A stretch of 64,000 bases of DNA from an uncultured Candidatus Saccharibacteria bacterium. Its GTDB lineage: Bacteria; Patescibacteriota; Andersenbacteria; UBA10190. Shown piece by piece: positions 1-64,000 of this stretch. Under the pieces are notes generated by a model that saw nothing but the letters and a program-made list of their open reading frames with translations, had not been told where the DNA came from and ran no database searches. Each line of letters begins with the position of its first letter. Positions within the stretch are counted from its first letter, which is position 1. The position numbers and the translations under genes were made by a program. The stretch covers positions 70,021 to 134,020 of the forward strand of contig CAZSUC010000001.1 of NCBI GenBank assembly GCA_964610055.1, in the 5' to 3' direction.

Positions 1-1763
1 TTTGCCAATTCTGCAGCCGCAGTTGAATATCCGCTCTGTTTTCGTGCAATTCCAGTCGTTGGTAGCTGAATTTTGTCAAACAGAATATAACGTAATTGCT
101 TAGTTGAATTGACATTAAACTCTTCTCCTGCCTGACTCCAAATCTCTTGCACTAATTTTTGCAATCTCGTTTCTACTTTTTTCTTTAGCCTCTCCAGCAC
201 TTCTCGATCTAATTTCACTCCCTCCAGCTCCATCGCCGCCAACACTGGCACTAATGGCACCTCTAACTCATTTAATACTATTCCTAATTTTTCTTCTTCA
301 ATTCTCACCGACAATTTCTTATACAGTTGCCATGCCACCCATGCATCTTCGGCCGCATAAGCCGCCACATCTTCTAGCGGCGCATTTAACAAACTTTTAT
401 TTTGATTATCCGTTCCAATTAAGTCAGTAATTGGAATACACGTATGTCCTAATTCAGTTAACGCAACCTCATCTAATCCATATTGTCTTTTCCCGGGATA
501 CAACACGTAACTAGCTAAGATTGAATCAAACGCAATCCCGCGTAACTCCACTCCTGCTTGTCGCATTACTTGCCAATCATATTTCAAATTATGTCCGGTT
601 TTTTTAATCCGACTGTCTTCTAATACATCCTTCCATTTTTTTGCGCTTTCTTGATCCACTGGTACATACCACGCTTCTACCTCTTCTGTCTCTCCTAGAA
701 ACGCAAAACTCATTCCTATTATCGGACTTACCCTGGCTCCTAATCCATCCGTTTCCGTGTCAAAAGCTATCATTGTTTGTCTTTTAAGTTTTCGATGTAA
801 TTCTTGCTCTAATGCCAATGTGTTTGCCAAACGCCAGCCCGACCACCGCTCTCTTGGCGACACTTTTTGCGTAATCGCTATATCCCTTTGCTCTTGCGGC
901 AATTTACTTACCAAACTTTTAAATCCCAACTCTAAAAACAGTGCCCGCGCTCGTTCAATATCATATTCTCCCCATCGAGACTCCTCCCAATCAATTTCTA
1001 ATGGAACATCTGTTCTAATTGTTGCTAAATCGCGACTAAAAACTGCTTGTTCTTCCTGGCCACGTAAACGTGTTTGTACTCGCTTAGGTAATTCGTCTAA
1101 ATGCTTAAAAACTTGTTCCAAAGCACCATACTGACCGATCAAATCCAGACTAGTTTTTTCTCCAATTCCTTTTACCCCCGGAATATTATCGCTTGTGTCT
1201 CCTCGCAACCCCTTAAAATCAACCATATTTTCCGGCCTAAATCCGTACTTCTCTTTAAATCTTTCTTTATTATAAATTTCCGCTTCTCCCACACCACGCT
1301 TTAACATATATACACCTACCGTCTCGCTAACTAACTGCAATTCATCCGCATCCCCCGTTACGATTACAACTTGCGCTTGCTGCTTCTCAGCCTGTTTAAC
1401 CAACGATCCAATCACATCATCAGCCTCAAACCCAGCCTGAAATTTTATTGGTATTCCTAAAACTTCTGCTACTTGTCGCACAATCTCAAACTGACTCACC
1501 AGCTCTGGCTCGGCCGACTTACGCTGTGCCTTATATTCCTCAAATTGAATATGCCGAAAAGTCGGCCCAGGCATATCAAAAGCAGCAATGACATAATCAG
1601 GTCGTAATTGCTGTACCACTTTTAATAAAGCTGTTACAAATCCATAAACCGCGTTCGTAGGCCGACCGTCCGGAGCATTCATCGGCGGTAAAGCATGATA
1701 AGCCCGGTGAATTAAAGCATGCGCATCTATTAACACTAATTTTCCCCTAACTTTATTCATCAT
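1..1763 (-). CDS. polA: DNA polymerase I, N-terminal 5'-3' exonuclease plus 3'-5' exo-like region; the C-terminal part continues beyond the window start
   Basis: Manual minus-strand translation from the ATG at about 1761-1763 gives MMNKVRGKLVLIDAHALIHRAYHALPP...GDTSDNIPGVKGIGEKT (FEN/5'-3' exo motifs). It is still in frame at position 3 (...QSGYSTAAAELA). The ORF is open to the window edge, so it is absent from the ORF track. Confidence 0.85.
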   Translation of the reverse strand, partial: MMNKVRGKLVLIDAHALIHRAYHALPPMNAPDGRPTNAVYGFVTALLKVVQQLRPDYVIAAFDMPGPTFRHIQFEEYKAQRKSAEPELVSQFEIVRQVAEVLGIPIKFQAGFEADDVIGSLVKQAEKQQAQVVIVTGDADELQLVSETVGVYMLKRGVGEAEIYNKERFKEKYGFRPENMVDFKGLRGDTSDNIPGVKGIGEKTSLDLIGQYGALEQVFKHLDELPKRVQTRLRGQEEQAVFSRDLATIRTDVPLEIDWEESRWGEYDIERARALFLELGFKSLVSKLPQEQRDIAITQKVSPRERWSGWRLANTLALEQELHRKLKRQTMIAFDTETDGLGARVSPIIGMSFAFLGETEEVEAWYVPVDQESAKKWKDVLEDSRIKKTGHNLKYDWQVMRQAGVELRGIAFDSILASYVLYPGKRQYGLDEVALTELGHTCIPITDLIGTDNQNKSLLNAPLEDVAAYAAEDAWVAWQLYKKLSVRIEEEKLGIVLNELEVPLVPVLAAMELEGVKLDREVLERLKKKVETRLQKLVQEIWSQAGEEFNVNSTKQLRYILFDKIQLPTTGIARKQSGYSTAAAELA

Positions 1764-2202
1764 TATTTCGCTTAATCATGATAATTCTTTGATCTTCTTG
1801 TTTACCATAATTAAACTTTATCCGACCAGTATATTTCCATCCTTTTGGCCACCGATTTCCCCACTCAATCATGGTTAACTTACCTTCTGCATCATCCCTA
1901 ATTGCTTGAACTGCCGGGTCAGTCGCAGCTTGTTGATCTGATAATCGATACAAATCTGCGTGCACTAATTTTTTAAATTTACTCTCAGTAAGTGGATATT
2001 CAGCCACAATATTAAAAGTCGGAGACGTCACTGGTTCTGCTATTTTTAATTCGCGCGCTATCGCTTGCACAAAACATGTTTTACCGCTACCCAGTTCTCC
2101 ATCTAACAACCAGATTTCTCCAGCCTGCGCTTCTCGCACAAATTGCGCTCCTTGAATCTGCATTTCCGCTACTCCTGATATTAATTTCATTCGCTTAACC
2201 AT
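1753..2202 (-). CDS. tsaE: tRNA threonylcarbamoyladenosine biosynthesis ATPase TsaE (YjeE family)
   Basis: P-loop GELGSGKT; 149 aa, typical TsaE size; overlaps the polA start. Confidence 0.75.
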   Translation of the reverse strand: MVKRMKLISGVAEMQIQGAQFVREAQAGEIWLLDGELGSGKTCFVQAIARELKIAEPVTSPTFNIVAEYPLTESKFKKLVHADLYRLSDQQAATDPAVQAIRDDAEGKLTMIEWGNRWPKGWKYTGRIKFNYGKQEDQRIIMIKRNNDE

Positions 2203-2983
2203 ACATTGCTAATAATCCCGCTAAAATCACTAAATAGATTGCAAATGGCGTTAAGGATATTCTTTCAATTAAACGCATAAATATACCGATCGCTGCCAGA
2301 CCACTTATAAACGCCATAAACAAACCAACACTTAACATTAATAGATCCTGTGATTGGTTTTGCTCTAATAAAGCTGGAACATGTGCCAAACCAGCCCCGG
2401 CAATAATTGGAGCTGACATCAAAAAAGAAAATTTAGCCGCTTGCTTACGACTCAGACCTCGCATTCTTCCTGCCGCCATCGTCATCCCTGATCGCGACAC
2501 TCCTGGTGCCAGCGCCAATACTTGGGCTAAGCCAATTATTACTGCGTCTTTCAAGGTAATATGTGACTTTCCTGTTTTTGCTAATGGCCACCGATCCATA
2601 ATCACTAATATCACCGCTGTTATCATCAATGCCCCAGCCAAAGATTTTGGTGAGCGAAACCATTCTTCTACTACCCCTTCAAAAGCATATCCCATTATAG
2701 CTGCCGGTACTGTTGCCACTGCCAAAGCTGCTATTAAACGCCTCTCTTTACTATCCATCCTTATATTCCACAATCCTTTCCCTAATTTCACCCACGTTCT
2801 CCAATAATAAGTTAACACTGCGCCCAGAGTGCCTAAATGCAGGATAGCATCAAACGCTACCCCACCTTCGTCAGAAATATGCAACCAAATTCGAGCCGCT
2901 AATAAGTGCCCACTCGAACTAACCGGCAAAAATTCCGTCAATCCTTGAATAATTGCCAAAATTATAACCTGACTAATAGTCAT
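2195..2983 (-). CDS. uppP: undecaprenyl-diphosphatase UppP/BacA
   Basis: Signature EFLPVSSSGHL near the N-terminus; polytopic, 262 aa. Confidence 0.85.
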   Translation of the reverse strand: MTISQVIILAIIQGLTEFLPVSSSGHLLAARIWLHISDEGGVAFDAILHLGTLGAVLTYYWRTWVKLGKGLWNIRMDSKERRLIAALAVATVPAAIMGYAFEGVVEEWFRSPKSLAGALMITAVILVIMDRWPLAKTGKSHITLKDAVIIGLAQVLALAPGVSRSGMTMAAGRMRGLSRKQAAKFSFLMSAPIIAGAGLAHVPALLEQNQSQDLLMLSVGLFMAFISGLAAIGIFMRLIERISLTPFAIYLVILAGLLAMYG

Positions 2984-3073
2984 ATTATCCTAAGCATAAT
3001 CGAATCTGTCATACTTTTGCACGCTTTCCCTCTTCACAACTATCCTCTCCCCCGCTAACATAAGAAGATTTAT

Positions 3074-4216
3074 ATGTCTCTACCAGAAACCCAACAAGCT
3101 CTTCAACTTATTCGACGTTCTCATAAAACCATGCTCGTTGTGCCTGAAAACACTTCAACTGATGCGCTTTCTTCTATGGTTGCCTTGTTTCTTGCCTTAC
3201 AAAACGATGACAACGACCATATTCACGAAATTAGCCCTCATCATATTCCCACTAATCTGCAATTCTTACCTGGCTCAAGTCAGGTGATGGTTAAACCACT
3301 TGCCCAACCTGAAATAATTCTAGACATTGCCTCTCCTTCTGGACAAACCGCTCAATTTCATACCACTTCCTTACAAGGTGGCGTGAAATTACATATTAGT
3401 CTCCCTGGTCACACTAACCTAACGCGCGATCAAATTGAGCTGTCAGTTCGCGCCCTGCCGTATGACCTTGTTATTACTTTTGGTGCTGAGGACTTAGAAA
3501 ATCTTGGCTCTCTTTTTTCTGACTATCCTGACTTTTTTTACAACACCCCTATCATCAACATCGACCATCGTGCTAGCAATGAACATTTTGGCACTGTTAA
3601 TTTAGTCGATCTAACCGCCGGATCCATCGCTGAAGTAACTTATAGCTTAATTGAGGCCCTTGGACCCAACACTATTGATTACCAGATTGCCACCGCACTC
3701 TATGCCGGTATTATCGCTGGCACCGATTCTTTTCAAAAACCATCAACCACTCCACGATCTTTTCAAATTGCTGCTCATCTTATTCAAAAAGAAGCTGATC
3801 GCGAAGCAGTCGTTCAGCATTTAGTCAAAACCAAGCCTCTCTCTTTACTGAAATTAACCGGCCGTCTTTATGCTCGATTACGCTATGACGAACATGCCCC
3901 TATGTTTTGGAGTCTAATTCGTACTCATGATTTTAATGAAAGCGGCGCCTCTCCTGCTGATATCCCGGCTGCCATGCACGAACTTTCTAATAACACTGCT
4001 GGCTATAGCGCTCTCTTCATAATCAGTGAACAATCCACCGGAACCTACGATCTTTTTCTTTCGCTGGGACCTGGATTATGGCGCCGTTCTCAGGATATTC
4101 AAACCGAACTCAGCGCTCAACGATATCACGGTCTCTTACGCGCTAGTTTATCTGCTCCTTCTCTCGAAGACGCCGAATCACAGGCTATCGAACAAATCCG
4201 CCATATCTTGGCTTAG
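3074..4216 (+). CDS. DHH/NrnA-like protein with degenerate catalytic motifs (probable inactive paralogue)
   Basis: ALYAGIIAGTDSFQK matches NrnA motif IV. The DHH motif is DHR (NIDHRASNEHFG). The N-terminal motif-I-like stretch (PENTSTDALSS) lacks the metal-binding His/Asp pair, and no GGGH was found. Confidence 0.45.
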   Translation: MSLPETQQALQLIRRSHKTMLVVPENTSTDALSSMVALFLALQNDDNDHIHEISPHHIPTNLQFLPGSSQVMVKPLAQPEIILDIASPSGQTAQFHTTSLQGGVKLHISLPGHTNLTRDQIELSVRALPYDLVITFGAEDLENLGSLFSDYPDFFYNTPIINIDHRASNEHFGTVNLVDLTAGSIAEVTYSLIEALGPNTIDYQIATALYAGIIAGTDSFQKPSTTPRSFQIAAHLIQKEADREAVVQHLVKTKPLSLLKLTGRLYARLRYDEHAPMFWSLIRTHDFNESGASPADIPAAMHELSNNTAGYSALFIISEQSTGTYDLFLSLGPGLWRRSQDIQTELSAQRYHGLLRASLSAPSLEDAESQAIEQIRHILA

Positions 4217-5899
4217 TTATTCCTCTGTTACTCTTTCAACTTCTTCTAAAGTTGTTATTTGGCTCAGAACCTTTAGGTAGCCATCTTGAGCAATTGTAGT
4301 CATCCCTCCTTGAAAAGCCGCTTCTCGTAATTGACTACTATCTGCCCCTTGTAAAATCAATTCTTCCACTCGCCCTTCAATTGGCATCACTTCAAACGCT
4401 CCTACTCGTCCTTGATACCCTGTTCCATTACAAACCGAGCATCCCTTTGCTCGTACTAATTTTACTTCTTGATCTAAAGCCTTTGGATCAAACACGTTTA
4501 CTGCCACACCTTGCATTGCATCTCGAATTCGATCCTTAATCCCTGCGTCTGCCACATACTCTTCTTGACACTCTTTGCATATTCGACGCACTAATCTTTG
4601 TGCAATGATGATATTTATCGCCGGAGCCAATACAAAAGGCTTAGCTCCCATATCTACTAATCGCGGAATTGCTCCCGGCGCATCATTGGTATGTAAAGTA
4701 GAAAACACTAAATGTCCCGTCAGTGCCGCATGAATTGCAACCTCTGCCGTTTCCTGATCTCTAATCTCGCCCACCATAATAACATCGGGATCTTGACGTA
4801 AAATTGCTCGCAACCCCTTCGCAAAAGTATAGCCAGCCCCTTCATCAATCTGAGTTTGTTCAACTCCCTTTAAGCGATACTCAATCGGGTTTTCTAAAGT
4901 AATAATCTTAATTTGTTCGTTATTAACCTCTTGTAGGAAAGAAGCCAAGCTCGTTGTCTTTCCTGAACCAGTCGGCCCTGTAACTAACACCATACCGTTA
5001 GTTAACTTTAATTGTCGCATTATAATATCGTAATCTCTCTGTTTCATCCCTAAATCTGTTATTTTAGCTGCTCGCGCTTCTCGATCTAAAATACGCATCA
5101 CTATATTTTCACCATTTCCTCCTGGCAACACCGATACTCGAATATCAAATGTTTTTTCACCAACTTTTAGCACAAAACTACCATCCTGAGGAACATCACG
5201 TACATTTAATTTCAAACGTGCCAAAACTTTAACTCGCGACAAAACTAAACTCCAAGCACTCCGCGGCACTTCAGTTATATCTTGCAACACTCCATCTATT
5301 CGATACCGCAATCGTACATTCTGCTCAGTCGCTTCTAAGTGCAAATCCGATGCCCCTATTTTCACTGCCCCTGCAACCAAAGTTGATAAAATCTCAGTTG
5401 GCGGCAATGACGCTACGTGCTGTCCTAATTCTTTCCAATTCTGCAAATCATCCTCAAATCCCCCCATTTTTTCTGTATTCACCCGTAATTCTCCGTCTGG
5501 TATCTCCGCTTCTTTTTGTTCTCGCCGATAACGCGATAAAGCAGTCGCTAAACTGCGCGGAGAAACTACATGAATTTGTGGTTCAACATTAAACTGCTTC
5601 CGCGCAATTTCCATGACCTGTCCTCGACGCGAATTAGCCGGATCAACCATTGCCACTCGCACATCCCGTCCCTGTCGATAAAATAAAACCGCCTCTTCTT
5701 TTTTTGCTATTCCTAAAGGCACATTTTCTAATATATCCGGATCAATCGGAAAAACGGTCAAATTAATATAAGGTAATTTTTCCATTTCCGCCCGATGACG
5801 CGCCAACCTTTCCTGCTGGTCGCTTGCCATATTCGACAACTGCGCCGCAATATCTTTGCGTCGCTCTCTTTCTACTTCATCCCTAATAAACTCCGACAT
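4217..5899 (-). CDS. pilB: type II/IV secretion family ATPase, PilB-like type IV pilus assembly ATPase
   Basis: Walker A GPTGSGKTT; GspE-type tetracysteine motif CKEC...CSVCNGTGYQGR; 560 aa. Confidence 0.8.
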   Translation of the reverse strand: MSEFIRDEVERERRKDIAAQLSNMASDQQERLARHRAEMEKLPYINLTVFPIDPDILENVPLGIAKKEEAVLFYRQGRDVRVAMVDPANSRRGQVMEIARKQFNVEPQIHVVSPRSLATALSRYRREQKEAEIPDGELRVNTEKMGGFEDDLQNWKELGQHVASLPPTEILSTLVAGAVKIGASDLHLEATEQNVRLRYRIDGVLQDITEVPRSAWSLVLSRVKVLARLKLNVRDVPQDGSFVLKVGEKTFDIRVSVLPGGNGENIVMRILDREARAAKITDLGMKQRDYDIIMRQLKLTNGMVLVTGPTGSGKTTSLASFLQEVNNEQIKIITLENPIEYRLKGVEQTQIDEGAGYTFAKGLRAILRQDPDVIMVGEIRDQETAEVAIHAALTGHLVFSTLHTNDAPGAIPRLVDMGAKPFVLAPAINIIIAQRLVRRICKECQEEYVADAGIKDRIRDAMQGVAVNVFDPKALDQEVKLVRAKGCSVCNGTGYQGRVGAFEVMPIEGRVEELILQGADSSQLREAAFQGGMTTIAQDGYLKVLSQITTLEEVERVTEE

Positions 5900-5909
5900 T
5901 TTTACCTAT

Positions 5910-6959
5910 TTATTCCTCAACACTTAATAATCTTATCAGTAATTCTCGAACTTTATTAGTGTCATGCACGGCAACCGCTCGTGGCACCACATCTCCCGCT
6001 TGTTTCTGCGGCATTTCAGCACAAACTAATTCTTCTGCTTGTAATTCATAAAAATGTTTATCGGCAGTAAAATGCACCCACTCTTGCCCCGAGACTAATT
6101 CCACCTCCGCCTCTCCCTTATTCGCTACCACCACATCCACTGAACGACCCAAGTAAGATTCATACACTCTCACAAAATCCTCTCCTGTCCATCCCGTTGT
6201 TTGACGTGGAGTAGTTAATAAAGTCATGACTACTATTAGTTTCGCTTGTGAAGCTTCTTGAATCGCTTTCCCCAAAGACGACAAAGCCAACGTTGGTAAA
6301 ATAGTACCGTAAGTATGCCCTGGCGCCACTACAATATGTGTTGCCTTTTTTATCGCTTCTGCCGCTCTTGGATTTAATGGCACATCTCCTTCCGCAAAAG
6401 TTACTCGCACATCCCCTGGCTTCCAATCTGGATCAGCTTGCAAGTTCACCTGATGCGCAATTGAATGCTCCCCTTCCCCTAAAAAGTTCTGACTACCATT
6501 AAATGCAATGTAAACCTGTTGAGTCAGTGTAGTTAGAGTAGTTGGTATCACGCCTGTATATTTTGGCACAGTTAAAATTCTAGCCATAGTTGCTATTGCT
6601 GTATCAATATCACTCGTCATCTCTAAAGCCGCTAAAAACATATTTCTTAACGAATGACCCTCAAAATCTCCGCTTACAAACCGATATTCTAAAGCTCGTA
6701 AAAATTCCTCTCCCCTCACATCACCATGGTAATTACTTAATGCCATTAAGCACTTAGACAGATCACCTAAAGCTGCGGTCTGATATTGTTTCCGTAGTCT
6801 CCCTGTCGACCCACCGTCATCTGCCATATGCACCAAAGCATATGCCGATGAAATCTTCTTTTCTTCAACTAACGGCTTAAAAACCGTCATTAAACGCGAA
6901 GTACCATTTCCGCCTCCTAGTACCACCACTTTTGATTCTCTTGATTCTGTTATGTTCAT
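5910..6959 (-). CDS. YvcK/CofD (UPF0052) family protein, gluconeogenesis-factor-like
   Basis: N-terminal VVVLGGGNGTSRL resembles the YvcK/CofD glycine-rich motif; about 350 aa. Confidence 0.5.
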   Translation of the reverse strand: MNITESRESKVVVLGGGNGTSRLMTVFKPLVEEKKISSAYALVHMADDGGSTGRLRKQYQTAALGDLSKCLMALSNYHGDVRGEEFLRALEYRFVSGDFEGHSLRNMFLAALEMTSDIDTAIATMARILTVPKYTGVIPTTLTTLTQQVYIAFNGSQNFLGEGEHSIAHQVNLQADPDWKPGDVRVTFAEGDVPLNPRAAEAIKKATHIVVAPGHTYGTILPTLALSSLGKAIQEASQAKLIVVMTLLTTPRQTTGWTGEDFVRVYESYLGRSVDVVVANKGEAEVELVSGQEWVHFTADKHFYELQAEELVCAEMPQKQAGDVVPRAVAVHDTNKVRELLIRLLSVEE

Positions 6960-7027
6960 AGTGCACTTGTAATGTTACACGCCTCCTCGCTACTGTCGAG
7001 TCAGTTATTTGAGCTCTTATTTATTTT

Positions 7028-9109
7028 CTAAATTTTCCAAACCGGCTCACCCGACCAGTAACCCCAGCCCATTAATAGCAAGCTTACTATTAGCCCAACT
7101 GTTATACTGATACCAAACTTCATTCCATCCCAATCCCATCCCGTCTTAGGCAGGCTACTCGCCCCACCACCAACACCACCTATTAAAACATCATCTTGTA
7201 TTCGTGGTAATATACGATATCCAGACCCTGTTTCCGACACTACCCCTACAATCGTCACGTCCATCCCTTTACTCATCTTTGGTTTTTGAATGCCAGTGTT
7301 AGCATTAATATATATCTTAACCTCACCACTACCATCATCAACATAAAAAACATTACCGCTAGTCGAAGTAACCGTCCCTGCTATTCTTACTAACCAACCT
7401 TCCGTCTCTTCTCCTACTTCACCTGTTTTAATTTCATGTGGTATTAACTCGCTATTACTACTAACTTTTGCCACACTTGTCTTTGCCGCTAATTTAACTC
7501 TTGCTTCCCCGCTTAATTCAGTTAATTCGCCTGTTAGCCTTACGGTGTCACCCAAGGTTAATTCCGGAAAACCATCATAGCTATATATTTGTATTCCCGA
7601 ACCAGATAAATATATCGTTCGTTCGCTTAACATTCCCGGGGCAACACTAACCACACCTTCAATAGTCACATTAGATCCTTTTTCTTGTTGCCTCACCTCC
7701 GCAATTGCAACCGTCACCGTTTGCTCACCATCCACATCACCCACAACACTTTCCTCTTCATCTTCTTCATCAACATCACCCTCACTCTCTTCTTCGTCTT
7801 CTTGTTCTGTAATTTTATTTTTTTCTCCCCGCGTTACTGTTGTCGTTATCTCCCAATCACCATCACTATTTCGAGCGTATGATTGCCCCTCTGGAATCAC
7901 GCCATATTCAATCTTATCCTTTTCCTCTCCATCTGGACTTTTTAGATAGATCGTAGAACCACCATTCTTAACTGTGTACGTCCACACTACATAACCATGC
8001 CCGTTAATCTGAATATCACTAATAACATGCGTGGTACTACCATAAACTAATTGCCAATCCGTTAAATCAACTTCATCCCCATCTTGGTTATACACCTCTA
8101 CAAATTCTTCCCCGCTATCCTTGCCTTCCGGATTAGGAAACACTTCATTTAAAATCATTGCGTCGCTATATTCTCTTTCTTGAATTATAACTTGTTTACT
8201 TGCCTCATCTTCTTCCGTGCCATCAGAAACCCTCAAGTTAATCGTATATTCACCCACATCCGCATATTTACATTTCATTATTACATCTGTACCTGTTTGA
8301 TCGTTTCCACAATCCCACTCATAACTTAATTCGTCTCCGTCGCTATCCTCTGAATTTTCTCCGCTAAATTCTAGTTCATCCCCCACTAGGCCTTCTTCTG
8401 GACCAGCCACTTCCGCCACCGGCGCATTATTAACTTCCAGTTCACTATTCTCTGCCCTAGGTGTCCCATACGCCCCTTCTTCTTCCCAAAACTCATTACT
8501 CTTACAACTCTCAGTCACACAAGTATGCCATCCTGTTACTGGATCACTATTCCTTTCCATTGATTGCCGCACTTCCTTCTTTATTCCCGCTGGCCAGCCA
8601 TCATCATTAATCTCGACCGTATCAATATCAATACACTCATCATCCTCACAAGCCTGTAATTTCAATTCTTCCCCATCATCTTTTAAAGATACAGCCGATT
8701 TAACCAAGTCAACTTCAATCGTGTCACTTAATAGCGACTTCGGATCGTCACTGTCGTAATGACTAATTAAAAAATAATCATTCGGCATTAAAATTCCACT
8801 CAGAGATAATGCACCGCTACTACCGGCTCCTGTAATTTGCCATCCATCTAAATCAATTTTTTGATCAGTTAAATTACGTAATTCAATCCATTCATCCGCA
8901 GTAGTACTAGACGAACTCCCCATCCACATTACTTCATTAATTATTACGCTTCCTGGCACAAACCCAGTTTCATCTTCAGTCACATCCGCATTCTCACTCG
9001 TATTTTCACTTTCTAGTACTTCCACACTCGGACTTACCTGCGCTTGTGCTACTGCCACTATCAACAACATTCCGATTCCCTCAATCAGGATTTTAATTTT
9101 CCATTTCAC
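7028..9109 (-). CDS. cell-surface protein with two lamin-tail domains, a PKD-like domain, acidic linkers and a C-terminal LPXTG-type sorting signal
   Basis: N-terminal signal peptide. LTD-like motifs VIINEVMWMG...WIELRN and MILNEVFPNPEGKDSGEEFVEVYN. PKD-like YEWDCGNDQTG...VSDGT. C-terminal LPKTG followed by a hydrophobic stretch and a short tail. Confidence 0.6.
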   Translation of the reverse strand: MKWKIKILIEGIGMLLIVAVAQAQVSPSVEVLESENTSENADVTEDETGFVPGSVIINEVMWMGSSSSTTADEWIELRNLTDQKIDLDGWQITGAGSSGALSLSGILMPNDYFLISHYDSDDPKSLLSDTIEVDLVKSAVSLKDDGEELKLQACEDDECIDIDTVEINDDGWPAGIKKEVRQSMERNSDPVTGWHTCVTESCKSNEFWEEEGAYGTPRAENSELEVNNAPVAEVAGPEEGLVGDELEFSGENSEDSDGDELSYEWDCGNDQTGTDVIMKCKYADVGEYTINLRVSDGTEEDEASKQVIIQEREYSDAMILNEVFPNPEGKDSGEEFVEVYNQDGDEVDLTDWQLVYGSTTHVISDIQINGHGYVVWTYTVKNGGSTIYLKSPDGEEKDKIEYGVIPEGQSYARNSDGDWEITTTVTRGEKNKITEQEDEEESEGDVDEEDEEESVVGDVDGEQTVTVAIAEVRQQEKGSNVTIEGVVSVAPGMLSERTIYLSGSGIQIYSYDGFPELTLGDTVRLTGELTELSGEARVKLAAKTSVAKVSSNSELIPHEIKTGEVGEETEGWLVRIAGTVTSTSGNVFYVDDGSGEVKIYINANTGIQKPKMSKGMDVTIVGVVSETGSGYRILPRIQDDVLIGGVGGGASSLPKTGWDWDGMKFGISITVGLIVSLLLMGWGYWSGEPVWKI

Positions 9110-9124
9110 CTCTTTATTTTAACA

Positions 9125-9616
9125 TCATTGATAAGTCGCTTGGTACAATAATCTTCCTCCTATCACCAAACCTAGTAGTGTAACTAGACCAACTACCACT
9201 ACTCCACCTGGCCATCCTATTAACAGCCACAACAAACTAACGCCTTGAGCAAACGTCATTACTTTACCAAATTTACCCATCCCAAAATCATATTCGCCGT
9301 GAAATAGCTTAATTGTTATTACCGGAATTAAAATAATATCTTTCATCGCAATCCCAATTCCGTAAGCCGGTAATTTTCCCATAGCCAACGCAACAACCAA
9401 ACCACCTATCAGCAGCAACCGATCAACTATTTTATCAAACCAATATCCAAATTTTGTTTCTTCTTTCAACCTTCTCGCCAACCAACCATCTAATGCATCC
9501 AACCCCCACGCCACGACAAACACCATCGCCGCCCCCATAACATTTCCTTGAATCAACCACCACACAAACCAACCACACATAACCAACCGTATCCCTGTCA
9601 CTATATTGGCCAACAT
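9125..9616 (-). CDS. pgsA: CDP-alcohol phosphatidyltransferase (PgsA-like)
   Basis: DALDGWLAR...G...D...D CDP-OH transferase motif; small polytopic protein. Confidence 0.7.
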   Translation of the reverse strand: MLANIVTGIRLVMCGWFVWWLIQGNVMGAAMVFVVAWGLDALDGWLARRLKEETKFGYWFDKIVDRLLLIGGLVVALAMGKLPAYGIGIAMKDIILIPVITIKLFHGEYDFGMGKFGKVMTFAQGVSLLWLLIGWPGGVVVVGLVTLLGLVIGGRLLYQATYQ

Positions 9617-9623
9617 AATTAAT

Positions 9624-10634
9624 TTATTCCATCTCTACTAAATGCGCTCTTCCTTCATCCGTTACCATCCTCCCTCGCGGCGTCCTCTCTAAAAATCCAC
9701 ACTGAATCAGAAATGGTTCAATCACTTCTTCTAAAGTACGTTCTTCTTCACCTGTTACTGCCGCCAAAGTTTGTAATCCTACTGGCCCACCATCAAAATG
9801 TTCCAACATGGCATTTAAAATTAACCTATCAGCCGCATCCAGTCCTTTATGATCAACCTCTAATAAACCCAATGCTTCAATCACAACTTCACGTGTTATC
9901 TGTCGCTGACTTGCCACTTGTGCATAATCACGCACACGTTTTAAAAGTCGATTAGCAATCCGCGGAGTCCTCCGGCATCGAGTCGCGATCTCTTTAATAG
10001 CCTCTTGATTAATTTCTATTTGCAACAATCTCGCTGACCTTTCCACAATTTGAGCTACTTCATCTTCAGTATAAAAAGTTAATCGATAATCCATTCCAAA
10101 CCGATCCCGCAACGGCGATCCTAACATCCCTGCTTTCGTTGTCGCCCCCACCAAAGTAAACCGCGGTAAATCTAACCGTAAAGTCTTCGCTCCTGGACCC
10201 TGCCCCACCACCAAATCCAAGGCGTAATCTTCCATCGCCGGATACAGCACTTCTTCAATTGAACGTTGCAAACGATGTATTTCATCAATAAACAGCACAT
10301 CACCTGGTTGCAAATTAGTTAGAATACCGGCCAAATCAGCCACTTTAGTTAAAGCCGGTCCAGCAGTCACTCGAATATTGGTTTGCAATTCATTAGCAAT
10401 AATTTTAGCCAAACTTGTTTTACCCAAACCCGGCGGACCCGCTAATAACACGTGTTCTAAAGCCTCTTGGCGCTGCCGTGCTGCCTCTAAAAACACCCTT
10501 AGAGACCGCTTCATCTGCTCTTGCCCCACAAACTCGTCTAGATTCTGTGGTCTAAGTGTCGCATCTAGTTGCCGGTCGTCTACATCCGCCCGCGCATCTA
10601 CTACCGTCATTGTTTCCGATTCTTCAATCGCCAT
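9624..10634 (-). CDS. ruvB: Holliday junction branch-migration helicase RuvB
   Basis: AAA+ [20 protein letters not shown] with RuvB-typical sequence throughout. The real start is probably the internal MAIEESE (about 10634) rather than the track start at 10697. Confidence 0.9.
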
Positions 10635-10862
10635 ACCCCTTACTATACCATACATTAGCCGAACAACGCATAAAGACACTTGACAAAATACAGTCAATCA
10701 CTTAAGATATTATGTTCTTCTTTTAACAACTGTAGACATTGCTTTTGTGGGGTATATGTCCAGATCGGATTGTGGTGGTGCCTAGCACGACCCTTTTCCT
10801 CGACACTTACCTTCTCGTGTCTACAGTTGTTTTTAGGAGAATAAAACCGGCATAATTCATCT

Positions 10863-11555
10863 ATGCCCCTACCACGCCACCCCCTTGCTTCCAGTTTTTT
10901 ATTTACCCTGGCTTTATTACTAATTCCAGCCAGCATTTACTTAGAAAAATTCCTCCCCAATACTTGGGATTCTCCTTTATTTCACCCTGCGTATTTAAAC
11001 GAATCTTCTTTTCACACTCCTACTCACACCGACGGAACTTATCTCCCCCCCCTTATTGATCAAGATACTGTCCTAACTCCCGATCAAAACCCTGTCCTTT
11101 TACCCCGCACCACCACAGTAACTTCTAATGCAACACTCACTATCCAAGCCGGTACCGAGATTTACACCAACGAATTCAGCTCTTTAATTATTGCCGGCAC
11201 CCTAAATATAACTGGACAAGAAAATCAATCAGTCCTTTTCACCACCAACGAAACACACTCTGATAATCAAACCTGGAATGGAATTATTTTATTACCTAGC
11301 AGTAAAAGCTATATCGATTTTACCCATATCACCCATGGAGTTCCCGCCCTTACCTGCGAATCAGGTAGCTCTGCTTTTATTGATCACTCTTCTCTATCCT
11401 CCCCTGTTCTTTCTGTTTTCTCGTCTTCCTCCAACTGCTATATTACGAATTCTCGATTAATCAGTGCTCGCGACGGTATGCATATTATCAACTCCCATCC
11501 CACTCTAACCAATATTACCTATTCTATTGCGAAAAAAGCCGTAGTCGAGTATTAA
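10863..11555 (+). CDS. hypothetical secreted/membrane-anchored protein, possible beta-helix repeats
   Basis: Hydrophobic N-terminus, Thr/Ser/Asn-rich, repeated TIQAGTEI / LNITGQEN-type segments. No family recognised. Confidence 0.35.
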   Translation: MPLPRHPLASSFLFTLALLLIPASIYLEKFLPNTWDSPLFHPAYLNESSFHTPTHTDGTYLPPLIDQDTVLTPDQNPVLLPRTTTVTSNATLTIQAGTEIYTNEFSSLIIAGTLNITGQENQSVLFTTNETHSDNQTWNGIILLPSSKSYIDFTHITHGVPALTCESGSSAFIDHSSLSSPVLSVFSSSSNCYITNSRLISARDGMHIINSHPTLTNITYSIAKKAVVEY

Positions 11556-11564
11556 TATCCTACT

Positions 11565-12281
11565 ATGTCCGGACATTCAAAATGGCATCGCATTAAACAT
11601 CAAAAAGCCAAAACCGATAGCCAACGCAGCAAGCTTTTTGGTCGTCTAAGTCGTGAAATCAGAGTCGCCGCTCAAGCTGGCAGCAAAGACCCAGATCTCA
11701 ACGCGGCTTTACGAGAAGCAATCGAACGAGCTAAAAAATTTAATCTTCCCCAAACTAATATTGATCGACTTCTTAATAAGGACGCTGCCAGTCTTTCTAC
11801 TGTTACTTATGAAGGCTATGGTCCCAACGGAGTTGCTATTCTTATTGAAGCCACAACCGACAATACCAACCGAACCGTTTCGGAAATGCGCACCATATTT
11901 AAACAACATGGCGGCAGTTTAGGCGAGCCAGGTAGTGTGCGCTGGAAATTCTCCCCTTCCCTCCACCTTACAGCTCACCTCCAATCGTTAATCTCTCCCG
12001 AAGAAATCGAATTAGAATTAATTGACGCGGGTGCCGATGACATTAACTACGAAAATCCAGTTTTATCTATCACCAGTGCGCCTACCACAGAAAATAATCT
12101 ACTTCCCATTTTAACTAAATATAACGCCACTGACGTTTTCATCGAACAAACTCTTGTCGTACCAACTAATCAAAAAATTTCACTAACTCCATCCGACCAA
12201 GCTAAATTATTACAACTACTTGATGCTATTAGCGATCAAGACGATGTTGAAGTTGTTTATCATGATGCACAGTTGAATTAA
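11565..12281 (+). CDS. yebC: YebC/PmpR family DNA-binding regulator
   Basis: N-terminal MSGHSKWHRIKHQKA and AAQAGSKDPDLNAALR are family signatures. Confidence 0.9.
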   Translation: MSGHSKWHRIKHQKAKTDSQRSKLFGRLSREIRVAAQAGSKDPDLNAALREAIERAKKFNLPQTNIDRLLNKDAASLSTVTYEGYGPNGVAILIEATTDNTNRTVSEMRTIFKQHGGSLGEPGSVRWKFSPSLHLTAHLQSLISPEEIELELIDAGADDINYENPVLSITSAPTTENNLLPILTKYNATDVFIEQTLVVPTNQKISLTPSDQAKLLQLLDAISDQDDVEVVYHDAQLN

Positions 12282-12338
12282 ATAAAGTATTGACTTTTAT
12301 ATTTCGCCAGTACATAACAACTACGGTACAATTTACTT

Positions 12339-12833
12339 ATGATTATCCTTGGTCTTGATCCTGGTATTGCGCGCACTGGTTTCGGAATTATCCGCGCCCA
12401 TCAATCACCCGACTTTCTTCGTTGTGGTTGCCTTACCACCACTCCTAATGAACCCACGGCTGATCGTCTCTTTCGTCTTGGCCAAGACCTAACTAAACTT
12501 ATTCAACAATTTCATCCTGACCAGGCTGTTATTGAAACTGTGTTCTTTGGTAAAAATGCTAAAACTGCCATGCTTACTGCTGAGACCCGAGGCACTTTAA
12601 TTTATGTCCTTCGCCAACACCATATTCCTGTTTTTAATTTAACTCCCCTACAAATTAAATCGCGCTTAACCGGTTACGGCTCCGCTTCTAAACAACAAAT
12701 TCAAAGCATGGTTGTTAAGCGCTTAAGCTTAACCAACGCCCCTCAACCAGACGATGCCGCTGATGGACTGGCGGCCGCTCTTTGTTTAGCTGAAGAGCCC
12801 CTTTCTTTTGCCCCACTCTATTCTTTTTCATAA
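12339..12833 (+). CDS. ruvC: crossover junction endodeoxyribonuclease RuvC
   Basis: MIILGLDPGIARTGFGII start with RNase H-like catalytic Asp; 164 aa. Confidence 0.85.
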   Translation: MIILGLDPGIARTGFGIIRAHQSPDFLRCGCLTTTPNEPTADRLFRLGQDLTKLIQQFHPDQAVIETVFFGKNAKTAMLTAETRGTLIYVLRQHHIPVFNLTPLQIKSRLTGYGSASKQQIQSMVVKRLSLTNAPQPDDAADGLAAALCLAEEPLSFAPLYSFS

Positions 12834-12837
12834 TCAT

Positions 12838-14400
12838 ATGCACTTTACTAAAACATTTACATTAATCTTTTTAACGCTTTTATTTGCGACTGCTTTCCCT
12901 ATTATCTCTCTTGCTCAAACTGCCATCCCCGATCCTGAAAACGCAGAAAACCCAACCGTCACCGCTAATGCTGGCCCGGATCGCAAAACTCTAGTCAATA
13001 AAAAAATATCTTTCGACGCCACTGAATCAGAAATTTCAAACGAAACCGAACTTCAAGAAACCCTCTGGAATTTTGGTGACGGCACTCGAGTTACTGGCGA
13101 AAAAGTCACACATGCCTATATTCGCCCTGGTACTTATACTGTCAAACTAACCCTCACCACCTCCTCGGGGAGCTATGAAGACACTGCCACTGTTGAAGTT
13201 TTTAACCGAGTCATGATTCTTTTAGCAGATGACAACGTCTCAGATGATCAAATTAATCTTTTCCAACAACAAGCCGCTGAAGAGGACTTGCTCTTGCTCT
13301 CGCTTAAATCCAAAAGCAGCGGACCAGAAGCTGTTATTGAAGAAGAATTAACCCAGCAACTAATTGCTGCTCGTGAAGATTTTAGTCAGGCCGAACTTAT
13401 TGTTAGCTGGACCACTGGTAGTGTTGGCGCTAATGTTTTATCCAAATTTGCTCAACACATCAAACAAGCTGACGAACTTTCATTTAAAGATTTAAACCTG
13501 GAAAACAAAGGATTAATTATTCTTTCCGACACACCTTTTCCAGTTATCTCCCCAACCGCTCAAAACACTTACGACCAACTCAATCCCCAATACGTTCTCT
13601 TAACTCGTCCCGACGCTTTTTCTCTTTTTTTCTCCGCCCAAACTCCGGATGAAGCTCGAGAAAATGTTATGTCTGCTCACATCGAGCACCGAGTCTTAGG
13701 AGCATTCTCTAGTCGCACTACCAGCGGGCTTACCGCTACCAACTTCATGTCTTTTGGTGTTAGCTATCTAGTTAACAACGGTATTCCTATTAACAACATC
13801 CTTCTTATCTTGCTCATTCCTGTTATCGCCACTATTCTTGCTTTTGCTCGGCAAGTTATCGGACTCAAGGCTTTTGGTTTAGTCACCCCCGCTATTACCA
13901 CCCTCGCCTTTCTTGTTATGGGATTAAAAGTTGGTCTCACTGTTTTCTTAGTTGTCTTACTGTCCGGCACTATTACTCGCTTTATTTTGCGCCGCTTTCA
14001 TCTTCTTTATCTGCCGCGCATGGCTCTAGTTCTAACAACCGCCAGCCTCGCTATTCTACTCATGTTTGGTGCTTATGCTTCCACTAGCGACATGACTTCT
14101 GTTTCTTTCTCTATTTTCCCCATCTTGATTCTTATTATCCTGGCTGAAGAATTTATCGCAGTTCAGTTTAGTCGCGGCTTACGAACCGCTATGCGCATCA
14201 CTGCCTGGACTTTAATCCTGTCTATCGTTTCGTATTACATTGTAAGTTGGGAAATTCTCCGCACCTTCCTCTTGTCCTACCCTGAAGTTATTCTATTAAG
14301 CTTCCCTGTTAACATCTTACTCGGCCGCTTTAGCGGACTACGTTTAGTTGAATATGTTCGCTTCCGAGAATTATTACGCTATGTCCCTCCTGCCGAGTAA
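12838..14400 (+). CDS. membrane protein with signal peptide, extracellular PKD domain and a C-terminal 6-7 helix TM module (7TM-type)
   Basis: Likely start MHFTKTF (signal peptide ending SLA/QT). PKD-like NFGDGTRVTGEKVTHAYIRPGTYTVKLTLTTSSG. The C-terminal 200 aa is almost entirely hydrophobic helices. Confidence 0.55.
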   Translation: MHFTKTFTLIFLTLLFATAFPIISLAQTAIPDPENAENPTVTANAGPDRKTLVNKKISFDATESEISNETELQETLWNFGDGTRVTGEKVTHAYIRPGTYTVKLTLTTSSGSYEDTATVEVFNRVMILLADDNVSDDQINLFQQQAAEEDLLLLSLKSKSSGPEAVIEEELTQQLIAAREDFSQAELIVSWTTGSVGANVLSKFAQHIKQADELSFKDLNLENKGLIILSDTPFPVISPTAQNTYDQLNPQYVLLTRPDAFSLFFSAQTPDEARENVMSAHIEHRVLGAFSSRTTSGLTATNFMSFGVSYLVNNGIPINNILLILLIPVIATILAFARQVIGLKAFGLVTPAITTLAFLVMGLKVGLTVFLVVLLSGTITRFILRRFHLLYLPRMALVLTTASLAILLMFGAYASTSDMTSVSFSIFPILILIILAEEFIAVQFSRGLRTAMRITAWTLILSIVSYYIVSWEILRTFLLSYPEVILLSFPVNILLGRFSGLRLVEYVRFRELLRYVPPAE

Positions 14401-15703
14401 AAACCAAACCGATATTCTTGGTTTAAACGCCCGCACACTTCAATACATTCGTCGGGCTAATTCCGGTGCCGCCACTCGGCTCGCCAACAATAAACTTGCT
14501 ACTAAAAAAGCTCTTCAAAAAGCCGGCATTGGCACACCACGACTGTTCGCCCGCATTGCCTCTCGCCAAGAATTAAGTCGTTTCCGCTGGACTAAACTCC
14601 CCTCTTCTTTTGTCCTAAAACCCAATTCTTCTTCCGGCGGCAGCGGTATTATTGTTATCTTTGGTCGTAACAAAAAAGGTAACTGGGTCAAAGCTGATCG
14701 CACCGAGATCCTTATCCCACAACTACGTAATCATGTCATGGATATTTTGGACGGTAATTTTTCAGCTAGCAATATTCCCGACGTTTCTTTTTTTGAACAG
14801 CGAGTTAAATTACACAGCTCCCTTAAACCATATTGCGTCCGCGGTGTACCGGACGTTCGCGTTCTTGTTTACAATCTCGTCCCCGTTATGGCCATGTTAC
14901 GTTTACCCACCGAAGAATCAGGCGGCAGAGCCAATCTACACGCTGGCGGCATTGGAGTTGGAATTGATTTAATCAATGGTTATGCCACAACCGCTATTCA
15001 TCGCGGCCGCATTATTGAGAATTTACCAGACAAACGTCTGAGCTTTAGCAGCCTCCGCATCCCCAACTGGAATGAGATTTTACTTATTGCCAGCCGCGCT
15101 GCCCGTGCCACCAATCTTAATTACGTTGGAGTCGATATTGCCATTGATCGCGATGATGGCCCACTTGTCCTTGAAATCAATGCTCGCCCCGGCCTCGATA
15201 TTCAGTTCGCAAATATGACCCCACTTAAAAATCGTCTCCGTCGCATTGAAGGTTTGCGTATCAAAGGCCCCGAAAAAGGCGTCCAATTAGCTAAAACGCT
15301 TTTTGGCGAAGACATTCTCCAGGAAATTGAGGATATTTCCGGTCGCCTTGTTCTTGGTATTGAAGAAACAGTCACTTTAATTGACTCTCAAGGTCAACCT
15401 CACCCCTTGCGCGCCAAAATCGATACAGGAGCTTATCGCACCACAATTGATGAGTCGTTAGCCACAAAATATGGCTTACATACCCCTATTCTTAAACACC
15501 AACACGTTCGTGCTGCTCTCGGGGCTAGCATTAGACCGGTTGTTGAAATATCATTTTTATTACAGAATCGCCTAGTTAAAACAGAAGCTTTTATCACCGA
15601 TCGGTCTCACATGAACTATGATGCTATTATCGGTCGCCGTGATTTAAAAGGTTTTCTAGTCGATCCAACTAAACCTGAAAAATTTATTCAAAATATTAAA
15701 TGA
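14354..15703 (+). CDS. RimK-like ATP-grasp ligase fused to a C-terminal retropepsin-like (putative ATP-dependent zinc protease/DUF785-type) domain
   Basis: ATP-grasp features (VLKPNSSSGGSGIIV, ...ANLHAGGIGVGID..., LEINARPGL). The C-terminal roughly 120 aa carry DTGA (KIDTGAYRTTIDE), a retropepsin-type motif. The start is ambiguous (14348 TTG, 14354 ATG or 14381 ATG). Confidence 0.6.
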   Translation: MFASENYYAMSLLPSKNQTDILGLNARTLQYIRRANSGAATRLANNKLATKKALQKAGIGTPRLFARIASRQELSRFRWTKLPSSFVLKPNSSSGGSGIIVIFGRNKKGNWVKADRTEILIPQLRNHVMDILDGNFSASNIPDVSFFEQRVKLHSSLKPYCVRGVPDVRVLVYNLVPVMAMLRLPTEESGGRANLHAGGIGVGIDLINGYATTAIHRGRIIENLPDKRLSFSSLRIPNWNEILLIASRAARATNLNYVGVDIAIDRDDGPLVLEINARPGLDIQFANMTPLKNRLRRIEGLRIKGPEKGVQLAKTLFGEDILQEIEDISGRLVLGIEETVTLIDSQGQPHPLRAKIDTGAYRTTIDESLATKYGLHTPILKHQHVRAALGASIRPVVEISFLLQNRLVKTEAFITDRSHMNYDAIIGRRDLKGFLVDPTKPEKFIQNIK

Positions 15704-15772
15704 AGTCTCTCTCTTTGCAGAAAACCGGCAATATGCTAATAGTTTTATGCTTGTTAGATTATAAAGAAACAT

Positions 15773-18610
15773 ATGGCCCAACGTCGTTTCTCTCGCCATC
15801 AAAACGTTCGCTCTCGATTAAAGATTAAATCCAAGCGCCCCACCACTCGCTTGATTCTTGGCGTTGCTTTTATTACTGGTAGCCTCTTTTTTCTAGTTAG
15901 CGCAGCCGTTGTTCTTTGGTGGAGTAAAGATTTACCCAATCCACAAAACATTGCCTCTCATCGCATCTCTGAATCAACTAAAATATACGATCGTACCGGT
16001 GAACACATTCTTTATGAGATTGGCGACATTCATCGCACCACCATCACCCTTGACCAAATGTCACGCTACATTCGCCAAGCCACTATTGCCGCCGAAGATA
16101 GTCAGTTTTACGAACATCATGGCCTTGATTTTAAAGGCATTATTCGCGGCGTTATTCTTAAACCTTTAACCGGTCGTCGCGCTCAAGGCGGATCCACTAT
16201 TACTCAACAGCTTATTAAAAATGCTCTTTTATCATCCGAGCGCACCATTCAACGTAAAGCCAAAGAAGCTGTTCTTGCTCTTGAACTAGAGCAACGTTTC
16301 AGTAAAGACGAAATTTTAGAAATGTACCTTAATGACATTCCCTACGGCGGACAAACTTACGGTATTGAAGCAGCTTCTAAGACTTTCTTCAATAAATCAG
16401 CCGCGGATTTATCTCTCGCTGAAGCAAGCTACCTCGCTGCTCTCCCTCAATCGCCTTCTTACTACTCTCCTTACGGGTCTCATTTTGAGGACTTAAAAGC
16501 TCGTCAAGAATATATCTTAGATCGCATGGCCAACCTCGACATGATTACAGAAGAACAGGCCAATTCCGCAACTAACGAAGAAGTGTCTTTTCAACCACGC
16601 CAAGAATCTATCACGGCGCCACATTTCGTTTTTTATGTGAAAGAATTACTTGAAGAAGAATACGGTGAGCGCCTAATTGAACAAGGAGGACTTGATATTA
16701 TTACTACCCTCGACCTAGACCTGCAAAAAGACGCCGAGGAAGCCTTAAAAACCCAAAAAGACACTTTAAACAGTCTTGGTGCGTCTAACGCTGCTCTTGC
16801 CGCCATTGATCCACGTACCGGTGATATTTTAGCCATGGCTGGATCAATTGATTACTTCGACGAAAGTATCGACGGCAATGTTAACGTCACTATCCGTCAC
16901 CGCTCCCCCGGATCATCAATCAAGCCCTTTGTTTATGCCTCTGCTTTTACTAAAGGCTTAACTCCTGACACTATTTTAGTCGACGCTGAAACTAATTTTG
17001 GCCAGGACTATATTCCTAAAAACTACGACTTATCCGAACATGGACCTGTTAGTATCCGCACCGCCTTAGCTAATTCACTAAACATCCCAGCTGTAAAGGC
17101 TCTTTATTTAGCCGGCGTTAAAGAGGCCACTGAACTCGCTCGCAATATGGGCATGACTTCTTTAACTGATCCTGACCGATACGGTTTATCATTAGTTCTT
17201 GGGGGCGGAGATGTTCGTTTACTTGATGAAGTCTCTGCCTACGGAGTTTTTGCTAATGACGGCACCCATTACGACCACCGTGCTATTCTAAAAGTCTCCT
17301 CAAAAGAAGAAACCCTAATTGACGTTACTGATGAATCCCCTCAAGGCGAGCAAGTTTTAGATCCTCAGATTGCTCGCGAAATTACCGATATCCTCTCTGA
17401 TAATAACGCCCGTGCTCTAACTTTTGGCTTGTCTAGTTCTCTCCAACTCGGCAGTCGCCCCGTAGCGGCCAAAACCGGCACCACCCAAGAATATCGCGAT
17501 GGTTGGACCATGGGATACACTCCTTCTTTAGTTGCCGGCGTCTGGGTTGGGAATAACGACTATACCCCTATGAAAGACAGCTCTGCCGGAGCTCGTACCG
17601 CTGCTCCTGTTTGGAACAAATTTATGCGTTTAGCCTTAGAAAACCAACCAATTGAGCAATTTGTGGAGCCAGATCCTATCGAAAACATTCCGCATGCTAT
17701 CTTACGAGGAGAATTACCTGAAATAAAAGTTAAATGGGAAGAAGAAACTCAAACCGCTTATACTATTGACTGCCCTGTTGCGGTTGGAGAAACCAGAACC
17801 TTTAAAGAATTGCACAGCATCCTCTTTTACATTAATCGCAACAACCCCCTGGGAGACCCTCCTGCCGAAGCTGAAAATGACTCTCAATTCGCTAACTGGG
17901 AAGAAGGAGTCGCTAAATGGCGCACTAAACATAACGAGGAAAACAAAGACAATCCTGACGAAATTCAATACACCTCTTCTCTACCAGAACCAACTTGTAA
18001 CCTAACTAACAGCGACGATATTCCCAAAGTGACCATTACCGAACCCAACACTACCATTCTTCATGACAGCCCCGTCACCGTTAAAGCTGAAGTAGAATCA
18101 AATCAATCCATTCAAGAAGTTCGATTTCTTTTAGATGGCGAAGAAATCGCTCGCCGTACTTCCGAACAGCCTTACACTGCCAGTTTTTCTTTCGCTCAAA
18201 ATTTCTCCGGCAGAAAGACGCTGGAAATATTAGCAATTACCACCGAAAAACTTATTGGCCGCGCTCACCGCACTTTTATCATCAACCCCGACGACTCTCC
18301 TCCTAGCGTTACTTTTCACACCCCTAAAGATGGAGAAAACCTCTCTTCTCCTAATTTCCCATACACCATTAAAGTTACAGCTACGGACCCCAGCGGAATT
18401 GAACTAGTCGATGTTTTATACCGCAAACAAGGCGAAACGTCCTCACATCGTATTGGTCAAACATCCGCCGTTGCCGCTACCGCTCCTAATCGTTATGAGG
18501 TCACTTGGTCAGATCCTCCTGGTACGGGCAATTTTGAAATATACCTTCGCGTTTACGATAAGACCGGAAACTTTGTCGAAACAAACGCTCATACTGTCTC
18601 GATTAATTAA
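15773..18610 (+). CDS. class A penicillin-binding protein (PBP1A-type transglycosylase/transpeptidase) with a roughly 250 aa C-terminal beta-rich extension
   Basis: GT51 motifs (EDSQFYEHHGLD, GGSTITQQL), transpeptidase SxxK (SPGSSIKPF) and KTGT; N-terminal TM anchor. Confidence 0.9.
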   Translation: MAQRRFSRHQNVRSRLKIKSKRPTTRLILGVAFITGSLFFLVSAAVVLWWSKDLPNPQNIASHRISESTKIYDRTGEHILYEIGDIHRTTITLDQMSRYIRQATIAAEDSQFYEHHGLDFKGIIRGVILKPLTGRRAQGGSTITQQLIKNALLSSERTIQRKAKEAVLALELEQRFSKDEILEMYLNDIPYGGQTYGIEAASKTFFNKSAADLSLAEASYLAALPQSPSYYSPYGSHFEDLKARQEYILDRMANLDMITEEQANSATNEEVSFQPRQESITAPHFVFYVKELLEEEYGERLIEQGGLDIITTLDLDLQKDAEEALKTQKDTLNSLGASNAALAAIDPRTGDILAMAGSIDYFDESIDGNVNVTIRHRSPGSSIKPFVYASAFTKGLTPDTILVDAETNFGQDYIPKNYDLSEHGPVSIRTALANSLNIPAVKALYLAGVKEATELARNMGMTSLTDPDRYGLSLVLGGGDVRLLDEVSAYGVFANDGTHYDHRAILKVSSKEETLIDVTDESPQGEQVLDPQIAREITDILSDNNARALTFGLSSSLQLGSRPVAAKTGTTQEYRDGWTMGYTPSLVAGVWVGNNDYTPMKDSSAGARTAAPVWNKFMRLALENQPIEQFVEPDPIENIPHAILRGELPEIKVKWEEETQTAYTIDCPVAVGETRTFKELHSILFYINRNNPLGDPPAEAENDSQFANWEEGVAKWRTKHNEENKDNPDEIQYTSSLPEPTCNLTNSDDIPKVTITEPNTTILHDSPVTVKAEVESNQSIQEVRFLLDGEEIARRTSEQPYTASFSFAQNFSGRKTLEILAITTEKLIGRAHRTFIINPDDSPPSVTFHTPKDGENLSSPNFPYTIKVTATDPSGIELVDVLYRKQGETSSHRIGQTSAVAATAPNRYEVTWSDPPGTGNFEIYLRVYDKTGNFVETNAHTVSIN

Positions 18611-18882
18611 CCTTCCATTTTTACTACAATTTTATTTAGCTTATATTTAGCCATTTTTTGCAAGTGGGATTTTATTTCAAATTCCAATAAATATACTTCT
18701 TGTCGATTAGCGCTTGATCCTACTCTAACCCGAGCTACTCCTTTTTTAATTTCGTCACAATACACCGCCTGAACCAATAATCTTTCTCTTAAAAAATCCT
18801 GCACCAGTATTCGTAAATCACTTTCTTCCCATATTTTTGGTTTCTCGCTGCTTAAAAATACGTTTTTTATTGGCTCAAACAT
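18607..18882 (-). CDS. DUF721/DciA-like small protein downstream of recF
   Basis: 91 aa. Segment GVARVRVGSSANRQEVYLLEFEIKSHL resembles the DUF721 core (L-v-v-ss-wa-eL). Synteny with dnaA-dnaN-recF. Confidence 0.4.
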   Translation of the reverse strand: MFEPIKNVFLSSEKPKIWEESDLRILVQDFLRERLLVQAVYCDEIKKGVARVRVGSSANRQEVYLLEFEIKSHLQKMAKYKLNKIVVKMEG

Positions 18883-19975
18883 CCTGACTAACCATAATTT
18901 TATTATTATTTACCTCAATTCCAATCTTTCTTAAATCTAACACATGCGCATTATTTCTTTGTTGTAAGACTGACGGAACCTTTGTACAGGTTAAAAATGT
19001 TTGTGCGTTCGGTAAGTTTAATAACAATAAATCCTGATGCTTCTCGTCTAACTCGCTCAAAACTTCATCCAATAAAATTACTGGCCTTTCTCTTGTTATT
19101 TGATAAATATATTGGTGAGCAATTAACTTCAATGCAATAACCAAACTACGCATCTGTCCTTGAGACAATATCGCCGCCACAGGTTTATTGTCTATTATTA
19201 TTTCCAAGTCATCACGATGCGGACCATACATTGTATAACCATATTTGCTCTCATATCTAAAAGATTTTTTTAATTCCTCTAACAATTGCTTTGAATCAGA
19301 GCAACTAGCTATTAAATTACATTGAAAATCCAATTTTTCCCCCGAAATACTTTCAAAAACACTATTTAAGCGAGTTTGTGTAAAATCAATAAAACTACGT
19401 CGCTGTTGCCAAACATCTTCCGCGTAATCAGCTAGCACTTGCGACCATACTTCTAATTCAGAGTATCCTGATACCTTTTTTAAAATAGAATTTCTTTGCT
19501 TTAACGCTCTTTGATATTGAACTAAAGCTGATACATACGTCGGAGCGCTTACTAAAATACTATTTAAAAAGTTTCGCCGCTGCGCTGGCCCACGAGTAAA
19601 TATAAAAGTATCCTCTGGTAAAAAAACTACCAACGGATATCGACTAAAAAAAGTAACCAGAGATGCTGGTTGCCCATTTTCTTCTATTCTTAATTTCTTT
19701 GTTGATACTTGATAACGAACACCTAAAACAGCTTCTTCTTGCCCTTTAACCACTACCCCACCTACTCCTACATAATCCTCACCCCACCGCGCACACTCAT
19801 TTACACTTGCTCGAAAAGACTTCCCTCTTAACAGAAAAGCCAGTGCCTCTAAAAAATTAGTTTTCCCTGAAGCGTTCGGAGCTGCTGCTACCAACAAAGC
19901 GTTCCCTGGTAAATCTATCTCATCTACCTGGGTAAAATTACGGAAATTATACAGTGATATTTTGTTTAGATTCAT
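18875..19975 (-). CDS. recF: DNA replication and repair protein RecF
   Basis: N-terminal Walker A APNASGKTN; SMC-like C-terminal LLDEVLSELD; 366 aa. Confidence 0.9.
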   Translation of the reverse strand: MNLNKISLYNFRNFTQVDEIDLPGNALLVAAAPNASGKTNFLEALAFLLRGKSFRASVNECARWGEDYVGVGGVVVKGQEEAVLGVRYQVSTKKLRIEENGQPASLVTFFSRYPLVVFLPEDTFIFTRGPAQRRNFLNSILVSAPTYVSALVQYQRALKQRNSILKKVSGYSELEVWSQVLADYAEDVWQQRRSFIDFTQTRLNSVFESISGEKLDFQCNLIASCSDSKQLLEELKKSFRYESKYGYTMYGPHRDDLEIIIDNKPVAAILSQGQMRSLVIALKLIAHQYIYQITRERPVILLDEVLSELDEKHQDLLLLNLPNAQTFLTCTKVPSVLQQRNNAHVLDLRKIGIEVNNNKIMVSQDV

Positions 19976-19995
19976 ATTCCCCCTTAATCGTACCC

Positions 19996-21105
19996 TTAAG
20001 TCACCTGAATAGGCATCACAATATACGTGTGCACAATATCATCCTCAACTGGCTTAAATAACGTAGGACCATTATTACCCACTGAGCCTACTTTTATTTC
20101 ATTACCTGGTAAATGCTGAGCTCCTTCTAATAAGTATTGAATGTTAAATAACGCTTCCACATCCTCTCCCTCGCCACTAAAAGCAATTTCTGCGCGCCCT
20201 TCCCCTGTCTCGCTTCCAACAACCTGTAAAACCACTTTATCTCCTCCCGGTTGTATATTCATCTTAATCCTCTTCGTGTCACGCGGCAGAAAGACACTTA
20301 GCGTTTTAAGCGCCCTAGTTAATTCCTCCTTATTCACCTGTCCTTCCACTACAAATTTTGAAGGTATTATTTGTTTATAGTCAGGATATTTACCTTCAAC
20401 CAATCGCGAAGAAAACTCAATCCCAACTCCAACCACCGACACTAAACTATCTCCCGGAATAAACGTCACGTCTTTCTGATCAGAAAACAACCTAATAATC
20501 TCTTGAGCACTATTTAAAGGTAACAACACTCCTATGTCCCCTCTTTCATTACTAGACACCGTTACACCTTCCTCTACTAATCTAAAACTATCAGTTGCGG
20601 CCATTATCACTTTATCATTAGAAAAACTTAAAAATATGCTGTGAATTTCTGGTCTAACTTCATCTCGTGCTGCCGCAAAGACAGTTCTGTTTAACGCTTG
20701 GCAAAACTTATCCGCTGGTAAAGAAAAACCACCTTCTGTCGGTTTTTGTGGCAACATTGGAAAGTCATCTTCATTTCCTACGGTAAAAACAGCTTTATAT
20801 CCTTTAGTCACAACCCTCAACATCTTCTCTTGGCTTTCTAAGCGCAACGGTTCACTGCTCGGTAATTGCTGAACAAACTCTAAAAATTTACGAGCCGGAA
20901 CAGCCACAGTCCCCTCTTCTTCCACCTTTCCTGGAACAATTGTATAAACACCTACTTCTAGGTCTGTGCTAGTTAAATTCAATACACCATCTTGTAATCG
21001 TAGTAGTACATTATCTAAAACAGGTAATTGTCTGTTTCTTCCTGCAATAGGCGTAACCTTACTCAACCCTTTTACTAAATTATCTTGTGTACAAATAAAT
21101 TTCAT
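19996..21105 (-). CDS. dnaN: DNA polymerase III beta sliding clamp
   Basis: MKFICTQDNLVKGLSKV...VLDNVLL start; 369 aa; located between dnaA and recF. Confidence 0.9.
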   Translation of the reverse strand: MKFICTQDNLVKGLSKVTPIAGRNRQLPVLDNVLLRLQDGVLNLTSTDLEVGVYTIVPGKVEEEGTVAVPARKFLEFVQQLPSSEPLRLESQEKMLRVVTKGYKAVFTVGNEDDFPMLPQKPTEGGFSLPADKFCQALNRTVFAAARDEVRPEIHSIFLSFSNDKVIMAATDSFRLVEEGVTVSSNERGDIGVLLPLNSAQEIIRLFSDQKDVTFIPGDSLVSVVGVGIEFSSRLVEGKYPDYKQIIPSKFVVEGQVNKEELTRALKTLSVFLPRDTKRIKMNIQPGGDKVVLQVVGSETGEGRAEIAFSGEGEDVEALFNIQYLLEGAQHLPGNEIKVGSVGNNGPTLFKPVEDDIVHTYIVMPIQVT

Positions 21106-21360
21106 TATGGTTCGTAACTAATAAATATATGTTTGTATTAGTAGTTAATAGGCTTTTAAAAAACAGTGTAAATTCAAGTTTAATAGCTTAACAGACTAAT
21201 TTATTTTGTGAATATTATGTGTAATTTATCTGGATATTATCTGGAAAACTAATTTATTTTGTGAATATTTATGTGGATATTTTATCTTTTTAGAAACAGG
21301 TGGGGAAAAACAAGAAGTTATTATGATTTTATAAACACTTTTTCCTCTGTTTTTACAACC
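21106..21360. promoter_or_regulatory. AT-rich dnaA-dnaN intergenic region with DnaA-box-like 9-mers and a 22-bp direct repeat; candidate DNA-unwinding-element half of a bipartite oriC
   Basis: About 78% AT. TGTGAATAT occurs twice and TGTGGATAT once; each has one mismatch to the DnaA-box complement TGTGGATAA. Perfect direct repeat ACTAATTTATTTTGTGAATATT at 21196-21217 and 21248-21269. Confidence 0.55.
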
Positions 21361-22773
21361 CTATGCGTATAACTTTTCTTTTATAAAATTAATATCTTGA
21401 ACTAACTCTTCATCATGCTCTAATAACTTTTCTATTTTTTCACAAGCATGCATAGCGGTTGTGTGGTCTCTTCCTCCGAATAAATCACCTATAGTTGGAA
21501 AAGAAGCGTTATTCTCTTTTCTTAATAAATACATAGCAACTTGGCGCGGTCTTACGATTTCTTTTTTACGACATTTTCCTTGTAATTCATCTTGAGACAA
21601 GTTGAAGTATGTACTTACTGTCTGAACTACTTTATTAGAATCAACTGTCCTCTGCTGTGGTCGATCCATAATCTCACTTAAAATACTTTCCGTATAAGAC
21701 AAAGTAGCTGTTCTCTTATTTAACTCGCAATGAGCTATTACTCTGTTTAATGCCCCTTCTAGCTCACGAACGTTTTTTTGGATATTTTTAGCAATAAAAG
21801 CTAATGCCTCTTCTTCTATAGTTACATCGCTTTGAGCTGCTTTCTCTGAGAGGATAGCTAATCTTGTTTCGTAGTCTGGTTGTTTTATATCAACCAGCAT
21901 TCCTCCGCTTAATCTTGATCGAAGTCTCTCTTCTAGCGTTGGGATTAAACCTGGGGATCGGTCACTGCTTAAAACTATTTGTTTGTTAGAATTATATAAA
22001 GCGTTAAATGTGTGAAAAAGCTCTTCCTGTACTTTACTTTTTCCTGCCATAAACTGAACGTCATCTATCATTAGAAGGTCAACATTACGATAAGTGTCTT
22101 TAAATAACTGGGTGTTTTGCTCTCTGATTGACTGAACAAAGTCGTTTAAAAACTTTTCCGAAGAAACATATACTACTCGAGCAGTTGGTGAGCCTTGTAA
22201 AACCGTGTTTCCAATTGCATGCATGAGATGGGTTTTTCCTAAACCGACTCCTCCGTATATAAACAAAGGATTATAAGCTGTTCCTGGCTGGGACGAAACG
22301 GCTTTACAGGCTGCATGTGCTACCTCGTTATTTGGCCCAATTACAAAAGTGTCAAAAGTATATTTTGGATTAAGTGTTTGCGGTAGTGACTTGTTGTTAA
22401 ATTGCATCCCAGTTCTGATCGGAGCCATAACCGGAGCAGAATTATTGTTTTGAGTGATTACTGGCTCTTTTCTGTTCTTTTGTACCACTATTCTTGGGTT
22501 GGATTTTACTGGGCGGAAAGAAGTGTTTTCGGATTGAATAATAAACTTAACTACCTTAACTGATTTATCTAAACTACTTAATTCTTCTAATATTGGTTCT
22601 TTATACTTTCTTGATAACCATTCATGGGCAAAAGCTGACGGCGTTAAGACCGTTGCTACTCCATCTTTTATTTCTTTTATACTTGTTCCCCTAAACCAAG
22701 TTAAAAAATTACCTTGGCTCACTCGAAGCTCGAGTTGCCCTAATGCCGCTTTCCATAACTGCTCAGTATTCAT
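21361..22773 (-). CDS. dnaA: chromosomal replication initiator DnaA
   Basis: AAA+ GGVGLGKTHL, C-terminal DNA-binding domain. The probable start is the internal MNTEQLWKAAL (22773), because the track start at 22836 overlaps a consensus DnaA box. Confidence 0.9.
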   Translation of the reverse strand: MNTEQLWKAALGQLELRVSQGNFLTWFRGTSIKEIKDGVATVLTPSAFAHEWLSRKYKEPILEELSSLDKSVKVVKFIIQSENTSFRPVKSNPRIVVQKNRKEPVITQNNNSAPVMAPIRTGMQFNNKSLPQTLNPKYTFDTFVIGPNNEVAHAACKAVSSQPGTAYNPLFIYGGVGLGKTHLMHAIGNTVLQGSPTARVVYVSSEKFLNDFVQSIREQNTQLFKDTYRNVDLLMIDDVQFMAGKSKVQEELFHTFNALYNSNKQIVLSSDRSPGLIPTLEERLRSRLSGGMLVDIKQPDYETRLAILSEKAAQSDVTIEEEALAFIAKNIQKNVRELEGALNRVIAHCELNKRTATLSYTESILSEIMDRPQQRTVDSNKVVQTVSTYFNLSQDELQGKCRKKEIVRPRQVAMYLLRKENNASFPTIGDLFGGRDHTTAMHACEKIEKLLEHDEELVQDINFIKEKLYA

Positions 22774-22828
22774 TAGCTCTTCCCCCTTATCAAATCCTTT
22801 AAATAAAGTACTTAGAATATTAACACGG

Positions 22829-22887
22829 TTATCCACAGGTGTGTAGTTAACTTATCCCCTATTATCTGTGGATAATTTGGGGATAAG
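22829..22887. promoter_or_regulatory. cluster of four DnaA boxes upstream of dnaA (autoregulatory region / second half of oriC)
   Basis: TTATCCACA (22829-22837, perfect), CTTATCCCC (22851-22859), TGTGGATAA (22867-22875, perfect reverse) and GGGGATAAG (22879-22887). Together they form a quasi-palindrome. Confidence 0.7.
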
Positions 22888-22942
22888 TCTTATAAAAAGT
22901 GTAAAAGTTGACCAGTTAGCAAATAACAGGTAATCTATCTTT

Positions 22943-23080
22943 ATGCCAAAAAGAACATTTCAACCCAGTAAGCGTCGTCGCTCTCGCCGTCTTGGTTTCT
23001 TAAAGCGCGCTAAAGAGCACGCCAAGGTTATTAACCGTCGCCGTCAAAAAGGTCGGTCTCGCGTAACTCCTACTATTTAG
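22943..23080 (+). CDS. rpmH: 50S ribosomal protein L34
   Basis: Manual translation MPKRTFQPSKRRRSRRLGFLKRAKEHAKVINRRRQKGRSRVTPTI; below the ORF-track size cut-off. Confidence 0.9.
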   Translation: MPKRTFQPSKRRRSRRLGFLKRAKEHAKVINRRRQKGRSRVTPTI

Positions 23081-23089
23081 CTCTGTATT

Positions 23090-23434
23090 ATGCTGCCGGC
23101 TTCACATCGCCTTCGCAGCGCCCAAGAAATTAAACAAGCGCTTGCAACTGGAAAATGGTACCGGAATTCTTTTGTGCAAATCTGCTTTGCTTCAGATTCG
23201 TCATCTGAGCTTAAAATAGCCTGCGTTGTGGGAAAAAAAGTTTCATTATCAGCGGTGAAGAGGCACCGTTATCAGCGTTGGCTCCGTATCGCCGCTTTAA
23301 CCGAAATTGTGCAGTCTCCTCGTACTTTTAATGGCCGCATAGTGCTTATTGCTAATCCTGATATTGTAAAACTTGATTTATCAAGTATCTCTAAGCAAAT
23401 AAATTTGCTCTTAAAATCTATTTCTGATGTTTAA
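23090..23434 (+). CDS. rnpA: RNase P protein component
   Basis: 114 aa, basic; position after rpmH; RnpA-like sequence. Confidence 0.8.
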
Positions 23435-23669
23435 TTGGATTTTACGTTTAATCATTTGTTCTTTAAGAGCTTATCGGTTGACTTTTTCTCCGGATCATGG
23501 GCTATTTAAAAAAATCTATCCTTATGGCGTGTGTCGTTTCACTCCCACTTGCTCGGTGTATACTGAACAGGCGCTAATAAAACATCAATGGCGCGGCCTT
23601 TTTTTAGGTCTTAAACGAATTTTAAGATGCAACCCTTTTGTTAGGGGTGGATATGATCCTGTTCCATAA
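23427..23669 (+). CDS. yidD: membrane protein insertion efficiency factor YidD
   Basis: [19 protein letters not shown]-like motif and RCNPF; 80 aa. Confidence 0.85.
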
Positions 23670-23708
23670 TCAGTTTTATTTACTTTTTTCTCGTGTATAT
23701 TAAAAGCA

Positions 23709-24461
23709 ATGAACTTATTCTCTTTTGTTTACAATACTTTTCTTTTTGAGCCGCTTTTTAATTTATTAGTTGGTGTTACTAACGTTTTGCCTGGTCATTA
23801 TATTGGCGTCTCAATTATTTTTGTAACTCTGTTTGTGCGTATTATCCTGTTGCCGTCTTCCCTGCACCAAGCCCGGCAAATGCAAAACAACCAAAATAAA
23901 ATGGGAGATCTGCAGCACAAGTTGAAGGATATTCAAAAAATGTATCAAGACGACAAAGCTAAACAAGCCGAGGCTACAATGGCTCTTTATCGAGAGTCAG
24001 GAGTTAACCCGGCTAGCGGTTGTTTGCCCCTCTTAATTCAGCTCCCTATCCTTATCGCTTTGTACCGCGTGTTTTTAGTTGGCATCGGTCCAGAAACATA
24101 TCATTTTTTATACGGATTTGTTGCTCACCCAGAATCTGTCCAAACTGTCTTTTTTGGAGCTTCCTTAATCGAACCCAATATTGTTTTAGGTGTTATTGCT
24201 GGTTTTTTCCAATTCTTGTTAATGAAATTTTTCTCCGGCACAAGCTCTGCTGCACCTGGCTCAAACGAAGAAACTGCTCAAATGATGGCTTCTATGCAAA
24301 AAAATATGGCCTATATGTTTCCTGTTATGACGGTATTTATCGCTCTACAAGTTCCTTCTGCTCTTGCCTTATACTGGATAGCATCCACTATTTTTGGAAT
24401 TATTCAGCAGTATTATTTCAAACGCGTCTTACATCTATCTTCTAACACTCCTACTATATGA
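23709..24461 (+). CDS. yidC: membrane protein insertase YidC (short Oxa1-like form)
   Basis: 250 aa polytopic protein with conserved LPLLIQLPILIALY region; synteny rnpA-yidD-yidC-jag. Confidence 0.8.
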   Translation: MNLFSFVYNTFLFEPLFNLLVGVTNVLPGHYIGVSIIFVTLFVRIILLPSSLHQARQMQNNQNKMGDLQHKLKDIQKMYQDDKAKQAEATMALYRESGVNPASGCLPLLIQLPILIALYRVFLVGIGPETYHFLYGFVAHPESVQTVFFGASLIEPNIVLGVIAGFFQFLLMKFFSGTSSAAPGSNEETAQMMASMQKNMAYMFPVMTVFIALQVPSALALYWIASTIFGIIQQYYFKRVLHLSSNTPTI

Positions 24462-24970
24462 GCGAAAATTTCACCTCCGAATCTCTTAGTTTAATTGAAG
24501 AACATGTTCGTCGATTTATGGACAGCATGGGTTTTGAAGAAGCGGTGGTTAACTGTCATCACAACACTGAGTCAGGATCAGGGCTTGATGAGAATAATAT
24601 TGTTTCTCGCTTAATAATAGCTATTGATGCTGGTGATGAGGGGCGGCTTTTAATTGGTAGTCATGGGCAACACTTGTCCGCTCTTCAGCATGTTTTACGC
24701 TCAATTCTTAAGCGACATTTATCTTCCGGTGTCATCGTAAGTATTGATGTTAATAATTATCGTGTTCGTCGCGAGCGGTCATTAGTTAGTTTGGCCGAAA
24801 GTTCTGCTCGTCGCGCTCAAGATCAAGGGCGTACAGTTGTGTTAGATCCAATGAACGCTTTTGATCGTCGCGCGGTCCATTCTGCCTTGTCTTCCTGGGA
24901 TGGTATTAAGACTGAAAGTATTGGCGAGGAGCCAAATCGCCGAGTCGTAATTCGACCTAGTCTTTTATAG
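24458..24970 (+). CDS. jag: Jag/KhpB RNA-binding protein (KH + R3H)
   Basis: C-terminal R3H-like VVLDPMNAFDRRAVHSAL; position after yidC. Confidence 0.75.
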   Translation: MSENFTSESLSLIEEHVRRFMDSMGFEEAVVNCHHNTESGSGLDENNIVSRLIIAIDAGDEGRLLIGSHGQHLSALQHVLRSILKRHLSSGVIVSIDVNNYRVRRERSLVSLAESSARRAQDQGRTVVLDPMNAFDRRAVHSALSSWDGIKTESIGEEPNRRVVIRPSLL

Positions 24971-24975
24971 GTTTA

Positions 24976-26391
24976 GTGTCGTCTGTTTTTACCAATACTT
25001 TTATTGCGTCTTTTGGTCGGGTTCTCAACACCGGTTTAGGAATTATTACAGTCGCTTTAATTACGCGCCAGCTCGGACCATCTAATTATGGCGCTTTTAT
25101 TTTGCTTCTCTCTTTCGGAACAATCGTCCAACTTATCTCGGATGCTGGTTTGTATTTAACTTTTACCAAAGAAGTTGCTCAGTCGCCCGCACCTATTCAT
25201 TTATTGTCAGAAGTTATTAGTTTACGTTTATTTCTGTTGCTTTTAGCTTTTATTAGTGGCGCTCTCTTGTTTCCTTTTATTCCTTCTTTGCACGGATGGT
25301 TTAAAGCTTATTTATTAATTGCCCTCGGTTTAATTTTTCAATCCCTTAGTCAATTATTAGTTGGTGTTTTTCAGTATCAAAGCGAAATCTGGCGAGCTAC
25401 TCTCGGTGATTTATTTGGTCGTGTCGTTCAAATTCTGTTATTGATTGGTTTGTGGACATTTTCCTCGAGTGTTGTGAGTATTGCTTTAATTTTTGCTGTC
25501 AGTACCGCTTTTACTCTCTTGCTTCATCAAATACTGCTTCCTCGCCCATTTCTTTTTTCTTTGCGAATTAATTTAACTTCTTGGCGACGGTTATTAAAAG
25601 TATCTTGGCCGTTAGGGCTGATGCTGTTTTTAAACGCCATCTATTTTCGAGTGGATACTCTTATCCTTTCTTTTTTTCGAGACGCTGCCGAGGTTGGTCG
25701 TTATGGAGTAGCTTACCGTGTTATTGAGAGCAGTTTATTCTTTCCGGCTATGTTAGGGGGGTTACTGCTGCCTCATATTAGCGCCGCTCTTTCTCGTCAC
25801 GATCTTTCAACGGCCTCTCGGTATCTTAGTGAAGGTTTACGATTAATTTTAGCGGTTATTATACCTCTGCTCGTTATTTTAATATTTTTAGGACGGCCAG
25901 TTATCTATCTGGTGTCAGGGACTCAGTTTTTAAGCTCTGCGCCAATCTTAGCCACACTATCATTTGCTTTGTTGATTATGTATTTTGGCAATCTGTTTGG
26001 TTTTGTTTTGGTTGCTCTTAATAAACAAAAAACCTTGTTAAAATTATCTGCCTTTTTAGTTATTTTTAATCTCTGCCTTAATTTAATTTTTATTCCTCTT
26101 GGCGGTGCCTTAGCAGCCGCCTGGACTACGGTGTTTACAGAGTTAATTTCAGCTGGAACTGCTGGTATTCTGGTTTTTCGTGCTTTCCCTTTTTATCTGC
26201 CTCTAAGGTTCTGTGCCCGAGTTCTTTTAGTTGGTTTGATTGGCCTGTGTTCAGTCTGTCTTTCCTCGTTTTTGTCGGGGTTAGAGCAAGTTATTTTAGT
26301 TGGACTTATTTTAGTGGTTGCTACTCTGATCTTTCGTGTCGTCTCCAAAAAAGAACTTTCCCTTTTACGCACAATCCGCACCTATGCCTAG
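24976..26391 (+). CDS. polysaccharide biosynthesis protein, MOP/Wzx-like oligosaccharide flippase
   Basis: 471 aa with about 12-14 TM helices; N-terminal GRVLNTGLGIITVALITRQLGPSNYGAF is typical of Wzx/PST-family proteins. Confidence 0.65.
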   Translation: MSSVFTNTFIASFGRVLNTGLGIITVALITRQLGPSNYGAFILLLSFGTIVQLISDAGLYLTFTKEVAQSPAPIHLLSEVISLRLFLLLLAFISGALLFPFIPSLHGWFKAYLLIALGLIFQSLSQLLVGVFQYQSEIWRATLGDLFGRVVQILLLIGLWTFSSSVVSIALIFAVSTAFTLLLHQILLPRPFLFSLRINLTSWRRLLKVSWPLGLMLFLNAIYFRVDTLILSFFRDAAEVGRYGVAYRVIESSLFFPAMLGGLLLPHISAALSRHDLSTASRYLSEGLRLILAVIIPLLVILIFLGRPVIYLVSGTQFLSSAPILATLSFALLIMYFGNLFGFVLVALNKQKTLLKLSAFLVIFNLCLNLIFIPLGGALAAAWTTVFTELISAGTAGILVFRAFPFYLPLRFCARVLLVGLIGLCSVCLSSFLSGLEQVILVGLILVVATLIFRVVSKKELSLLRTIRTYA

Positions 26392-27316
26392 TTGTGACGT
26401 TATTATTCCGACTTACAATTCTGAAGCTACGATTAAGCCAACCTTGTCTGCTCTTTTAGCTCAAAAATATCCTAGTAACTGGAAAATTAAAATAATCATC
26501 AGCGATGATGGCTCTCGTGATCAAACCGTTGATTTGGCCCAAAAAATTCTGTCTAGTTATAAACTTTCTTCCTTTTCTATTATTTCTCATTCTCACGTCG
26601 GAGCTGCCGCCGCTCGTAATCGTGCCCTAAAATCATCCTGTTCCGATCTAGTTTTTTTTCTTGGGGCTGATATTATTCTTCGTCCATATGCACTTGCGGA
26701 GCACTTTACTTACCACCAGCAATATTCTCAAAACAACTACGCCGCTCTTGGTGTGGTTGTTTGGGATCCCCTGATCAAACCTTCTCCTTTTATGGAATGG
26801 CTTGTACATGGTGGTCCTCAGAATGATTTTGATTCTATCATGCATTCAAATTTTGCCGATCCCTCTCGTTATTTTTATGGGTCTCACTTGTCTCTCAAAC
26901 GCTCTTTTCTTGAGTCCAGTTTTTTTAGCGAACAATTTCATGGCTATGGCTGGGAGGATTTAGAGCTAGGAAGTCGCTTGGCGGATCAAGGACTGCGCTT
27001 GAAAGTTTTGTCTCAAGCTATCGGTCATCACCGCCATCTCAATTCTTTAAGCGCGGTTTTTCGTCGTCAAAAAACAATTGGTTATAATCTATATCTTTGG
27101 CACAAGCAACGTCCTGACTTAGGGCTTATTCCTTCCTCCTCTTTCGTTAAGAGGCTTAAACGCAGACTTTTTTATTGGTCTGGTGCTCGTTTCTGTCTCT
27201 ATATTCTTTTACAATGTACTTATCGCTATTTCTCTACTCCAAAATTATTCGCCATTATAACGGCCTCTGCTTTTTGGGATGGTATAAAAAAAGCTGAAAA
27301 TAGCCAAAAAGTCTAA
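26384..27316 (+). CDS. family 2 glycosyltransferase
   Basis: CDVIIPTYNSE...ISDDGSRD (GT-A fold DxD region); start taken at the internal MPSCDV. Confidence 0.75.
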   Translation: MPSCDVIIPTYNSEATIKPTLSALLAQKYPSNWKIKIIISDDGSRDQTVDLAQKILSSYKLSSFSIISHSHVGAAAARNRALKSSCSDLVFFLGADIILRPYALAEHFTYHQQYSQNNYAALGVVVWDPLIKPSPFMEWLVHGGPQNDFDSIMHSNFADPSRYFYGSHLSLKRSFLESSFFSEQFHGYGWEDLELGSRLADQGLRLKVLSQAIGHHRHLNSLSAVFRRQKTIGYNLYLWHKQRPDLGLIPSSSFVKRLKRRLFYWSGARFCLYILLQCTYRYFSTPKLFAIITASAFWDGIKKAENSQKV

Positions 27317-27370
27317 ATTTCCACCTAGTTATCCACTATTACCCTGTATTTTCCACATACTTATTCACAC

Positions 27371-28231
27371 ATGATTCCACAAACTAGAAAATTTTTTGTA
27401 ATACTTGTCCATTACGGATCTCCTGATGCTACCAATTTGGCTATAAATTCACTTCTTTCTGGTACTTTGGTTCCTCGTCACATTCTTGTGGTCGATCATG
27501 GTGATAGTCCTTTCTCTCTACATTGGAACCCTAGACAAGTTACCGTTGTTCGTCCTCATTCAAACTCTGGCTATGCTGCTGGATGTAACCTTGGCTTAGG
27601 TTGGCTTGGTCAGCAAGGTGTCTCGCCTCGTGATATTATCGTTTGTGCGAATAATGATTTAATTTTTTCCACCTCTACTCTGGCTGTCATGTCTGATTGG
27701 TGGCATGCCACATCGTGTGCTGATGCCTTAGCCTCTCCTGTTATTATTGAACCCTCTGGTCGGGTCTCTCAAATTTCCTCGGTTAATTGTTTAACTGGCC
27801 GCGCTCTTCCATATTGCGCTTATTCAAAATTTAATTTTCTTTTTAATTTTCCATATTTACATGGCGCTTGTTTATCTGCTCCTTATTCAGTCTGGATGAG
27901 TCTTGGCGGCTGGCCCGTTGGATTTGATATGTACTGGGAAGATGTTTTTTTAAGCCGTTTTGCTTCTCTTCACAATATTAAATTAAGCATTATTACTAAA
28001 ACTAAAGTAACTCATTCTACTTCCCCTGCGCGTAAACCGTCTGCTAAGCAGTCTTATTATTTGGTTCGTAATGGAGCCTGGGTTATGTCGCATATTTCTC
28101 CTTGGTACTGGCGCCGGTGGTGGCGTCTTTGGAATTATTCGCGTTATCTTTGGCATCTGGCTTTACGGCACGACCAAATTTATCGTCCGTTAGCTGAATC
28201 TTTCTCTTTTACTCCTTATGCGCGTACATGA
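27371..28231 (+). CDS. family 2 glycosyltransferase-like protein
   Basis: FFVILVHYGSPDATNLAINSL...VVDHGDSP; GT2/rhamnosyltransferase-like N-terminus. Confidence 0.55.
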   Translation: MIPQTRKFFVILVHYGSPDATNLAINSLLSGTLVPRHILVVDHGDSPFSLHWNPRQVTVVRPHSNSGYAAGCNLGLGWLGQQGVSPRDIIVCANNDLIFSTSTLAVMSDWWHATSCADALASPVIIEPSGRVSQISSVNCLTGRALPYCAYSKFNFLFNFPYLHGACLSAPYSVWMSLGGWPVGFDMYWEDVFLSRFASLHNIKLSIITKTKVTHSTSPARKPSAKQSYYLVRNGAWVMSHISPWYWRRWWRLWNYSRYLWHLALRHDQIYRPLAESFSFTPYART

Positions 28232-28986
28232 TTATGGCATCTATTGGAGCCGTTGTTGTTACATATAATTCCCAGGCACACATCGTAAAGACTATCCATA
28301 GTTTATGGGGTAATGGTGTGAGCGATATCTTTGTTATTGATAACAACTCTAGTGATTCAACCGTTAAAATCCTCAACCGTCTTGGTGTGTCCTGTATTAG
28401 AAATCCTGGTAATTATGGGTTTGGGTTATCATCTAATTTTGGGTCTTTTTACGCAAATAATCCTTATTTACTTTTTTTAAATCCAGATGCTCGCTTAGAT
28501 TCATTCGCCTTGTCTCGAGCTTTAAACCATCTTACTGCTAATGACAGCTGCGCCGGGGTTGGTTTAACTTTACGTAATCACAAAGGGCAACCTGAGCCGT
28601 TTAGTTTCGGCTCTCCTGTTAATCCTGCCACTTTTATCTTTCGTCGATTGCCTTTTAAAAAAATCGGCTGGGTTTCAGCGGGCGCGTTATTGATTCGTCG
28701 CTCAGTTTTTTGTGATATTACGGGTTTTGACCCTCGTTTCTTTTTGTATTGGGAAGATGTTGATCTAGGTACTCGCCTACTTAATCATGGCTGGTCTTTA
28801 AGTCGAGCTGATAATGCTTCGGTGTCACATATTCGGGGCGCTAGTTTTGTTGACAATCAATCAAAAACCTTGTTTTACGATATTAGCGCTGACAAATACT
28901 TCCGAAAACACTATGCTGCACCGATATGGCTTCTTTATCGATGGCTTCGTCGTTTTTACCGCTACTCCTCCTCGCAGGCGCGTTAA
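28228..28986 (+). CDS. family 2 glycosyltransferase
   Basis: AVVVTYNSQAHIVKTIHSL...FVIDNNSSDSTVKIL and a later WEDVD motif. Confidence 0.7.
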   Translation: MIMASIGAVVVTYNSQAHIVKTIHSLWGNGVSDIFVIDNNSSDSTVKILNRLGVSCIRNPGNYGFGLSSNFGSFYANNPYLLFLNPDARLDSFALSRALNHLTANDSCAGVGLTLRNHKGQPEPFSFGSPVNPATFIFRRLPFKKIGWVSAGALLIRRSVFCDITGFDPRFFLYWEDVDLGTRLLNHGWSLSRADNASVSHIRGASFVDNQSKTLFYDISADKYFRKHYAAPIWLLYRWLRRFYRYSSSQAR

Positions 28987-31508
28987 TTGTCGTGGCAACG
29001 GTCTGGTTAATTCGTTTTCGTAATGCTCAATTATTTCTCTTAGCTTTTTCCTTATTAGCTGGACAGCTTATTCGTGTGCCTTTGCCTGGTCAGGGTGGCG
29101 GTTTATTGCTTAGTGATATTGCTGTTCTGATCGTCTTGTTTTCTATCTTTTTAGATTTTATAAGACATAGACATGAGCTTGATTACATTAAATCGCAGTC
29201 TGCTCTAGTTATACTTTTCCTTTTTTTACCTTTTATTTTTTGGTCAGGTTTTACCTTGATTATTAATTCGTCTTGGTTGCTTTGGTCACAAATTTTAATC
29301 GCGGCTTCGTATTGGATTAGACTAACTGCTTATTTATTGGTTTTTCCTGCTCTAATTTGGCGTTTTGCTCGATACCCCCATGACCGTATTGTTATGCAAA
29401 AATATTTTCTCTGGGCTGTTTATGGAGTAATTGGATTGGGGCTAATTCAATTATTGTTTTTACCTCAACTTGATACTCTCGGAAAGTTTGGCTGGGATCC
29501 TCATCAGTTTCGTTTGGTGTCAACCTGGCTTGATCCTAATTTCGTCGGAGGATTTTTGTGTATCGGACTTTTTACTCTTCTTGCCTATAAAACTCGTTTG
29601 CGACCCGTCTCTGTATTTGTCACTCTTAGTGCTTTAATCTTAACCCGGTCTCGTAGTTCTTGGCTTGCGTTATTGCTCGTTATTCTACTCATTTCTCCTG
29701 TGATGATTTTTATGAGACTTCGGCGCTTATCACGTCCTCGTTTAGTATTGACTGCTAGTTTATTTAGCTTATTAGGCTTATTCCTTACACTTTTCATTCT
29801 TTTTCTCGGCAATCGTGCTCTCGGCCTTATAACTTACGATCCTACTGTTCAACTGCGCCAATCCTCTCTCTTGTCTGTCTGGCAAATCGTTCAAACGCAC
29901 CCCTTCGTTGGTGTTGGGTATAATGCTTATCAATTTACTGCTCTGCAATCAGGTTTGATTAGCGATTTTAATATCCATTCGCGCGCCGGAGCGGATAATA
30001 GTTTTTTAACGCTCTGGGTAACGACAGGCTTAATTGGAGTTATTTTATTTTGTCTGCCCTGGGTCGTTTTGATTTGGCTGCACTTTCGTCATTATTTACG
30101 CATCAATCAAGCTCTTTCTTTTGCTGTTATTTGCGCTATTTTGTTCCTGTTTTTTCAAGCCCAGTTTGTTAATAGCTTTCTTTATGCTCACTTGCTTTTA
30201 AGCGTGATTATACTTAGTGCGATTAGTTTTTATCCTGTCTCAGATCATTGTCTTTCGGTCAAAACAATCCGTCCTTTATTTTTTTTCTTGCCTAGGCGAA
30301 TTTTTCCTATTAGTTTTCTTATTTGTCTTATACCCGCTTATCTGATTCGTTTTCGTCTTTTTAACATCCCTACTAATCTCTTTGAGGTTTTTGTCTTAAT
30401 ATATTTTTGTTTTATTTTAATAATTCCTTCGTGTCGAAAAAAATGTCAGCAATCTACGCGACAAATACCCCTTCTCTTTTTGCTTACAATTACGTTTTTT
30501 GTTATTGCCTCTATTGTTTCTGTTATTATTTCACCTAATCTTTTGTCTAGTCTTGGGGTGTTAAAGGGGTGGATTATTATTCCGTTAATATTTGGTTGGC
30601 TGGTTTTTGTATCCATTACTCCTAATAACGCCAAATCTTTTGTGATTTTACCGCTTGCTTTTATTGGGGCGTTTTCTGCCCTGATTAGTTTATCTCAGCT
30701 TGGTACAACTAATCGTATTTATGGGTGGTATGATGTTCCTAATTCATTAGCACTTTGGTTAGCTCCTATTTTTGTTCTGACTTTCTGGGGCGGTCTAAAT
30801 CACTCTCGTTATCATCGTCTTTTTCTGTATCTTTCTCTTCCTATAGCTATTGCCTTGCTAGCAACTCAGTCTGTTAGTGGAATGATCGCCATTATTATTT
30901 CATTGGGTTCGGGAGCCTGTTTTTGGATTTCATCTATTAGTCGCCGCCATGTTTTAATTATCTTGGCTCTTAGTTTAGTTATTATTATAAGTTATCTTAG
31001 TGTAACTAACCGTCTTAATTATCTCTTTTTGCCGCTTACCGAACATCACCCTAATTCTATTTCCGTTCGTTTTCAGCTCTGGGACGTTTCATTAACACTT
31101 CTTAGTCAACACGGGTTGCTAGGAATTGGTTTAGGCCAATTTGAACCCGCTTATCAATCAGAAATTCATCGTCGTTTTGCTGTTTCGTATAAACCTACTC
31201 CATTACCCGAGTTCGTTTTTCGTGATCCGCATAACTTATTCTTTTCTTTTTGGCTCAACACCGGAATTATCGGTTTGGCCTCATTTTTAGCCTTGTTGTT
31301 TATTATTTTCCGCTACACTTTTCACAGCAAAAATCTTACCAGTAATCAAAAAGGCCTCATCTTGGCTTTAATTTGCTTATTAGTTTTTGGTTTAAGCGAC
31401 ACTATTTACTGGAAAAATGACCTCTCGGTGTTATTCTGGCTGCTGATTTTTTTACTTCTTAAATATTCTCATCCTGGGTCTTGGCACAAACCGTCTTTAC
31501 ATATATAA
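28926..31508 (+). CDS. large polytopic membrane protein with two O-antigen ligase/Wzy-like modules
   Basis: 860 aa, more than 20 TM helices. Two segments resemble Wzy_C (LTRSRSSWLALLLVILL and ATQSVSGMIAIIISLGSG regions). The start is uncertain because it overlaps the upstream GT2. Confidence 0.5.
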   Translation: MASLSMASSFLPLLLLAGALIVVATVWLIRFRNAQLFLLAFSLLAGQLIRVPLPGQGGGLLLSDIAVLIVLFSIFLDFIRHRHELDYIKSQSALVILFLFLPFIFWSGFTLIINSSWLLWSQILIAASYWIRLTAYLLVFPALIWRFARYPHDRIVMQKYFLWAVYGVIGLGLIQLLFLPQLDTLGKFGWDPHQFRLVSTWLDPNFVGGFLCIGLFTLLAYKTRLRPVSVFVTLSALILTRSRSSWLALLLVILLISPVMIFMRLRRLSRPRLVLTASLFSLLGLFLTLFILFLGNRALGLITYDPTVQLRQSSLLSVWQIVQTHPFVGVGYNAYQFTALQSGLISDFNIHSRAGADNSFLTLWVTTGLIGVILFCLPWVVLIWLHFRHYLRINQALSFAVICAILFLFFQAQFVNSFLYAHLLLSVIILSAISFYPVSDHCLSVKTIRPLFFFLPRRIFPISFLICLIPAYLIRFRLFNIPTNLFEVFVLIYFCFILIIPSCRKKCQQSTRQIPLLFLLTITFFVIASIVSVIISPNLLSSLGVLKGWIIIPLIFGWLVFVSITPNNAKSFVILPLAFIGAFSALISLSQLGTTNRIYGWYDVPNSLALWLAPIFVLTFWGGLNHSRYHRLFLYLSLPIAIALLATQSVSGMIAIIISLGSGACFWISSISRRHVLIILALSLVIIISYLSVTNRLNYLFLPLTEHHPNSISVRFQLWDVSLTLLSQHGLLGIGLGQFEPAYQSEIHRRFAVSYKPTPLPEFVFRDPHNLFFSFWLNTGIIGLASFLALLFIIFRYTFHSKNLTSNQKGLILALICLLVFGLSDTIYWKNDLSVLFWLLIFLLLKYSHPGSWHKPSLHI

Positions 31509-31921
31509 GGAGATTGACAATCATCGTTGTCTTGGCATAAAGGATTTTGCAGCTCACTCGCTAATTGCGGGTTAATCGTATTTAGTATTAGATACGAAGC
31601 CAGAGCCAAAACAATCCCAAACAAAGCAGATTTTATCCACGTTTTCGCTGTTTCCACTTGACCTCCATTTCCGCCCGCTGTCATGTATAAATACCCTCCC
31701 ACCACAACTGCAATAACCCCCGCGACAACTATAAGCGCCATAAATAATTGAAATATTTTATTTATATAAGCCACAAAACCAGATTGTGCCACTGCGTCAA
31801 TGCTTCCAGAAAATCCAGGAATAGCTACCTCGAAATCGCCAAAATCAGCCCTCGTTATAGGTGTTCTAACAGTCAATAACAAAATCGCTATGCTAACCCC
31901 AATGATTATCTTCTTTAACAT
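31469..31921 (-). CDS. small secreted two-helix protein, candidate VirB2/TrbC-like pilin, with a Cys-rich C-terminal tail
   Basis: Signal peptide followed by two long hydrophobic helices separated by the loop TAGGNGGQVETAKTW (pilin-like topology). C-terminal CQDNDDCQSPYICKDGLCQDPG. Confidence 0.35.
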   Translation of the reverse strand: MLKKIIIGVSIAILLLTVRTPITRADFGDFEVAIPGFSGSIDAVAQSGFVAYINKIFQLFMALIVVAGVIAVVVGGYLYMTAGGNGGQVETAKTWIKSALFGIVLALASYLILNTINPQLASELQNPLCQDNDDCQSPYICKDGLCQDPG

Positions 31922-31938
31922 AACCTTATTTTATCTGC

Positions 31939-32556
31939 TTATTTACCAAAAGCATAATTCATCACCCCAGAAACACCGTTTACTATTACACTTCCTATCT
32001 GTCCTACACCATGGGCCGCGCTATTTGCTATCAGATTTCCTACGTACCCTAACCCTGTCACAGAATTAGATAATATATCGATGTCAGTAATACTTAAAAT
32101 TATTAGAACGCTAATCAATATAGCTGTTCCTATTATCATCCATTGTAATATTGTTCCGGCTATTATCCCCCAAAACAGCCATTTTCCAACAACACTACCC
32201 GCTAATTGATCTCCTAAAAATGCGCCTATAATTCCTCCTAACCATGTCCCTGCCCCTGGTAATATAAAAGACCCTATTGCCGCTCCAATCACAGATCCTA
32301 ACCATACCCCAATTTTTCTTCTGGTTTTTTTCTCCAAGGAGTCTTTTTTTTGAGAATGGTTCTTGTTTTTCTGCAATGCTAATTTATTTTTAGCATAATC
32401 AACACCTCGAGATATTACCATGTTGCTTAAGTCCTGCGGCTGTGACACATGCTGCTTTGGTTTTTTTGTTTCTGAGCGTCTCAGCTGAGCTGCCTTTAAT
32501 CTTGCTGCCCTGACTTTTTCTTCCTTGTCTCTGTCTTGTTGGTTTAAACTAGGCAT
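31939..32556 (-). CDS. hypothetical membrane protein (Lys/Arg-rich N-terminus, glycine-zipper TM helices)
   Basis: GxxxG-rich hydrophobic C-terminal half; no family recognised. Confidence 0.35.
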   Translation of the reverse strand: MPSLNQQDRDKEEKVRAARLKAAQLRRSETKKPKQHVSQPQDLSNMVISRGVDYAKNKLALQKNKNHSQKKDSLEKKTRRKIGVWLGSVIGAAIGSFILPGAGTWLGGIIGAFLGDQLAGSVVGKWLFWGIIAGTILQWMIIGTAILISVLIILSITDIDILSNSVTGLGYVGNLIANSAAHGVGQIGSVIVNGVSGVMNYAFGK

Positions 32557-32563
32557 TAACTAA

Positions 32564-34414
32564 CTATACCTCGTTTGATTTCCTTTGCGCGGCCATCTCT
32601 TGTTTTGCTGCTTCAATCGCTAGAACTTGCTGAGGATCTGATGTAATAATTTGATCCTCAGCATAACTCGCTACAATTTTAATCGCCACATGTTTTAATC
32701 CGGCAAAAAAGATTCCTTCTCCTACATCGCTTTCTAATAATCTAAACTTTTCATGATCAGTTAAATAAAATACATCTCCTAATAAGTCGATCGCAGCCGG
32801 TGATTGACGCAGTAATAGTTGAATCGAAGAATTAGTGACAATTGGCTTGCCGTATTTTGATTGCAGAAAATCAGAAATATCCTGAGTGATTGTCGTAACG
32901 CCCAAGTAATACTTTCGTGCTCTTTTTGCCATTGAAAACAAGAAACGAGCTGATTCTTCGTGCTGCATCATAATCCAAGCCTCGTCTATAACTAGTAATC
33001 TTTTTTTAAGCTGACTCCGGATCCTATTCCAAATAAATCCTAAAATAACATACATTGCTATTGGTCTTAATTCGTCTTCCATGTCTCTCACATTAAACAC
33101 GACTAATTGTTGATTTAAATCAATATTTGTTGGTCGATTAAACACTCCTGCAAATGTACCCTCTACAAAACGCTCTAATCGTACCGCAATATTTCCTCCT
33201 CCTTCCATGTCTCGCATGATATTGAAAAAATCTTGCAACGTTGGCGTTTCCGGCTTATTCCAGCGCGTTTGCGGAGTAATATCTTTAATCGCATATGCTT
33301 CCCAGAGTCCGCGGTCAACCAACCCCTGTTCTTCAGGTGATAGTCCGTCTACCATTAGCGAAATCAATCCTACTAAACGCACGATATTTTCCCTCAAAAC
33401 TCCTTCTGGACTATCTTCTTCTCCTAGTTCTGGTAAATCGAATGGATTAATACGATGATCAGATGCAATGGCAATTTTTAAGTATGCTCCTCCCACTGCC
33501 TCAGCTAGATAACGATATTCTTGTTCTGGGTCAATTACCATTACTTCCGTTCCAAACATTAAACTGCGTAAAATCTCTAACTTTACCGTATATGATTTAC
33601 CAGCTCCGGATTTGGCAAAAATTACCATATTTGCATTCTCTAATCCAAATCGATCAAATAAAACTAAACTGGAATTATGTAAATTAATGCCATATAAAAC
33701 GCCAGAGTCCGATGTTAAGTCAGAACTTACAAAAGGAAAGCTAGTTGATAGTGGTGAAGAATTCATGTTGGTATTTACCATTAACTCATCCCGACCCAAT
33801 GGTAATGTTGAGGTAAAACCTTGTTCCATTTGGAATAACGCTGGTTTTGTATAAACTAAACGTCCTTCTAATAACACCTCAACCTGCGAGATGATGTCGT
33901 CTAATTCTTCCTCTGTCTTACCGTATATAGTTAGATACAAACCAAACTGAAAAAACTTTTCTGTACCTTGAACTAATCGATCACGTAATTCTTCAATATC
34001 ACGAAAAGCCGTTTCTAACTGTGGATCTCTGATTTTTCCAGCCTCGGCTTGCATTGAAATTGACGCCGATACTTGAGTCGCTCTCTTTCTTAATTCTTTC
34101 AGAATACTACTTGAACTTTGCGGATAAACAAACATCCCAACGTCAAATTCAATGTCAAAATTAACAATTGGCGCGAACCAATTCGTATCTAAATAACGAG
34201 GATATGTGATCACAAACAAGGTTTGGGCAAAACGACCATCTATCTCAATATACCTCGGAGTTACCCGAAAAGCGCTTGGAGCCACAATGTCTCGTAAAGA
34301 TGATACTCCTTGATTGTATTGATTAATTGCAGCCTGGTCTTCGACACTTGATGTCGATTTTTTTGCTCCTTCTTTTCCTTTTAAAAAAGTAGTTACGTCT
34401 CCTAAAACTCCCAT
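32564..34414 (-). CDS. virB4: VirB4/TraC/CagE-family T4SS ATPase, C-terminal ATPase portion
   Basis: Walker A MVIFAKSGAGKSYTV, Walker B LLVIDEAW; 616 aa. The ATG at 34412-34414 has GGAGG six nt upstream. Confidence 0.8.
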   Translation of the reverse strand: MGVLGDVTTFLKGKEGAKKSTSSVEDQAAINQYNQGVSSLRDIVAPSAFRVTPRYIEIDGRFAQTLFVITYPRYLDTNWFAPIVNFDIEFDVGMFVYPQSSSSILKELRKRATQVSASISMQAEAGKIRDPQLETAFRDIEELRDRLVQGTEKFFQFGLYLTIYGKTEEELDDIISQVEVLLEGRLVYTKPALFQMEQGFTSTLPLGRDELMVNTNMNSSPLSTSFPFVSSDLTSDSGVLYGINLHNSSLVLFDRFGLENANMVIFAKSGAGKSYTVKLEILRSLMFGTEVMVIDPEQEYRYLAEAVGGAYLKIAIASDHRINPFDLPELGEEDSPEGVLRENIVRLVGLISLMVDGLSPEEQGLVDRGLWEAYAIKDITPQTRWNKPETPTLQDFFNIMRDMEGGGNIAVRLERFVEGTFAGVFNRPTNIDLNQQLVVFNVRDMEDELRPIAMYVILGFIWNRIRSQLKKRLLVIDEAWIMMQHEESARFLFSMAKRARKYYLGVTTITQDISDFLQSKYGKPIVTNSSIQLLLRQSPAAIDLLGDVFYLTDHEKFRLLESDVGEGIFFAGLKHVAIKIVASYAEDQIITSDPQQVLAIEAAKQEMAAQRKSNEV

Positions 34415-34415
34415 A

Positions 34416-35117
34416 TTAACCTCCTCGTGGTTTTAATTCCTCGACTTGTAACTGGCTAGCGTTTTGTAGTCGTTGGTTTCTGCTTGTTACTGGATTATAA
34501 GCATTGTAATACAATTCTAATAATTCTTGAGTCTGCAACGGCACCACTCGTAATCCCATGCCACGCAATCCCGTGGCCACCTGATTCGCGCGTTGCAATA
34601 ATTGGGTGCGGTTATGTTCAAATTCCTGGGCGTTCATTTTAAATTGCCCTGTTGCACCCTTAACTCCTCGCCCGACTCGTTCAAATACACCTTCCTTTTT
34701 ATTCTGCTGTGCTGCAAACGGAACCGTAATAAAAAACGTTTTTGTCATAATATCACTATTTTTAACCAGTTCACCGACAAAATTAATATACTCATCCATT
34801 TGTAACCGCAATAATTCGTTCTGCTGCTTATCTCTTAATATTTTAACTTGTTCTAAATAAGGCGTAATATCCATTTTTCGACTACTCACGTTCACCTGCA
34901 CTGGAAAATCCAAGCTATTTAAAAAGTCTTGATAAGCATAAATAATAGCGTCCTGTTCATCCTGAGATTTTAGGGCAAAATTAATTGAAGACACCATCAA
35001 AACCATTCGCATGGTACCGTCATTTAAAATTGCCACTCCGTCTCGAATTTCGCTAATTCGAACCAATTGCTGGGATGGACGACCTTTTATTACCCCTGAC
35101 TGCATTTCTTGAGCCAT
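34416..35117 (-). CDS. VirB4 N-terminal domain (CagE_TrbE_VirB-like) encoded as a separate ORF
   Basis: VRISEIRDGVAILNDGTMRMVLMVSSINFALKSQDEQDAIIYAYQDFLNSL resembles the N-terminal region of VirB4/TrbE. Its stop TAA at 34416-34418 lies inside the SD-ATG spacer of the downstream ATPase ORF. Confidence 0.55.
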   Translation of the reverse strand: MAQEMQSGVIKGRPSQQLVRISEIRDGVAILNDGTMRMVLMVSSINFALKSQDEQDAIIYAYQDFLNSLDFPVQVNVSSRKMDITPYLEQVKILRDKQQNELLRLQMDEYINFVGELVKNSDIMTKTFFITVPFAAQQNKKEGVFERVGRGVKGATGQFKMNAQEFEHNRTQLLQRANQVATGLRGMGLRVVPLQTQELLELYYNAYNPVTSRNQRLQNASQLQVEELKPRGG

Positions 35118-35137
35118 GCCCTCTAGTATACCAGATT

Positions 35138-35584
35138 TTATGTTTTAACTTCTGTCTCACCGCCAATAATATCCGTTTCGTCCTCTTGAACTACATGTCC
35201 TTGGGTCTCAAGCTCGCGCGCTCTTTCTGCCAAGCTGAGGCTTGGACCAGTCTGAGCAATTAATTCACCATATTCATCTCCGCTTACGCTTAATAATTTT
35301 AATTGATTAGTCCTTCTCCAAATATATAGTTGTCCTTTCCCGTAAAATGTCACCGCATTCATTACGACCTGAAACAATGTCTTCTGATTAATTTTTACAT
35401 GAGCAAACATGACTGCTAGTCCAATTACTGGCAATGCTATGGTTAAAAACAACGATAAATCAACCACTAAAAACACTGGTATTAAACCAAGCACCGCTCC
35501 GACGTAAATTAAAAATTGTCGCAAAGTTAATGGCCCAACAACCTTATCTTCAATATCGACGAATTGTGGAACTTGAAAACGCAT
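35138..35584 (-). CDS. PrgI-family / VirB3-like small T4SS membrane protein
   Basis: MRFQVPQFVDIEDKVVGPLTLRQFLIY followed by two TM helices, the pattern of Gram-positive PrgI/VirB3 analogues; sits immediately upstream of VirB4. Confidence 0.5.
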   Translation of the reverse strand: MRFQVPQFVDIEDKVVGPLTLRQFLIYVGAVLGLIPVFLVVDLSLFLTIALPVIGLAVMFAHVKINQKTLFQVVMNAVTFYGKGQLYIWRRTNQLKLLSVSGDEYGELIAQTGPSLSLAERARELETQGHVVQEDETDIIGGETEVKT

Positions 35585-36120
35585 TAGTAGTTAAACCGCC
35601 GCCGTTCCCCGGTTGGTTTATCGCTTATTGACGGCAATGTTAAAGGTGGGCGTTTTGTTTGTTCCTGTGTTTTTAAATCCAGTACGTTTCGCACTCCTGC
35701 CGCTGGACCTGAAGTCGTCGATTGATCAGTTGATTGGGCTGTTGTGTTTTCTGACTTTAATTTTTCTAAGTATTGATTATATTCCATTGCCACCGGAGCA
35801 AATAATTCTTGTTCAATCTGGCGAGATACATTAGCTGCCGCATTTGTAGGAACACCAACTTCACTTACAAGACTACTCTCAAAATTCTTCCATTCTTTAA
35901 TTCCTAAAAACACTGACAAATACAAGAATATCACTTTCTCATATTTACTATCCGGTATATGATTTTCTCTTAAAATACCTAAAATAAAAGAGCCTATTTT
36001 ACCGGACGATAATAAGCGTTTAATGTTTTCTGGCGCCTGACTAAAACGGGATAAATATTGCTTTTCTGTCACTTCCGGATATTTCAACAATATTCTAATT
36101 GGAGCTTTAACTTCTTCCAT
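35584..36120 (-). CDS. hypothetical protein in T4SS-like operon
   Basis: 178 aa, one central hydrophobic segment; no family recognised; 1-nt overlap with the neighbouring genes. Confidence 0.4.
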   Translation of the reverse strand: MEEVKAPIRILLKYPEVTEKQYLSRFSQAPENIKRLLSSGKIGSFILGILRENHIPDSKYEKVIFLYLSVFLGIKEWKNFESSLVSEVGVPTNAAANVSRQIEQELFAPVAMEYNQYLEKLKSENTTAQSTDQSTTSGPAAGVRNVLDLKTQEQTKRPPLTLPSISDKPTGERRRFNY

Positions 36121-36123
36121 AAA

Positions 36124-37992
36124 TTATTTATTCTTCTTATCCTTTATTCTTCTTTCTGCTTTATGCAGAGCCTCAATTAATTTTTCATCATTGGTATTAT
36201 ATATTTCTTGTTTTGTGGCATCTGACATTTTCTCAACCATAGCATCGTTATTTAATACAGCTGTTACTCTGGTTCTGTCAGCGTCAGATTTCATATTCTT
36301 CACCATTGTCACAGTCATGTTATTTGTCTCTTCCGTTGTTAACTGCTCTCCTACTCGTTCGTCCCTTAAAACTGTCGGTGATGTTCTACTAATAGCGGAT
36401 AGGTTTCCTTGCGTAACGCCTCTAGAGCGTAAATCACTTGCTTGATTTTTAGCTTCTTTTGTTTTAGCGCGTTCTTTTGAATCAATCGCGTTATAAGCCT
36501 TAGTTCCCCATGACTTTTTCATTTTCTCTTCTTCCGTCTTTTTATCGGCATCTTCCCATGACTTAACAAGCGATCGCACTGGTCGAGTGACTCCCTTGTA
36601 TGCCTTTTGTGCTCCTATAGCACCCAAAAAACCTACTGGACCTGCCACCATTGTGCCAACAGTTTTTGGATTATTCCAAGTCCATTGAGCTGCTGATTTT
36701 GCCTTACCCTTTACCGTGTTTAAAACTTCTCCCGCTCCCGCCATGCCCGCAATCTTTCCAGCCGAAGCTGCTGCCAGCATTAAAGCTATTGAAATAATAA
36801 TATTTAACACTTCGGATAATTCTCTTGGCACTCCTGTGCCTGCTTTAATTGCGCCTCCGCCAATTACGGTTGCTAAAATTAAAATCAAAAGGGCAATTGG
36901 CCCAAATAACACCCATGCAATAAATTGCGTCCACCACTTTCTTGCTAATCCATCTGCTCCTGGAATCGCAATCGCTAAATATGCTGCCGGAGAAGCAATT
37001 AATAATAAAATTAACATAATATATCTTATCAAAAACCCAATCGTTGCTCCTGCCATTCCGATTACCAGTCCCCACGCCAGTATAGTTGTTTTAAGAACAT
37101 TAATTGGCCCACTCCAACTATCTCCTTCGGTCGGTAAATAATAACTGACTCCAAATGCGGTAGTTTGATAAAAATGATAACTTAAATAACCACTTTGTTT
37201 TAAAATATCCGTTCCCAAATTAGTTAAACTGCTAGTTGTTACTGTTCTAACTAACACAGCCATAGCTAATCTGGAAGCATCAATAATGATACCGCCGATT
37301 ACTAAACTAAAATTGATGAGCAAAGCAGCTGCTAGTAATCGAGGCAAAAAGCGTTTTGGTTGAAATTGATCCAGCCTTAAAGTAAAAGCAAATGCTATAA
37401 ATAATAGCGCCAAGATAAAACCGAGATTGGCAAACCCCTGTACAACCGGCCAACCCGCCTGAACCATCGGGTTAGTTACAAAACTTCCAATCGAAATAAA
37501 CCAAGTTAGTAAAAATGAACATAACCATAATATCCAAATTGCCAAATTTACCCCCATGCTAAAGGCTCCGTTTAAAAACCAAATAAGTTTTAATTGCCAC
37601 CAGTCCGGCTTTGTTTCGGAATCAGTTTCTGTTATTTGTGCTGCTTGCTCAGCCGTACAAGCAACTAAGTATGGTCTTTTTTCTGTTTTACCTTCACCTA
37701 AAATATCAGAACCAAGAACATCTGAATATCCATTAAGATTTACTAATAAATAATTTTCTGGATAAGAAAGGATTATGTCGTCATCGCTTACACCCCAAAC
37801 CGCCTTTACACATCCTAGATTCTTTAATTCCTCATAAGTCATCGATGTACGTTTTGAGATCGATATATCTCCTTCGTTTATATAATGACTATTATCTTGC
37901 GCAATAATATGTTTTCCTGGAATTAATAAAACACTCCCCATCAAAAAGACGAACAAAGCATTTTTAAAATAACTATTCATTAACTTGAGCAT
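36124..37992 (-). CDS. polytopic membrane protein, VirB6/TrbL-like candidate
   Basis: 622 aa; signal peptide, extracellular N-terminal region, then at least 7 TM helices and a charged C-terminal tail; positioned in the operon like VirB6 analogues. Confidence 0.4.
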   Translation of the reverse strand: MLKLMNSYFKNALFVFLMGSVLLIPGKHIIAQDNSHYINEGDISISKRTSMTYEELKNLGCVKAVWGVSDDDIILSYPENYLLVNLNGYSDVLGSDILGEGKTEKRPYLVACTAEQAAQITETDSETKPDWWQLKLIWFLNGAFSMGVNLAIWILWLCSFLLTWFISIGSFVTNPMVQAGWPVVQGFANLGFILALLFIAFAFTLRLDQFQPKRFLPRLLAAALLINFSLVIGGIIIDASRLAMAVLVRTVTTSSLTNLGTDILKQSGYLSYHFYQTTAFGVSYYLPTEGDSWSGPINVLKTTILAWGLVIGMAGATIGFLIRYIMLILLLIASPAAYLAIAIPGADGLARKWWTQFIAWVLFGPIALLILILATVIGGGAIKAGTGVPRELSEVLNIIISIALMLAAASAGKIAGMAGAGEVLNTVKGKAKSAAQWTWNNPKTVGTMVAGPVGFLGAIGAQKAYKGVTRPVRSLVKSWEDADKKTEEEKMKKSWGTKAYNAIDSKERAKTKEAKNQASDLRSRGVTQGNLSAISRTSPTVLRDERVGEQLTTEETNNMTVTMVKNMKSDADRTRVTAVLNNDAMVEKMSDATKQEIYNTNDEKLIEALHKAERRIKDKKNK

Positions 37993-39557
37993 TGGTCAGG
38001 GAATAAACTGCAAAACGCATCCCCTAATGAATTTTGAATACTGCTCCAGATATCATCTACGCTAACACAAAAACCACAGCTATCGTTTGTGGCTTCATCA
38101 TGACGAAAAGTATCATTTGTTAATGCTAATAAAGCTGCTCGTGATCCACTCTCAAGCTTTGGATCAATTGCACTTACATTAGGAGATAAATCAGTTTTTG
38201 GCTCATCGTAAAAGTCGTACAGTCCGTTATATAATCCAGCAATAACGTCAAAAATACCCGCCACTTCTCCGCTCTCAGAACCTTCGCTTGTCTGGTCACT
38301 ACGTATTCCTTGTACGGTTCCGCTATCGCTACTACCGCGATCAACTAACTGTTGAGATCCTGGTGTATCACCTATTTCCGAATTAGCATATTTCAAATCT
38401 GTCACTTCTCGACTTAACGTGCCCGCTAATTCCCCTAACATGGCAATTTTAGCGCTCGCCGGTGTTGTAATTTCTCGGCTAATTGTTCTGTAATATACTC
38501 CGTTAGCACCTGCTGCATTAGCAGTTGATACTCCTGCTACGGTACCAGAAGTACTACCAGTTGCAATTACTTTTTCAGTATCCGCTTTCGCTCCATCTTG
38601 TTGTTCTGTAGACAATTGGCTCGCAACTTGATCTCCCGCAGAAATAGCACTTGAGAGAAAACTTGTTGGTGCATTCGCTAGTTGAGTAAGTTTATGAAAT
38701 ATTTCATCATCTGGAGCGCTGTCAGATAATGTTATTTCGCCTGTCTCGTCGTCTTCCACTAAATAATCAAATAAATTTGGATCAATTGCGGAATCGGTTT
38801 GAGGCCATGTACTCAAATGATTTACTGCCGCTTGTTGGGTGTCAGTTGTAGCATTTTCTCTTAAAGCAGCTAAGTTTGAATCAAATGGCAAAATATAATT
38901 AGGAGCATCTGAATCAGTCGTATCCGCTGCTTTTGATCTTAAATTTTGATCAGTAGACATGCCAGAATTCATAGCCGCCCCAATCCCAATCTCAATCTGC
39001 GCAGCTTGATTTTGAGCGCTTGTAACAAAAGCCGTGTCCTGATCTTGCAATGGTCCTGCCTCTGTACTACACGCTGCTCGTCCCAAGGCTCTTTCGCAAA
39101 ACACCCGCACCAATTCATCTGTATAATTTCGACGCGCTTTTTCTAGGCTCGATTGCTGTAGCTGATAGGCTGTCCATAAATCATTGCCTTCTAAGGTTAT
39201 ATTTCGCGTCACTACCGCTGCTAAATCCGTTTTAGTCGCATCTAACGCATCGTCTGATTGTGCCTCGAATCCCGCCTCGGTTCTTTTGTCTAATAAACTT
39301 TCTCGTGAAAAACTATCATCTTCATCGGCTGGCTCCACATAATCAGCCTGATCTAAGGCCGCTAAAATATTAAAAAACAATTGTTGTTGCCCTACTGCCG
39401 TGTAAAAAACAGCATGTGGATCAGCATGCGCAGACGGTATTGCACCTAAAAGGCCAAATATTAGCACAAACAATAGAATCAACGCAGTCCCGCGCAATTT
39501 TGTCACACTCAAACTTTGCCTACGGCCAGGCTTTTCCATGCGCTTATTATATACCAT
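37980..39557 (-). CDS. secreted Ser/Thr/Ala-rich protein with Cys-rich C-terminus
   Basis: N-terminal signal/anchor (LILLFVLIFGLLGAIPSAHA). C-terminal SCGFCVSVDD...FCSLFPDQCSS. Confidence 0.4.
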   Translation of the reverse strand: MVYNKRMEKPGRRQSLSVTKLRGTALILLFVLIFGLLGAIPSAHADPHAVFYTAVGQQQLFFNILAALDQADYVEPADEDDSFSRESLLDKRTEAGFEAQSDDALDATKTDLAAVVTRNITLEGNDLWTAYQLQQSSLEKARRNYTDELVRVFCERALGRAACSTEAGPLQDQDTAFVTSAQNQAAQIEIGIGAAMNSGMSTDQNLRSKAADTTDSDAPNYILPFDSNLAALRENATTDTQQAAVNHLSTWPQTDSAIDPNLFDYLVEDDETGEITLSDSAPDDEIFHKLTQLANAPTSFLSSAISAGDQVASQLSTEQQDGAKADTEKVIATGSTSGTVAGVSTANAAGANGVYYRTISREITTPASAKIAMLGELAGTLSREVTDLKYANSEIGDTPGSQQLVDRGSSDSGTVQGIRSDQTSEGSESGEVAGIFDVIAGLYNGLYDFYDEPKTDLSPNVSAIDPKLESGSRAALLALTNDTFRHDEATNDSCGFCVSVDDIWSSIQNSLGDAFCSLFPDQCSS

Positions 39558-40463
39558 TTATGACAGGTTGTATTTCGTTTCTAAGGCAGTAACTGCTTGT
39601 TCTATCTCATTAAACACATCAGCTAAGTCCCCAATCTTTTTAGCCCCAATCAAGCCTTTAACTAAATCACCAGGCATCTCTGTCATCATCTCGACCGCAT
39701 CCGCCAGGGCCGTTGAAGCGGCAATATATTTTTTGTGCAAATCAACCACTTCTTCCGGCGCAGAAATGCTTTTTAGTACTAATACATTTTGACGTAATGC
39801 TAAAAGCATGTTTTTCATTTGATCTGGATCAACCAATTGACGGGCAAACGCCTCTTCAATATCACTGCTGCTCACCGCCGTTAAATCTTTGTTATGAGTA
39901 GCAGAAATACTATCTAAATAAGCTTTAATTGCCTCTGCTCCTGTCGTATTTTCTGTTTTAATATCCGTATCGGATATAGTTGGCAATAATTCGCCCGCAT
40001 TCTCATTTATATATGCTGTAATATTGTCTTCGCTCATAATTTCTGCCTGATCAATATCTCGCGGCAAGCCACTTAAATACTTTCCAGTTTCTGTACTAGT
40101 ATCAAACACAGCCTCACCTGTTTCAGGCTTAATTTCATCGTTTGGACCAGCTGTTAATGGATCTCGCCCTAATTGAATTTCATCTAAGTCATCCACTCCG
40201 TCTGAATCAGTATCAGCATTATTTGGGTCAGTTTGATATAATACTTCAAAGCTATCTGGAATTCCGTCTCCATCAGAATCTGTCGTTCCGGCCACTTCCC
40301 CAGCGTTCGGTGTTGGCGAAGCTTGCGCAATTTGCTGACCCCCGCTGTCTTTAGTTGCTAAATGATACAAGGCGACCCCTCCTTGCCATAAGCCATACGT
40401 CAAACCGAAAGCCATCGCTGTAACCAATGCAGTTGTTAAACCTAGTCTATTCGTTGCTTTCAT
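39558..40463 (-). CDS. secreted protein with thrombospondin-type-3-like Ca-binding Asp repeats (paralogue of 42860-43822)
   Basis: DSDGDGIPDSFEVLYQTDPNNADTDSDGVDDLDEIQLGRDPLTAGPND; signal peptide. Confidence 0.5.
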   Translation of the reverse strand: MKATNRLGLTTALVTAMAFGLTYGLWQGGVALYHLATKDSGGQQIAQASPTPNAGEVAGTTDSDGDGIPDSFEVLYQTDPNNADTDSDGVDDLDEIQLGRDPLTAGPNDEIKPETGEAVFDTSTETGKYLSGLPRDIDQAEIMSEDNITAYINENAGELLPTISDTDIKTENTTGAEAIKAYLDSISATHNKDLTAVSSSDIEEAFARQLVDPDQMKNMLLALRQNVLVLKSISAPEEVVDLHKKYIAASTALADAVEMMTEMPGDLVKGLIGAKKIGDLADVFNEIEQAVTALETKYNLS

Positions 40464-40488
40464 ATAAATTTATCATATCACAATTTTT

Positions 40489-42888
40489 TTAGAGCCAAGG
40501 TTCAGTATGCCTTGTGTCTAACAAACACTCTTCTGTTGAGGTGACATACATGTCCAGCTTTGTAATTGGTTGGCCTGAACCACACGTCGCCACTCCACCA
40601 CCACTGCTCACAACTTCTCCGCAATGACAACTACAATCGGTCGCCCAGTAAGGATCTCCGGGCTCTCCTCCGCATGGCGTTCCTGAAACAGCTGCATCTT
40701 CAATAACCGTATTTTCACCCCCACTAACATATTCTGGAGGGGCGATGACACCAGCTTTAGCTGGCGCATTTCCACCCTCACCCTTTAAAACAAACTCCGG
40801 ATAACCATTCGACTCGCACCAAGTTGTCTCTACCGCCGCCGCAAATTCAGTCGCCTCCATACAGTCTGTCGCCACAGTTTTTGGTGCATCTAAAGCCACT
40901 TCCCAATATTCCAAGCGAATTTTATCATCCGCTGATTTATCATCATCCGCTTGAGTCTCATAAGTTGCTCTCCAAACCGCGTTAAATCCTAGTCGCCATC
41001 TCTCCGGCATTAAAATAATCAAATTATTAAGTGGTTCCTTATCGTCATTATCAAATTGGTCTAAAGCCTGATTAGCTAAATTCTGCCATTCATCTGGGCC
41101 AGAAGTATTATCCTCTCCTGTAAATGTCAAAAATGATAGCTGAGTTTGAGTATAGGTAGTTGTACGATTATCTAAATTTTCTTCATATGCTTGTTTTACT
41201 GCTACTAAGGATGCTTCTAAACCACCGTCATTTGCTTCTCCGGGACAAGCTATCCCAATTGATTCTTTTGCGTTTGCAATCGCCGCCCGCGCAACTGGAT
41301 CAAATTTTTCCTTTCGATCAGTTTGCATCTCAGCATAATTATTAGCCAACTCTTTTTGAGCTGATTCTGTTTGCTGCTGCCAATTACTATAGGCCTGAGT
41401 TAGTTCTTGCCTAGCTGCATCGGTGTCTTTGTTCCCGTCTAACACCGCTCCTAATGTGTCAATAACGCTCTGAGCATGATCATAATATATCTCCCTTAAT
41501 TTTTCTTTAGCTGCAATCTTGTTTTTTATCCCTAATAATTCATTTTCATGAACCAGGGTAGAAAAATTTCTCCCACTTTGCCATAACGGTTTCATATATG
41601 GAGCTGCTGGATCATCTTCGCGCAAGAAAGCATCTTGAAAAGATGGATCAGACACTACGTCATCAGCTAAAACGCTACACTCTCCGGGTAAAATTACCGC
41701 AATCGCTTCTAAAAATCTCTTTCCTAATTTCATGGCTTCATACCATGGCGTGGCCACATCAAATCTATTGCCTAAATCTGGTATTGAATCAACGCACCCA
41801 ACCTCTCCCGGACCGCAAATAATTGCCGGTTGTTTAGAAGCTAGCGGGGCAGAAGAAACATCCGGTGCTGAACAGTCATTACTAGGAATAATATGTGTGG
41901 TCACTGTTTTTTGGGCATTGTCACATTTTGACTTACAGCTATCAAAACAATTCTCCTTACACTCTTCTAAATTATCCTCGCATTGAGCTTTACAAGATTC
42001 TTTGCCACTTGTCCCGTCTGGCGCTTCCAGGTAACACCAATACTCCGGTAATGTATTGGGATCGTCTAACCACTCCCATCCTTCTGGTAAGGTGCCTGGC
42101 CTTATCGGCGGACAAGGTCTTATATATGTTCCCGGTAAGTTCACAATTTCACCACCGCTCAATTCTCCTTCCGTATCTTCGTCTTCTATCTCTTCACAAT
42201 CTTCAATACATATATCATATTCTTTCTCGCATTCCTCATAGCAATTTGGAATACATTTTTCCATGCATCTATATTTGTCATGTAAATTAGCGCAACTATA
42301 AAAAGAAGCCGTTACTTTTGCTGTTGCGGGAGCAATCGCTTCTACAAACGTTACTGTTACAGTTAAATCTAGCTCTTGGCCGGCATTAAAAGCATATAAT
42401 GGGTCATTTAAAAACTCCCCCACCTGCGCGCCCACATAATCATCCGGCAGGTCATTATTAATAATTTTTGCTCCGTCCGGTGCGTCAAAAGTAATTTTTA
42501 AGTTATACGCTGGCCCAGTTCCCACATTACGAATATAAACCCGATAGGTTATCGAATCCCCCTCAATTACGCAATAATCTTTATTAATTAAGAAAATCTC
42601 AATCTCAGGTGAGCCCGCGTTAACGTCACATGATGGCGCTGGCCCTATCATGGCAGCGACGTCTACTCCGTCTGTTGCCGCCTCAACACGTGGATCAGAA
42701 TTAAAATTACGCGAGATATATTTACTAGTAAATTTCTGATAATTAAAATCTTGTGATATTGGTACTGATATTTCTGCTTTTGTTTCCATCGGTAGCCACC
42801 ACCAGCTCAGACCTATCAGTAATCCTGCTAGCCACTTCGCCTTGTTTCGTCTGTGCATACTATTCGACTGAATTGGCCAACCGTTCAA
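40489..42888 (-). CDS. large secreted cysteine-rich acidic protein (799 aa)
   Basis: Signal/anchor at the N-terminus. Dense CxxxC/CxC blocks (CMEKCIPNCYEECEKEYDICIEDCEE, CKAQCEDNLEECKENCFDSCKSKCD). C-terminal CSCHCGEVV...TCGSG. Confidence 0.45.
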   Translation of the reverse strand: MNGWPIQSNSMHRRNKAKWLAGLLIGLSWWWLPMETKAEISVPISQDFNYQKFTSKYISRNFNSDPRVEAATDGVDVAAMIGPAPSCDVNAGSPEIEIFLINKDYCVIEGDSITYRVYIRNVGTGPAYNLKITFDAPDGAKIINNDLPDDYVGAQVGEFLNDPLYAFNAGQELDLTVTVTFVEAIAPATAKVTASFYSCANLHDKYRCMEKCIPNCYEECEKEYDICIEDCEEIEDEDTEGELSGGEIVNLPGTYIRPCPPIRPGTLPEGWEWLDDPNTLPEYWCYLEAPDGTSGKESCKAQCEDNLEECKENCFDSCKSKCDNAQKTVTTHIIPSNDCSAPDVSSAPLASKQPAIICGPGEVGCVDSIPDLGNRFDVATPWYEAMKLGKRFLEAIAVILPGECSVLADDVVSDPSFQDAFLREDDPAAPYMKPLWQSGRNFSTLVHENELLGIKNKIAAKEKLREIYYDHAQSVIDTLGAVLDGNKDTDAARQELTQAYSNWQQQTESAQKELANNYAEMQTDRKEKFDPVARAAIANAKESIGIACPGEANDGGLEASLVAVKQAYEENLDNRTTTYTQTQLSFLTFTGEDNTSGPDEWQNLANQALDQFDNDDKEPLNNLIILMPERWRLGFNAVWRATYETQADDDKSADDKIRLEYWEVALDAPKTVATDCMEATEFAAAVETTWCESNGYPEFVLKGEGGNAPAKAGVIAPPEYVSGGENTVIEDAAVSGTPCGGEPGDPYWATDCSCHCGEVVSSGGGVATCGSGQPITKLDMYVTSTEECLLDTRHTEPWL

Positions 42889-43822
42889 TTTCTTGAGTGA
42901 TCAACGGGTAGTATTGTCTATCAATCGTATCTAACTGTTGTAAAGCCACGAGCGATCTAATTGGATCCGTATTCCATAATGCAATCTCATCTAAAGTCGC
43001 TGCTAATAACTCAGTGTATCCTAATAACAATTTATGTAAGGCAACGGCTGTCGTTGGTGCCTTCTCGTCAAATAAAGATTGCTGATATTGTCTTACTTGC
43101 AAGCTCATAGAATCAATCCTGGCAGTATTATTATTCGTATATAACTCATCTAACGCCTTAGATAAGGTCTGGGAATCGGATAATTGCTGAATAGATCTTG
43201 CCTGATTAAGATATAAACTCAAAGTTAAAGTAGAATTATCAGTTGTTGTTTGAATAGCTGACTCTTGCACGGTTGGCAGCTTAGTAATAATTGATTGGGT
43301 CTGCGCATAAGCAATCATGTTTGCTGTTGTTGTTTCTTCTGTGCTATGAGTTTGAGTGTATGCTTCGGTTAAATTTGATTTCTCGGCATATAAATCTAAG
43401 TCAGATTCAAAATACTGATCTACTTGTAATGGAGCTAAATCTAGCGCTTGCAAATCCTGACCCGGTTCATAATTATCAGGCAAGGTATCATTAGGCCCAG
43501 CAATTGTTGGATTATGTTGGTTAGTCACCTCATCTCCATCTAAATATCCGTCTCCGTCTGTATCTGCTGTATAAGCATCTGTTCCCCATAAAGCCTCATC
43601 AGCATTAATCAATCCATCCTGATCCGCATCACCATTTGGATCTTCTTCTGCTAGTCTTTGTGTTCCTTCGCTCGCAACCAATAATACCGGAGTGCTTGTT
43701 GCAACTTCTGTGGTGTCTGTACTTGTATTACTTCGCAAGCGCTGAATTACCAATACCACCGTGCCTGCTATCATGCCGACAATAAGCACAATTAAAATAC
43801 CCAAAATTAAACGTCGTGGCAT
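42860..43822 (-). CDS. membrane-anchored protein with thrombospondin-type-3-like Ca-binding Asp repeats (paralogue of 39558-40463)
   Basis: N-terminal TM helix; DADQDGLINADEALWGTDAYTADTDGDGYLDGDEVTNQHNPTIAGPND, colinear with the repeat block of the paralogue. Confidence 0.5.
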   Translation of the reverse strand: MPRRLILGILIVLIVGMIAGTVVLVIQRLRSNTSTDTTEVATSTPVLLVASEGTQRLAEEDPNGDADQDGLINADEALWGTDAYTADTDGDGYLDGDEVTNQHNPTIAGPNDTLPDNYEPGQDLQALDLAPLQVDQYFESDLDLYAEKSNLTEAYTQTHSTEETTTANMIAYAQTQSIITKLPTVQESAIQTTTDNSTLTLSLYLNQARSIQQLSDSQTLSKALDELYTNNNTARIDSMSLQVRQYQQSLFDEKAPTTAVALHKLLLGYTELLAATLDEIALWNTDPIRSLVALQQLDTIDRQYYPLITQEIERLANSVE

Positions 43823-43842
43823 AGCCTCTAGTATACCACGAC

Positions 43843-44679
43843 TTACTTAGAATAAAGTGTGTGATATAGATTAACCCACTGTTTTACAGCTAGCTCTTGT
43901 GGGCGTTGTTCCGCCTTAATACCGGCTTTAACCAACATATCTTGCATCACTTCCAGACTAACATTTTGTTCTTTTGCCAGCACTCCCCCCATCTGTTTGC
44001 GCTTATTTTGGAAACACAATTTGGCTAACGCTAAAACTTCCTCTCTTCTTATCGGAGTTAATTGCTCGGTATTTTGTGGAATAATGCGAACAATTGCTGA
44101 TTGAACTTTTGGTTTTGGCCAAAAACAGTCAGCCGAAATCGTATGCACGTATTCTACTCTTCCCCACAATTGAGCTGCTAAACCGATTAAACTCATTTGA
44201 GGCGGACTTGCCGCTAAACGCTCTCCCACTTCTCTTTGGACAATTAAAACCACCTGATCTGGTTGAGGATTTAACTGTGTTATTCTTCGTACGATCCAGC
44301 CTGATAAATTATACGGAATGTTTCCTACGATTTGATATGGCATTTGTTGTGCCCAGATTTCTTTTCTTAAATCCCCTTCAATCACTTCTAAAGAATTTCC
44401 CGCTGTTTCGCCTTCTTTTAACACTTGGAGTAATGTTTTATCCCGTTCAATCGCTCGCACTCTCATTCCTGCCGCCAGCATATCATCAGTTAACGCTCCT
44501 AAGCCTGCTCCTAGCTCAGTGATTGCATGAGCTGCACTCTCTTTTGTTATATCCGCTATCTTTTTTGCTATTTGCGGGCACACTAAAAAATTCTGTCCAT
44601 TTTGCCGCGATGTCATTTGTCCCACCTTTTTAAAAACAGTCTTAATATGTGACGCTTGAAATTTCTGTTCGTGTGTCAT
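43843..44679 (-). CDS. rsmA: 16S rRNA (adenine1518/1519-N6)-dimethyltransferase RsmA/KsgA
   Basis: QNFL...ITELGAGLGALT SAM-binding motif; 278 aa. Confidence 0.85.
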   Translation of the reverse strand: MTHEQKFQASHIKTVFKKVGQMTSRQNGQNFLVCPQIAKKIADITKESAAHAITELGAGLGALTDDMLAAGMRVRAIERDKTLLQVLKEGETAGNSLEVIEGDLRKEIWAQQMPYQIVGNIPYNLSGWIVRRITQLNPQPDQVVLIVQREVGERLAASPPQMSLIGLAAQLWGRVEYVHTISADCFWPKPKVQSAIVRIIPQNTEQLTPIRREEVLALAKLCFQNKRKQMGGVLAKEQNVSLEVMQDMLVKAGIKAEQRPQELAVKQWVNLYHTLYSK

Positions 44680-44680
44680 A

Positions 44681-46804
44681 TTAGCTGGGCTGGCTTATTC
44701 CTGCGTCGACCTGTCTTATCCCGTAACCTTCAAATACACATGTAATTATACTATTCTGCGCCTCAACCACAATTCCGGCTCCAAACACCGGGTGATGAAA
44801 TTGATCCCCAACTTCATATATTGCATATGTCGGCTCACTCTCATCTTGAGTCGTTATGTTTATATATGACGGCGTCTCGTTATCTGTGTCCCATCGCTCT
44901 ACTGTTTCTGGTAAAGCCGTTAAAAATCGAGACGGTTGCTTCCATAATAATTCGCCGTGTAAAGCTCGTTGTTGTGCCCAGGTTAAAACTAATTTTTGTC
45001 GCGCTCTTGTCATGCCTACGTACAGTAGTCGCCGCTCCTCTTCTAAATTTGCCTGGCTATCCACGCTATTTGCGTGTGGCAGTAAATCTTCTTCACAACC
45101 AACTAAATAAACATGTTTAAATTCCAGCCCCTTTGCTGCGTGTAGTGTCATGCACGTCACCTTGTCTTGGCTGTCCGATTTATTTGATTCAGTCGCATCT
45201 AAATCAGTTAACAGGGCTACCTCTTCCATAAATGCCGTAATATCAGCATGTTGGCTCGCAACGTTGAGTAACTGATCAATATTTTCTGCTCGTTCTTCGT
45301 TATCTGGTTGTCGGTTTAAATAAGTTAAATACCCACTTGTTAGCAATAGTTTTTCTAACACCTCCTTAACATTGGCATATGGCTGGCTCGCTATCCGTAA
45401 GGCTCGCTGTAACGGCTGCATACTGGTTATTTGTCGATCAGATAAAACTCCTGGTATTGTTGCCGCTGCCATAATTGATAAGCTGTTATTCTGAGCAGCG
45501 TTCATAATCTTAGCTACGGTTTTAGGGCCAATACCGCTCATAAAATTTTTCGCCAATCTTTGAAAAGCCAATGCCGCGTTTGGATTAACGGCTAGATGCA
45601 ATAACGCCAACGCATCTTTTATCTCCGCTCGATCATAAAACTTAACTCCGCCTACAATTACATACGGTACGCTATGCCGGACGAACTCTTCTTCAAATAG
45701 TCGTGATTGAGCATTGGTACGATACAATATCGCAATATCGGTTGGGCGCCCTCCTTCTGTTAAGTGTGCTTTAATTTGCTGCCTAACCCACGCGGCCTCT
45801 TGTTTGTCTGATGGCAAATTAATTACTTGTACTGCTTCCCCGTTTTTAGCTTCTGTCCATAATTCCTTATGCTTTTGTTCTTGATTTTCTTTAATCACCT
45901 CATTTGCTGCCTTCAGGATCGCCCCAGTTGAACGGTAGTTTTGTGTTAGATATATAATCTTGCATCCCGGGAAATGTTCTTCAAATCTTAAAATATGATC
46001 CACTCTTGCTCCTCTCCAGGAATAAATAGCTTGATAATCATCACCTACCGCGCATAGATTCTGATCCTGACTAAGCAATAATCGTAACAATTCGTCTTGC
46101 ACTTGATTGGTGTCCTGATATTCATCTACTGACAAATATCGCCAACGTTGCTGGTAAAGTTGGCGCACCTTTTCGTTGTCTCGCAGTAATTTTAAGGGCT
46201 CTAAGATTAAATCATCAAAATCAAAGCAATCTTGTTTTTGTAATTGGGCTGAATATTTTCCGTACACCTGAGCCGCAACTTCGATTAGCTGTCCGTTACG
46301 TTGTGTGAGCAATTGTTCTGGCGATAAGCCATCATTTTTTGCTCGTGAAATCACGCCGCGGATTGATTTTGGTGTCCATTGTTTCGGATTAATATTTAAA
46401 GCTAACATGATTTGTTTAACCATTCTTTCTCCGTCCTGAGTATCTAAAATTGTAAAGCTAGGAGACCGGTTAATCTGATTATGTTGTTCTCTGAGCATCC
46501 TCGCTCCTAAACTATGAAAAGTGCCAATCGCTATCGGCAAATGCTCCGCTCCTCCTAAAAGAACCGCTAGTCTTTCCTTCATTTCTCGCGCTGCTTTATT
46601 CGTAAAAGTCACTGCCATAACCTCGCTCTTATTCGCTATATTTTGCGCTAATAAGTTTGCTATTCTATGTGTCAAAGTTCGGGTTTTGCCAGACCCAGCT
46701 CCCGCTAAAATCAAAACTGGGCCTTCTAGGGTTTCAGCTGCTTCTCTCTGCTTTTCGTTTAAGCCATCTAATGGATTGGACATAGTGCCAATTGTAAATG
46801 ACAA
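44681..46804 (-). CDS. UvrD/PcrA-family ATP-dependent DNA helicase
   Basis: Walker A AGAGSGKTRTLTHRIA; helicase motifs throughout; C-terminal Tudor-like tail; 707 aa. Confidence 0.9.
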   Translation of the reverse strand: MSFTIGTMSNPLDGLNEKQREAAETLEGPVLILAGAGSGKTRTLTHRIANLLAQNIANKSEVMAVTFTNKAAREMKERLAVLLGGAEHLPIAIGTFHSLGARMLREQHNQINRSPSFTILDTQDGERMVKQIMLALNINPKQWTPKSIRGVISRAKNDGLSPEQLLTQRNGQLIEVAAQVYGKYSAQLQKQDCFDFDDLILEPLKLLRDNEKVRQLYQQRWRYLSVDEYQDTNQVQDELLRLLLSQDQNLCAVGDDYQAIYSWRGARVDHILRFEEHFPGCKIIYLTQNYRSTGAILKAANEVIKENQEQKHKELWTEAKNGEAVQVINLPSDKQEAAWVRQQIKAHLTEGGRPTDIAILYRTNAQSRLFEEEFVRHSVPYVIVGGVKFYDRAEIKDALALLHLAVNPNAALAFQRLAKNFMSGIGPKTVAKIMNAAQNNSLSIMAAATIPGVLSDRQITSMQPLQRALRIASQPYANVKEVLEKLLLTSGYLTYLNRQPDNEERAENIDQLLNVASQHADITAFMEEVALLTDLDATESNKSDSQDKVTCMTLHAAKGLEFKHVYLVGCEEDLLPHANSVDSQANLEEERRLLYVGMTRARQKLVLTWAQQRALHGELLWKQPSRFLTALPETVERWDTDNETPSYINITTQDESEPTYAIYEVGDQFHHPVFGAGIVVEAQNSIITCVFEGYGIRQVDAGISQPS

Positions 46805-46844
46805 GGCTTTTTTTGTCGCTTAAATCACGCAATAATTTTAAATA

Positions 46845-48269
46845 ATGTCAAGATTGTATCATGCTTCTAGGTCTGGTATTATGCCTCAACGTAACAGTAA
46901 ACACCTAATACCAAACTTATCTTTACAGCGGGGTGCGTGCGCAGGAAAGATTTTAGCGAGGGGACCGCATCCTTATAAAGGGGTTTTCGGTATTTTACAT
47001 CGTCCACAACATTCTTTAGATTCGTCTAAAGAGCATTTGCCAGGACTCGAGGAGGAAAAAGCAGAGCGTCAATCACGCTCTTCTCGCCGTCATTTAGTCT
47101 CGTTACAGTCACAACGGAGTACAGTTAATTTTAACCTAATTAAAGCACTTACCTCTAAAAAAACAGCGGTTCATGCCGCTTTTTTGCTTTTAATTATAAT
47201 CACTGTTTTTCAGGGTCGATCCATGTCAGGCGCCACTGACACCTCTATGCTATATAACCTGATTGCCGGTGATGAAATAGTTGAAGGTCCTCTTGATCCT
47301 TCAGCTTATGCCCAAACCGACGCTCCTGGCATTGGCGGAGCTCGTTTAGCCGCTGCTGAAGGTGGATTATCTGTTGAGATTATTACTTTTGATGATCCTG
47401 AGGTTGAGTTTGCCGCCACTTTAGGCGGCAATGCTGTGATTGCTCCGCTTTCTCCTATTGTCGCTGAGCCCGGGTCTAACGAAGAATCAGAAACTAGCTC
47501 AGACGATAGCCAGAAGAAAACTGAACCGTTTATCTACACCGTTGAAGACGGCGATACTATCGCTGGGATTGCTGCCAAATTTGATATCAGCACTAATACT
47601 GTCTTATGGGCTAACGGGCTTTCTAGTCGTGATGTTATTAATACCGGTGATCATCTTACTATCCTGCCTACTACTGGTGTCTTGCATACCGTTAAGTCCG
47701 GTGAAACTATCTCTGAAATTGCTGAAGAATATGATGTCGATGCTGACGAAATTGTTGCTTTTAATAACATCGACGAATCCAAAATTCGTATTGGACAAAA
47801 ATTAATCATTCCGGATGGATATATCCAATCAACTTCGTCATCGAGCAGCTCTAGTAGTAATCCAGTCGCCACTGTTGATGATGGCCCTGTTCCTGCTTCC
47901 GCCACGGTTACTGGTTCTGGTCTAGTCTGGCCAACAACAACCAAGCATATTTCTCAATACTTTGTCTGGGGTCATACTGGAATCGATATTGATAATCGTG
48001 CTAAACCTCCGGTCTATGCTGCTGCCTCTGGTACAGTTGAGTATGCTGGTTGGCTTGGCGGTTATGGTAATCTCATCATCATTAACCATGGCAATGGTTT
48101 GCAAACCTATTATGCTCACTTAGAGAAGTTCTATGTTAGCAAAGGCGAAACCGTAACCGCCGGAGCTGCTATCGCCAAGATGGGCTCCACTGGTCGTTCC
48201 ACCGGTCCTCACTTGCACTTTGAAGTTCGTCGTAACGGCTCCCCTATCAATCCGTTAGGAATGTTTTAA
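46845..48269 (+). CDS. peptidoglycan hydrolase with two LysM domains and a C-terminal M23 metallopeptidase domain
   Basis: LysM (YTVEDGDTIAGIAAKFDIS...; HTVKSGETISEIAEEYDVD...). M23 (HTGIDID...HLHFEV). Long N-terminal region with one TM segment; the exact start is uncertain. Confidence 0.8.
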   Translation: MSRLYHASRSGIMPQRNSKHLIPNLSLQRGACAGKILARGPHPYKGVFGILHRPQHSLDSSKEHLPGLEEEKAERQSRSSRRHLVSLQSQRSTVNFNLIKALTSKKTAVHAAFLLLIIITVFQGRSMSGATDTSMLYNLIAGDEIVEGPLDPSAYAQTDAPGIGGARLAAAEGGLSVEIITFDDPEVEFAATLGGNAVIAPLSPIVAEPGSNEESETSSDDSQKKTEPFIYTVEDGDTIAGIAAKFDISTNTVLWANGLSSRDVINTGDHLTILPTTGVLHTVKSGETISEIAEEYDVDADEIVAFNNIDESKIRIGQKLIIPDGYIQSTSSSSSSSSNPVATVDDGPVPASATVTGSGLVWPTTTKHISQYFVWGHTGIDIDNRAKPPVYAAASGTVEYAGWLGGYGNLIIINHGNGLQTYYAHLEKFYVSKGETVTAGAAIAKMGSTGRSTGPHLHFEVRRNGSPINPLGMF

Positions 48270-48280
48270 AATCGCGCTGG

Positions 48281-48814
48281 TCAAAGCAAATTTTTAAGTC
48301 GTAATAATCCGTAAGCACTAATTGTTGGAGCATCAGTTATGTCTCCCTCGGTAATTGCTTTCTCTAATTTATTTTGATCCATGATAACTCTTTTTAACCC
48401 AGCTTCTGTGATTTCTAAATCATTCTCCTTTTGCGTGAGACTCGTCGCGAAATAAATATGAAAACCTTGATTGCTGTATCCAGGTGCATTGTATAAAAAA
48501 CCGACCTGAATCATATCTTTAGCTACCAATCCAGTCTCTTCTGATAATTCTGCTTTTGCTAGTTTTAGCGGATCCTTATTAGGGTCATCTTCGTGTTTTC
48601 CTTGCGGAAACTCAATCGAATTTTGTTTAACAGGATATCTAAATTGCTCTACTAAATGGAAGCTTTTGCCATCAAATGGGATTATTAAAACAAAGTCAGA
48701 TTTATCAACAACGCCATAAATACCTTTATGTCCGTTAGAAAATTCTACCTCATCTTCTTTTACTTTCATCCATTTGTTTTCGTAAACAATTTTAGTTGAA
48801 AGTTTTTTAATCAT
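48281..48814 (-). CDS. NUDIX hydrolase (ADP-ribose pyrophosphatase-like)
   Basis: Nudix box GKHEDDPNKDPLKLAKAELSEETGL (variant of GX5EX7REUXEEXGU). Confidence 0.75.
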   Translation of the reverse strand: MIKKLSTKIVYENKWMKVKEDEVEFSNGHKGIYGVVDKSDFVLIIPFDGKSFHLVEQFRYPVKQNSIEFPQGKHEDDPNKDPLKLAKAELSEETGLVAKDMIQVGFLYNAPGYSNQGFHIYFATSLTQKENDLEITEAGLKRVIMDQNKLEKAITEGDITDAPTISAYGLLRLKNLL

Positions 48815-48820
48815 ATATGA

Positions 48821-48892
48821 GCGGGTAGCGGGAATCGAACCCGCCTCTTGACCTTGGAAGGGTCACATAATAGCCACTATACCATACCCGCT
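48821..48892 (-). tRNA. tRNA-Gly (anticodon TCC)
   Basis: Manual fold. Acceptor GCGGGTA/TACCCGC, anticodon stem TGACC/GGTCA with loop CTTCCAA, T-arm GCGGG TTCGATT CCCGC. Coordinates +/-2. Confidence 0.8.
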
Positions 48893-48904
48893 TAAAAGAA
48901 CTTC

Positions 48905-48979
48905 TGGTCGGGGCGCCGGGAATCGAACCCGGTCTACATGCTCCCAAAGCATGCGTACGAGCCGGTATACTACGCCCCG
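48905..48979 (-). tRNA. tRNA-Pro (anticodon TGG), CCA encoded
   Basis: Acceptor CGGGGCG/CGCCCCG + A + CCA, anticodon stem CATGC/GCATG with loop TTTGGGA, T-arm CCGGG TTCGATT CCCGG. Coordinates +/-2. Confidence 0.8.
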
Positions 48980-48996
48980 ATTTTACCCACAGTAAC

Positions 48997-49029
48997 GGGG
49001 AAAAGCCCAAAAGTAAAGCGCCTTTCCCC
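48997..49029 (-). terminator. hairpin downstream of the HU gene (weak intrinsic terminator candidate)
   Basis: The minus-strand sequence GGGGAAAGGCGCTTTACTTTTGGGCTTTTCCCC is about 14 nt after the hup stop. The T tract is partly inside the stem, so terminator function is uncertain. Confidence 0.3.
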
Positions 49030-49043
49030 TGAATAGTTTTTAC

Positions 49044-49322
49044 CTATTTTACTGCTTCTTTGAGCGTTTTTCCTGGCCTAAATTTCGCTACTCGGACTGA
49101 CGGTACTTGGATTTTTTCTTCTGGATTACGTGGGTTAACACCCGGACGTCCTTTTCGTTCTCGTGCTTCAAAAATACCAAAACCAGTTAAATTCACTTTC
49201 TCCCCACCCGATAGTTTATCCGTAATCTCATCCAAAAAAGTGTTAATTGTTTCTTCTACATCTTTGCGCTGAAGCCGAGTGGCGTCAGTAACTTTATCAA
49301 TGAGTTTTTGCTTATTAATCAT
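49044..49322 (-). CDS. hup: DNA-binding protein HU
   Basis: 92 aa; GFGIFEARERKGRPGVNPRNPEE with the conserved RNP arm. Confidence 0.9.
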   Translation of the reverse strand: MINKQKLIDKVTDATRLQRKDVEETINTFLDEITDKLSGGEKVNLTGFGIFEARERKGRPGVNPRNPEEKIQVPSVRVAKFRPGKTLKEAVK

Positions 49323-49355
49323 AATATTCTTTTAATTAAACCTTATATTCTCCCT

Positions 49356-50150
49356 TTATTCAGCATTCAGGATTTTACGCACTATCTCAAGTTTTGTTGC
49401 CCTTCCTGTTGCTGGATCGACGTCCAAGAAAAGTGCCCCTACCTCTAACGGCCCTTTCTCTTCAATCGTTGGCTTTTGTTTTATCTGGGTAAGAAACCCA
49501 CGAATAATACTACGGTCTATCCCGATAACTGACAAGTAGCTTCCGTTCATACCAACGCTAGTTACATAACCGCAGCCTTGAGGCAAAATCTGAGCATCCG
49601 CGGCTGGCACGTGCGTATGTGTCCCCCATACCGCCGATAATCTTCCGTCAGCATACCATCCCATTGCCCGCGCTTCGCTTGAAGCCTCCACGTGAAAATC
49701 TAAGAGCTTAATCTGGCATCGCTTTACGTCTTCTTTTTGCAGAATTTCATCCAAGTAGATAAATGGATTCAATGGATCATTTTTGAAAAACACCTGCCCT
49801 TGTAAATTAATTACTGCCACCTCCCATGCTCCTTTTTGAATAATTTGATATCCGCGTCCTGGTACTCCTGCCGGATAATTTGCCGGACGTATAATTGGCC
49901 ATTTTGGATTATCTAACAATGGTATGCCTTGCGCGTTATCCCAGGCATGATCACCAGTTGTATATACGTCTACTCCCCATTGATGTATCTCCTCCATCGC
50001 TGCTATTGATATGCCTTTCCCGTGAGCGATATTTTCAACATTTACAATCACTACTTCAGGGTCATATTCTTCTTTTAGAATTGGCAATGCGCGTTTAATC
50101 GCCTCGCGACCTGGTTCTCCGACTACGTCTCCAAAAATCAAAAATTTCAT
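49356..50150 (-). CDS. ymdB: YmdB-like metallophosphoesterase (2',3'-cyclic-nucleotide phosphodiesterase family, TIGR00282-like)
   Basis: MKFLIFGDVVGEPGR start (internal Met of the track ORF); GDHAWDN metallophosphatase motif. Confidence 0.7.
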   Translation of the reverse strand: MKFLIFGDVVGEPGREAIKRALPILKEEYDPEVVIVNVENIAHGKGISIAAMEEIHQWGVDVYTTGDHAWDNAQGIPLLDNPKWPIIRPANYPAGVPGRGYQIIQKGAWEVAVINLQGQVFFKNDPLNPFIYLDEILQKEDVKRCQIKLLDFHVEASSEARAMGWYADGRLSAVWGTHTHVPAADAQILPQGCGYVTSVGMNGSYLSVIGIDRSIIRGFLTQIKQKPTIEEKGPLEVGALFLDVDPATGRATKLEIVRKILNAE

Positions 50151-51193
50151 AGAGCTATCGGCGCTATTCTCCATTTTTCGTCTTGCATCATAATTCGACC
50201 GCTAATTTCAAACCCGCTTGCTAATTTATGCCCCCCTCCTCCTAACTTTTTTGCAATCACGCTTACGTCTACCCCTTTATGCGGCTCGCTTCGTAAGCTA
50301 CCTTTAATTTTTCCCGGTTCGTACTCAGTTAATAACATAGTAAATTTTGTGTCTGGTAATGTATTTAATAAATTTACCACACCTGACAAATCATCTAATG
50401 TTGCCCCGCACTCATTTAAATCCCGATATGTTATCACTGATACTCCTGCCCCAGTTTTGTGATTAATCATAATTCTCGACAACGCTTTCCCCCAAATTCG
50501 TAAACTCGGCAAATCTTTTTTCTGATAAGTTTCATGAGCGATGTGAGCTAACCGTGCTCCTTTGCCCATTAAATCTGATGCCATAACTAAAATATCTGGA
50601 GTCGTTGAGTCGTGCATAAAAGATCCAGTATCCGTAAAAATTCCCGTTAATAAACAAGTTGCTATGTCGCGAGTAATTGGTACTCGGGTTAGCTTAAATA
50701 TTTCTGTTAAAATCTGAGTTGTCGCCGCCGCTTCTGGTACCACTAAAGACAAAGTCGTTTCCTGTTTATTATCATAATGATGATCAATCGTAATTGTTTG
50801 CGGATGAACCAAAAATTCCGCTTCTAAATGAGTGCGATATAGCTGAGTTGAATCCAAGGCAACCAAGACATCAAAATCATCAGTTTTTGGTTTTGTTGTT
50901 GTTAATTCCTGAAAGCTAGGCAAAAAACTCAAATCATCTGGCGCCGGATCAGGCACGTAAGCCGTAACGCTTTTCCCTTGCATACGTAGGGCGTGCATTA
51001 AAGCCAAAATTGATCCTACGGCATCCCCGTCGGGATGTTCATGGGCTGCTAATAGTACTGAATGAGCATCTCGCAAAATTTGAACAATTTGCTCAGCTAC
51101 TCGCTTCTGACTGTTATCCAATAATCCTTCTGGCCTATTCCAGCTCTGCCAAAGTTTCGTTGATTTTTTGAGAGTGTTGTGCTCCATGGTCAA
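50147..51193 (-). CDS. nrnA: bifunctional oligoribonuclease / pAp phosphatase NrnA (DHH-DHHA1)
   Basis: HEHPDGDAVGS motif I; DHHA1 GGGH (KKLGGGGHKLASG). The start is uncertain because the track start overlaps rbfA by 59 nt. Confidence 0.75.
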   Translation of the reverse strand: MTMEHNTLKKSTKLWQSWNRPEGLLDNSQKRVAEQIVQILRDAHSVLLAAHEHPDGDAVGSILALMHALRMQGKSVTAYVPDPAPDDLSFLPSFQELTTTKPKTDDFDVLVALDSTQLYRTHLEAEFLVHPQTITIDHHYDNKQETTLSLVVPEAAATTQILTEIFKLTRVPITRDIATCLLTGIFTDTGSFMHDSTTPDILVMASDLMGKGARLAHIAHETYQKKDLPSLRIWGKALSRIMINHKTGAGVSVITYRDLNECGATLDDLSGVVNLLNTLPDTKFTMLLTEYEPGKIKGSLRSEPHKGVDVSVIAKKLGGGGHKLASGFEISGRIMMQDEKWRIAPIAL

Positions 51194-51467
51194 TCCGTAA
51201 GCTTATGCGCGGCAGTGGCTTAAAGTCAAGTTGACGATTAAATTCTCCTTGCAAGTCATACATTTGCGGCTTCAATAAATCCAAGATTTCCTCTTCCCGA
51301 CTGTCGGGATAAACGTACAGCCAAATTGTGCTCGATTTTAAATTATGCGTTGTGTCTACTCGAGATATAGTGACCATTACATCGGCTGGTAGTTCTGCTT
51401 CTTCATGCAAAATTTCACCAAATAATCGTTGAATGTGTTTATTTACTTTTTCAATTCGACTCGACAC
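51135..51467 (-). CDS. rbfA: ribosome-binding factor A
   Basis: 110 aa, RbfA-like KH fold sequence; synteny immediately downstream of infB. Confidence 0.75.
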   Translation of the reverse strand: MSSRIEKVNKHIQRLFGEILHEEAELPADVMVTISRVDTTHNLKSSTIWLYVYPDSREEEILDLLKPQMYDLQGEFNRQLDFKPLPRISLRIDHGAQHSQKINETLAELE

Positions 51468-51484
51468 AGTAATCTTGCCTTATT

Positions 51485-53443
51485 TTACTTCTCTTCGTTT
51501 GGCTTACGACGCACCTTATCTTCTCGGTAAATCTCCAAGACATCGCCTTCTTTAATTTTTCCTTTACCCTCATAGGTTAAGCCAATTTGATCACCTTGTT
51601 GGGCATGGGTAATTTTTTGTCGTTCTCTCTGTAATTCACTGATATTACCTTCGCCCATCCTCTCTTTTTCTTTACCAACTTTACGCCAAATCACGGCGCG
51701 CGCACCTTCTTCAGCGGTTCCGTTTACCAACTCCCCTCCCACAATTTTTTTCTTTTGCGTGGAGAAGAAAATTTTCAATACTTTTAATATGCCTAAATCG
51801 GTTCGAATAATATCCACCGGTAGTCGGTCTTCAATCTCCTGGCGGGCGTCATCAATCAATTCGTAAATCACTTTAAATGACTTAACCGCAACCTTTTCCT
51901 TGTCTGCTAACTTCTTCGCCATGCCCCCAATATTTACATTAAAAGCGTAAATTAGCGCGCTTCCCGCCTTAGCCGTTAACACGTCAGAATCAGATACTGA
52001 TCCAACATCGGATCGGATAATTGATAATCTTACATCCGTCGGCACCATCGCTGTTATTGTTTCGCGCAATGCTTCTAAAGATCCGCGTGAATCTGCTTTT
52101 AACACTAATGCTAAAACCTTACGTTCATCATTCTCGTCTACCTTGCTTAAAGTTTTGATCGGCGCTCTTGTACCGGCTGCTTTTGACCGTGCCTCTTCTT
52201 TTTCTTCAACTACCTGCATAACTTCTCCTGCTTCAGGTACACCATTCAATCCTACTAACGTCACCGGAGTTGATGGCGTGGCTTCTGCAATCGTCTTATT
52301 GCGAAAATCAATCAATCTGCGTACGTGTCCGGTCACCTGTCCAATTACCACATTATCTTTTGTCCGCAATGTTCCGGTATGCACCAAGACTGTTGCTAGT
52401 GGTCCCAAGTGTTTATCCAATTTACTTTCCACTATTGAACCCAATGCCGGCCGATCAAAAATGGCTTTTGGCTCTACGATCTCATTGGTTAGCATTATCA
52501 TTTCCAATAAATCTTCAATTCCCTGTTTCTTTAACGCTGACACCTCCACCATCACAGTCTTACCACCCCATTCTTCCGGTACTAAATCTAAATCAGACAA
52601 TTCCTTTTTTACTCGCTCAATATTTGCTTCTGCTTTATCAATCTTATTAATCGCAACAATAATCGGCACATCTGCTGCCTTAGCGTGGTTAACCGCTTCT
52701 TTAGTCTGTGGCTTCACCCCGTCATCAGCTGCTACTACTAAAATCGCAATATCCGCTACCGATGCTCCGCGCTTCCGCATGAATTCAAATGTTTCGTGAC
52801 CCGGAGTATCAATAAACGTAATAGTTTTTCCTTTGTAATCCACCTGATAACTGCTAATTGCCTGAGTGATTCCTCCCGCTTCTTTAGCTGCCACGTTAGA
52901 CGATCTAATTGCGTCTAGCAGCGTTGTCTTGCCGTGATCAACGTGTCCCATAATAGTTACCACCGGCGGACGGCTTTGTTGTTGACTCGGGTCTTCTTTC
53001 TTCAGGATTTCTTCTAGCTTCTCTGGAGTTAACACGTCCTCTTCTAATTTAGCTGCACTTTCTTCTGTCCTGTACCCCAAATCTTCTGCAATAATCGCCG
53101 CTGTTTCATAATCAATGTCGTCATTCAAAGTCGCCATAACTCCATTCTTTAACAGCACTGACAATATTTCTCCGACCGGTAATTCTAGGGCGTTAGCGAA
53201 GTCGGTTACCTTTACAATTGGCGATAACTTAATTGTCTGTCCTCTCAACTCCTCGCGTCTTTTTTGTTCTTTGATATGTCGGCGAATTCTACCAACGGCA
53301 TTCTGATCCAAGTTCTTCTGCCCTTCACTTACCCTAATACCAACCAAGCGCATAATTCCAAACAATTGCCCCTCCGACAGCCCCAATTCTTGCTGTAAAT
53401 CAATAATTTTGGTTACGGACTTGGTTCTGCCTTTGATCTTCAT
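51485..53443 (-). CDS. infB: translation initiation factor IF-2
   Basis: G domain IMGHVDHGKTTLLDAIR, DTPGHE, NKID; 652 aa. Confidence 0.95.
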   Translation of the reverse strand: MKIKGRTKSVTKIIDLQQELGLSEGQLFGIMRLVGIRVSEGQKNLDQNAVGRIRRHIKEQKRREELRGQTIKLSPIVKVTDFANALELPVGEILSVLLKNGVMATLNDDIDYETAAIIAEDLGYRTEESAAKLEEDVLTPEKLEEILKKEDPSQQQSRPPVVTIMGHVDHGKTTLLDAIRSSNVAAKEAGGITQAISSYQVDYKGKTITFIDTPGHETFEFMRKRGASVADIAILVVAADDGVKPQTKEAVNHAKAADVPIIVAINKIDKAEANIERVKKELSDLDLVPEEWGGKTVMVEVSALKKQGIEDLLEMIMLTNEIVEPKAIFDRPALGSIVESKLDKHLGPLATVLVHTGTLRTKDNVVIGQVTGHVRRLIDFRNKTIAEATPSTPVTLVGLNGVPEAGEVMQVVEEKEEARSKAAGTRAPIKTLSKVDENDERKVLALVLKADSRGSLEALRETITAMVPTDVRLSIIRSDVGSVSDSDVLTAKAGSALIYAFNVNIGGMAKKLADKEKVAVKSFKVIYELIDDARQEIEDRLPVDIIRTDLGILKVLKIFFSTQKKKIVGGELVNGTAEEGARAVIWRKVGKEKERMGEGNISELQRERQKITHAQQGDQIGLTYEGKGKIKEGDVLEIYREDKVRRKPNEEK

Positions 53444-53515
53444 AGGCTCTTACTTTACCTTAAAATACTTGCTTTGTCGAACAAAATCCGGGAAAATACT
53501 CTAAGTCGTTACTTT

Positions 53516-53603
53516 GGACAGGTCGCATAGCTGGTCGAGTGCGCCGCTCTCGAAAAGCGGTAGGGATGCAAGTCTCTCGTGGGTTCGAATCCCACCCTGT
53601 CCG
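53516..53603 (+). tRNA. tRNA-Ser (anticodon CGA), long variable arm
   Basis: Acceptor GGACAGG/CCTGTCC, anticodon stem CCGCT/AGCGG with loop CTCGAAA, variable arm about 18 nt, T-arm GTGGG TTCGAAT CCCAC. Confidence 0.75.
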
Positions 53604-53610
53604 CCTAAAA

Positions 53611-53640
53611 CAAAACCCGCTCCTTTAGGGGGCGGGTATT
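53611..53640. terminator. bidirectional intrinsic terminator shared by tRNA-Ser (+) and the 5S rRNA 3' end (-)
   Basis: Plus strand AAAACCCGCTCCTTTAGGGGGCGGGTATTGTT. Minus strand CCCGCCCCCTAAAGGAGCGGG followed by TTTTGTTTTA. Confidence 0.6.
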
Positions 53641-53644
53641 GTTA

Positions 53645-53762
<118 letters not shown>

Positions 53763-53991
53763 ATTAATAATTGCTATTATCAATACTCGAAGGTCCTAAT
53801 TTTCGAGTGAATATATTTGAAGATAACCAACTTAGTAACTAACGATAATACATCACTAGTCAAGTCAACATACGTTCATACAACTGGACCTATTAGTACG
53901 GATCGGCTCAACACATTACTGTGCTTACACCTTCCGCCTATCAACCTGGTCATCTTCCAGGGGTCTCATAATGAAACTTTATCTTAGAGTG

Positions 53992-54023
<32 letters not shown>

Positions 54024-54215
54024 ACCAGCCCGACTTAGCTACCCAGCCATGCTCCAGTAACGGAACAACTGGTACACCAGAGGTCGGTCCCTTCCGGTCC
54101 TCTCGTACTAGGAAGGACGCTCCTCAAGTTTCCACGCCTGCGACAGATAGGGTCCAACCTGTCTTGCGACGGTTTGAACCCAGCTCGCGTATCGCTTTCA
54201 TTGGCGAACAGCCAA

Positions 54216-54247
<32 letters not shown>

Positions 54248-54261
54248 GTGAGCCGACATCG

Positions 54262-54586
54262 CTGTCATTATCTTCTTGTTTCCAAAAAGCATAGACTATG
54301 CCTTCATCTCGGACAGTGCTTTAGACTGATGTGTCATAGCATCTGTTTTTTTACCGAGAGCCAGCCTTTTGCCCGCTTTTAAATCTTAATCTTCAAGCGA
54401 GCCTCCCCTTTCGGGTCAGTCGTTACGGGGCCTACATGTATGCAGGCTTCCCACGGTGTTGTCTTCTGTTCTAATGAACAGGTCAGAGTTCGCCGTTTTT
54501 AGCTGGTTTATATTTAATCTGTTTTATTTTCGAAAAGACTTTGGATCAGCACTCAAGGATCTCTCCTTGGGCACCCCGATATATTA
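54262..54586 (-). mobile_element. ORF-less group I intron (about 325 nt) in 23S between E. coli-equivalent U2500 and C2501
   Basis: Exon sequence GGCACCU|CGAUGUCGG is contiguous in E. coli 23S but here is split by 325 nt. The intron begins UAAUAUAUCGGGGUGCC; GGGUGCC can pair with the 5' exon GGCACCU (U-G at the splice site), forming P1. The intron ends in G. It contains an S-element-like GGCAUAGUCUAUGC. Confidence 0.75.
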
Positions 54587-54623
54587 AGGTGCCAAACCCC
54601 ACCGTCTATGTGGACTATTGGGT

Positions 54624-54660
<37 letters not shown>

Positions 54661-55139
54661 ATGATCTTCCGCTCTTCTACGTGAGAACGGTCGGTTCACT
54701 AAGCTCCACTTTCGTGTCTGCGCGACATGTACGTCTTGCAGTCAAGCCGGCTTATGCCTTTACACTCTAAAGCCCGATTTCCATCCGGGCTGAGCCGACC
54801 TTATAGGCTCCTCCGTTACAATTTGGGAGGAATCCGCCCCAGATAAACTACCCGCCAGGCACTGTCCGGGTGGTGGTTTCACACCACGTCGTTAGACGCG
54901 TCAAACATAAAGGGTGGTATCTCATTGTTGGCTCCGGTCCGTCCTAAGACAAACCATCATAGCCTCCCACCTATACTGAGCAACATGCTCGACGTGCCAA
55001 TACCAAGCTGTAGTGAAGCTCCACGGGGTCTTACCGTCTAGCCGCAGGGTGGCGGCATCTTTACCGACAATGCAATTTCGCCGGGTCCTTCGTTGAGACA
55101 GTTCTCCAGTCGTGACGCCATTCGTGCGGGACAGAACTT

Positions 55140-55893
55140 CATGTTCTAACCCTTTCTTTCGAAAGGCATAGACTATATTTTCATTCTCTAAAGCAAATTC
55201 AATATTTCCTGTAGATATATTTTTCTTTCCACGGAAACACTGAGCATATTGCTAGTTAGATCCAAAATTTCTCGCAATCCATCCCTTGTAAGATGGTTAC
55301 CGCGGGCAATGATTTTACATATGATTTTGAATTGTTCAAAATCGCGTTGTTTAGCAGATAAAAGTGGATACTTTTCAAAATGTGGAATTATTATCCTATT
55401 AATATCTTTGATACTACGCGTCTCATAATGAGCGGTCTTATCAGTTGATGAATAACGGATAGTGCCACATTGAAAGTAACTAAGCATAAGCTCAAGTACT
55501 TCTATTCTGTTTATCTTCTGCCCGACAGAGAAACTAGGACGTACCTCCCAGCCAACTAAGAGTTTAGGTCTCTTAACTATGGAGACGGAAAAACATCCTT
55601 CCCCATCAGTATAACCAGAGATATATGCTCTTAATTGTTGTTTGCTTTTTGAGAAGCCGGCGTCTGATAAAGATTGATGTATCATAATCTGATTCTCTAT
55701 CTCACTTTTGGCTAAGTGCTTGAGCACATTAGCGTTCAGATCAGTCGTTACGGGGTCAATCTGTTGTTGAAACAGACGACTTCCCACGGTATTACCCATG
55801 TCCATATTATAACATAATACGAACACTAGGGCTTCACCGTTATCAGCCGGATTCTTTAATTCATGGTCGCCCATGAATTCAGGCGAATTCTTC
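55140..55893 (-). mobile_element. group I intron (about 754 nt) in 23S after E. coli-equivalent U1951 (helix 69-71 region), carrying a homing endonuclease ORF
   Basis: Exon GGCAGGU|AAGUUCUGUCC matches E. coli GGGU1951|AAGUUCCGACC after removal. The 5' exon ends in U and the intron ends in G. IGS-like GCCUG occurs near the intron 5' end. An S-element-like AAAUAUAGUCUAUGCC occurs near the 3' end. Confidence 0.75.
55188..55685 (-). CDS. single-motif LAGLIDADG homing endonuclease encoded within the 23S intron
   Basis: The YISGYTDGEGCFSV LAGLIDADG motif starts about 23 aa after Met (MIHQSLSDAGF...), I-CreI-like spacing. The track ORF extends in frame upstream to a GTG at the exon boundary (55895), which is unlikely to be the real start. 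About 166 aa. Confidence 0.7.
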   Translation of the reverse strand: MIHQSLSDAGFSKSKQQLRAYISGYTDGEGCFSVSIVKRPKLLVGWEVRPSFSVGQKINRIEVLELMLSYFQCGTIRYSSTDKTAHYETRSIKDINRIIIPHFEKYPLLSAKQRDFEQFKIICKIIARGNHLTRDGLREILDLTSNMLSVSVERKIYLQEILNLL

Positions 55894-57026
55894 ACCTGCC
55901 AAGGAATTTCGCTACCATAGGACCGTTATAGTTACGGCCGGCGTTCATCGGCGCTTGGCCCCCCAGCTTGCACCAGGGGGATTAACGTTCCGACACTGGC
56001 CAGGCGTCAGCTCCTATACATACTCTTTCGAGTTCGCAGGAACCTGTGTTTTTGCTAAACAGTCGCTAGAGATCGTGCGCTGCGCCCGTCACAACCTTGC
56101 GGCTGCAACGGGAGCCCTTATTGCGAACTTACGGACGCTTTTTTGCCGAGTTCCTTAACGAAGGTTCTCCCGATCACCTTGGTACTCTTACACCAACCCA
56201 CCTGTGTCGGTTTGTGGTACGGGCGGCTAGACAGACGAATGAGTGACGCTTTTCCAGGAAGCTGCTTTCATACCGGAGGCTTGGTCTTGCGACCGCACTC
56301 TCCCGCATAACTTCGCCGTTTAAATTGGACACTCGGATTTACCTAAGTGTCCCGACTAATGTTATGCGCAGGATAAGTCATATGTCCTGTTTATTTCCGC
56401 AACTTCGTCACGCCCCTCAAACTGTCTAACCGGCGCAGGAATATCAACCTGCTGTCCATCGCCTACGCGTTTCCGCCTCGGCTTAGGCCCGGCTAACCCT
56501 GGGCTGATTTACATTGCCCAGGAAACCTTGGGTTTCCGGTGGCAGGGAATCTCACCCTGCTTATCGCTACTCATGCCACCATTCTCTCTTCCGTCCGCTC
56601 CACCGTGCCTCACAGCACGACTTCAACGCAAAGGCCATGTTCAAATAGAAATGGCCGGACGAAATGCTCGCCTACCAATCCGAACCTAATCGGTTCGGAC
56701 CCCGTGTCATCGGTACTTATCTTGAGCCCCGGTACATTATTCGGCGCAAGGTCGCTTGACGAGTGAGCTATTACGCTATCTTTAACAGATGGCTGCTTCT
56801 AAGCCAACTGCCTCGCTGTTTCAGCAACCTCACCACCTTAACCACTTAGATAAGATTCAGGGACCTTAGACTACGGTCTGGGCTGTTTCCCTTTTGAGCG
56901 CGGAGCTTAGCCCCCGCGTTCTGACTCCCGTGATTACGCCAATAGCATTCGGAGTTTGCTAGGGTCCCCCCGCTTGCGCGGGGAAGAGCCCTTGCAGCGC
57001 TCTACCACTATTGGTTACTACACGAG

Positions 57027-57062
<36 letters not shown>

Positions 57063-57442
57063 TGCCAGGTTCGATTGGAATTTCTCCGCTATCCACAAGT
57101 CATCCGATGGTATTGCACAGCCAAACGGTTCGGGCCTCCACGCAGTATTACCCGCGCTTCACCCTGCTCATGGATAGATCACCTGGTTTCGGGTCTCGTG
57201 CATGCTACTCTCTATCTAATTCTTCTCTCGTACTATCCTTGCGGACAGTCCGGAAAAGAAAAAGATAGAAACGCGCTATTAACACTCGCTTTCGCTCCGC
57301 CTACGCAATGTAATTGCTTAAGCAAAAGCAGCATACAGCGAACTCGGTGGCTCGTTCTGCAAAAAGCACGCCGTCACCCCACTTGCGTGGGGCTCCGACT
57401 CAATGTAGGTATGCGGTTTCAGGTCTATTTCATTCCCCTTCC

Positions 57443-57489
<47 letters not shown>

Positions 57490-58378
57490 ATGGTCGTATT
57501 TAGTCTTAGGAGGATCAATTGACCTGTGCTAAAAGCACAAGACAATTGATTGCATGTAGTTCTCCTTGCTTCAGACGGGATTTCACATGTCCCGCCGTAC
57601 TCAGGTTAATAGCAATCTTTTAAAACGTATCTTTCATATACGCGACTCTTACGCTCTTTGGTGGGGCATTCCAGCCGCCTTCTATTAGACAAACGTTTAT
57701 AAATGACTCGCGCTCCATAAACGCGCGAACGCTACTACCATCTACTCTCTCTTAGCAACGCTTTATGGGCTTACACTAAGAAAGTTTGGACTGTTCCCGT
57801 TTCGCTCGCCACTACTCAGGGAATATAATCACTATCTTCTTACCAGGAATTGCCTGTTCTCTTCTTACCTGTGACCTTGCGGTCTCCAGGAAAAAGAGAA
57901 CGGGATTCAAGATAGAAATAGTAATCGTTTTTTTCTTTTCCTCTGGCTACTAAGATGTTTCAGTTCGCCAGGTTCGCTCCACTTAAGCCTTGCAGCTTAA
58001 GGGTAACTTTGGGATGAACCAAAGTGGGTTTCCCCATTCGGACATCTGCGGATCAAAGGTTGCTCAGCACCTCCCCGCAGCTTATCGCAGCCGGCCGCGT
58101 CCTTCATCGCCGTCCATTGCCAAGGCATCCGCCGCATACCCTTACGGTGTATGACGTACCTAACTTGACTAGCGGTGTGTTACCGCTAAATCGCCTCTTG
58201 TTTATATATTATGTGATCGTTTTGAATTACTTTTGTCGGTTATCTTCACTATATTCAATTGGCAAAGTGCCGTCTTTTCTGTGTCTCAACCATACAAACC
58301 ACAGAAAAAAACCTTCAAGTTCTTTATCTGTGTCTTGTATGACTTAATCTGTTCGGGCCAAAAAGAAGGAGCTTCGGG

Positions 58379-58412
58379 TTTTAAAACCGCTTCCAGAGGA
58401 AGCGGTTTTAAA
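58379..58412. other. perfect palindromic hairpin in the 23S leader region
   Basis: TTTTAAAACCGCTTCC AGA GGAAGCGGTTTTAAAA (12-bp stem flanked by A/T tracts). Confidence 0.5.
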
Positions 58413-58493
58413 GGAGAGCTGGGCCCATAGGGCTCTACTCGCCGCTTCTTAGAGGTCTGCAGTAGGATAATTTAAACTGCATAATTAACAGCT

Positions 58494-58521
58494 AGTATAC
58501 TTGACCTTATAAACCTGTCAA
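58494..58521 (-). promoter_or_regulatory. near-consensus sigma70-type promoter directed toward the 23S-5S genes
   Basis: The minus strand reads TTGACA-N16-TATACT, located about 320 nt upstream of the 23S 5' end and downstream of a terminator-like hairpin. Confidence 0.5.
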
Positions 58522-58538
58522 GTGATCTTTTTTCAACG

Positions 58539-58564
58539 TTAAAACCCGGTTTCCCGGGTTTTAA
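58539..58564 (-). terminator. intrinsic terminator-like hairpin after the membrane-protein gene and before the 23S promoter
   Basis: AAAACCCGG TTT CCCGGGTTTT palindrome; on the minus strand the stem CCCGG/CCGGG is followed by TTTTAAC. Confidence 0.45.
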
Positions 58565-58616
58565 CCGACTGCTGCGCAGCCATTGCTTTTGTGTTTCCTG
58601 TCACCAGGACTCGTGT

Positions 58617-59357
58617 CTACTTACTCTTATCTAAGAAGTCAGATTCGACTTTCTGTAGCCACTTCGCCGCCATATCTTTGCCTCCTAAGCCAAAGGCTAA
58701 GCCTCCAGCTAAGGCTGTCATTGCGAATAAAGCGGTTAATAAACTGTTGATTAAAGCCTCGGCAACCTTGAGCTGAATCAAAGCAGCCATTATTGCAAAA
58801 ATAATGATTGCCCACTTGCTCACTCCTGCGATTGCACCTCCGCTTGAAAAACCGGCAGCTTTAACACTGGCATTAACTGTCTTGGAGACAAAATTTGCCA
58901 GCACTACCGCGATGATCAAGATTAAAGCAGCAACAACTACGTTCGGTACATACGCCAACACTTGGCGCAAGAAACCTGATACGTCGTCTAGCCCCAAAAT
59001 ATCCGTTGCAGCCAACAAAGTTACTGCGATCAAGAACCATTTAATTACCTCGCCAAAAAGTCGAGGAATATTAACTTTCACGTTAGCGCGCGCTGCCGCA
59101 TTCTGCAGACCGGTCAAGTTATCAAAAGCCTGGTTTACGCGTAAAACCACTAACCCCTTTTCAATTAGACGACCCACTGCAACCGCTAGGGCCCAACCTA
59201 ATGAAAAGACTATTACAGCCGCAATCAAGTCAGGCAAAAATGTTATAAATTCATTCCACAATCCAGTGAGCGAACTTATAATAGCATCCCCCCAAGCCGA
59301 CACTGATCCTGAGCCTCCTCCGCTCGCAGCTTGTATATCATAAGGCATCACGCTCAC
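58617..59357 (-). CDS. membrane protein with repeated conserved TM-helix modules (MscS-associated TM_helix-like)
   Basis: 246 aa; repeated LPDLIAAVIVFSLGWALA...GRLIEKG / VPNVVVAALILIIAVVLANFVSK pattern; located inside the 16S-23S spacer. Confidence 0.4.
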   Translation of the reverse strand: MSVMPYDIQAASGGGSGSVSAWGDAIISSLTGLWNEFITFLPDLIAAVIVFSLGWALAVAVGRLIEKGLVVLRVNQAFDNLTGLQNAAARANVKVNIPRLFGEVIKWFLIAVTLLAATDILGLDDVSGFLRQVLAYVPNVVVAALILIIAVVLANFVSKTVNASVKAAGFSSGGAIAGVSKWAIIIFAIMAALIQLKVAEALINSLLTALFAMTALAGGLAFGLGGKDMAAKWLQKVESDFLDKSK

Positions 59358-59478
59358 CTCCTCTCAAGGAAATAATGAAGGATTTAACTCTTATTGGCCT
59401 AAACATACATCTTGCTTTTTGCTCTGTCAAAAAAGCGGGTTGCTGTCTTGCGACAACAACCCGTTCAAAACCAAAACA

Positions 59479-60120
59479 CTACTGGTTTTTCTTCCGAGCC
59501 AAGAATTCAAGCCCCTTGCCTACCTCAACGTTGATGGGAATCCCCTGCTTGCACAGCGGGCAATCTGCTTCATCCCAGGCGTCGAGCGTGACATTCGCCA
59601 GTGTGAACAGCTTTGGCACGTCTGCCAAATCCGCCGCCGTCACTCCTCCACGGTTGCAGAGAGCGCCAAGGCCAACCACCTCGCCTCCAACCGCTCTTAC
59701 GGCTTCCACTACCTTCCGAGCGGAACCGCCGGTCGTGAGCACGTCCTCTACTACCAGCACGCGCCTGCCGGTAATAAGTTTGTTGTACCCGCGCCTGATG
59801 ACGAATGTATCGCCAGCTTCTGATTTCTCGGAGTAAACGGCTAACACGTCTTTCCCGGAAGAAAGGGCGTAAGCTGTCCATTGGCTCAAGACCACGCCCC
59901 CGATAGCTGGGCCACACACCACTTGCACATTGTCGTTCGCGAAATTCGCTGCGATATGGCCGCAAAGCCACTCAGGGCACCGGGGGCGCACGTAAACCGC
60001 ATCCTTGTTGACGTATGCCGTACCATGCTTGCCCGACGTATACACGATATGGTCGCCGGTAATTACCGCTCCCACTTCGTGCAAAATCCGCAACACTTCT
60101 TCTGACGTAGATCCTGACAT
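59479..60120 (-). CDS. type I phosphoribosyltransferase (orotate PRTase-like)
   Basis: PRPP-binding motif VLVVEDVLTTGGSARK; 213 aa, the size of PyrE. About 60% GC versus about 42% in flanking DNA, which is why several overlapping stop-free ORFs appear on both strands. Confidence 0.6.
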   Translation of the reverse strand: MSGSTSEEVLRILHEVGAVITGDHIVYTSGKHGTAYVNKDAVYVRPRCPEWLCGHIAANFANDNVQVVCGPAIGGVVLSQWTAYALSSGKDVLAVYSEKSEAGDTFVIRRGYNKLITGRRVLVVEDVLTTGGSARKVVEAVRAVGGEVVGLGALCNRGGVTAADLADVPKLFTLANVTLDAWDEADCPLCKQGIPINVEVGKGLEFLARKKNQ

Positions 60121-60304
60121 AGGTCACCTCTGATTCAGTGCCTGATTGAAAGTACAAAACAGCCTGACCATCAAGCTGCTCCTGCCCTTAACTTAGGTAA
60201 TCAGCCTTAAATAGTCAAAACGCCCAGCGGGTGCCGTTTGTACAAAACGGCTCTGATCCCGCTGGGCTAAATCAGCCCCCAACCACACAGTAATCTTATA
60301 TCCG

Positions 60305-60375
60305 TGGACCTGAGGAGAATCGAACTCCTATCTCCCGGATGCAAACCGGGTGCTCTGCCACTAAGCTACAGGCCC
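60305..60375 (-). tRNA. tRNA-Ala (anticodon TGC)
   Basis: Acceptor GGGCCTG/CAGGTCC (G-U), anticodon stem CCCGG/CCGGG with loop TTTGCAT, T-arm GGAGTTCGATTCTCC. Confidence 0.8.
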
Positions 60376-60423
60376 TTCTAACCGTAATCTCACTGTACTG
60401 ACCCTTTTCAGTTTGTCAAAACC

Positions 60424-60672
60424 CTAGTCCCCGCCTACTCCAAATAAAAACAAAACTCTTTGAATAAACAGATTATACAAATCAAATGCCAGCATAAAAC
60501 CGCCAAAAATCAAAAATGTCCCAAATACTTTCCATGACATCCACCGCGCATTAACCGCTCCGAATATCTCGCTTATGTCTCCAAAATTTCGCAGCATCAT
60601 ATCTGTATATCTTACGCATATATATCCAGCTGCCATAATAAGCGCTCCTAAAATAAATAGTCCAAAGCTCAT
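60424..60672 (-). CDS. small hypothetical membrane protein (82 aa, two predicted TM helices)
   Basis: Hydrophobic segments flank a short loop; no family recognised; sits between the cca gene and tRNA-Ala. Confidence 0.35.
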   Translation of the reverse strand: MSFGLFILGALIMAAGYICVRYTDMMLRNFGDISEIFGAVNARWMSWKVFGTFLIFGGFMLAFDLYNLFIQRVLFLFGVGGD

Positions 60673-60690
60673 TTCCGTATTCTAACACAC

Positions 60691-62163
60691 TTATACATGA
60701 TATTTCCCCCGAATTTCGTTTTCACGGCGCTTTTCTTCTTCTTCTTTGGCTGCTTCGCCTAATCTCTTTAATTCCTCCGGATCTTTGTCTTTGAGTTTTT
60801 CTGCTTCTTTTATTAAATATTCCCGTGTATTTTTAAGTGGATCATTTAACACTTGAGCCAATAACGCGTTTAAAATACCGCCAATTTGCGGGCTTGGTTT
60901 TAGACCTAAGTCTGTCATTAAATCTTTGCCATTAATTGCCAACTGGTTCACCGTCACTGGTTCACTCGCCGCTTTTTCTACCAGAAATTGCAGATGACGC
61001 AAACGATACGGCTCTGCTTTTGGCACCCCCGATCCTTTGCGTTCCGCAATCCGCAATTTTATTAAATCATCGAAATTTTCTTGGCCTACTCGTCGCAATA
61101 ATCGGCGCGCGCCCGCTTCTGTCACTTTGCCAATATCATAGTAAAACATATGGTGTCTTACTAAATGAGTAACTTGCTTTATAAAATCATTTGAGAATCG
61201 CAATCGCTTTAATATGTTTTCTGTCATTTTTGCGCTCACAACATCATGTCCATAAAACGTATATTCACTTCCCTTGCGTCTGCGCGTGCGTGGTTTGCCA
61301 ACATCATGCAATAACGCCGCCCACCGCACCTGCGGCACATATTCATATTGAGCCGCAAATTGCAGTGACTTTATTAAATGAGTAAAAACATCATATTTAT
61401 GGTGCAAATTTTGCTCAATCCCTACTCCTTCTGCTAACTCTGGCATAATCTCTTGAAGCAATCCTGACTGTTGCAGCATTGCTAAACCGCTTTCCGGATG
61501 ATCACTCCCAATAATTTTATTTAATTCATCTCTAATTCGTTCTTGTGAAACTACTTTTATATTCCCGCTCATCGCACACAAACTATTCCAAGTCTCTTGC
61601 TCTATTTCAAAGTCTAATTGTGTTGCTAATCGAACCGCGCGCAATAAGCGCAAAGCATCTTCTTCAAACCTTTCTTTTGGATTTCCAACCGCTCTGATTT
61701 TTTGATCATGTAAATCTTTAATGCCGCCAAAATGGTCAATAATTGCCAGGCCATCAATAATAACGCTATTCGGTTGAGGCGCTGTTTCTGTGTTGGCCGC
61801 TAATGCGTTAATTGTAAAATCTCGCCGCGACAAATCCTCGGTCAAAGAAGTCGTAAAATCAACTTTATCCGGATGCCGTTGATCGCTGTATTGTCCCTCT
61901 GTGCGATAAGTTGTAACTTCAATCTCTTTTAATGACTCATCAAGTGTGTCATTTAACACACTTACCGTTCCAAACTTATTTTTATAAAAACTCTTAGGTA
62001 AAGCTTTTTGAATTTCATCTGGAGTTGCATTAGTTGTCACGTCCCAATCATGTGGAGTTCGTCCCAATAACAAATCCCGCACGCATCCACCCACAGCGTA
62101 GGCTTCAAAGCCTGCTTTTTGTAATGTCGCGATTACTGTTTGTACTTCAACCGGAATCGTCAT
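60691..62163 (-). CDS. cca: CCA-adding tRNA nucleotidyltransferase with HD domain
   Basis: Pol-beta head GGCVRDLLLGRTPHDWDV; HD motif LLHDVGKP; 490 aa. Confidence 0.8.
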   Translation of the reverse strand: MTIPVEVQTVIATLQKAGFEAYAVGGCVRDLLLGRTPHDWDVTTNATPDEIQKALPKSFYKNKFGTVSVLNDTLDESLKEIEVTTYRTEGQYSDQRHPDKVDFTTSLTEDLSRRDFTINALAANTETAPQPNSVIIDGLAIIDHFGGIKDLHDQKIRAVGNPKERFEEDALRLLRAVRLATQLDFEIEQETWNSLCAMSGNIKVVSQERIRDELNKIIGSDHPESGLAMLQQSGLLQEIMPELAEGVGIEQNLHHKYDVFTHLIKSLQFAAQYEYVPQVRWAALLHDVGKPRTRRRKGSEYTFYGHDVVSAKMTENILKRLRFSNDFIKQVTHLVRHHMFYYDIGKVTEAGARRLLRRVGQENFDDLIKLRIAERKGSGVPKAEPYRLRHLQFLVEKAASEPVTVNQLAINGKDLMTDLGLKPSPQIGGILNALLAQVLNDPLKNTREYLIKEAEKLKDKDPEELKRLGEAAKEEEEKRRENEIRGKYHV

Positions 62164-62190
62164 ATTAACCAGTATACATCCTTCCTACAG

Positions 62191-62264
62191 TGGGCACGCC
62201 TGGGCTCGAACCAGGGACCTCTTCATTATCAGTGAAGTGCTCTAGCCAGCTGAGCTACGTGCCC
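62191..62264 (-). tRNA. tRNA-Ile (anticodon GAT)
   Basis: Acceptor GGGCACG/CGTGCCC + A, anticodon stem CTTCA/TGAAG with loop CTGATAA, T-arm CCTGGTTCGAGCCCAGG. Confidence 0.85.
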
Positions 62265-62303
62265 GTGACCCTTATTTAACCCTCTAATCTGTATTTATGC
62301 AAG

Positions 62304-62335
62304 CAAAAACCCGGGATTATCTACCCGGGTTTTGC
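62304..62335. terminator. palindromic hairpin between the 16S 3' end and tRNA-Ile (terminator or processing stem)
   Basis: CAAAAACCCGGG ATTATCTA CCCGGGTTTTG; the same A-stem-T architecture on both strands. Confidence 0.4.
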
Positions 62336-62510
62336 TATGTGAATGTATTGCTATGCGCGAGTCGCAAACAGCTTGCCTCTTCCTCGTTCCGCATATTTAA
62401 AATGGAAGGAACGATTTCCATGTATTTAGCTGTTATCCTCGAGGGACAACAGTCGACCTTCTAGGCAATCTAAACTTGTCGCCAAGTCCTAGATTGTTTG
62501 TCAAATCCCT

Positions 62511-64000
<1,490 letters not shown>

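Follow-up and report, generated by a model that had tools for sequence, protein, structure and literature searches.

A CPR gene pair encoding a 7TM membrane protein and a predicted ligase-retropepsin fusion related to RloABC

Sequence and structure-prediction analyses of a 64,000-nucleotide stretch of DNA, here called the window, from an ultra-small CPR bacterium of Andersenbacteria type showed that two overlapping genes have their homologues in Pseudomonas RloB, RloC and RloA, and suggested that they make up a stripped-down, rearranged two-gene CPR version of RloABC, the envelope-stress system of P. aeruginosa named for retropepsin-like osmotic stress tolerance (Lormand et al., mBio 2025, PMC12239564). 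Gene 1 encodes a membrane protein and gene 2 a cytoplasmic fusion of ligase and peptidase (Table 1). Comparison with a canonical rloABC locus (L083) returned identities of 41% for the ligase, 33% for the 7TM module (over 189 aa of the RloB-like protein) and 38% for the peptidase. The three-part association of ligase, retropepsin and 7TM protein that a first-pass annotation of this DNA had put forward was borne out by matches to PF14397, PF05618 and PF14402, and has now been studied genetically as RloABC (PMC12239564).

Table 1. Features of the gene pair in window coordinates.
Feature	Position	Strand	Basis or remark
Gene 1, membrane protein, 520 aa	12838..14400	+	ORF, start context and Pfam; 100% identical to public protein P0121
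Signal peptide, gene 1 aa 1-27	12838..12918	+	hydrophobic helix, then conserved A-Q
PKD domain, extracytoplasmic, gene 1 aa 42-121	12961..13200	+	PKD_4 E=4e-18
MID alpha/beta domain, gene 1 aa 123-295	13204..13722	+	AF2
7TM_transglut module (RloB-like core), gene 1 aa 299-512	13732..14373	+	PF14402 E=2.3e-27
Gene 2, cytoplasmic fusion (ATP-grasp ligase, linker, retropepsin-like peptidase), 440 aa from ATG 14381	14381..15703	+	
RloC/TIGR02291-like ATP-grasp amino-acid ligase domain	14432..15250	+	PF14397, TIGR02291
Flexible linker, gene 2 aa 311-323	15311..15349	+	pLDDT <50; acidic consensus EQEIEDISG
Retropepsin-like (RimB/RloA-like) aspartic peptidase domain	15350..15676	+	PF05618
KIDTGAYR motif	15416-15439	+	catalytic DTGA at 15422-15433
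IIGRRDL motif	15626-15646	+	IIGRRD at 15626-15643

Gene layout and the membrane protein

Both open reading frames were found where the first-pass annotation had placed them. The reading frame of gene 1 opens with a TTG at 12808, while the ATG at 12838 sits 4 nt past the ruvC stop and yields a typical signal peptide; the TAA stop codon occupies 14398-14400. Gene 2 may start at ATG 14381, at ATG 14354, which gives the 449-aa public product P0001, or at TTG 14348, and its stop codon lies at 15701-15703. With the ATG at 14381 the two genes overlap by 20 nt. Scanning the locus for promoters and terminators returned nothing informative.

The gene 1 protein had been described as a signal peptide followed by a PKD domain and a C-terminal module of six or seven helices, and this description was upheld by the Pfam matches to PKD_4 and PF14402 and by an AF2 model with seven transmembrane helices. 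The hydrophobic segment of the signal peptide spans aa 3-23, and conservation in the family alignment reaches at least 90% at A26 and Q27. Topology was also consistent, as the loops and tail predicted to be cytoplasmic carry the Lys and Arg residues, which fits an N-out/C-in orientation. The PKD domain matched collagenase PKD domains of the PDB in both sequence and fold. Calling the extracellular region PKD-like was correct for this domain and incomplete for the whole, since a second, unannotated alpha/beta domain of about 170 residues, overlooked in the first pass and here called MID, separates the PKD domain from the 7TM module. It was modelled by AF2 with pLDDT >90 and a beta-alpha-beta pattern, and on this model it is Rossmann-like rather than a transglutaminase. 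MID had no match in Pfam and no convincing match in a PDB fold search, and a profile search returned a single remote relative, a CPR PKD protein; the latter null result is weak, since known family members were not recovered either. As the first-pass annotation had supposed, gene 1 gave no Pfam match to a transglutaminase domain (PF14400/PF01841).

The 7TM module scored 96.5 bits against PF14402 (cut-off 25). The RloB model NF052267 aligned over model positions 312-507 only, with 62.5 bits (full-length cut-off 900), and a fold search detected no similarity to known transporters. Across 72 loci the most conserved part of the protein is its cytoplasmic C-terminal tail, with the invariant pattern G496..L501 R502..E505..R508 F509 (~14323-14373), which is likely, to judge from this conservation, a docking site for the ligase/peptidase fusion. 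Three polar or charged residues inside the bundle, R338, R381 and Q443, are also invariant.

The ligase and peptidase domains of gene 2

The first-pass description of the ligase as a RimK-like ATP-grasp enzyme was supported. HMM searches were positive for ATPgrasp_ST (PF14397; 211.8 bits, E=1.5e-62, Pfam cut-off 31.4) and for TIGR02291, where 246.6 bits fell below the NCBIfam equivalog cut-off of 314.2; the canonical RloC protein P0339, to which the ligase is 41% identical over 310 aa, scored 440 bits with the same model. Against the RimK models TIGR00768 and PRK10446 the scores were 50.6 bits (cut-off 143.4) and 24.4 bits (cut-off 331) respectively. The domain is a RloC homologue, though not demonstrably an equivalog.

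The residue set of ATP-grasp amide ligases is present, namely the ATP-binding Lys, the hinge Glu, the Mg-binding D...E-x-N triad and the R-x-N-x-H-x-G-G motif. K80, E139, D252, E265 and N267 are invariant and align with RimK, as does the invariant stretch R183-A-N-L-H-A-G-G (R-x-N-L-H-x-G-G); both this RANLHAGG motif and the motif GVDI..GPLVLEINARPGL align to RimK. A fold search with the predicted structure matched ArgX, LysX, RimK, PsnB and CphA, and the closest folds (ArgX, LysX, RimK and cyanophycin synthetase) belong to enzymes that act on C-terminal carboxylates or form polymers. On the basis of its conserved catalytic residues and fold, the ligase is predicted to be catalytically competent.

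The linker was modelled with low confidence, yet its sequence is conserved and acidic, and it may act as a pseudo-substrate. We considered the linker as a RimB-type self-cleavage site, which is unlikely because RimB needs 5-6 and RloA 8 contiguous Glu residues.

The C-terminal extension in which the first-pass annotation had noticed a retropepsin-type DTGA motif matched the Zn_protease/RimB-like family PF05618 (39.1 bits, E=8.5e-10, Pfam cut-off 27), with weaker Pfam matches to PF13975 and PF13650 and PDB sequence matches to the RloA structures 9G58/9G59 and to Ddi1. Its predicted secondary structure is all-beta with one helix, and the clan AA signatures DTGA and G-R-R-D are both invariant in the family. 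Residues D348, T349, G350, A351, R353, G381, R408, G418 and D421 are invariant in 77 sequences. Alignment to 9G59/9G58 placed K346, R385 and R408 at RloA K46, R114 and R137, with the same 23-residue spacing. In RloA these three residues coordinate polyglutamate, and the R114A and R137A substitutions abolish function; across the 77 sequences the polyglutamate-coordinating positions and DTGA are invariant or at least 93% conserved. The peptidase is therefore predicted to be competent and specific for acidic substrates, and its specificity may differ from that of RloA because the flap is about 30 residues shorter. Scores with the RloA1/RloA2/RloA3 models were 21-31 bits (cut-offs 210-280), and the RimB model NF052261 gave 14.3 bits (cut-off 200). 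The gene 2 peptidase sequence contains neither a signal peptide nor Cys residues, and the absence of a signal peptide points to a cytoplasmic location. No further retropepsins were found in the window. Glutamate as the most likely amino acid added by the ligase is suggested solely by these peptidase residues and by family relationships.

Conservation of the pair and its possible roles

The ligase-peptidase fusion was found in at least 78 species-level loci and in hundreds of metagenomic homologues from several CPR lineages. In each of the 73 related loci with upstream DNA the fusion is preceded by a 7TM gene of the same strand, in 72 of them as its immediate neighbour, which argues against a chance pairing, and the arrangement is kept across lineages with only 42-75% identity. 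A fusion beside a 7TM gene is standard in CPR and unusual compared with Proteobacteria, so that the unusual architectural variant of the first-pass annotation is one in the latter comparison only. Natural fusions join 7TM, ligase and peptidase in L061, and 7TM and ligase in P0357 and P0377. Gene overlap, adjacency, these fusions and the conserved tail suggest a physical coupling of the enzyme to the 7TM protein. The first-pass annotation had named as one refuting case an ordinary RimK or a D-Ala-D-Ala-type ligase lying by chance beside an unrelated membrane protein. Weak matches to RimK, Ddl and GshB models point that way, but they are far below cut-offs, TIGR02291 and PF14397 being best by a wide margin, and with the constant adjacency, the 7TM-enzyme fusions and the identity to L083 this case is effectively ruled out.

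The ectodomain varies among relatives, consisting of PKD and MID, of a 110-aa extension, of a transglutaminase, or of nothing at all, and a bare 7TM protein of about 222 aa occurs in 33 of the 73 loci. Other relatives gain partners: MATCAP-type metallocarboxypeptidases (PF08014) fused to or adjoining the gene 2 homologue, a YdjC-type carbohydrate deacetylase fused in one case, and up to three extra ATP-grasp ligases. No other ATP-grasp or MATCAP genes are present in the window. These CPR architectures, namely the ligase-peptidase fusions, the bare 7TM proteins and the MATCAP, YdjC and extra-ligase additions, found no mention in the literature that could be searched. In the window a class A PBP gene directly follows the pair, and 54 of 79 loci, the window included, have such a gene no more than 6 kb away; the conserved gene block also holds ruvB, yebC, ruvC, tyrS, recF and dnaN.

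A small Glu/Asp-rich ORF, proposed in the first pass as a possible substrate, was sought near the gene pair as substrate or carrier and none was found. Acidic runs in the window occur only in a 693-aa surface protein (7028-9109, minus strand), which was discarded as a substrate because of its extracellular location and its lack of contiguous Glu residues. In L081 a 52-aa ORF resembles part of the N-terminal region of an ATP-grasp protein, and within the L079 operon there is no space for small genes. The C-terminus of the 7TM protein (...PPAE in the window) was likewise rejected as a ligase acceptor, because the last residues are unconserved and the tail is fused to the ligase in some relatives.

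On balance, and with moderate confidence, we favour a CPR Rlo-like system in which a membrane-docked ligase/peptidase makes and trims an acidic alpha-peptide rich in Glu on the cytoplasmic side of the 7TM protein, which probably passes it outward. The fusion protein would dock on the Arg-rich invariant tail and the cytoplasmic loops of the 7TM protein, and its ATP-grasp domain would use ATP to extend an acidic chain, which may be free or carried on an acceptor, by amino acids that are most likely alpha-linked L-glutamate residues. The retropepsin domains would dimerise within the oligomeric ligase and cut Glu-rich stretches, releasing or sizing the product and sustaining ligase turnover in the way that RimB sustains that of RimK. 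The product would then probably be passed or presented by the 7TM bundle to the outer side of the membrane, and its position in the envelope may there be set by the variable ectodomain. The addition of MATCAP-type carboxypeptidases and RimK-like ligases in relatives lends further support to a peptide substrate.

A cytoplasmic protease beside a ligase fits equally well a purely cytoplasmic target, as for RimK/RimB. The 7TM protein might be a receptor that senses a signal through its ectodomain and turns the activity of the docked ligase/peptidase on or off, and this enzyme would modify a cytoplasmic protein tail, as RimK/RimB do in polyglutamylating ribosomal protein S6, and so retune translation. 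We consider this unlikely, though seriously to be reckoned with: the peptidase is cytoplasmic and cysteine-free like RimB and unlike the secreted RloA, ectodomains are freely swapped as is typical of sensors, and RimK/RimB is the sole biochemically defined precedent. However, in 33 of the 73 loci the 7TM protein is devoid of any ectodomain, the TIGR00768 score shows no RimK orthologue, the proteases of Pseudomonas act on a periplasmic substrate that requires RloB and RloC, and the invariant R338, R381 and Q443 suggest more than an anchor. Quite improbable, in our judgement, is a role in cell-wall or glycan modification, in which the ligase, joined in other lineages by extra ligases, would couple amino acids at the membrane to a carboxylate of a lipid-linked or glycan acceptor such as peptidoglycan or another envelope polymer, with the 7TM protein serving as a scaffold or a flippase while the peptidases edit the peptide. 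The Pfam label of PF14397 ("sugar-transfer associated"), the neighbouring PBP gene, the YdjC fusion, the cell-shape and beta-lactam phenotypes of Pseudomonas rlo mutants and the membership of Vibrio orthologues in the VxrAB cell-wall-damage regulon all agree with it. Against it, the peptidase conserves polyglutamate-binding residues, the operon contains no glycosyltransferase or Mur-type gene, and the PBP adjacency may reflect inherited gene order rather than function, given the other genes of the block.

The favoured peptide-making system could also be extended, although we find this rather unlikely, to a reading of the 7TM_transglut module as a hitherto unrecognised, synthase-coupled polypeptide conduit, with the operons forming a ribosome-independent line for the assembly, editing and export of an acidic envelope peptide. 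The window would then hold the minimal two-gene form of a line that in expanded CPR forms has as many as four ATP-grasp ligases alongside a retropepsin and two MATCAP carboxypeptidases, and that is conserved across CPR at a fixed position in the gene block with recF and dnaN. Its product could be a poly-alpha-glutamate-like polymer serving the surface or osmotic physiology of ultra-small episymbionts.

With respect to the favoured system, the very small CPR gene sets would gain a conserved envelope-associated function, in which the transglutaminase ectodomain, and indeed any ectodomain, appears dispensable and the protease could function inside the cytoplasm as part of the same polypeptide as the ligase. 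The product can be argued to be a peptide that is built and edited, given the extra ligases and MATCAP carboxypeptidases of the expanded relatives. Since only two proteins are involved and the system is compact, it should lend itself well to biochemical and structural reconstitution.

Comparison with known systems

Iyer, Abhiman, Burroughs and Aravind, in Mol Biosyst in 2009, are said to have predicted an association of ATP-grasp, retropepsin-like peptidase and 7TM-inactive-transglutaminase proteins. The CPR genes share with that prediction the domain families and the idea of a peptide ligase, a peptidase and a membrane module acting together.

RloABC of Pseudomonas contains the same three modules, a PF14402 7TM protein, a PF14397/TIGR02291 ATP-grasp enzyme and a PF05618 retropepsin with DTGA, in tight linkage, with the 7TM gene before the ligase and with the polyglutamate-coordinating Lys and Arg residues conserved. 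Polyglutamate is cleaved by RloA, and the effects of losing the periplasmic RloA protease genes are suppressed when rloB or rloC is lost as well (PMC12239564), from which it follows that the RloBC product reaches the periplasm; the system influences tolerance of antibiotics, the formation of biofilms, the shape of the cells and their osmotic survival. The CPR version differs in having two genes instead of three in a monoderm-like host, an ectodomain of PKD and MID in place of the inactive transglutaminase of RloB, and a peptidase fused to the ligase C-terminus, whereas RloA is a separate, secreted protein with a disulfide. None of the three CPR modules reaches the cut-offs of the NCBIfam Rlo and TIGR02291 models. 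Since the CPR peptidase is cytoplasmic, the logic of export followed by trimming outside is not directly transferable from Pseudomonas.

With RimK/RimB, whose substrate is the Glu-rich C-terminus of ribosomal protein S6, the pair shares a cytoplasmic ATP-grasp enzyme of alpha-L-glutamate-ligase type and a cytoplasmic retropepsin. RimB raises the ATPase activity of RimK four-fold, polyglutamate was detected only with RimB present, and a natural RimBK ligase-protease hybrid is proteolytically active (Little et al., JBC 2025, PMC11957791). However, the gene 2 ligase belongs to the RloC family and not to RimK, and the 7TM partner, obligatory in the CPR system, is absent from Rim. RimBK carries its protease at the N-terminal side of RimK, while in gene 2 it is C-terminal to the ligase, and this opposite domain order suggests that the two fusions are independent. 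Finally, the tubulin tail code (TTL/TTLL and MATCAP) follows an analogous writer/eraser logic on acidic C-terminal peptides, to which the pair is connected through the relatives of gene 2; the likeness is one of enzyme families and not of demonstrated function, and the window itself lacks a MATCAP gene.

Gene 1 and gene 2 in the window

The ORF map showed tightly packed genes on the plus strand of the window, from a 230-aa ORF with a hydrophobic N-terminal segment and a Ser/Thr/Asn-rich repetitive sequence through a class A PBP, beyond which recF and dnaN follow on the opposite strand. Gene 1 begins 4 nt past the end of ruvC, and its overlap with gene 2 is 20 nt when gene 2 is read from ATG 14381 and 47-53 nt with the alternative starts; the public 449-aa product P0001, 100% identical to the gene 2 product, matches the ATG 14354 start. 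The nearest named relatives belong to Candidatus Andersenbacteria (CPR/Patescibacteria lineage).

Features in the window and in related loci (L)
Feature	Position	Strand	Description
Surface protein	7028-9109	-	693 aa, predicted; signal peptide
Gene-order block	9624-21105		ruvB to dnaN
230-aa ORF	10863-11555	+	head of gene block
yebC	11565-12281	+
ruvC	12339-12833	+
Gene 1	12838-14400	+	PKD-MID-7TM membrane protein
Gene 2	14381-15703	+	ligase-peptidase fusion
Linker	15311-15349	+	fusion aa 311-323
KIDTGAYR	15416-15439	+	retropepsin signature, gene 2
IIGRRDL	15626-15646	+	second retropepsin signature, gene 2
Class A PBP	15773-18610	+
recF, dnaN	18.9-21.1 kb	-
L020	3566-7281		PKD-MID-7TM, RimK-like ATP-grasp, fusion
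L079	1870-10678		yebC, ruvC, PKD-7TM, triple fusion, three more ATP-grasps, second MATCAP, tyrS
L081	525-5366		bare 7TM, ligase-retropepsin-YdjC fusion, two more ligases
L082	2253-7801		7TM-ATP-grasp single-chain fusion (576 aa), separate Transglut_core protein (357 aa)

Pfam bore out the PKD domain and 7TM-family C-terminal module that the first-pass annotation had read in gene 1, with PKD_4 matching at E=4e-18 and 7TM_transglut PF14402, the model named there for a check, at E=2.3e-27. The match to the NCBIfam RloB model was confined to the C-terminal 7TM part of that model. An AF2 model (44-sequence alignment, mean pLDDT 76) predicted an N-terminal hydrophobic helix followed by a beta-sandwich, a beta-alpha-beta-alpha domain at residues ~123-295 (pLDDT >90), seven TM helices and a short amphipathic C-terminal helix. 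Lys and Arg residues are concentrated on the loops and tail that would be cytoplasmic in an N-out/C-in topology, and the most invariant part of the 7TM partner in the family alignment is this cytoplasmic tail (G496, L501, R502, E505, R508, F509). The domain between the PKD and 7TM parts is not a transglutaminase: its predicted secondary structure follows a Rossmann-like pattern, it had no Pfam match and no convincing fold match in the PDB, and a single protein was the only remote sequence relative found.

Likewise, the ATP-grasp ligase with a C-terminal retropepsin-type extension proposed for gene 2 was recovered as matches to both ATPgrasp_ST PF14397 (E=1.5e-62) and PF05618 (Zn_protease, renamed RimB-like; E=8.5e-10, over its cut-off). 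TIGR02291, "alpha-L-glutamate ligase-like", scored 246.6 bits, under its cut-off of 314.2, and gag-type aspartic protease models matched more weakly. The catalytic set K80, E139, D252, E265-x-N267 and R-A-N-L-H-x-G-G is invariant in the family alignment and aligns with RimK in the PDB, and the folds nearest to the AF2 model of the ligase were ArgX, LysX, RimK, PsnB and cyanophycin synthetase. Homology shows gene 2 to carry a competent ATP-grasp amide ligase. The linker to the peptidase is conserved and acidic (consensus EQEIEDISG), is predicted to be disordered (pLDDT <50) and lacks the 5-8 contiguous Glu that RimB or RloA requires to cut; it might serve the Glu-directed peptidase as a pseudo-substrate or as a regulatory element.

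The DTGA motif of the first-pass annotation is present within the first of two retropepsin signatures. Alignments of the domain were obtained with Ddi1 and with two crystal structures of RloA, 9G58 and 9G59. In P. aeruginosa RloA, polyglutamate is coordinated by K46, R114 and R137, and R114A and R137A kill function (PMC12239564). These residues align with K346, R385 and R408 of gene 2, with an identical Arg-Arg spacing of 23 residues, and each is invariant or at least 93% conserved among 77 sequences. The peptidase domain is free of cysteines, as is cytosolic RimB; in this it differs from secreted RloA, whose flap region is also ~30 residues longer. On this homology gene 2 has a putatively competent retropepsin whose active-site channel retains the polyGlu-binding basic residues.

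Synonymous sites in the window show an extreme strand asymmetry (1-21000 versus 21000-64000). Up to dnaN, GC skew at third codon positions runs from +0.53 to +0.80 in minus-strand genes and from -0.50 to -0.74 in plus-strand genes, so that the top strand is strongly C-rich regardless of gene direction. The skew falls to ~0 at ~21-31 kb and recovers to roughly half its strength past 32 kb, with no sign change anywhere in the window despite the presence of recF and dnaN. In the 693-aa surface protein, aa 236-310 match PKD weakly and one stretch, EQEDEEESEGDVDEEDEEES, is acidic; at its C-terminus an LPKTG motif precedes a TM helix, an arrangement resembling a sortase-type anchor.

Distribution and expanded relatives

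More than 3,600 gene 2 homologues were found among 8,000 scored candidates; the best 120 measured 387-461 aa and 117 of them carried PF05618. The PKD-7TM protein had at least 273 homologues of identical architecture. When one genome per species was scanned, 78 loci encoded a full-length fusion, at 42-75% identity; their lineage labels include Andersenbacteria, Portnoybacteria, Spechtbacteria, Blackburnbacteria, Kaiserbacteria and Paceibacterota. Using HMMs built from our own alignments, a same-strand 7TM gene was detected upstream of the fusion in all 73 loci having upstream DNA. Homology shows the 7TM partner to be obligate. It occurred as PKD-MID-7TM (31), as a bare 7TM of ~222 aa (33), with an N-terminal extension of ~80-130 aa (7; 295-351 aa in total), as a partial form (1) and within a single 7TM-ligase-peptidase ORF (1, L061). 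The pair was non-adjacent only in L020, an Andersenbacteria-type locus with an intervening RimK-like ATP-grasp gene (cluster c10).

The order ruvB, yebC, ruvC, 7TM, ligase-peptidase, (tyrS), class A PBP, recF, dnaN is widely retained (L001-L078) and spans CPR lineages with fusion proteins at only 42-75% identity. PKD proteins related to the 693-aa protein hold their place in the same block in other CPR lineages.

Beyond Andersenbacteria the operon usually runs on with a 505-aa second ATP-grasp and one or two RimK-like ligases, and sometimes a MATCAP/QEGLA-type metallocarboxypeptidase. In a 50%-identity representative library, 47 of the best 150 matches were ~750-860 aa long; the two of these scanned, P0252 and P0256, are ligase-retropepsin-MATCAP fusions, as are P0241 (916 aa) and P0310 (644 aa) outside that range. 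Further relatives carry an added YdjC or second ATP-grasp, or join the 7TM module straight to the ligase, with or without a transglutaminase core. Three contexts were inspected directly. The operons of L079, with an 800-aa ligase-retropepsin-MATCAP fusion and a second MATCAP of 575 aa, and of L081 together suggest a multi-step peptide building and editing line. L082 is a rearranged Rlo-like set; its upstream neighbour is a 914-aa protein with prenyltransferase/squalene-hopene-cyclase-type repeats. None of the extra operon genes was found across the 64 kb of the window, and its pair is the minimal form of the system.

Proposed mechanism and alternatives

We propose that the fusion would dock on the invariant cytoplasmic tail of the 7TM protein, an arrangement supported by the natural 7TM-ligase fusions. 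The docked ligase would polymerise an acidic alpha-peptide, probably of Glu, and, on the model of RimB and RimK, dimerised peptidase domains would trim this product to size or release it. Its passage outward would probably be through the 7TM bundle, by analogy with Pseudomonas, where the genetics put the substrate that depends on RloBC in the periplasm (PMC12239564).

The main weakness of this export mechanism is that the window protease lies on the cytoplasmic side. A cytoplasmic target of the RimK kind, controlled by the 7TM protein, would fit that location equally well. A link to the cell wall is also suggested by the PBP gene adjoining the pair, the YdjC fusion among the relatives and the Rlo and VxrAB phenotypes; it is inseparable from inherited synteny, and the adjacency to the PBP gene may be either functional or inherited.

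Comparison with RloABC and RimK/RimB

The three-module system reportedly dates, as a computational prediction, from 2009. A genetic and structural study, reached here through NCBIfam family names, appeared in 2025 (PMC12239564). It describes RloA as secreted retropepsin proteases that cut stretches of 8 or more Glu, RloB as an inner-membrane protein with an inactive transglutaminase and 7TM, and RloC as a cytoplasmic ATP-grasp; deletion of rloB or rloC rescues the triple protease mutant from hypo-osmotic lethality, and RloB is 96% proteobacterial (PMC12239564). The RimK/RimB pair makes and trims poly-alpha-L-glutamate, RimK ATPase activity rises four-fold with RimB, and in the existing RimBK hybrid the protease is the N-terminal part (PMC11957791).

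A canonical rloABC locus, L083, was recovered here, encoding a 170-aa RimB-like protein, a 508-aa Transglut_i_TM+7TM protein and a 324-aa ATP-grasp (TIGR02291, 440 bits). The window ligase is 41% identical to its ligase over 310 aa (E=2e-73), the 7TM 33% over 189 aa (E=6e-25), and the peptidase 38% over 47 aa. The 7TM match takes in the tail motif LGR-x-G-x-RL-x-E-x-x-RFR. Our literature search turned up no paper in which the CPR architectures of the system are described; CPR proteins of this type are already public under generic annotations. The three-module system is already known, and the window pair is therefore a new architectural variant of it, not categorically new, and offers a useful minimal comparative model.

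What the first reader, a model, noticed from the sequence alone, without database searches (positions are those of the whole stretch)
31469..43822. 12-kb co-directional minimal T4SS-like locus with large secreted Cys-rich and Ca-binding-repeat proteins, lacking relaxase, coupling protein and VirB11
Eleven minus-strand genes with overlapping or abutting boundaries encode four T4SS-like components: a PrgI/VirB3-like protein, VirB4 (split into N-terminal and ATPase ORFs), a VirB6-like polytopic protein and a VirB2-like two-helix pilin candidate. Upstream are a 799-aa Cys-rich secreted protein, a 525-aa secreted protein and two paralogous Asp-repeat proteins. No VirD4, relaxase, VirB11 or cell-wall hydrolase is present. 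That makes a conjugative role unlikely and points to a dedicated surface or effector-translocation apparatus. By my recollection, comparable minimal T4SS loci in Patescibacteria (Saccharibacteria) have been implicated in the epibiotic lifestyle. The accessory secreted proteins here may be the interaction-specific cargo or tip components.
Basis: partly seen in the sequence, partly recalled or inferred. Interest (0 to 1): 0.75.

Follow-up and report, generated by a model that had tools for sequence, protein, structure and literature searches.

The report
Patescibacterial chromosomal type IV secretion locus
This is the chromosomal, pilus-encoding, relaxase-less type IV secretion gene cluster already described for ultrasmall Patescibacteria, here in an Andersenbacteria-like genome; only its upstream lineage-specific surface-protein genes appear undescribed in the papers I read.

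Summary

The kind is already published. Wang et al. 2023 showed such a cluster is essential for epibiotic growth of Southlakia. Quinonero-Coronel et al. 2025 surveyed it in 3,035 Patescibacteria genomes. They report the same parts list, the absence of relaxase and the position near dnaA and ksgA.

One correction: the "split VirB4" is the conserved TrsD plus VirB4 gene pair, not a broken gene.

What the two papers' main texts do not mention is the accessory gene set. It is syntenic in all Andersenbacteria-like relatives whose contig covers the position. It is absent from lineages whose VirB4 is about 55% identical, and it has no Pfam family or known fold. The Cys-rich protein is present in only some relatives.

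Verdict: a new member of a known kind, of modest interest.

The parts
31469..31921 (-). VirB2-like T4SS pilin (150 aa). It has a signal peptide, a two-helix hairpin (TM segments about 56-74 and 95-113) and a C-terminal 4-Cys tail (residues 129-147).
   Evidence: PF18895 T4SS_pilin at 35.5 bits, above the cutoff of 26.6, over residues 47-116. NF045849 pilin at E 1.3e-5, below cutoff. The core GGYxYMTAGG..AK is conserved in 12 relatives, with variable N- and C-terminal additions. It is the only pilin gene in the window.
31939..32556 (-). 205-aa membrane protein with a basic N-terminal region, a glycine-zipper segment and a C-terminal TM helix. It is a lineage-specific component of unknown role.
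   Evidence: Gly-zipper_Omp at E 3.7e-5, just under cutoff. TM segments at 82-100 and 136-154. A profile finds a gene in the same position, between virB4 and the pilin gene, in 9 Andersenbacteria-like loci. The architecture is similar in L002 and L010.
32564..34414 (-). VirB4-family ATPase (616 aa). Walker A reads AKSGAGKS and Walker B reads LLVIDEAW.
   Evidence: NF045971 VirB4-like CD1110 family at 358.6 bits, above the cutoff of 325. PF19044, PF12846 and PF01935 also match. PDB 4ag5 at E 4e-44 and TrwK at E 9e-12. It is 75-85% identical to Andersenbacteria MAG genes. The best plasmid relatives are only 30-38% identical and come from Actinobacteria and Firmicutes. The motifs were read from the translation.
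34416..35117 (-). TrsD-like protein (233 aa), homologous to the N-terminal domain of full-length VirB4. It is a separate conserved gene, not a fragment.
   Evidence: It matches positions 2-153 of the CD1110 VirB4 profile at E 4.4e-10 and TrsD NF041427 at E 8e-4, both below cutoff. The precomputed Pfam hit is PF26593 TraC-like. It is a separate ORF at 38-76% identity in all 23 related loci whose contig covers the position, and lies up to 1.4 kb from virB4 in L007.
35138..35584 (-). PrgI/VirB3-like small membrane protein (148 aa).
   Evidence: PF12666 PrgI at 36 bits, above the cutoff of 27. It is conserved upstream of the TrsD gene in 22 related loci.
35584..36120 (-). 178-aa cytoplasmic protein: a helical domain of about 120 aa, then a disordered tail carrying a nearly invariant NVLDLK motif and a Pro-rich end. 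It is lineage-specific and of unknown role.
   Evidence: It has no family hit and no TM segment. It is present between the VirB6 and PrgI genes in 12 Andersenbacteria-like loci. Its stop overlaps the PrgI start by 1 nt.
36124..37992 (-). VirB6-like polytopic membrane protein (622 aa; the probable start is at 37980, giving 618 aa). It has a signal or anchor helix, an extracellular domain of about 110 aa, six to seven TM helices and a charged helical C-terminal tail of about 180 aa.
37980..39557 (-). Secreted 525-aa protein (gene callers give 519 aa). After the signal peptide the mature N-terminus is invariant (DPHAVFYT..Q.Q.F.N.LAAL.QAD). Conserved Cys pairs are present. It is lineage-specific.
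39558..40463 (-). 301-aa protein with a weakly hydrophobic N-terminus (a presumed membrane anchor, not picked up by the hydropathy scan), TSP3 Ca-binding repeats and a helical C-terminal domain. It is the paralogue of the 320-aa protein.
   Evidence: PF18884 TSP3_bac at 33.4 bits, above the cutoff of 25. Paralogy at E 1e-12. Both paralogues are kept as a pair in 7 relatives. In 4 of these, this copy has lost the TSP3 repeats.
40489..42888 (-). Cys-rich secreted protein (799 aa from the TTG start; the probable ATG start at 42858 gives 789 aa). It has a DUF11-like beta-sandwich (about residues 75-200), a Cys-rich acidic insert (about 196-325) and a conserved disulfide-rich core ending in PGDPYWAxDCSCHCG...RHD. 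Its presence varies among relatives.
   Evidence: 30 Cys. DUF11 matches weakly at E 4e-3, and TIGR01451 at E 1.8e-4. Only 93 representatives with E below 1e-3 were found among 1.84 billion proteins. The conserved part spans residues 325-799, and the N-terminal domain matches giant DUF11 surface proteins. It is found in only 3 of 9 related loci that cover the position. Invariant Cys positions are in the alignment.
42860..43822 (-). 320-aa bitopic protein with an N-terminal TM anchor (residues 8-26), TSP3 and EF-hand-like Ca-binding repeats and a helical C-terminal domain. It is the first gene of the block.
   Evidence: TSP3_bac at 22.2 bits, below the cutoff of 25. Most homologues carry a precomputed PF18884 hit. 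It is 39-50% identical in 7 relatives, always directly downstream of ksgA. A divergent member sits two genes upstream of a VirB6 gene in L028.

Best explanation
The locus is the chromosomal type IV secretion system typical of Patescibacteria. That system is a derivative of the monoderm (MPF-FATA-type) conjugation machinery that has lost its link to DNA transfer. Here it sits in an Andersenbacteria-like genome.

Shown:
- The locus encodes a catalytically intact VirB4 ATPase and its TrsD partner.
- It encodes the membrane proteins PrgI/VirB3 and VirB6, and one Sec-exported VirB2-like pilin.
- It lies about 10 kb from dnaA in a syntenic chromosomal neighbourhood.
- No relaxase, coupling protein, VirB11 or integrase lies within 64 kb.

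Inferred from solved T4SS structures and from genetics in Southlakia:
- VirB4 with TrsD docks on PrgI and VirB6 in the cytoplasmic membrane.
- It uses ATP to extract pilin from the membrane and polymerise a surface filament on the VirB6 platform.
- The filament or channel serves contact with the host bacterium, either by protein export or by exchange of molecules, and not conjugation.

Inferred from topology and synteny only:
- The four upstream gene products are two membrane-anchored Ca-binding paralogues, the 525-aa secreted protein with an invariant mature N-terminus, and the disulfide-rich DUF11-like protein.
- They form or decorate the extracellular part of the machine in this lineage.
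- The variably present Cys-rich protein and the variable pilin termini are the likely host-contact surfaces.
For: Affinity to monoderm-type systems:
- The best curated family is the CD1110 (Clostridioides CTn2) VirB4.
- The best solved relative is the Thermoanaerobacter VirB4.
- The best plasmid relatives are actinobacterial and firmicute at 30-38% identity.

Chromosomal and vertically inherited:
- dnaA, dnaN, recF, rnpA and yidC lie at 18.9-24.5 kb, with ksgA and uvrD adjacent.
- The same gene order, from IF2 to VirB4, occurs in another Andersenbacteria MAG.
- The order KsgA ... pilin / Wzy recurs in up to 15 relatives.

Selection: VirB4 (75-85%) and TrsD (61-76%) are far more conserved than the neighbouring housekeeping KsgA (37-49%) and UvrD (46-49%). 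This is as expected for an essential machine.

The gene order VirB6..PrgI-TrsD-VirB4 equals SEML1_0011..0008 of Southlakia, all of which score as essential.

The literature describes the same kind of system, without relaxase, with VirB2-like pilins, and near dnaA and ksgA.

Accessory genes overlap or abut the core genes. They co-occur with the core in all Andersenbacteria-like loci with enough flank. All have a signal peptide or an N-terminal hydrophobic anchor-like stretch.
Against: - No function was measured, and no organism of this class is cultivated as far as I know.
- The absence of a coupling protein and a relaxase is shown only for this window. The 2025 survey found VirD4 homologues in 2,918 of its genomes, mostly far from virB4.
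- No VirB8-like or VirB1-like gene was recognised in the operon.
- The accessory proteins have no detectable homologue in the lineages with about 55% VirB4 identity. They also have no structural match.
- The whole neighbourhood is syntenic, so adjacency alone is weak evidence that the accessory genes belong to the machine.
- The block may be co-transcribed with the housekeeping genes uvrD and ksgA, given gaps of 1 and 20 nt.
Confidence: 0.75

Rival explanations
1. It is an ordinary conjugative system, an ICE or its remnant, whose relaxase and coupling protein are encoded elsewhere in the genome.
For: VirB4, TrsD, PrgI and VirB6 are homologous to Gram-positive conjugation proteins. T4CP homologues are common elsewhere in Patescibacteria genomes. 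The whole genome could not be scanned here.
Against: No integrase, relaxase, T4CP or repeat boundaries lie within 64 kb. The locus is embedded in conserved housekeeping synteny next to the replication origin in several species. VirB4 is more conserved than its housekeeping neighbours, whereas VirB6 and the accessory genes are much more divergent. That pattern is not what recent transfer of a whole element would produce. Relaxases were found in only 103 of 3,035 Patescibacteria genomes.
Confidence: 0.06
2. It is a DNA-uptake machine, analogous to the Helicobacter ComB or archaeal Ced systems, that feeds a nucleotide-auxotrophic cell.
For: Such systems also lack a relaxase and a T4CP. VirB4 shows a weak match to CedB at E 6e-11. 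Patescibacteria lack de novo nucleotide synthesis.
Against: The CedB score of 41.6 bits is far below that family's cutoff of 700. In Southlakia, competence depends on comEC and type IV pili, and deleting comEC did not affect viability although the T4SS is essential. No DNA-binding or nuclease component is present in the operon.
Confidence: 0.1
3. The core genes are a T4SS, but the four upstream genes are unrelated cell-surface genes that sit next to it only because the whole chromosome region is syntenic. These are the two TSP3 paralogues, the 525-aa protein and the Cys-rich protein.
For: Synteny extends well beyond the T4SS, from IF2 to yidC. The accessory families are absent from more distant T4SS loci. 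They have no similarity to any T4SS protein.
Against: Gene boundaries with the core are tight: the VirB6 start overlaps the stop of the 525-aa gene. In a more divergent lineage, a TSP3/helical paralogue is again followed by a large secreted protein and then a VirB6 gene. All four have a signal peptide or an N-terminal hydrophobic stretch, so they are predicted to be exported or membrane-anchored like the pilin.
Confidence: 0.25
4. The locus is decaying: VirB4 is broken into two ORFs and the system is non-functional.
For: Two adjacent ORFs together cover one full-length VirB4 profile.
Against: The two-gene state is conserved in all 23 related loci that cover the position, at 38-76% identity. 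The gaps between the two genes vary from 1 nt to 1.4 kb. The arrangement is the published TrsD/VirB4 pair, and the TrsD homologue is essential in Southlakia. The Walker A and B motifs are intact.
Confidence: 0.02

Closest known systems
Patescibacteria-clade T4SS, as surveyed by Quinonero-Coronel et al. 2025 (Microb Genom, PMC12102498)
   Same: VirB4 is related to the MPF-FATA type. There is an adjacent TrsD homologue, PrgI/VirB3, VirB6 and a VirB2-like pilin (PF18895) near virB4. No relaxase or T4CP lies nearby. The position is chromosomal, near dnaA, dnaN, rnpA and ksgA.
   Different: There is one pilin gene rather than an array, and no VirB1-like hydrolase in the operon. The upstream accessory set has no match in lineages with about 55% VirB4 identity: two TSP3 Ca-repeat paralogues, a 525-aa secreted protein and a Cys-rich DUF11-like protein. 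The 178- and 205-aa proteins are also lineage-specific. The paper's main text mentions neither Andersenbacteria nor TSP3.
Southlakia epibionticum ML1 T4SS, SEML1_0006-0019 (Wang et al. 2023, Cell, PMC10633639)
   Same: The core order is the same: VirB6-like, PrgI, TrsD-like, VirB4. Pilins with PF18895 lie in the cluster. No coupling protein or relaxase was recognised.
   Different: Southlakia has six divergent pilins, two VirB6-like proteins, an NTF2-like (VirB8-fold) protein, and peptidase and lysozyme genes next to virB4. None of these is seen here. Essentiality is shown there and is untested here.
Gram-positive conjugative MPF-FATA T4SSs (pCF10 Prg, pIP501 Tra, pGO1 Trs, CTn2 of C. difficile)
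   Same: They have homologous VirB4 (best curated family CD1110), TrsD, PrgI and a VirB6-class channel protein, and a monoderm architecture without VirB7, VirB9 or VirB10.
   Different: Those systems have a relaxase, a T4CP, a VirB1-like hydrolase, VirB8-like proteins and surface adhesins, and they have no VirB2 pilin. Here the first five were not found in the locus, and a pilin is present.
R388 Trw / VirB-type Gram-negative T4SS, whose stalk is VirB5-VirB6 and whose pilus is VirB2
   Different: There is no outer-membrane core complex and no VirB11. The 525-aa upstream protein shows no detectable VirB5/TraC fold similarity.

Membership tests
Patescibacteria-clade chromosomal T4SS (MPF-FATA-derived) | VirB4-family ATPase with intact NTP-binding motifs | tested here: met
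   NF045971 at 358.6 bits, above the cutoff of 325. 4ag5 at E 4e-44. Walker A reads AKSGAGKS and Walker B reads LLVIDEAW in the translation.
Patescibacteria-clade chromosomal T4SS (MPF-FATA-derived) | VirB4 falls in the monophyletic Patescibacteria clade nested in MPF-FATA | tested here: inconclusive
   No tree with reference classes was built. Indirect support: the nearest genes are from Andersenbacteria MAGs at 75-85% identity and from Berkelbacteria and other Patescibacteria at about 55%. The best non-CPR relatives are monoderm plasmid genes at 30-38%.
Patescibacteria-clade chromosomal T4SS (MPF-FATA-derived) | Separate TrsD-like gene next to virB4 | tested here: met
   The 233-aa ORF matches VirB4 profile positions 2-153 and TrsD, both below cutoff. 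The precomputed Pfam hit is PF26593 TraC-like. It is conserved as a separate ORF in 23 loci.
Patescibacteria-clade chromosomal T4SS (MPF-FATA-derived) | PrgI/VirB3 and VirB6 membrane components near virB4 | tested here: met
Patescibacteria-clade chromosomal T4SS (MPF-FATA-derived) | VirB2-like pilin gene near virB4 | tested here: met
   PF18895 scores above cutoff. The gene lies two genes downstream of virB4.
Patescibacteria-clade chromosomal T4SS (MPF-FATA-derived) | No relaxase near virB4, and a chromosomal context close to dnaA and ksgA | tested here: met
   No relaxase, T4CP or integrase was found in the 64 kb. dnaA lies at 21361-22836 and ksgA at 43843-44679.
Patescibacteria-clade chromosomal T4SS (MPF-FATA-derived) | Required for epibiotic growth on a host bacterium | not testable with these tools
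   This is known only for Southlakia, by Tn-seq.
Conjugative MPF-FATA T4SS (plasmid or ICE) | Relaxase and type IV coupling protein associated with the mating-pair-formation genes | tested here: not met
   Neither is present in the window. The rest of the genome could not be searched.
Conjugative MPF-FATA T4SS (plasmid or ICE) | Location on a mobile element, with an integrase, boundaries and variable insertion sites | tested here: not met
   No integrase was found. The same housekeeping flanks occur in several species.
Conjugative MPF-FATA T4SS (plasmid or ICE) | VirB1-like peptidoglycan hydrolase and VirB8-like protein in the operon | tested here: not met
   None of the 11 proteins has a hydrolase or NTF2/VirB8 family hit. 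A LysM-M23 peptidase lies outside the operon at 46845-48269. Only the 622- and 525-aa proteins were tested for fold.
DNA-import T4SS (Ced / ComB type) | CedB- or ComB4-type ATPase with cognate Ced or ComB partners | tested here: not met
   CedB NF041017 scores 41.6 bits against a cutoff of 700, and CedD scores 19 bits against 600. No other Ced or ComB family hit was found.

The most novel reading that the evidence does not exclude
The upstream genes may encode a previously undescribed extracellular module of a pilus-bearing monoderm T4SS. The genes are two Ca-binding bitopic paralogues, the 525-aa secreted protein with an invariant mature N-terminus, and the variably present disulfide-rich DUF11-like protein. 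Under this reading:
- the 525-aa protein acts as an analogue of VirB5, sitting on the VirB6 platform or at the pilus base or tip;
- the Ca-repeat pair forms a wall-spanning collar;
- the Cys-rich protein and the Cys-knot tails on the pilin act as host-specific adhesins.

The published survey did not find adhesins in Patescibacteria.
Probability: 0.25. Interest if true: 0.55.

Novelty: new member of a known kind. Interest (0 to 1): 0.33.

Why it matters
The Patescibacteria T4SS is currently the only T4SS known to be essential for the bacterium that carries it. It is suspected to be the conduit between an ultrasmall epibiont and its host, but its substrate and its extracellular architecture are unknown.

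This locus adds nothing new about the core machine. It does provide a compact single-pilin version from an uncultivated class, Andersenbacteria, with a defined set of conserved and exported accessory proteins. These are candidates for the missing extracellular, adhesin or VirB5/VirB8-like parts. It also shows that the ATPase pair is under much stronger constraint than the neighbouring housekeeping genes.

If the accessory set is truly part of the machine, it would indicate that the host-facing part of the apparatus is reinvented in each class.

Tried and rejected
- **VirB6 by direct sequence.** Pfam and NCBIfam gave no hit for the 622-aa protein. A family profile against PDB sequences gave only low-complexity noise. 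The assignment had to come from homologues and from fold.
- **Homology between the 525-aa protein and the 688-aa secreted protein in the same position in the divergent locus L028.** None was detectable.
- **Accessory families in the lineages with about 55% VirB4 identity.** Profiles for all six found nothing. L015 instead has a Peptidase_M15_4 gene after virB4.
- **A second pilin or other paralogues elsewhere in the window.** None was found.
- **VirB11.** The only PF00437 ATPase (4217-5899) is 560 aa with an MshEN domain. It is therefore PilB/GspE-like, not VirB11.
- **Promoter and terminator scan.** Counts do not exceed the shuffled controls, so the operon limits remain undefined.
- **Foldseek against AFDB50.** This could not be run because the library was unavailable.
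- **Whole-genome scan for VirD4, relaxase, VirB8 and VirB1.** This was not possible, as only the window and 10-kb flanks of related contigs were accessible.

Full report
**What is there.** The region 31469-43822 holds eleven co-directional minus-strand ORFs of 150, 205, 616, 233, 148, 178, 622, 525, 301, 799 and 320 aa. Boundaries range from a 29-nt overlap to a 25-nt gap. Two more co-directional genes follow upstream with gaps of 20 and 1 nt: ksgA (43843-44679) and a UvrD/PcrA helicase gene (44681-46804). The pilin gene at the downstream end converges on, and overlaps by 40 nt, an 860-aa Wzy_C O-antigen-ligase-like gene.

**Context.** The window is chromosomal. It contains recF, dnaN and dnaA (18875-22836), rnpA and yidC, and a class A PBP. 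It also contains ruvABC-type genes, infB and rbfA, and an rRNA operon. None of the ORFs of 110 aa or more that I scanned (all the non-nested ones) matches a relaxase, VirD4/TcpA coupling protein, VirB11 or integrase. The single PF00437 ATPase (4217-5899) is a 560-aa PilB/GspE-type protein with an MshEN domain.

**Core components.**
- The 616-aa protein is a VirB4 ATPase. NCBIfam's CD1110-family VirB4 model scores 358.6 bits, above its cutoff of 325, covering profile positions 179-733.
  - The closest solved relative is the Thermoanaerobacter VirB4 (4ag5, E 4e-44), ahead of TrwK of R388 (E 9e-12).
  - Walker A (AKSGAGKS) and Walker B (LLVIDEAW) are intact.
- The 233-aa ORF matches positions 2-153 of the same VirB4 profile and, weakly, TrsD. 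Gene catalogues record PF26593 TraC-like for it.
- The 148-aa protein is PrgI/VirB3, and the 150-aa protein is a T4SS pilin (PF18895). Both score above the Pfam gathering thresholds.
- The 622-aa protein has no direct family hit, but two lines of evidence support a VirB6 assignment.
  - By homology, its relatives extend to proteins carrying PF04610 and PF19590, and 6 of 42 aligned homologues match TrbL/VirB6.
  - TrwI chains are also its top five Foldseek hits.

**The 'split' VirB4.** The two-ORF state is not damage. Every related locus whose contig covers the position (23 of 25) has a separate TrsD-like ORF at 38-76% identity. It is sometimes separated from virB4 by 0.5-1.4 kb. This is the TrsD/VirB4 pair that Quinonero-Coronel et al. 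report as the most frequent virB4 partner in Patescibacteria. The Southlakia homologue is essential.

**Organism and synteny.**
- VirB4 is 75-85% identical to genes in Candidatus Andersenbacteria MAGs. It is about 55% identical to genes in Berkelbacteria and other Patescibacteria.
- In the Andersenbacteria-like loci the gene order is KsgA, TSP320, [Cys-rich protein], TSP301, 525-aa protein, VirB6, 178-aa protein, PrgI, TrsD, VirB4, 205-aa protein, pilin, then the convergent Wzy gene. This order is kept wherever the contig is long enough.
- One MAG shows the same chromosome order out to infB on one side and to yidC and rnpA on the other.
- Identity to relatives is uneven:

| Gene | Identity to relatives |
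|---|---|
| VirB4 | 75-85% |
| TrsD | 61-76% |
| PrgI | about 50% |
| Pilin | about 45% |
| VirB6 and accessory genes | 20-50% |
| KsgA (housekeeping) | 37-49% |
| UvrD (housekeeping) | 46-49% |

(All.) The ATPase pair is under unusually strong constraint. The pattern does not look like recent transfer of a whole element.

**Accessory genes.**
- The 320- and 301-aa proteins are paralogues at E 1e-12. The 320-aa protein has a clear N-terminal TM anchor (residues 8-26). The 301-aa protein has only a weakly hydrophobic N-terminus that the hydropathy scan did not pick up, so I presume rather than show that it is anchored.
  - Both carry thrombospondin-type-3 Ca-binding repeats and a helical C-terminal domain.
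  - They are retained as a pair in seven relatives.
  - Full-length homologues come only from Andersenbacteria.
  - One divergent member (23% identity) is followed by a 688-aa secreted protein and a VirB6 gene.
- The 525-aa protein has a signal peptide followed by an invariant mature N-terminus (DPHAVFYT..Q.Q.F.N.LAAL.QAD) and conserved cysteines.
  - It has about 100 homologue clusters. None has a Pfam domain and all named ones are from Andersenbacteria.
- The 799-aa protein (probably 789 aa) has 30 cysteines and a weak DUF11-type beta-sandwich.
  - A Cys-rich acidic insert is present in only some homologues.
  - A conserved disulfide-rich core ends in PGDPYWAxDCSCHCG...RHD.
  - Only 93 cluster representatives among 1.84 billion proteins match it.
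  - It is present in only 3 of the 9 related loci that cover its position.
- The 178-aa protein is cytoplasmic, with a nearly invariant NVLDLK motif in a disordered tail.
- The 205-aa protein is a glycine-zipper membrane protein.

None of these six families is detectable in the lineages with about 55% VirB4 identity, even with profiles. One such locus instead has a Peptidase_M15_4 gene directly after virB4.

**The pilin.** The two-helix core is conserved, but the termini vary. This genome has a 4-Cys module at the C-terminus. Three relatives have a Cys-rich module at the N-terminus of the mature protein. Three others have C-terminal extensions of about 200 aa. There is only one pilin gene in the window, against six in Southlakia.

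**What is known.**
- Wang et al. 2023 (PMC10633639) found that the Southlakia T4SS cluster, including its pilins, is essential for epibiotic growth. They noted that it resembles Gram-positive conjugative systems but lacks recognisable coupling and relaxase proteins.
- Quinonero-Coronel et al. 2025 (PMC12102498) surveyed 3,035 Patescibacteria genomes and found VirB4 in 2,417 of them.
  - They describe a monophyletic Patescibacteria clade nested in MPF-FATA, with TrsD, PrgI/VirB3, VirB6 and VirB2-like pilins near virB4.
  - Relaxases are almost absent, and T4CP homologues lie mostly far from virB4.
  - The loci sit near dnaA, dnaN, rnpA and ksgA.
- A 2025 T4SS review repeats these points.

The finding is therefore a correct rediscovery of a published kind of system. 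The main text of the survey mentions neither Andersenbacteria, TSP3 repeats nor a Cys-rich partner. It states that no adhesins were detected.

**Mechanism.**
- Shown: the parts list, topology, conservation and context described above.
- Inferred from solved Gram-negative T4SS structures and from the Southlakia genetics: VirB4 with TrsD docks on PrgI and VirB6 and drives extraction and polymerisation of the Sec-exported pilin. The product is a surface filament or channel used in contact with a host bacterium, not for conjugation.
- Inferred from synteny and topology only: the Ca-binding pair and the 525-aa protein are fixed extracellular parts of the machine in this class. The variably present Cys-rich protein and the variable pilin termini are host-contact surfaces.

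**Rivals.**
- A conjugative element with distant relaxase and T4CP is unlikely, given the synteny and the survey statistics.
- A DNA-uptake machine is not excluded, but it is disfavoured by the comEC result in Southlakia and by the sub-threshold Ced matches.
- The accessory genes may be mere neighbours. This remains a real possibility, because the whole region is syntenic.
- Decay of the locus is refuted by the conservation data.

**Verdict.** The locus is a new member of a known kind, with an Andersenbacteria-restricted accessory gene set that I did not find described in the papers read and whose function is unknown. Interest is modest.

Noticed in passing
window 53645-64000 (-): The rRNA operon is interrupted. 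The 23S rRNA match spans 4,286 nt for a 2,925-nt model and contains a LAGLIDADG endonuclease ORF (55188-55895), so it carries one or more introns. Protein genes lie between the rRNA genes: a CCA-adding/poly(A) polymerase-family enzyme (60691-62163) between tRNA-Ile and tRNA-Ala, and a phosphoribosyltransferase (59479-60120) and a membrane protein with mechanosensitive-channel TM-helix repeats (58617-59357) between tRNA-Ala and the 23S gene. To my knowledge this is typical of CPR genomes.
   Followed up: partly
window 24976-31508 (+): A glycan cluster converges on the pilin gene: a Wzx-like flippase, three GT2 glycosyltransferases and an 860-aa double-length Wzy_C protein. The Wzy_C protein is split into two ORFs of 462 and 417 aa in L002. 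Its 3' end overlaps the pilin gene's 3' end by 40 nt. To my knowledge, Wzy_C is also the domain of pilin O-oligosaccharyltransferases (PilO/TfpO, PglL), so pilin or surface-protein glycosylation is conceivable. However, the adjacency is part of general synteny.
   Followed up: partly
window 46845-48269 (+): A LysM x2 plus Peptidase_M23 cell-wall hydrolase is transcribed divergently from uvrD-ksgA-T4SS. The same arrangement occurs in an Andersenbacteria MAG (L029 5182-6477). The 2025 survey found M23 and LysM domains on some VirB1-like proteins, so this is a candidate wall-remodelling partner outside the operon.
   Followed up: partly
window 32564-35117 versus 43843-46804, compared across L001-L014 and L023: VirB4 (75-85%) and TrsD (61-76%) are far more conserved between species than the adjacent housekeeping KsgA (37-49%) and UvrD (46-49%).
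   Followed up: partly
window 43813-43842 (-): An 11-bp-stem hairpin (GTCGTGGTATA...TATGCCACGAC) followed by a T-rich tract fills the ksgA-TSP320 intergenic gap and overlaps the TSP320 start codon. It could be a terminator, an attenuator or a translational control element. Terminator-like sites are not enriched over shuffles in the region.
   Followed up: no
window 31469-31921 (-) and relatives (alignment A5): Small Cys-rich modules are attached to the VirB2-like pilin. They sit at the C-terminus in this genome and at the mature N-terminus in L002, L003 and L013. L008, L011 and L014 have C-terminal extensions of about 200 aa. The termini vary while the core is conserved.
   Followed up: partly
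window 12808-15703 (+): A gene pair encodes a PKD plus 7TM_transglut membrane protein, then an ATP-grasp (ATPgrasp_ST/RimK-like) protein fused to a Zn_protease-like domain. This is a peptide-ligase-type system of unknown role.
   Followed up: no
window 7028-9109 (-) and 4217-5899 (-): A 693-aa protein with lamin-tail domain, PKD and OB-fold matches lies near an isolated PilB-type ATPase gene (560 aa, with MshEN). No other pilus genes are nearby in the window. The two may relate to DNA uptake or to type IV pili.
   Followed up: no
L015 11857-13029 (+): In a lineage with about 55% VirB4 identity, a Peptidase_M15_4 protein is encoded directly after virB4. PEGA-domain proteins flank the cluster, and the VirB6 homologues are much longer (866-1114 aa). 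This shows that the accessory gene set differs between these lineages.
   Followed up: partly

Follow-up and report, generated by a model that had tools for sequence, protein, structure and literature searches.

The stretch of DNA analysed here (the window, 64,000 nucleotides) comes from a genome whose nearest named relatives are Candidatus Andersenbacteria. It carries a chromosomal, dnaA-proximal T4SS operon of the monoderm MPF-FATA-like type, whose tightly packed genes lie on one strand about 9-21 kb from dnaA in the order A320, C789, B301, D525, VirB6-like, 178-aa protein, PrgI/VirB3, TrsD, VirB4, glycine-zipper protein and VirB2-like pilin. The first three ORFs, to which the preliminary description of this DNA had drawn attention, are all present on the minus strand. 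A320 (42860..43822) is a bitopic membrane protein with TSP3-type Ca loops and a paralogue of B301 (39558..40463), itself a bitopic membrane protein with two TSP3_bac repeats; between them C789 (40489..42858) encodes a Sec-exported Cys-rich protein.

The remaining genes, all on the minus strand, identify the secretion system. D525 (37980..39557) is a bitopic or secreted protein with an N-terminal TM helix and 6 Cys that matches no named family; all related loci of sufficient length carry a homologue at the trio's downstream end or close to it. The VirB6-like polytopic membrane protein (36124..37992) was assigned from position, synteny and topology (~7 hydrophobic segments by hydropathy), its sole family match being a faint one to NCBIfam MMCAP2_0566 (conjugal transfer). 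It is followed by a 178-aa protein (35584..36120) conserved by synteny and assigned no function, and by a VirB3-like PrgI family protein (35138..35584; Pfam PF12666, 36 bits against a cut-off of 27). The TrsD / TraC-N-like protein (34416..35117) is a relative of VirB4's N-terminal region (it matches the N-terminal region of NCBIfam conju_CD1110 at E=4e-10 and TrsD at E=8e-4), and this component has already been described for Patescibacteria (PMC12102498). The VirB4-family ATPase (32564..34414; NF045971, 358.6 bits against a cut-off of 325) is 75-85% identical to Candidatus Andersenbacteria proteins. The operon ends with a 205-aa glycine-zipper membrane protein (31939..32556), which at 24.0 bits falls just below the Gly-zipper_Omp cut-off of 25 in Pfam, and a VirB2-like T4SS pilin (31469..31921; Pfam PF18895, 35.5 bits against a cut-off of 26.6). 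Among the ORFs of the window that were scanned, none was a relaxase or a coupling protein.

A pattern search found two identical extended -10-like elements on the minus strand. One copy of TGGTATACT (43830..43838) ends 8 nt before the A320 start codon and is a putative promoter of a first transcription unit running from A320 through PrgI. The other (35125..35133) ends 8 nt before the TrsD-like start codon and could serve a second unit, from TrsD through the pilin. The form TGnTATAMT is kept at the same place before A in 8 of 10 related loci, while its flanks are not conserved. Conserved promoter-like elements were seen only at these two positions, and the search found none between B and D.

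Two paralogous membrane proteins with calcium loops

The preliminary description held that A320 and B301 are paralogous Ca-binding-repeat proteins sharing colinear motif blocks, and the alignments bear this out. The two proteins are colinear over 256 residues at 23% identity (BLASTP E=1e-12), and a profile-profile comparison of their families gives E=7e-25. All three motif blocks are in register, reading DADQDGLINADE in A320 and DSDGDGIPDSFE in B301, ADTDGDGYLDGDE and ADTDSDGVDDLDE, and PTIAGPND and PLTAGPND. In the B family (12 orthologues) D62, D64, D66, G67, D70, E73, D84, D86, D88, G89, D92 and E95 are invariant, and the same Ca-loop columns are conserved in 6 A orthologues. The conservation is therefore positional and goes beyond a shared richness in Asp, the purely compositional resemblance that the preliminary description had named as counting against its view. 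A320 and B301 are ancient, true paralogues.

Each protein has two 22-residue bacterial TSP3 calcium loops with an invariant, EF-hand-like DxDxDGxxDxxE pattern, from which we infer Ca binding. Of the known families, the bacterial TSP3 repeat PF18884 fits best: B301 reaches 33.4 bits against a cut-off of 25, and 11 of the 12 B orthologues also match; A320, at 22.2 bits, stays under the cut-off. The TSP3 half of the initial "TSP3 / OmpA-like" label is thus retained through PF18884 and the OmpA-like half is dropped, there being no OmpA domain. The eukaryotic TSP_3 family originally proposed for comparison (PF02412) gave no match at E<=1.

A320, whose orthologues are 40-50% identical at 8 loci, has an N-terminal TM helix at about residues 1-31 and its Ca loops at residues 65-108 (window 43499-43630). 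In B301 the TM helix (model helix 4-37) leads into a disordered spacer (37-58), the TSP3_bac repeats (residues 62-105, window 40149-40280) and an all-helical domain (residues 125-297, window 39573-40091). Neither protein contains Cys. Judged by hydropathy and by the B301 model, the signal-anchor helix is predicted to leave nearly all of each protein outside the cytoplasm. The C-terminal halves, initially taken to be of low complexity, turn out to be a conserved helical domain: the parts after GPND are homologous between A and B (hhalign probability 95%, E=2e-8, 165 columns), and the AlphaFold2 model of B301 (pLDDT 81 overall) gives an all-helical C-terminal domain mostly at pLDDT 82-96. Foldseek found no fold match for the B301 model in the PDB (all E>1), and this domain of roughly 190 residues has a predicted fold without counterpart among solved structures.

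The Cys-rich protein C789

The middle protein is Cys-rich and secreted as first described, with a signal peptide at about residues 1-28 and 30 clustered Cys (3.8%). Its length of 799 aa needs correction, as it most likely begins at ATG 42858 and not at TTG 42888, giving 789 aa identical to database protein P0001. It carries neither a membrane anchor nor a wall anchor, and its family has 49 representatives at E<1e-30. The AlphaFold2 model is moderate (pLDDT 69, pTM 0.41), with the Cys-rich core poorly modelled.

The preliminary description had called for structure prediction and a disulfide-pattern analysis of this protein. Residues 84-187 (42298..42609, minus strand), with a closing strand at 316-324, are modelled as an Ig beta-sandwich of the CLIPPER/DUF11 type found in adhesin stalks. 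The Pfam DUF11 match is weak in C789 itself (17.9 bits), and the family is matched in 15 of 23 members (best E=8e-10); the C789-family profile also matches giant DUF11-repeat proteins. The isopeptide Lys and Asp of DUF11 are not conserved in the C789 family. Inserted in the last beta-hairpin of this domain is a Cys-ladder alpha-hairpin (residues 189-312; 41923..42294, minus strand), whose helices 189-222 and 286-311 have pLDDT of about 90. The N arm carries C198, C202, C206, C210, C217 and C221, the C arm C289, C293, C300, C304, C308 and C312, and a disordered acidic loop with C249 and C275 separates the arms. The spacings are mirrored (3,3,3,6,3 against 3,6,3,3,3; shuffle p=4e-4), which points to a disulfide zipper of six rungs, so that the hairpin would be closed by about six inter-helix disulfides and would project from the Ig domain. 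Four other family members follow the mirror rule (shuffle p of 7e-5 for P0067, 7e-3 for P0002 and 2e-3 for P0089; P0068, a one-pair case, is not significant alone), and the five members differ in rung number (2, 4-5, 6, 9). In P0002, which also has a signal peptide, the predicted partners C206 and C304 are absent together. The hairpin insert is missing from 18 of 23 family members. A Dsb system had also been raised in connection with these cysteines, and no Dsb, VKOR or thioredoxin-like gene was found among window ORFs of at least 150 aa.

The rest of C789, also on the minus strand, comprises the N-terminal half of the conserved Cys-rich core (residues 325-419, 41602..41886; invariant C348, C355 and C394; low AlphaFold2 confidence), a long helical bundle (residues 420-671, 40846..41601) and a C-terminal Cys-rich domain (residues 672-789, 40492..40845). 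The bundle has helices of up to 64 residues with pLDDT mostly above 90, holds the invariant C538 and C666, and matches other proteins weakly (apolipoprotein A-I/E at E=2e-3, generic-bundle or ClyA); it is missing from short variants of roughly 400 aa. The C-terminal domain, with invariant C681, C729, C742, C744, C746, C759 and C778, is the part kept in all variants, and the globular Cys-rich core has 12 invariant Cys.

Discussion

A320, C789 and B301 are the conserved front end of a T4SS operon in one lineage of ultrasmall, epibiotic bacteria (Candidatus Andersenbacteria), an arrangement not described before, and they most likely form the cell-surface contact module of that T4SS. In the 15 related loci each C-family gene directly adjoins an A or B gene, and the loci long enough all go on with D, VirB6-like, PrgI, TrsD, VirB4 and pilin genes. 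The bracketing of the Cys-rich protein by A and B, seen in the window, is not universal: A-C-B is one of two gene orders, the other being C-B-A (L088, L093), and some relatives (L003, L089) have a truncated C or another protein in its place.

The preliminary description had suggested an adhesin or tip complex of a T4SS-like machine. The machine is confirmed by VirB4 (NF045971), T4SS_pilin, PrgI and TrsD, and the trio's link to it is kept in 15 related loci despite rearrangement; for the adhesin or tip role, fold and sequence searches on the trio gave no match that identifies function. Building on the observed homology, domain make-up, mirrored Cys pattern, export signals and gene linkage, we favor, at somewhat better than even chances, an extracellular host-contact module of the T4SS stabilised by Ca and disulfides. 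A and B, stiffened by Ca2+, would sit in the membrane beside the VirB6/VirB3/VirB4 translocon and probably pair via their homologous helical domains. They could then hold C and present it at the cell surface, where the disulfide-stabilised protein may act as the contact or adhesion element toward the host cell. Against this reading, A, B and C evolve no faster than the housekeeping gene RsmA and thus do not bear the signature of host-driven diversification. The replacement or truncation of C in some relatives, the negative result for Dsb, VKOR and thioredoxin-like genes among the window ORFs of at least 150 aa, and the moderate quality of the C model also count against it.

It is also conceivable, though unlikely, that A and B are scaffold subunits of the T4SS channel, standing in for the bitopic VirB8- or VirB10-type parts that mostly escape detection in Patescibacteria, with C placed on the tip of the VirB2-like pilus as a minor subunit akin to VirB5. 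A and B share with VirB8 a bitopic topology in which only a short N-terminus lies in the cytoplasm, and VirB8 homologues are reported absent from most Patescibacteria classes (PMC12102498); the locus does encode a VirB2-like pilin, and the long bundle and globular parts of C are loosely VirB5-like. However, the B301 model lacks the alpha+beta NTF2-like VirB8 fold, C has no VirB5/TraC match in the PDB by fold or sequence, and the loss of the bundle from the ~400-aa variants would be odd for an essential tip subunit.

The gene linkage itself should be read with care. Gene order is preserved in this lineage over the entire stretch between UvrD/RsmA and dnaA, every long relative keeping UvrD, RsmA, Wzy-type ligases, glycosyltransferases, YidC and dnaA in constant order on either side of the locus, and because of this adjacency is weaker evidence than it appears. 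The trio could then be a general envelope module, such as a surface protein together with a Ca-dependent organiser of the wall or S-layer, that neighbours the T4SS through regional colinearity only and is functionally unrelated to it; TSP3 repeats are indeed common in unrelated envelope proteins (OmpA-, sortase- and SLH-linked). We find this distinctly unlikely. A and B remain beside D and the VirB6-like gene where the order changes, as in the C-B-A loci and in L089 (other surface protein-LRR-B), the conserved promoter-like element stands in front of A and the search gave none from B to D, and no A-, B- or C-family gene was seen away from such loci in any contig examined.

Pertussis toxin is first exported by Sec and then handled by the coupling-protein-less Ptl T4SS. 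A comparable role for C, as cargo released or delivered to the host by the T4SS after Sec export with A and B as membrane-bound assembly or holding factors, would fit its Sec signal peptide and many cysteines, the weak apolipoprotein- and ClyA-like matches of its bundle, the lack of a coupling protein or relaxase among the ORFs scanned and the precedent of T4SSs without a coupling protein (Ptl and Brucella VirB, discussed in PMC12102498 and PMC12857230), but is very improbable given that a monoderm without an outer membrane does not require a second export step, that the matches of the bundle (E=2e-3 or worse) do not rise above noise and that the adhesin-stalk-type Ig domain is typical of retained surface proteins.

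Comparison with known systems

The T4SS genes of Patescibacteria lie on the chromosome, often close to dnaA, and mostly come without a relaxase, and no adhesin has been detected among them (PMC12102498, Quinonero-Coronel et al. 2025). The present locus resembles these MPF-FATA-like systems in its VirB4, TrsD, PrgI/VirB3, VirB6-like protein and VirB2-like pilin, in its position near dnaA and in having no relaxase or coupling protein nearby, but the A/C/B trio is absent from the components catalogued in that survey. Southlakia cannot grow as an epibiont without its T4SS (PMC10633639, Wang et al. 2023), whose locus differs in encoding lysozymes, six pilins and two giant VirB6-like proteins. The published annotation tables for the Saccharibacteria/Southlakia T4SS, the only one tested genetically, contain no TSP3-annotated or trio-like accessory proteins. 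A and B resemble VirB8, PrgL and TcpC in having an N-terminal TM helix, an extracytoplasmic domain and a gene in a T4SS operon; they differ in a predicted all-helical, not NTF2-like, fold and in the lack of any sequence or fold match.

The tandem 22-residue DxDxDGxxDxxE loops are those of bacterial TSP3 proteins (PF18884; Myxococcus CglD, MtsD, OmpA-family), and the NCBIfam matches of these repeats coincide with the TSP3 stretches in CglD and MtsD. A and B differ from these proteins in having only two repeats, which are combined with a TM anchor and with a helical domain without known relative, and no OmpA, VWA, SLH or sortase domain. For C789 the likeness is to the CLIPPER domains (DUF11, PF01345) that form the stalks of fibrillar adhesins (bioRxiv 10.1101/2025.04.25.650565), in the Ig-like beta-sandwich and family-level Pfam matches, and PDB 9ifr (CLIPPER) is among its Foldseek matches. 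Its domain differs in being a single copy and not tandem, in not conserving the isopeptide Lys and catalytic Asp, and in carrying the helical-hairpin insertion in the last beta-hairpin.

Small Tim proteins are twin-CX3C helix-loop-helix units with the same mirror-order Cys cross-linking as that predicted for the hairpin. Plant alpha-hairpinins likewise have two antiparallel helices with CX3C-type motifs in mirror order, and facing cysteines cross-link the hairpin (PMC7191063). We claim no homology with either group. Theirs are free-standing structures of about 30-90 residues with two disulfides, whereas in the C family 2 to 9 predicted rungs are found in an insertion within the Ig domain of a large bacterial surface protein.

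Gene content and setting of the locus

The minus strand of the window carries, from 43822 down to 31469, a tightly packed array of co-directional genes. It opens with A320 (42860-43822), the Cys-rich protein C (40489-42888, counted from the first TTG) and B301 (39558-40463), in that order. After B301 come a 525-aa protein with one TM helix (D525), a 622-aa protein with about seven hydrophobic segments, a 178-aa protein (F178), a PrgI-family protein of 148 aa (Pfam PF12666, 36 bits), a TrsD/TraC-N-like protein of 233 aa that matches the TrsD/CD1110 N-terminal region, a VirB4 ATPase of 616 aa (NCBIfam NF045971, 358.6 bits against a cut-off of 325), a glycine-zipper protein of 205 aa and, as the last gene, a VirB2-like pilin (PF18895, 35.5 bits). 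A VirB4 with adjoining PrgI/VirB3, TrsD and VirB2-like pilin genes is the composition of a monoderm MPF-FATA-like T4SS of the Patescibacteria clade. Upstream of the array are rsmA and uvrD, and downstream are Wzy-type ligase and glycosyltransferase genes, yidC and dnaA (21361-22836).

The taxonomy of the window was drawn from the VirB4 neighbours, and proteins named Candidatus Andersenbacteria share 75-85% identity with the window VirB4. Together with the gene content, the proximity to dnaA and the length of the source contig (698,565 bp), this identifies the locus as a chromosomal, dnaA-proximal T4SS, as has been described for Patescibacteria (PMC12102498). A mobile element (ICE) was considered and rejected, as the scanned window ORFs include no relaxase or integrase and the locus has the same chromosomal position in all relatives; the GC content, which stays at about 0.38-0.43 throughout 32 to 54 kb, was also counted against it.

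Several other genes of the window deserve mention. Just upstream of uvrD a divergent gene (46845-48269, plus strand) encodes a protein with two LysM domains and a Peptidase_M23 domain, and it has the same place in two related loci, L003 and L004; hydrolases of the LysM/M23 type have been discussed as possible VirB1 substitutes in Patescibacteria (PMC12102498). A PilB-type T2SSE ATPase and a 693-aa lamin-tail/PKD/OB-fold protein, possibly a surface protein for DNA binding or uptake, are encoded at 4217-5899 and 7028-9109 (minus). The 23S rRNA gene (53871-58156, minus) is 4286 nt long against a model of 2925 positions, and an ORF inside it (55188-55895) has a LAGLIDADG homing-endonuclease domain (Pfam E=1e-26). 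The extra length resembles the introns or insertions that Patescibacteria rRNA genes often carry. The spacer of about 4.3 kb (58157-62512) between the 16S (62513-64000) and 23S genes holds two tRNAs and protein genes, namely a CCA-adding/poly(A) polymerase-family enzyme (60691-62163), a phosphoribosyltransferase and a mechanosensitive-channel-like protein.

Promoter-like elements

An extended -10-like element, TGGTATACT, lies at 43830-43838 (minus) and ends 8 nt ahead of the A320 start codon. The pattern TGnTATAMT is kept at this position in 8 of 10 relatives, with flanks that are not conserved. The only other copy of the nonamer in the locus is identical and lies at 35125-35133 (minus), 8 nt before the TrsD start, which suggests two putative transcription units, one from A320 to PrgI and one from TrsD to the pilin. 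Judged by their likeness to the consensus, both sites could possibly give leaderless or very short-leader mRNAs. Across the window as a whole the motif shows no enrichment (6 observed, 5 expected), and a generic sigma-70 and terminator scan gave counts at the level of shuffled sequence and was uninformative. The gap between rsmA and A320 is also spanned by an 11-bp stem (43813-43842, minus; centroid -16.6 kcal/mol, z=-2.5 for the 81-nt MFE). Its 5' arm includes the -10-like element and its 3' arm the A320 start codon, and a T-rich run comes next. The structure could serve as a terminator of rsmA or as a hairpin that controls translation; the relatives show no obvious conservation of it.

The paralogues A320 and B301

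The preliminary description held that the proteins on either side of C share a colinear block of Asp-rich motifs, and this is what the pairwise alignment shows: A320 and B301 align colinearly over 256 residues with 23% identity (BLASTP, E=1e-12), with three motif blocks in register. Using 12 full-length B orthologues and 6 A orthologues taken from neighbouring genes of related contigs, we found that A and B are separate orthologous families, with 36-50% identity inside each across genomes; comparison of the two profiles shows the families to be related (hhalign, E=7e-25). The C-terminal halves had been described as similar and of low complexity. The similarity stands, but since the regions past GPND remain homologous when compared on their own (hhalign probability 95%, E=2e-8, 165 columns), they are better described as a conserved domain. 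Neither family has a single cysteine in any genome examined.

Both copies of DxDxDGxxDxxE are invariant in all 12 B orthologues, and the same positions are conserved in the 6 A orthologues, so that two predicted Ca-binding loops may be assigned to each protein. The suggested resemblance to thrombospondin type 3 and OmpA-like repeats holds for its first part only, and only in the bacterial form. B301 matches the bacterial TSP3 repeat PF18884 (33.4 bits, E=4e-8) above the gathering cut-off of 25 bits, and 11 of the 12 B orthologues are hit as well (best E=8e-12); A320, homologous to B by profile comparison, falls just below the cut-off with 22.2 bits. In the Pfam scan neither protein matched the eukaryotic TSP_3 family PF02412, which had been proposed for the search, at E<=1, or the OmpA C-terminal domain PF00691. 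The latter is present only in unrelated TSP3-bearing proteins returned by the database search.

The AlphaFold2 model of B301, built from the 12-sequence alignment (pLDDT 81), consists of a TM helix, a disordered spacer, the two loops and an all-helical domain. Foldseek found no fold relative of this model in the PDB (all E>1). An all-helical fold with no PDB relative rules out the alpha+beta NTF2 fold of VirB8, and a VirB8-like identity of A and B was therefore rejected. In PDB sequence profiles the B family matched only the TSP3/EF-hand stretch of Bap, and in representative genomes the family alignment retrieved generic TSP3 repeats from unrelated phyla and no full-length relatives.

Architecture of the Cys-rich protein C

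The preliminary description of C as a giant, Cys-rich secreted protein of 799 aa is borne out in its 30 clustered cysteines and its secretion signal; the length is most likely 789 aa, as in the database version (100% identity and coverage), which starts from the ATG at 42858. C begins with a typical signal peptide; in the closest relative the cleavage site is a classical ASA. An exhaustive profile search gave a family of 49 cluster representatives at E<1e-30, in which residues ~330-789 form a conserved core with 12 invariant cysteines. Residues ~60-190 also match giant DUF11-repeat proteins in profile searches. C itself scores 17.9 bits against PF01345 (cut-off 24.6), and the domain is matched in 15 of 23 family members (best E=8e-10). 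DUF11 is now named CLIPPER, an Ig domain of adhesin stalks (bioRxiv 10.1101/2025.04.25.650565). An isopeptide bond of the CLIPPER type, with its triad of Lys, Asn and catalytic Asp, would be unlikely in C because the Lys and Asp columns vary across the family: the equivalent of Lys, K93, is N in 7, K in 6 and T in 3 members, and the equivalent of Asp, D125, is Q in 7, T in 6 and D in 3, with other residues in the remainder. This register was set by the DUF11 motif, not by structural alignment.

The AlphaFold2 model of C is of limited overall confidence (pLDDT 69, pTM 0.41). It shows a beta-sandwich at residues 86-187 that is closed by a strand at 316-324, two long helices at 189-222 and 286-311 (pLDDT about 90) with a disordered acidic loop between them, and a confident helical bundle at 420-671; the Cys-rich segments are poorly modelled. 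Neither fold nor sequence searches gave an identifying match for the bundle and core. The best Foldseek matches of the model in the PDB (best E=3e-3) were Ig domains, designed bundles and ClyA, and the BFVD search gave nothing useful. Matches of the bundle to apolipoprotein A-I/E in PDB sequence profiles were at noise level, and we read them as amphipathic-helix composition.

A mirrored ladder of cysteines

The two long helices hold clustered cysteines whose spacings, 3,3,3,6,3 in one and 3,6,3,3,3 in the other, are mirror images. Spacings of 3 and 6 place residues on one face of a helix. The family alignment shows 5 of 23 members with this segment, inserted between the two final strands of the predicted Ig domain; the others have a Cys-poor loop of 16-26 residues instead. 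All five keep the mirror rule with different numbers of rungs. P0067 is a perfect palindrome of nine rungs (3,3,3,6,3,6,10,3,(8),3,10,6,3,6,3,3,3), P0089 reads 7,3,6,3,(12),3,6,3,7 and P0002 reads 3,7,6 ... 6,7,3, with the predicted partners C206 and C304 both missing. The remaining member, P0068 (3,(9),3), has one mirrored pair and is too short for significance alone. When spacings were shuffled, the symmetry had p values of 4e-4 for C, 7e-5 for P0067, 7e-3 for P0002 and 2e-3 for P0089. The simplest reading of this cysteine pattern is an antiparallel helical hairpin that would be zipped by inter-helix disulfides. Mirror-ordered cysteines on two antiparallel helices place it in the twin-CX3C/alpha-hairpinin class, which is a structural class and not a homology family.

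Linkage of the trio to the T4SS genes

When profiles of A, B and C and the T4SS proteins of the window were mapped onto 15 related loci, every C-family gene was found to be directly adjoined by an A or B gene. Most loci are arranged A-C-B, and L088 and L093 C-(B')-B-A; in L089 another CLIPPER protein and an LRR protein precede B, and L003 has a C variant of 402 aa without the helical bundle. All sufficiently long loci continue with D525-like, VirB6-like, F178-like, PrgI, TrsD, VirB4 and pilin genes. Because the origin-proximal region is colinear as a whole in this lineage, adjacency by itself carries less weight than the counts imply, and the rearranged loci are the stronger argument for a link between the trio and the T4SS.

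Unusually fast evolution of A, B and C was considered and rejected, as their identities of 30-50% are like those of RsmA and UvrD. The outlier is VirB4 (32564-34414), which keeps 75-83% identity across genomes whose UvrD proteins share only about 50% and whose RsmA proteins share 39-49%; this constraint is unusually strong for a secretion ATPase.

The related loci also differ in content. In L004 (18099-20903) the VirB4 gene is split by an intein with a LAGLIDADG endonuclease, and its whole product of 1294 aa has Intein_splicing and LAGLIDADG_3 domains. A small 23S_rRNA_IVP gene (PF05635) stands beside PrgI/TrsD in L003 (16592-16969) and L089 (7629-8009), with none in the window. An extra Cys-containing protein of 458-491 aa, with an N-terminal TM helix and a HELGH motif of the zinc-metalloprotease type, is encoded in L003 (6339-7715) and L004 (10907-12382, reverse strand), in varying position and orientation; it has no counterpart in the window.

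Discussion

The T4SSs of Patescibacteria are widespread and chromosomal, and in Southlakia epibionticum, the single case tested, the system is required for epibiotic growth on the host (PMC10633639). The trio, a conserved extracytoplasmic set whose genes open the operon in a single class-level lineage, gives concrete, testable candidates for the part of the T4SS that contacts the host. A and B are predicted to be membrane-anchored and almost wholly extracytoplasmic, C is predicted to be exported and unanchored, with adhesin-type and disulfide-rich modules, and the three genes lie together with those for membrane components of the T4SS. For these reasons we somewhat favour the reading of the trio as an extracellular surface module stabilised by Ca2+ and disulfides, in which A and B would retain C at the machine and C, so held, would mediate contact with the host. 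The conserved linkage and the putative shared promoters are what bears on whether the three would be subunits or partners of the machine. Two observations were counted against a specialised role in host recognition: the divergence of A, B and C does not outpace that of RsmA or UvrD, and no Dsb-type gene is found among the scanned window ORFs of at least 150 aa.

Other arrangements of the same parts can be considered. A and B could be a scaffold of the channel and C a VirB5-like tip subunit, but the fold results weaken this reading and we regard it as unlikely. The trio could also be an envelope module functionally unrelated to the T4SS; the rearranged loci speak against this, and we hold it to be rather improbable. 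More speculative is the idea that the zipped alpha-hairpin of C, with its 0 to 9 rungs, is a rigid spike that, with the apolipoprotein-like amphipathic bundle, engages the envelope or membrane of the host or breaks through it. We give it a low probability; if true, the trio would be the element, long sought, by which a Patescibacteria T4SS interfaces with its host, and could even help to acquire host lipids or macromolecules that these bacteria cannot make. That C is a Sec-exported cargo, handled like pertussis toxin, seems very improbable.

A survey of Patescibacteria detected no adhesins and does not have the A/C/B trio among its listed components (PMC12102498), the published annotation tables of the Southlakia locus contain no TSP3-annotated or trio-comparable entry, and our literature search found no paper joining Andersenbacteria with type IV secretion. 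The T4SS itself is already known, and the trio is a lineage-specific variation on it with an unusual, predicted hairpin of many disulfide rungs. Such an element would be simple and tunable in length, and could interest protein engineers. Plant alpha-hairpinins, in which a helical hairpin is held by disulfides (PMC7191063), follow the same principle; however, theirs has two bonds, while the hairpin of the C family would have up to nine and is grafted onto a predicted Ig domain.

Follow-up and report, generated by a model that had tools for sequence, protein, structure and literature searches.

Group I introns in the 23S genes of bacteria were described earlier at sites 1917, 1931, 1951 and 2593. 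Those of Coxiella (L1917 and L1951), of Thermotoga and Simkania (L1931) and of cyanobacteria (L1931 and L2593) lie, as does the intron reported here, in domains IV and V of the bacterial 23S, but none of them is found at site 2500 and most have an endonuclease gene. In the chloroplasts of green algae site 2500 is occupied, for instance by the I-ChuI intron of Chlamydomonas humicola. Another chloroplast intron of this site, Ft.rrl.6 in the rrl gene of Floydiella terrestris, belongs to subgroup IB, measures 381 bp and has no ORF (PMC2997540, Table 4). Insertions in the rRNA of CPR bacteria were first noted by Brown et al. in 2015 and were surveyed by Tsurumaki et al. (2024, J Bacteriol; PMC11270868), who found insertions in 82% of CPR 23S genes and classed 433 as group I introns, 222 of them ORF-less, clustered around the peptidyl-transferase centre and present at several sites previously unreported in other bacteria. 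According to the same work the rRNA insertions are removed from the transcripts (PMC11270868).

In the present work we characterized an insertion in the 23S gene found in a 64,000-nucleotide stretch of DNA, the whole of which is called here the window. With the CPR introns of the survey it has in common a host of the Parcubacteria type, the gene, the location in domain V within the cluster around the peptidyl-transferase centre, a match to the Intron_gpI model with a small E-value in cmscan, and the presence of LAGLIDADG-bearing introns in the same gene. It is a further ORF-less group I intron of the kind already catalogued in CPR 23S, one more among the many group I introns documented around the peptidyl-transferase centre of CPR bacteria. 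Sites 23IS9-11 of the survey, which are given without coordinates, may include site 2500 (PMC11270868); a literature search for a group I intron under 'L2500' or 'position 2500' gave no match. The green-algal introns sit by E. coli numbering at the same insertion site as that of the window, and an ORF-less form exists there too, whereas Ft.rrl.6 is of subgroup IB and the window intron of subgroup IA, a comparison made at the level of the subgroup.

The insertion and its host gene

The insertion lies in an rRNA operon carried by the minus strand of the window, as are all the window features given below unless stated otherwise. This operon comprises the 16S (62513-64000, clipped by the window edge), tRNA-Ile (62190-62264), tRNA-Ala (60304-60375), the 23S that hosts the insertion (53871-58156) and the 5S (53645-53761). 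The 23S is long, with 4286 nt against the 2925 positions of the bacterial model. Protein genes are present in the 16S-23S spacers (58617-62163): a PolyA_pol/HD nucleotidyltransferase of the CCA-adding type (60691-62163) and an 82-aa ORF (60424-60672) between the two tRNAs, then a phosphoribosyltransferase-domain protein (59479-60120) and a mechanosensitive-channel-like membrane protein (58617-59357) between tRNA-Ala and 23S. Downstream of the 5S, a tRNA-Ser(CGA) gene on the plus strand (53516-53605) adjoins the operon and converges on it. Three other segments of the 23S (about 57825-57931, 57603-57787 and 57196-57341) have no E. coli match by blastn and represent about 100, 85 and 66 extra nt near E. 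coli 223-233, 270-369 and 589-668. No group I match was found in these three segments; each could represent an insertion of the IVS type or a helix particular to the lineage.

In its 3' part the 23S shares 88% identity with a Ca. Andersenbacteria contig (L062, MHHP01000020) and with the metagenome duplicate of that contig (L080), and the gene order downstream of the 5S is syntenic with L062. Ca. Andersenbacteria are classified in the Parcubacteria group of the Patescibacteria, and 23S similarity and synteny to this contig, the two features used for placing the host, point to a Parcubacteria-group CPR/Patescibacteria bacterium.

An earlier note on this DNA had described a second, ORF-less group I intron interrupting for 325 nt the conserved block that begins with GGCACCU, at the site equivalent to U2500, and each of these points was borne out. 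Read on the minus strand, the locus is ...GGUUUGGCACCU / UAAUAUAUCGGGGUGCC ... GAUAAUGACAG / CGAUGUCGGCUCAC. Alignment with E. coli rrlH by blastn puts E. coli 2500 at window position 54587 and E. coli 2501 at 54261, and the insertion is therefore exactly 54262-54586, or 325 nt, between the equivalents of U2500 and C2501 (site L2500). Since the E. coli sequence GGCACCTCGATGTCGG begins at 2494, the break falls after U2500. The Rfam LSU model picks up at its position 2527 (CGAUGUC), directly after the insert. Excision of the 325 nt rebuilds GGCACCU|CGAUGUCGG, and a single placement of the junction is possible for rebuilding GGCACCUCGAUGUC. The 5' exon thus delimited ends with the 7 nt GGCACCU (54587-54593), which are the 5' strand of P1 in the MFE fold and whose U (54587) is the splice-site U, while the 3' exon starts with the 6 nt CGAUGU (54256-54261), the exon strand of P10, corresponding to E. 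coli 2501-2506 and including A2503. The insertion contains no ORF of at least 50 aa; the longer ones listed, of 72 and 85 aa, clip only the 3' part of the intron and continue into the 3' exon. The other group I intron of this 23S, relative to which the present one was called second, is located between E. coli 1951 and 1952 and is described further on.

Anatomy of the ribozyme and covariation

An Infernal scan, proposed in the earlier note as a check, aligned the full Rfam model RF00028 Intron_gpI (positions 1-253) to 54272-54597 with a score of 41 bits and an E-value of 3.5e-8 (cmscan). This alignment places P1, P2, P3, P4, P5, P6, P8 and P9. The curated gathering score of Intron_gpI, 50 bits, was not reached, but it is the threshold of one model and not a structural definition of a group I intron, and much of the lost score is explained by P7.1, P7.2 and the P2-P3 linker, long insertions which are missing from the model. 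The minimum free energy of the intron is -111 kcal/mol, versus -77.4 ± 5.1 in shuffles (z = -6.6), and the unaided MFE fold recovers P1, P2, P3, P4, P5/P5a, P6, P7.1, P7.2 and P8.

The internal guide sequence GGGUGCC (54570-54576), found as the 3' strand of P1 in both the Intron_gpI alignment and the MFE fold, is the exact complement of the exon end GGCACCU with a U·G pair (54587/54576) at the splice site, just as the earlier note had read it. Directly 5' of the guide, AUAUCG (54577-54582) pairs over 6 bp with the 3' exon CGAUGU. This P10 pairing was absent from the earlier note and strengthens the group I case. P2 is a hairpin with a GNRA loop (CAAGGA-GAGA-UCCUUG, 54554-54569) which folds and in which all six pairs covary among homologues; it is followed by a variable A/U-rich linker to P3 (54507-54553), with a possible P2.1 and folds that disagree between homologues. 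P3 is formed by CCAGCU (54501-54506) and GGCUGG (54361-54366), both strands being identified by the Intron_gpI alignment, the MFE fold and the pair count. The P4-P5 domain (54453-54496; Intron_gpI alignment, segment and MFE folds, pair count) consists of P4 (ACGGCG/CACCGU, with one C·A mismatch in the window copy), P5 (UCU/AGA) and the P5a hairpin (CUGUUC-AUUA-GAACAG). P6 (GG/CC) and the P6a hairpin GCCUGCA-UACA-UGUAGGC occupy 54428-54452, where the ORF-bearing relatives have their LAGLIDADG_2 gene.

The 5' strand of P7, GACUG (54417-54421; Intron_gpI alignment), is inside the conserved block CCCCGUAACGACUGA, and its 3' strand, UAGUC (54294-54298), is part of the motif AUAGUCUAUGC and is preceded by J8/7, UGAAGGCA (54299-54306). 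The G-C pair of this helix is presumably the guanosine-binding site. Two further hairpins, P7.1 (CCC-GAAA-GGG, 54406-54415) and P7.2 (GCUCGCUU...AAGCGGGC, 54371-54402), appear in segment and MFE folds, the six counted pairs of the latter all covarying. P8 (UCUCGG...CCGAGA, with an inner extension, 54307-54359) is given by the Intron_gpI alignment, the folds and the pair count, and P9, again a hairpin with a GNRA loop (CUUUUUG-GAAA-CAAGAAG, 54272-54289), by the Intron_gpI alignment, the segment folds and the pair count. The intron closes with the 10-nt tail AUAAUGACAG, which ends in ...GACAG as previously read and whose last base is the omega-G (54262). The helix order is P3-P4-P5-P4'-P6-P7-(P7.1, P7.2)-P3'-P8-P7'-P9, as the P3/P7 pseudoknot demands. 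Failure of the P3-P7 core to fold had been named in the earlier note as evidence that would count against an intron; the core does fold, and with compensatory changes in the homologues of other genomes. P7.1 and P7.2 lie between the 5' strand of P7 and the 3' strand of P3, and this pair of additional hairpins is what we take to mark subgroup IA (Michel-Westhof). By these two hairpins the window intron belongs to subgroup IA, an assignment made at the IA level only.

Homologues were searched in 185,579 species genomes with the exon-plus-guide pattern GGTTTGGCACCTN{2,25}GGGTGCC. Two of the 78 loci that matched are 23S genes with an insertion at site 2500, one of Ca. Levybacteria (L025, with a 500-nt intron) and one of Ca. 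Andersenbacteria (L062, with a 900-nt intron); L022, also among the 78, is a 23S sequence without an intron at this site. A metagenome scan added L081 and L090 (303 nt), L082 and L084 (354 nt) and L089 (330 nt), along with duplicates of L025 and L062 and one cut copy. The window's own intron sequence was not returned by the pattern scans of the genome and metagenome collections. The pattern is blind to relatives whose guide ends in U (GGGGTGCT), and those were found via their protein. All the L2500 introns found by the pattern scans are at the same site and have in common the blocks AACGGYG, ACCGWGRG, GUAWCGACUG and AAGGNAUAGUC. The conserved anchors are present in five other full-length introns, and most of them also in four further ORF-bearing relatives. 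Over exons and intron the window copy is about 81% identical to L082 and to L081/L090. The P1 guide GGGUGCC is identical in the five full-length homologues counted, and reads GGGUGCU in the other relatives, those found through the endonuclease.

A plain MAFFT alignment of the six introns misaligned P7.2, P3' and P8 in the distant L089 and L025 and was replaced. The six introns were cut at the conserved anchors and each segment was folded separately. The same set of hairpins, with differing stem sequences, was obtained in all six, including the GNRA loops on P2 and P9 and the P7.1 and P7.2 hairpins. Pairs were then counted on a stitched alignment of the helix strands of the six introns, in which the linkers are constant and artificial (non-biological sequence). 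Standard pairs fill 99.4% of the 312 cells versus 80.2% in shuffles, and changes on both sides are seen in 31 of the 52 pairs versus 14.9 ± 2.6 in shuffles; none of 500 shuffles reached the observed pairing and covariation. Sliding the partner strand by 1-3 columns dropped the pairing to 33-47%.

Because the strands of P2, P7.2, P8 and P9 come from each sequence's own fold, pairing there is partly obtained by construction, and the informative point for these helices is that one of different sequence stands at the same place in each intron. The cleaner covariation evidence is that of the anchor-defined core helices P3, P4, P5 and P6, which hold 7 of the 31 compensatory pairs. Overall, both-side changes support P3, P4, P5, P6 and P8. 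P7 is invariant and complementary among the homologues, so that covariation neither supports nor contradicts it. P10 is kept in six of six introns, as AUAUCG, GCAUCG or ACAUUG facing an invariant exon.

Endonuclease-bearing relatives and the neighbouring intron

In the L062 intron, the P6 loop contains the gene for a 195-aa LAGLIDADG_2 protein (E 1.7e-41), whose closest solved relative is I-SceI. A protein collection holds 1793 relatives of this protein at E ≤ 1e-5, some of which are labelled by their sources as Patescibacteria or Peregrinibacteria. All four homologues located on contigs, one of which (L091) is cut at its 5' side, are encoded by insertions ending at E. coli 2500|2501 of 23S. 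In the three introns that yielded both anchor motifs (L062, L091 and L092), the ORF occupies the long stretch that separates the 3' strand of P4 from the 5' strand of P7.

These ORF-bearing CPR introns, such as those of L062 (MHHP01000020) and of Ca. Peregrinibacteria (L092, JACPMA010000001), share with the window intron its site, the guide and P10 sequence UAAYAUAUCGGGGUGCY and the blocks AACGGYG, ACCGUGGG and GUAACGACUG. L062 moreover has AAGGCAUAGUC, the same P7.1 (CCCGAAAGGG) and the GNRA loop on P9. They differ by their length of 800-900 nt and by an endonuclease gene of 188-225 aa in the P6 loop; the window intron has 325 nt, no remnant of such a gene, and a P6 that closes in a loop of 4 nt. 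The natural reading is that the window intron belongs to a mobile L2500 family whose other members encode I-SceI-like LAGLIDADG_2 proteins, and represents its ORF-less state.

In two of the ORF-bearing L2500 introns (L093 at 2245 and L094 at 2201), the base before the 3' exon CGATGTCGG is an A instead of a G. They are either natural omega-A introns or the product of a boundary or assembly problem.

The other group I intron of the window's 23S (55140-55893, 754 nt) interrupts E. coli 1951|1952. Coxiella has an intron at this site (L1951) that likewise encodes a LAGLIDADG protein; here the protein is of the LAGLIDADG_1 type (E 9.5e-27). Its ORF occupies the P8 loop, past the P3 3' strand. The GTG listed as the start (55895) falls within the 5' exon, 2 nt before the first base of the intron; the ORF as listed probably reaches too far, and near 55684 there is an ATG in the same frame.

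The earlier note had also pointed out a motif common to the two introns of the window and seen in it a sign of the same subgroup or of a common origin. The motif, AUAGUCUAUGC, is indeed present in each (minus strand 54289-54299 and 55166-55176). It covers the 3' strand of P7 with the beginning of J7/9, which is the classical 'S' element of group I introns. This element alone says little about a common origin of group I introns. Two further blocks, CCCCGUAACGACUGA (J6/7 with the 5' strand of P7) and ACCGUGGGAAG, are common to both introns, and the three blocks taken together indicate that the two are of the same type. Comparison of the two cores, also suggested in the note, showed a similarity confined to AUAGUCUAUGC, CCCCGUAACGACUGA and ACCGUGGGAAG. 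A recent duplication of the L1951 intron within the gene was considered and rejected, because the L2500 introns of other organisms align with the window intron over their full length (about 81% for L082) and the neighbour does so at the core blocks only.

Two metagenome contigs, L081 and L090, have the L2500 intron and lack the one at L1951. In L090, an insertion of about 300 nt (1192-1498) is found near E. coli 2657, with a core 73% identical over 115 nt to that of the window's L1951 intron, which suggests that one intron type has spread over several CPR 23S sites.

Proposed splicing, alternative explanations and origin

We consider it very probable that 54262-54586 is a group I intron of subgroup IA which interrupts the gene after the U2500 equivalent and is spliced by the standard pathway. 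In the precursor, the guide GGGUGCC and the exon end GGCACCU would form P1, in which the U·G pair designates the 5' splice site. The attack after U2500 would come from a free guanosine held by the G-C pair of P7. AUAUCG would hold the 3' exon CGAUGU in P10 while the terminal G enters the guanosine site, and the freed 3'-OH of U2500 would then attack after this G. The exons would be joined into the normal strand of the peptidyl-transferase loop, including A2503-U2506, and the 325-nt intron would be released. Kept in every homologue, the GNRA loops of P2 and P9 probably stabilize the core through the customary long-range contacts, and catalysis would proceed without a protein helper. The ribosomes of this organism would then depend on splicing of the L2500 intron.

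What we propose has to be weighed against the idea of a group I intron by descent that is now retained in mature 23S as an expansion beside the peptidyl-transferase centre. There would be a precedent in the L1931 intron of Simkania, which Everett is said to have published in 1999 as an unspliced 23S group I intron, and the C·A mismatch in P4 of the window copy and the score below the Rfam gathering threshold also speak for retention. However, P1, P10, the omega-G and all the core helices are intact and kept by compensatory changes across lineages, and the maintenance of the splice pairings in this way indicates selection for splicing. A retained segment of 325 nt within the universally conserved GGCACCU|CGAUGUCGG (A2503-U2506) would moreover be hard to square with function, and rRNA insertions of CPR bacteria are reported to be removed from the transcripts (PMC11270868). 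We therefore judge retention very unlikely. Lower still, close to negligible, is the probability we give to an IVS which is cut out by RNase III without religation and leaves a fragmented 23S. Excision of this kind occurs at other 23S sites in many bacteria, short IVS-type insertions are known at other sites of CPR 23S, and the gene of the window itself contains other extra segments that are not introns. But the present insert has no long stem joining its ends and shows instead a complete group I core with guide pairings, and fragmentation fits poorly with the removal reported for the CPR insertions (PMC11270868).

A milder departure from the standard reading, to which we still attach only a small probability, is that of a true intron needing a protein helper in vivo, which could be a host factor or, in the role of a maturase, the LAGLIDADG protein encoded at L1951. 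The mismatch in P4 could call for such assistance, many LAGLIDADG proteins also serve as maturases, and the L1951 intron has core blocks in common with that of L2500. Against this, L081 and L090 contain the L2500 intron without the L1951 intron, and the L1951 protein is therefore no general requirement for L2500 splicing; furthermore, the usual stabilizing periphery is complete (GNRA loops of P2 and P9, P7.1 and P7.2). Splicing by the standard pathway of an IA intron remains the explanation that we retain. For annotation it means that this 23S must be spliced at two places before alignment, phylogeny or modelling, and that 'expansion segment' would be the wrong label for the 325 nt.

Homing by an endonuclease of its own does not apply to the window intron, which contains no ORF of at least 50 aa. 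In the absence of an endonuclease gene, vertical inheritance or acquisition through the endonuclease of a related copy is most likely, and the intron can presumably no longer home on its own. As to the direction of change, between an endonuclease lost and one never gained, we infer a loss. Together with its ORF-bearing relatives, the window intron illustrates the life cycle of a homing intron, from invasion through loss of the endonuclease to persistence of the ribozyme. Taken alone, it raises no new question.

The CPR family is of type IA according to P7.1 and P7.2 and Ft.rrl.6 of type IB, so that an independent invasion of site 2500 is possible. A wider scenario can be drawn from this, which we put forward as tentative and on balance doubtful: the IA lineage of CPR would have colonized L2500 independently of the IB introns of chloroplasts, one IA core would have spread to 1951, 2500 and about 2657 by exchange of guide and endonuclease, and L093 and L094 would be genuine omega-A introns. 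If this were true, unrelated ribozymes would have made one universally conserved 23S sequence their target on at least two occasions, and L093 and L094 would add natural omega-A introns to the single case of Coxiella.

Two minor observations concern other relatives. The P6 region of the Levybacteria intron (L025, 1601-2100, minus strand) is enlarged by an insertion of some 135 nt that consists of short CAGTTTTC/CGGTTTTC-like repeats without an ORF and may represent what is left of an endonuclease gene after decay, or else an expansion of repeats. The Peregrinibacteria contig L092 carries, at 431-3288, three endonuclease-bearing insertions in a row in one 23S gene, near E. coli 2450 (LAGLIDADG_2), at 2500 (LAGLIDADG_2) and near 2594-2612 (LAGLIDADG_1), and the site near 2450 is, we presume, that of the yeast omega intron and I-SceI.
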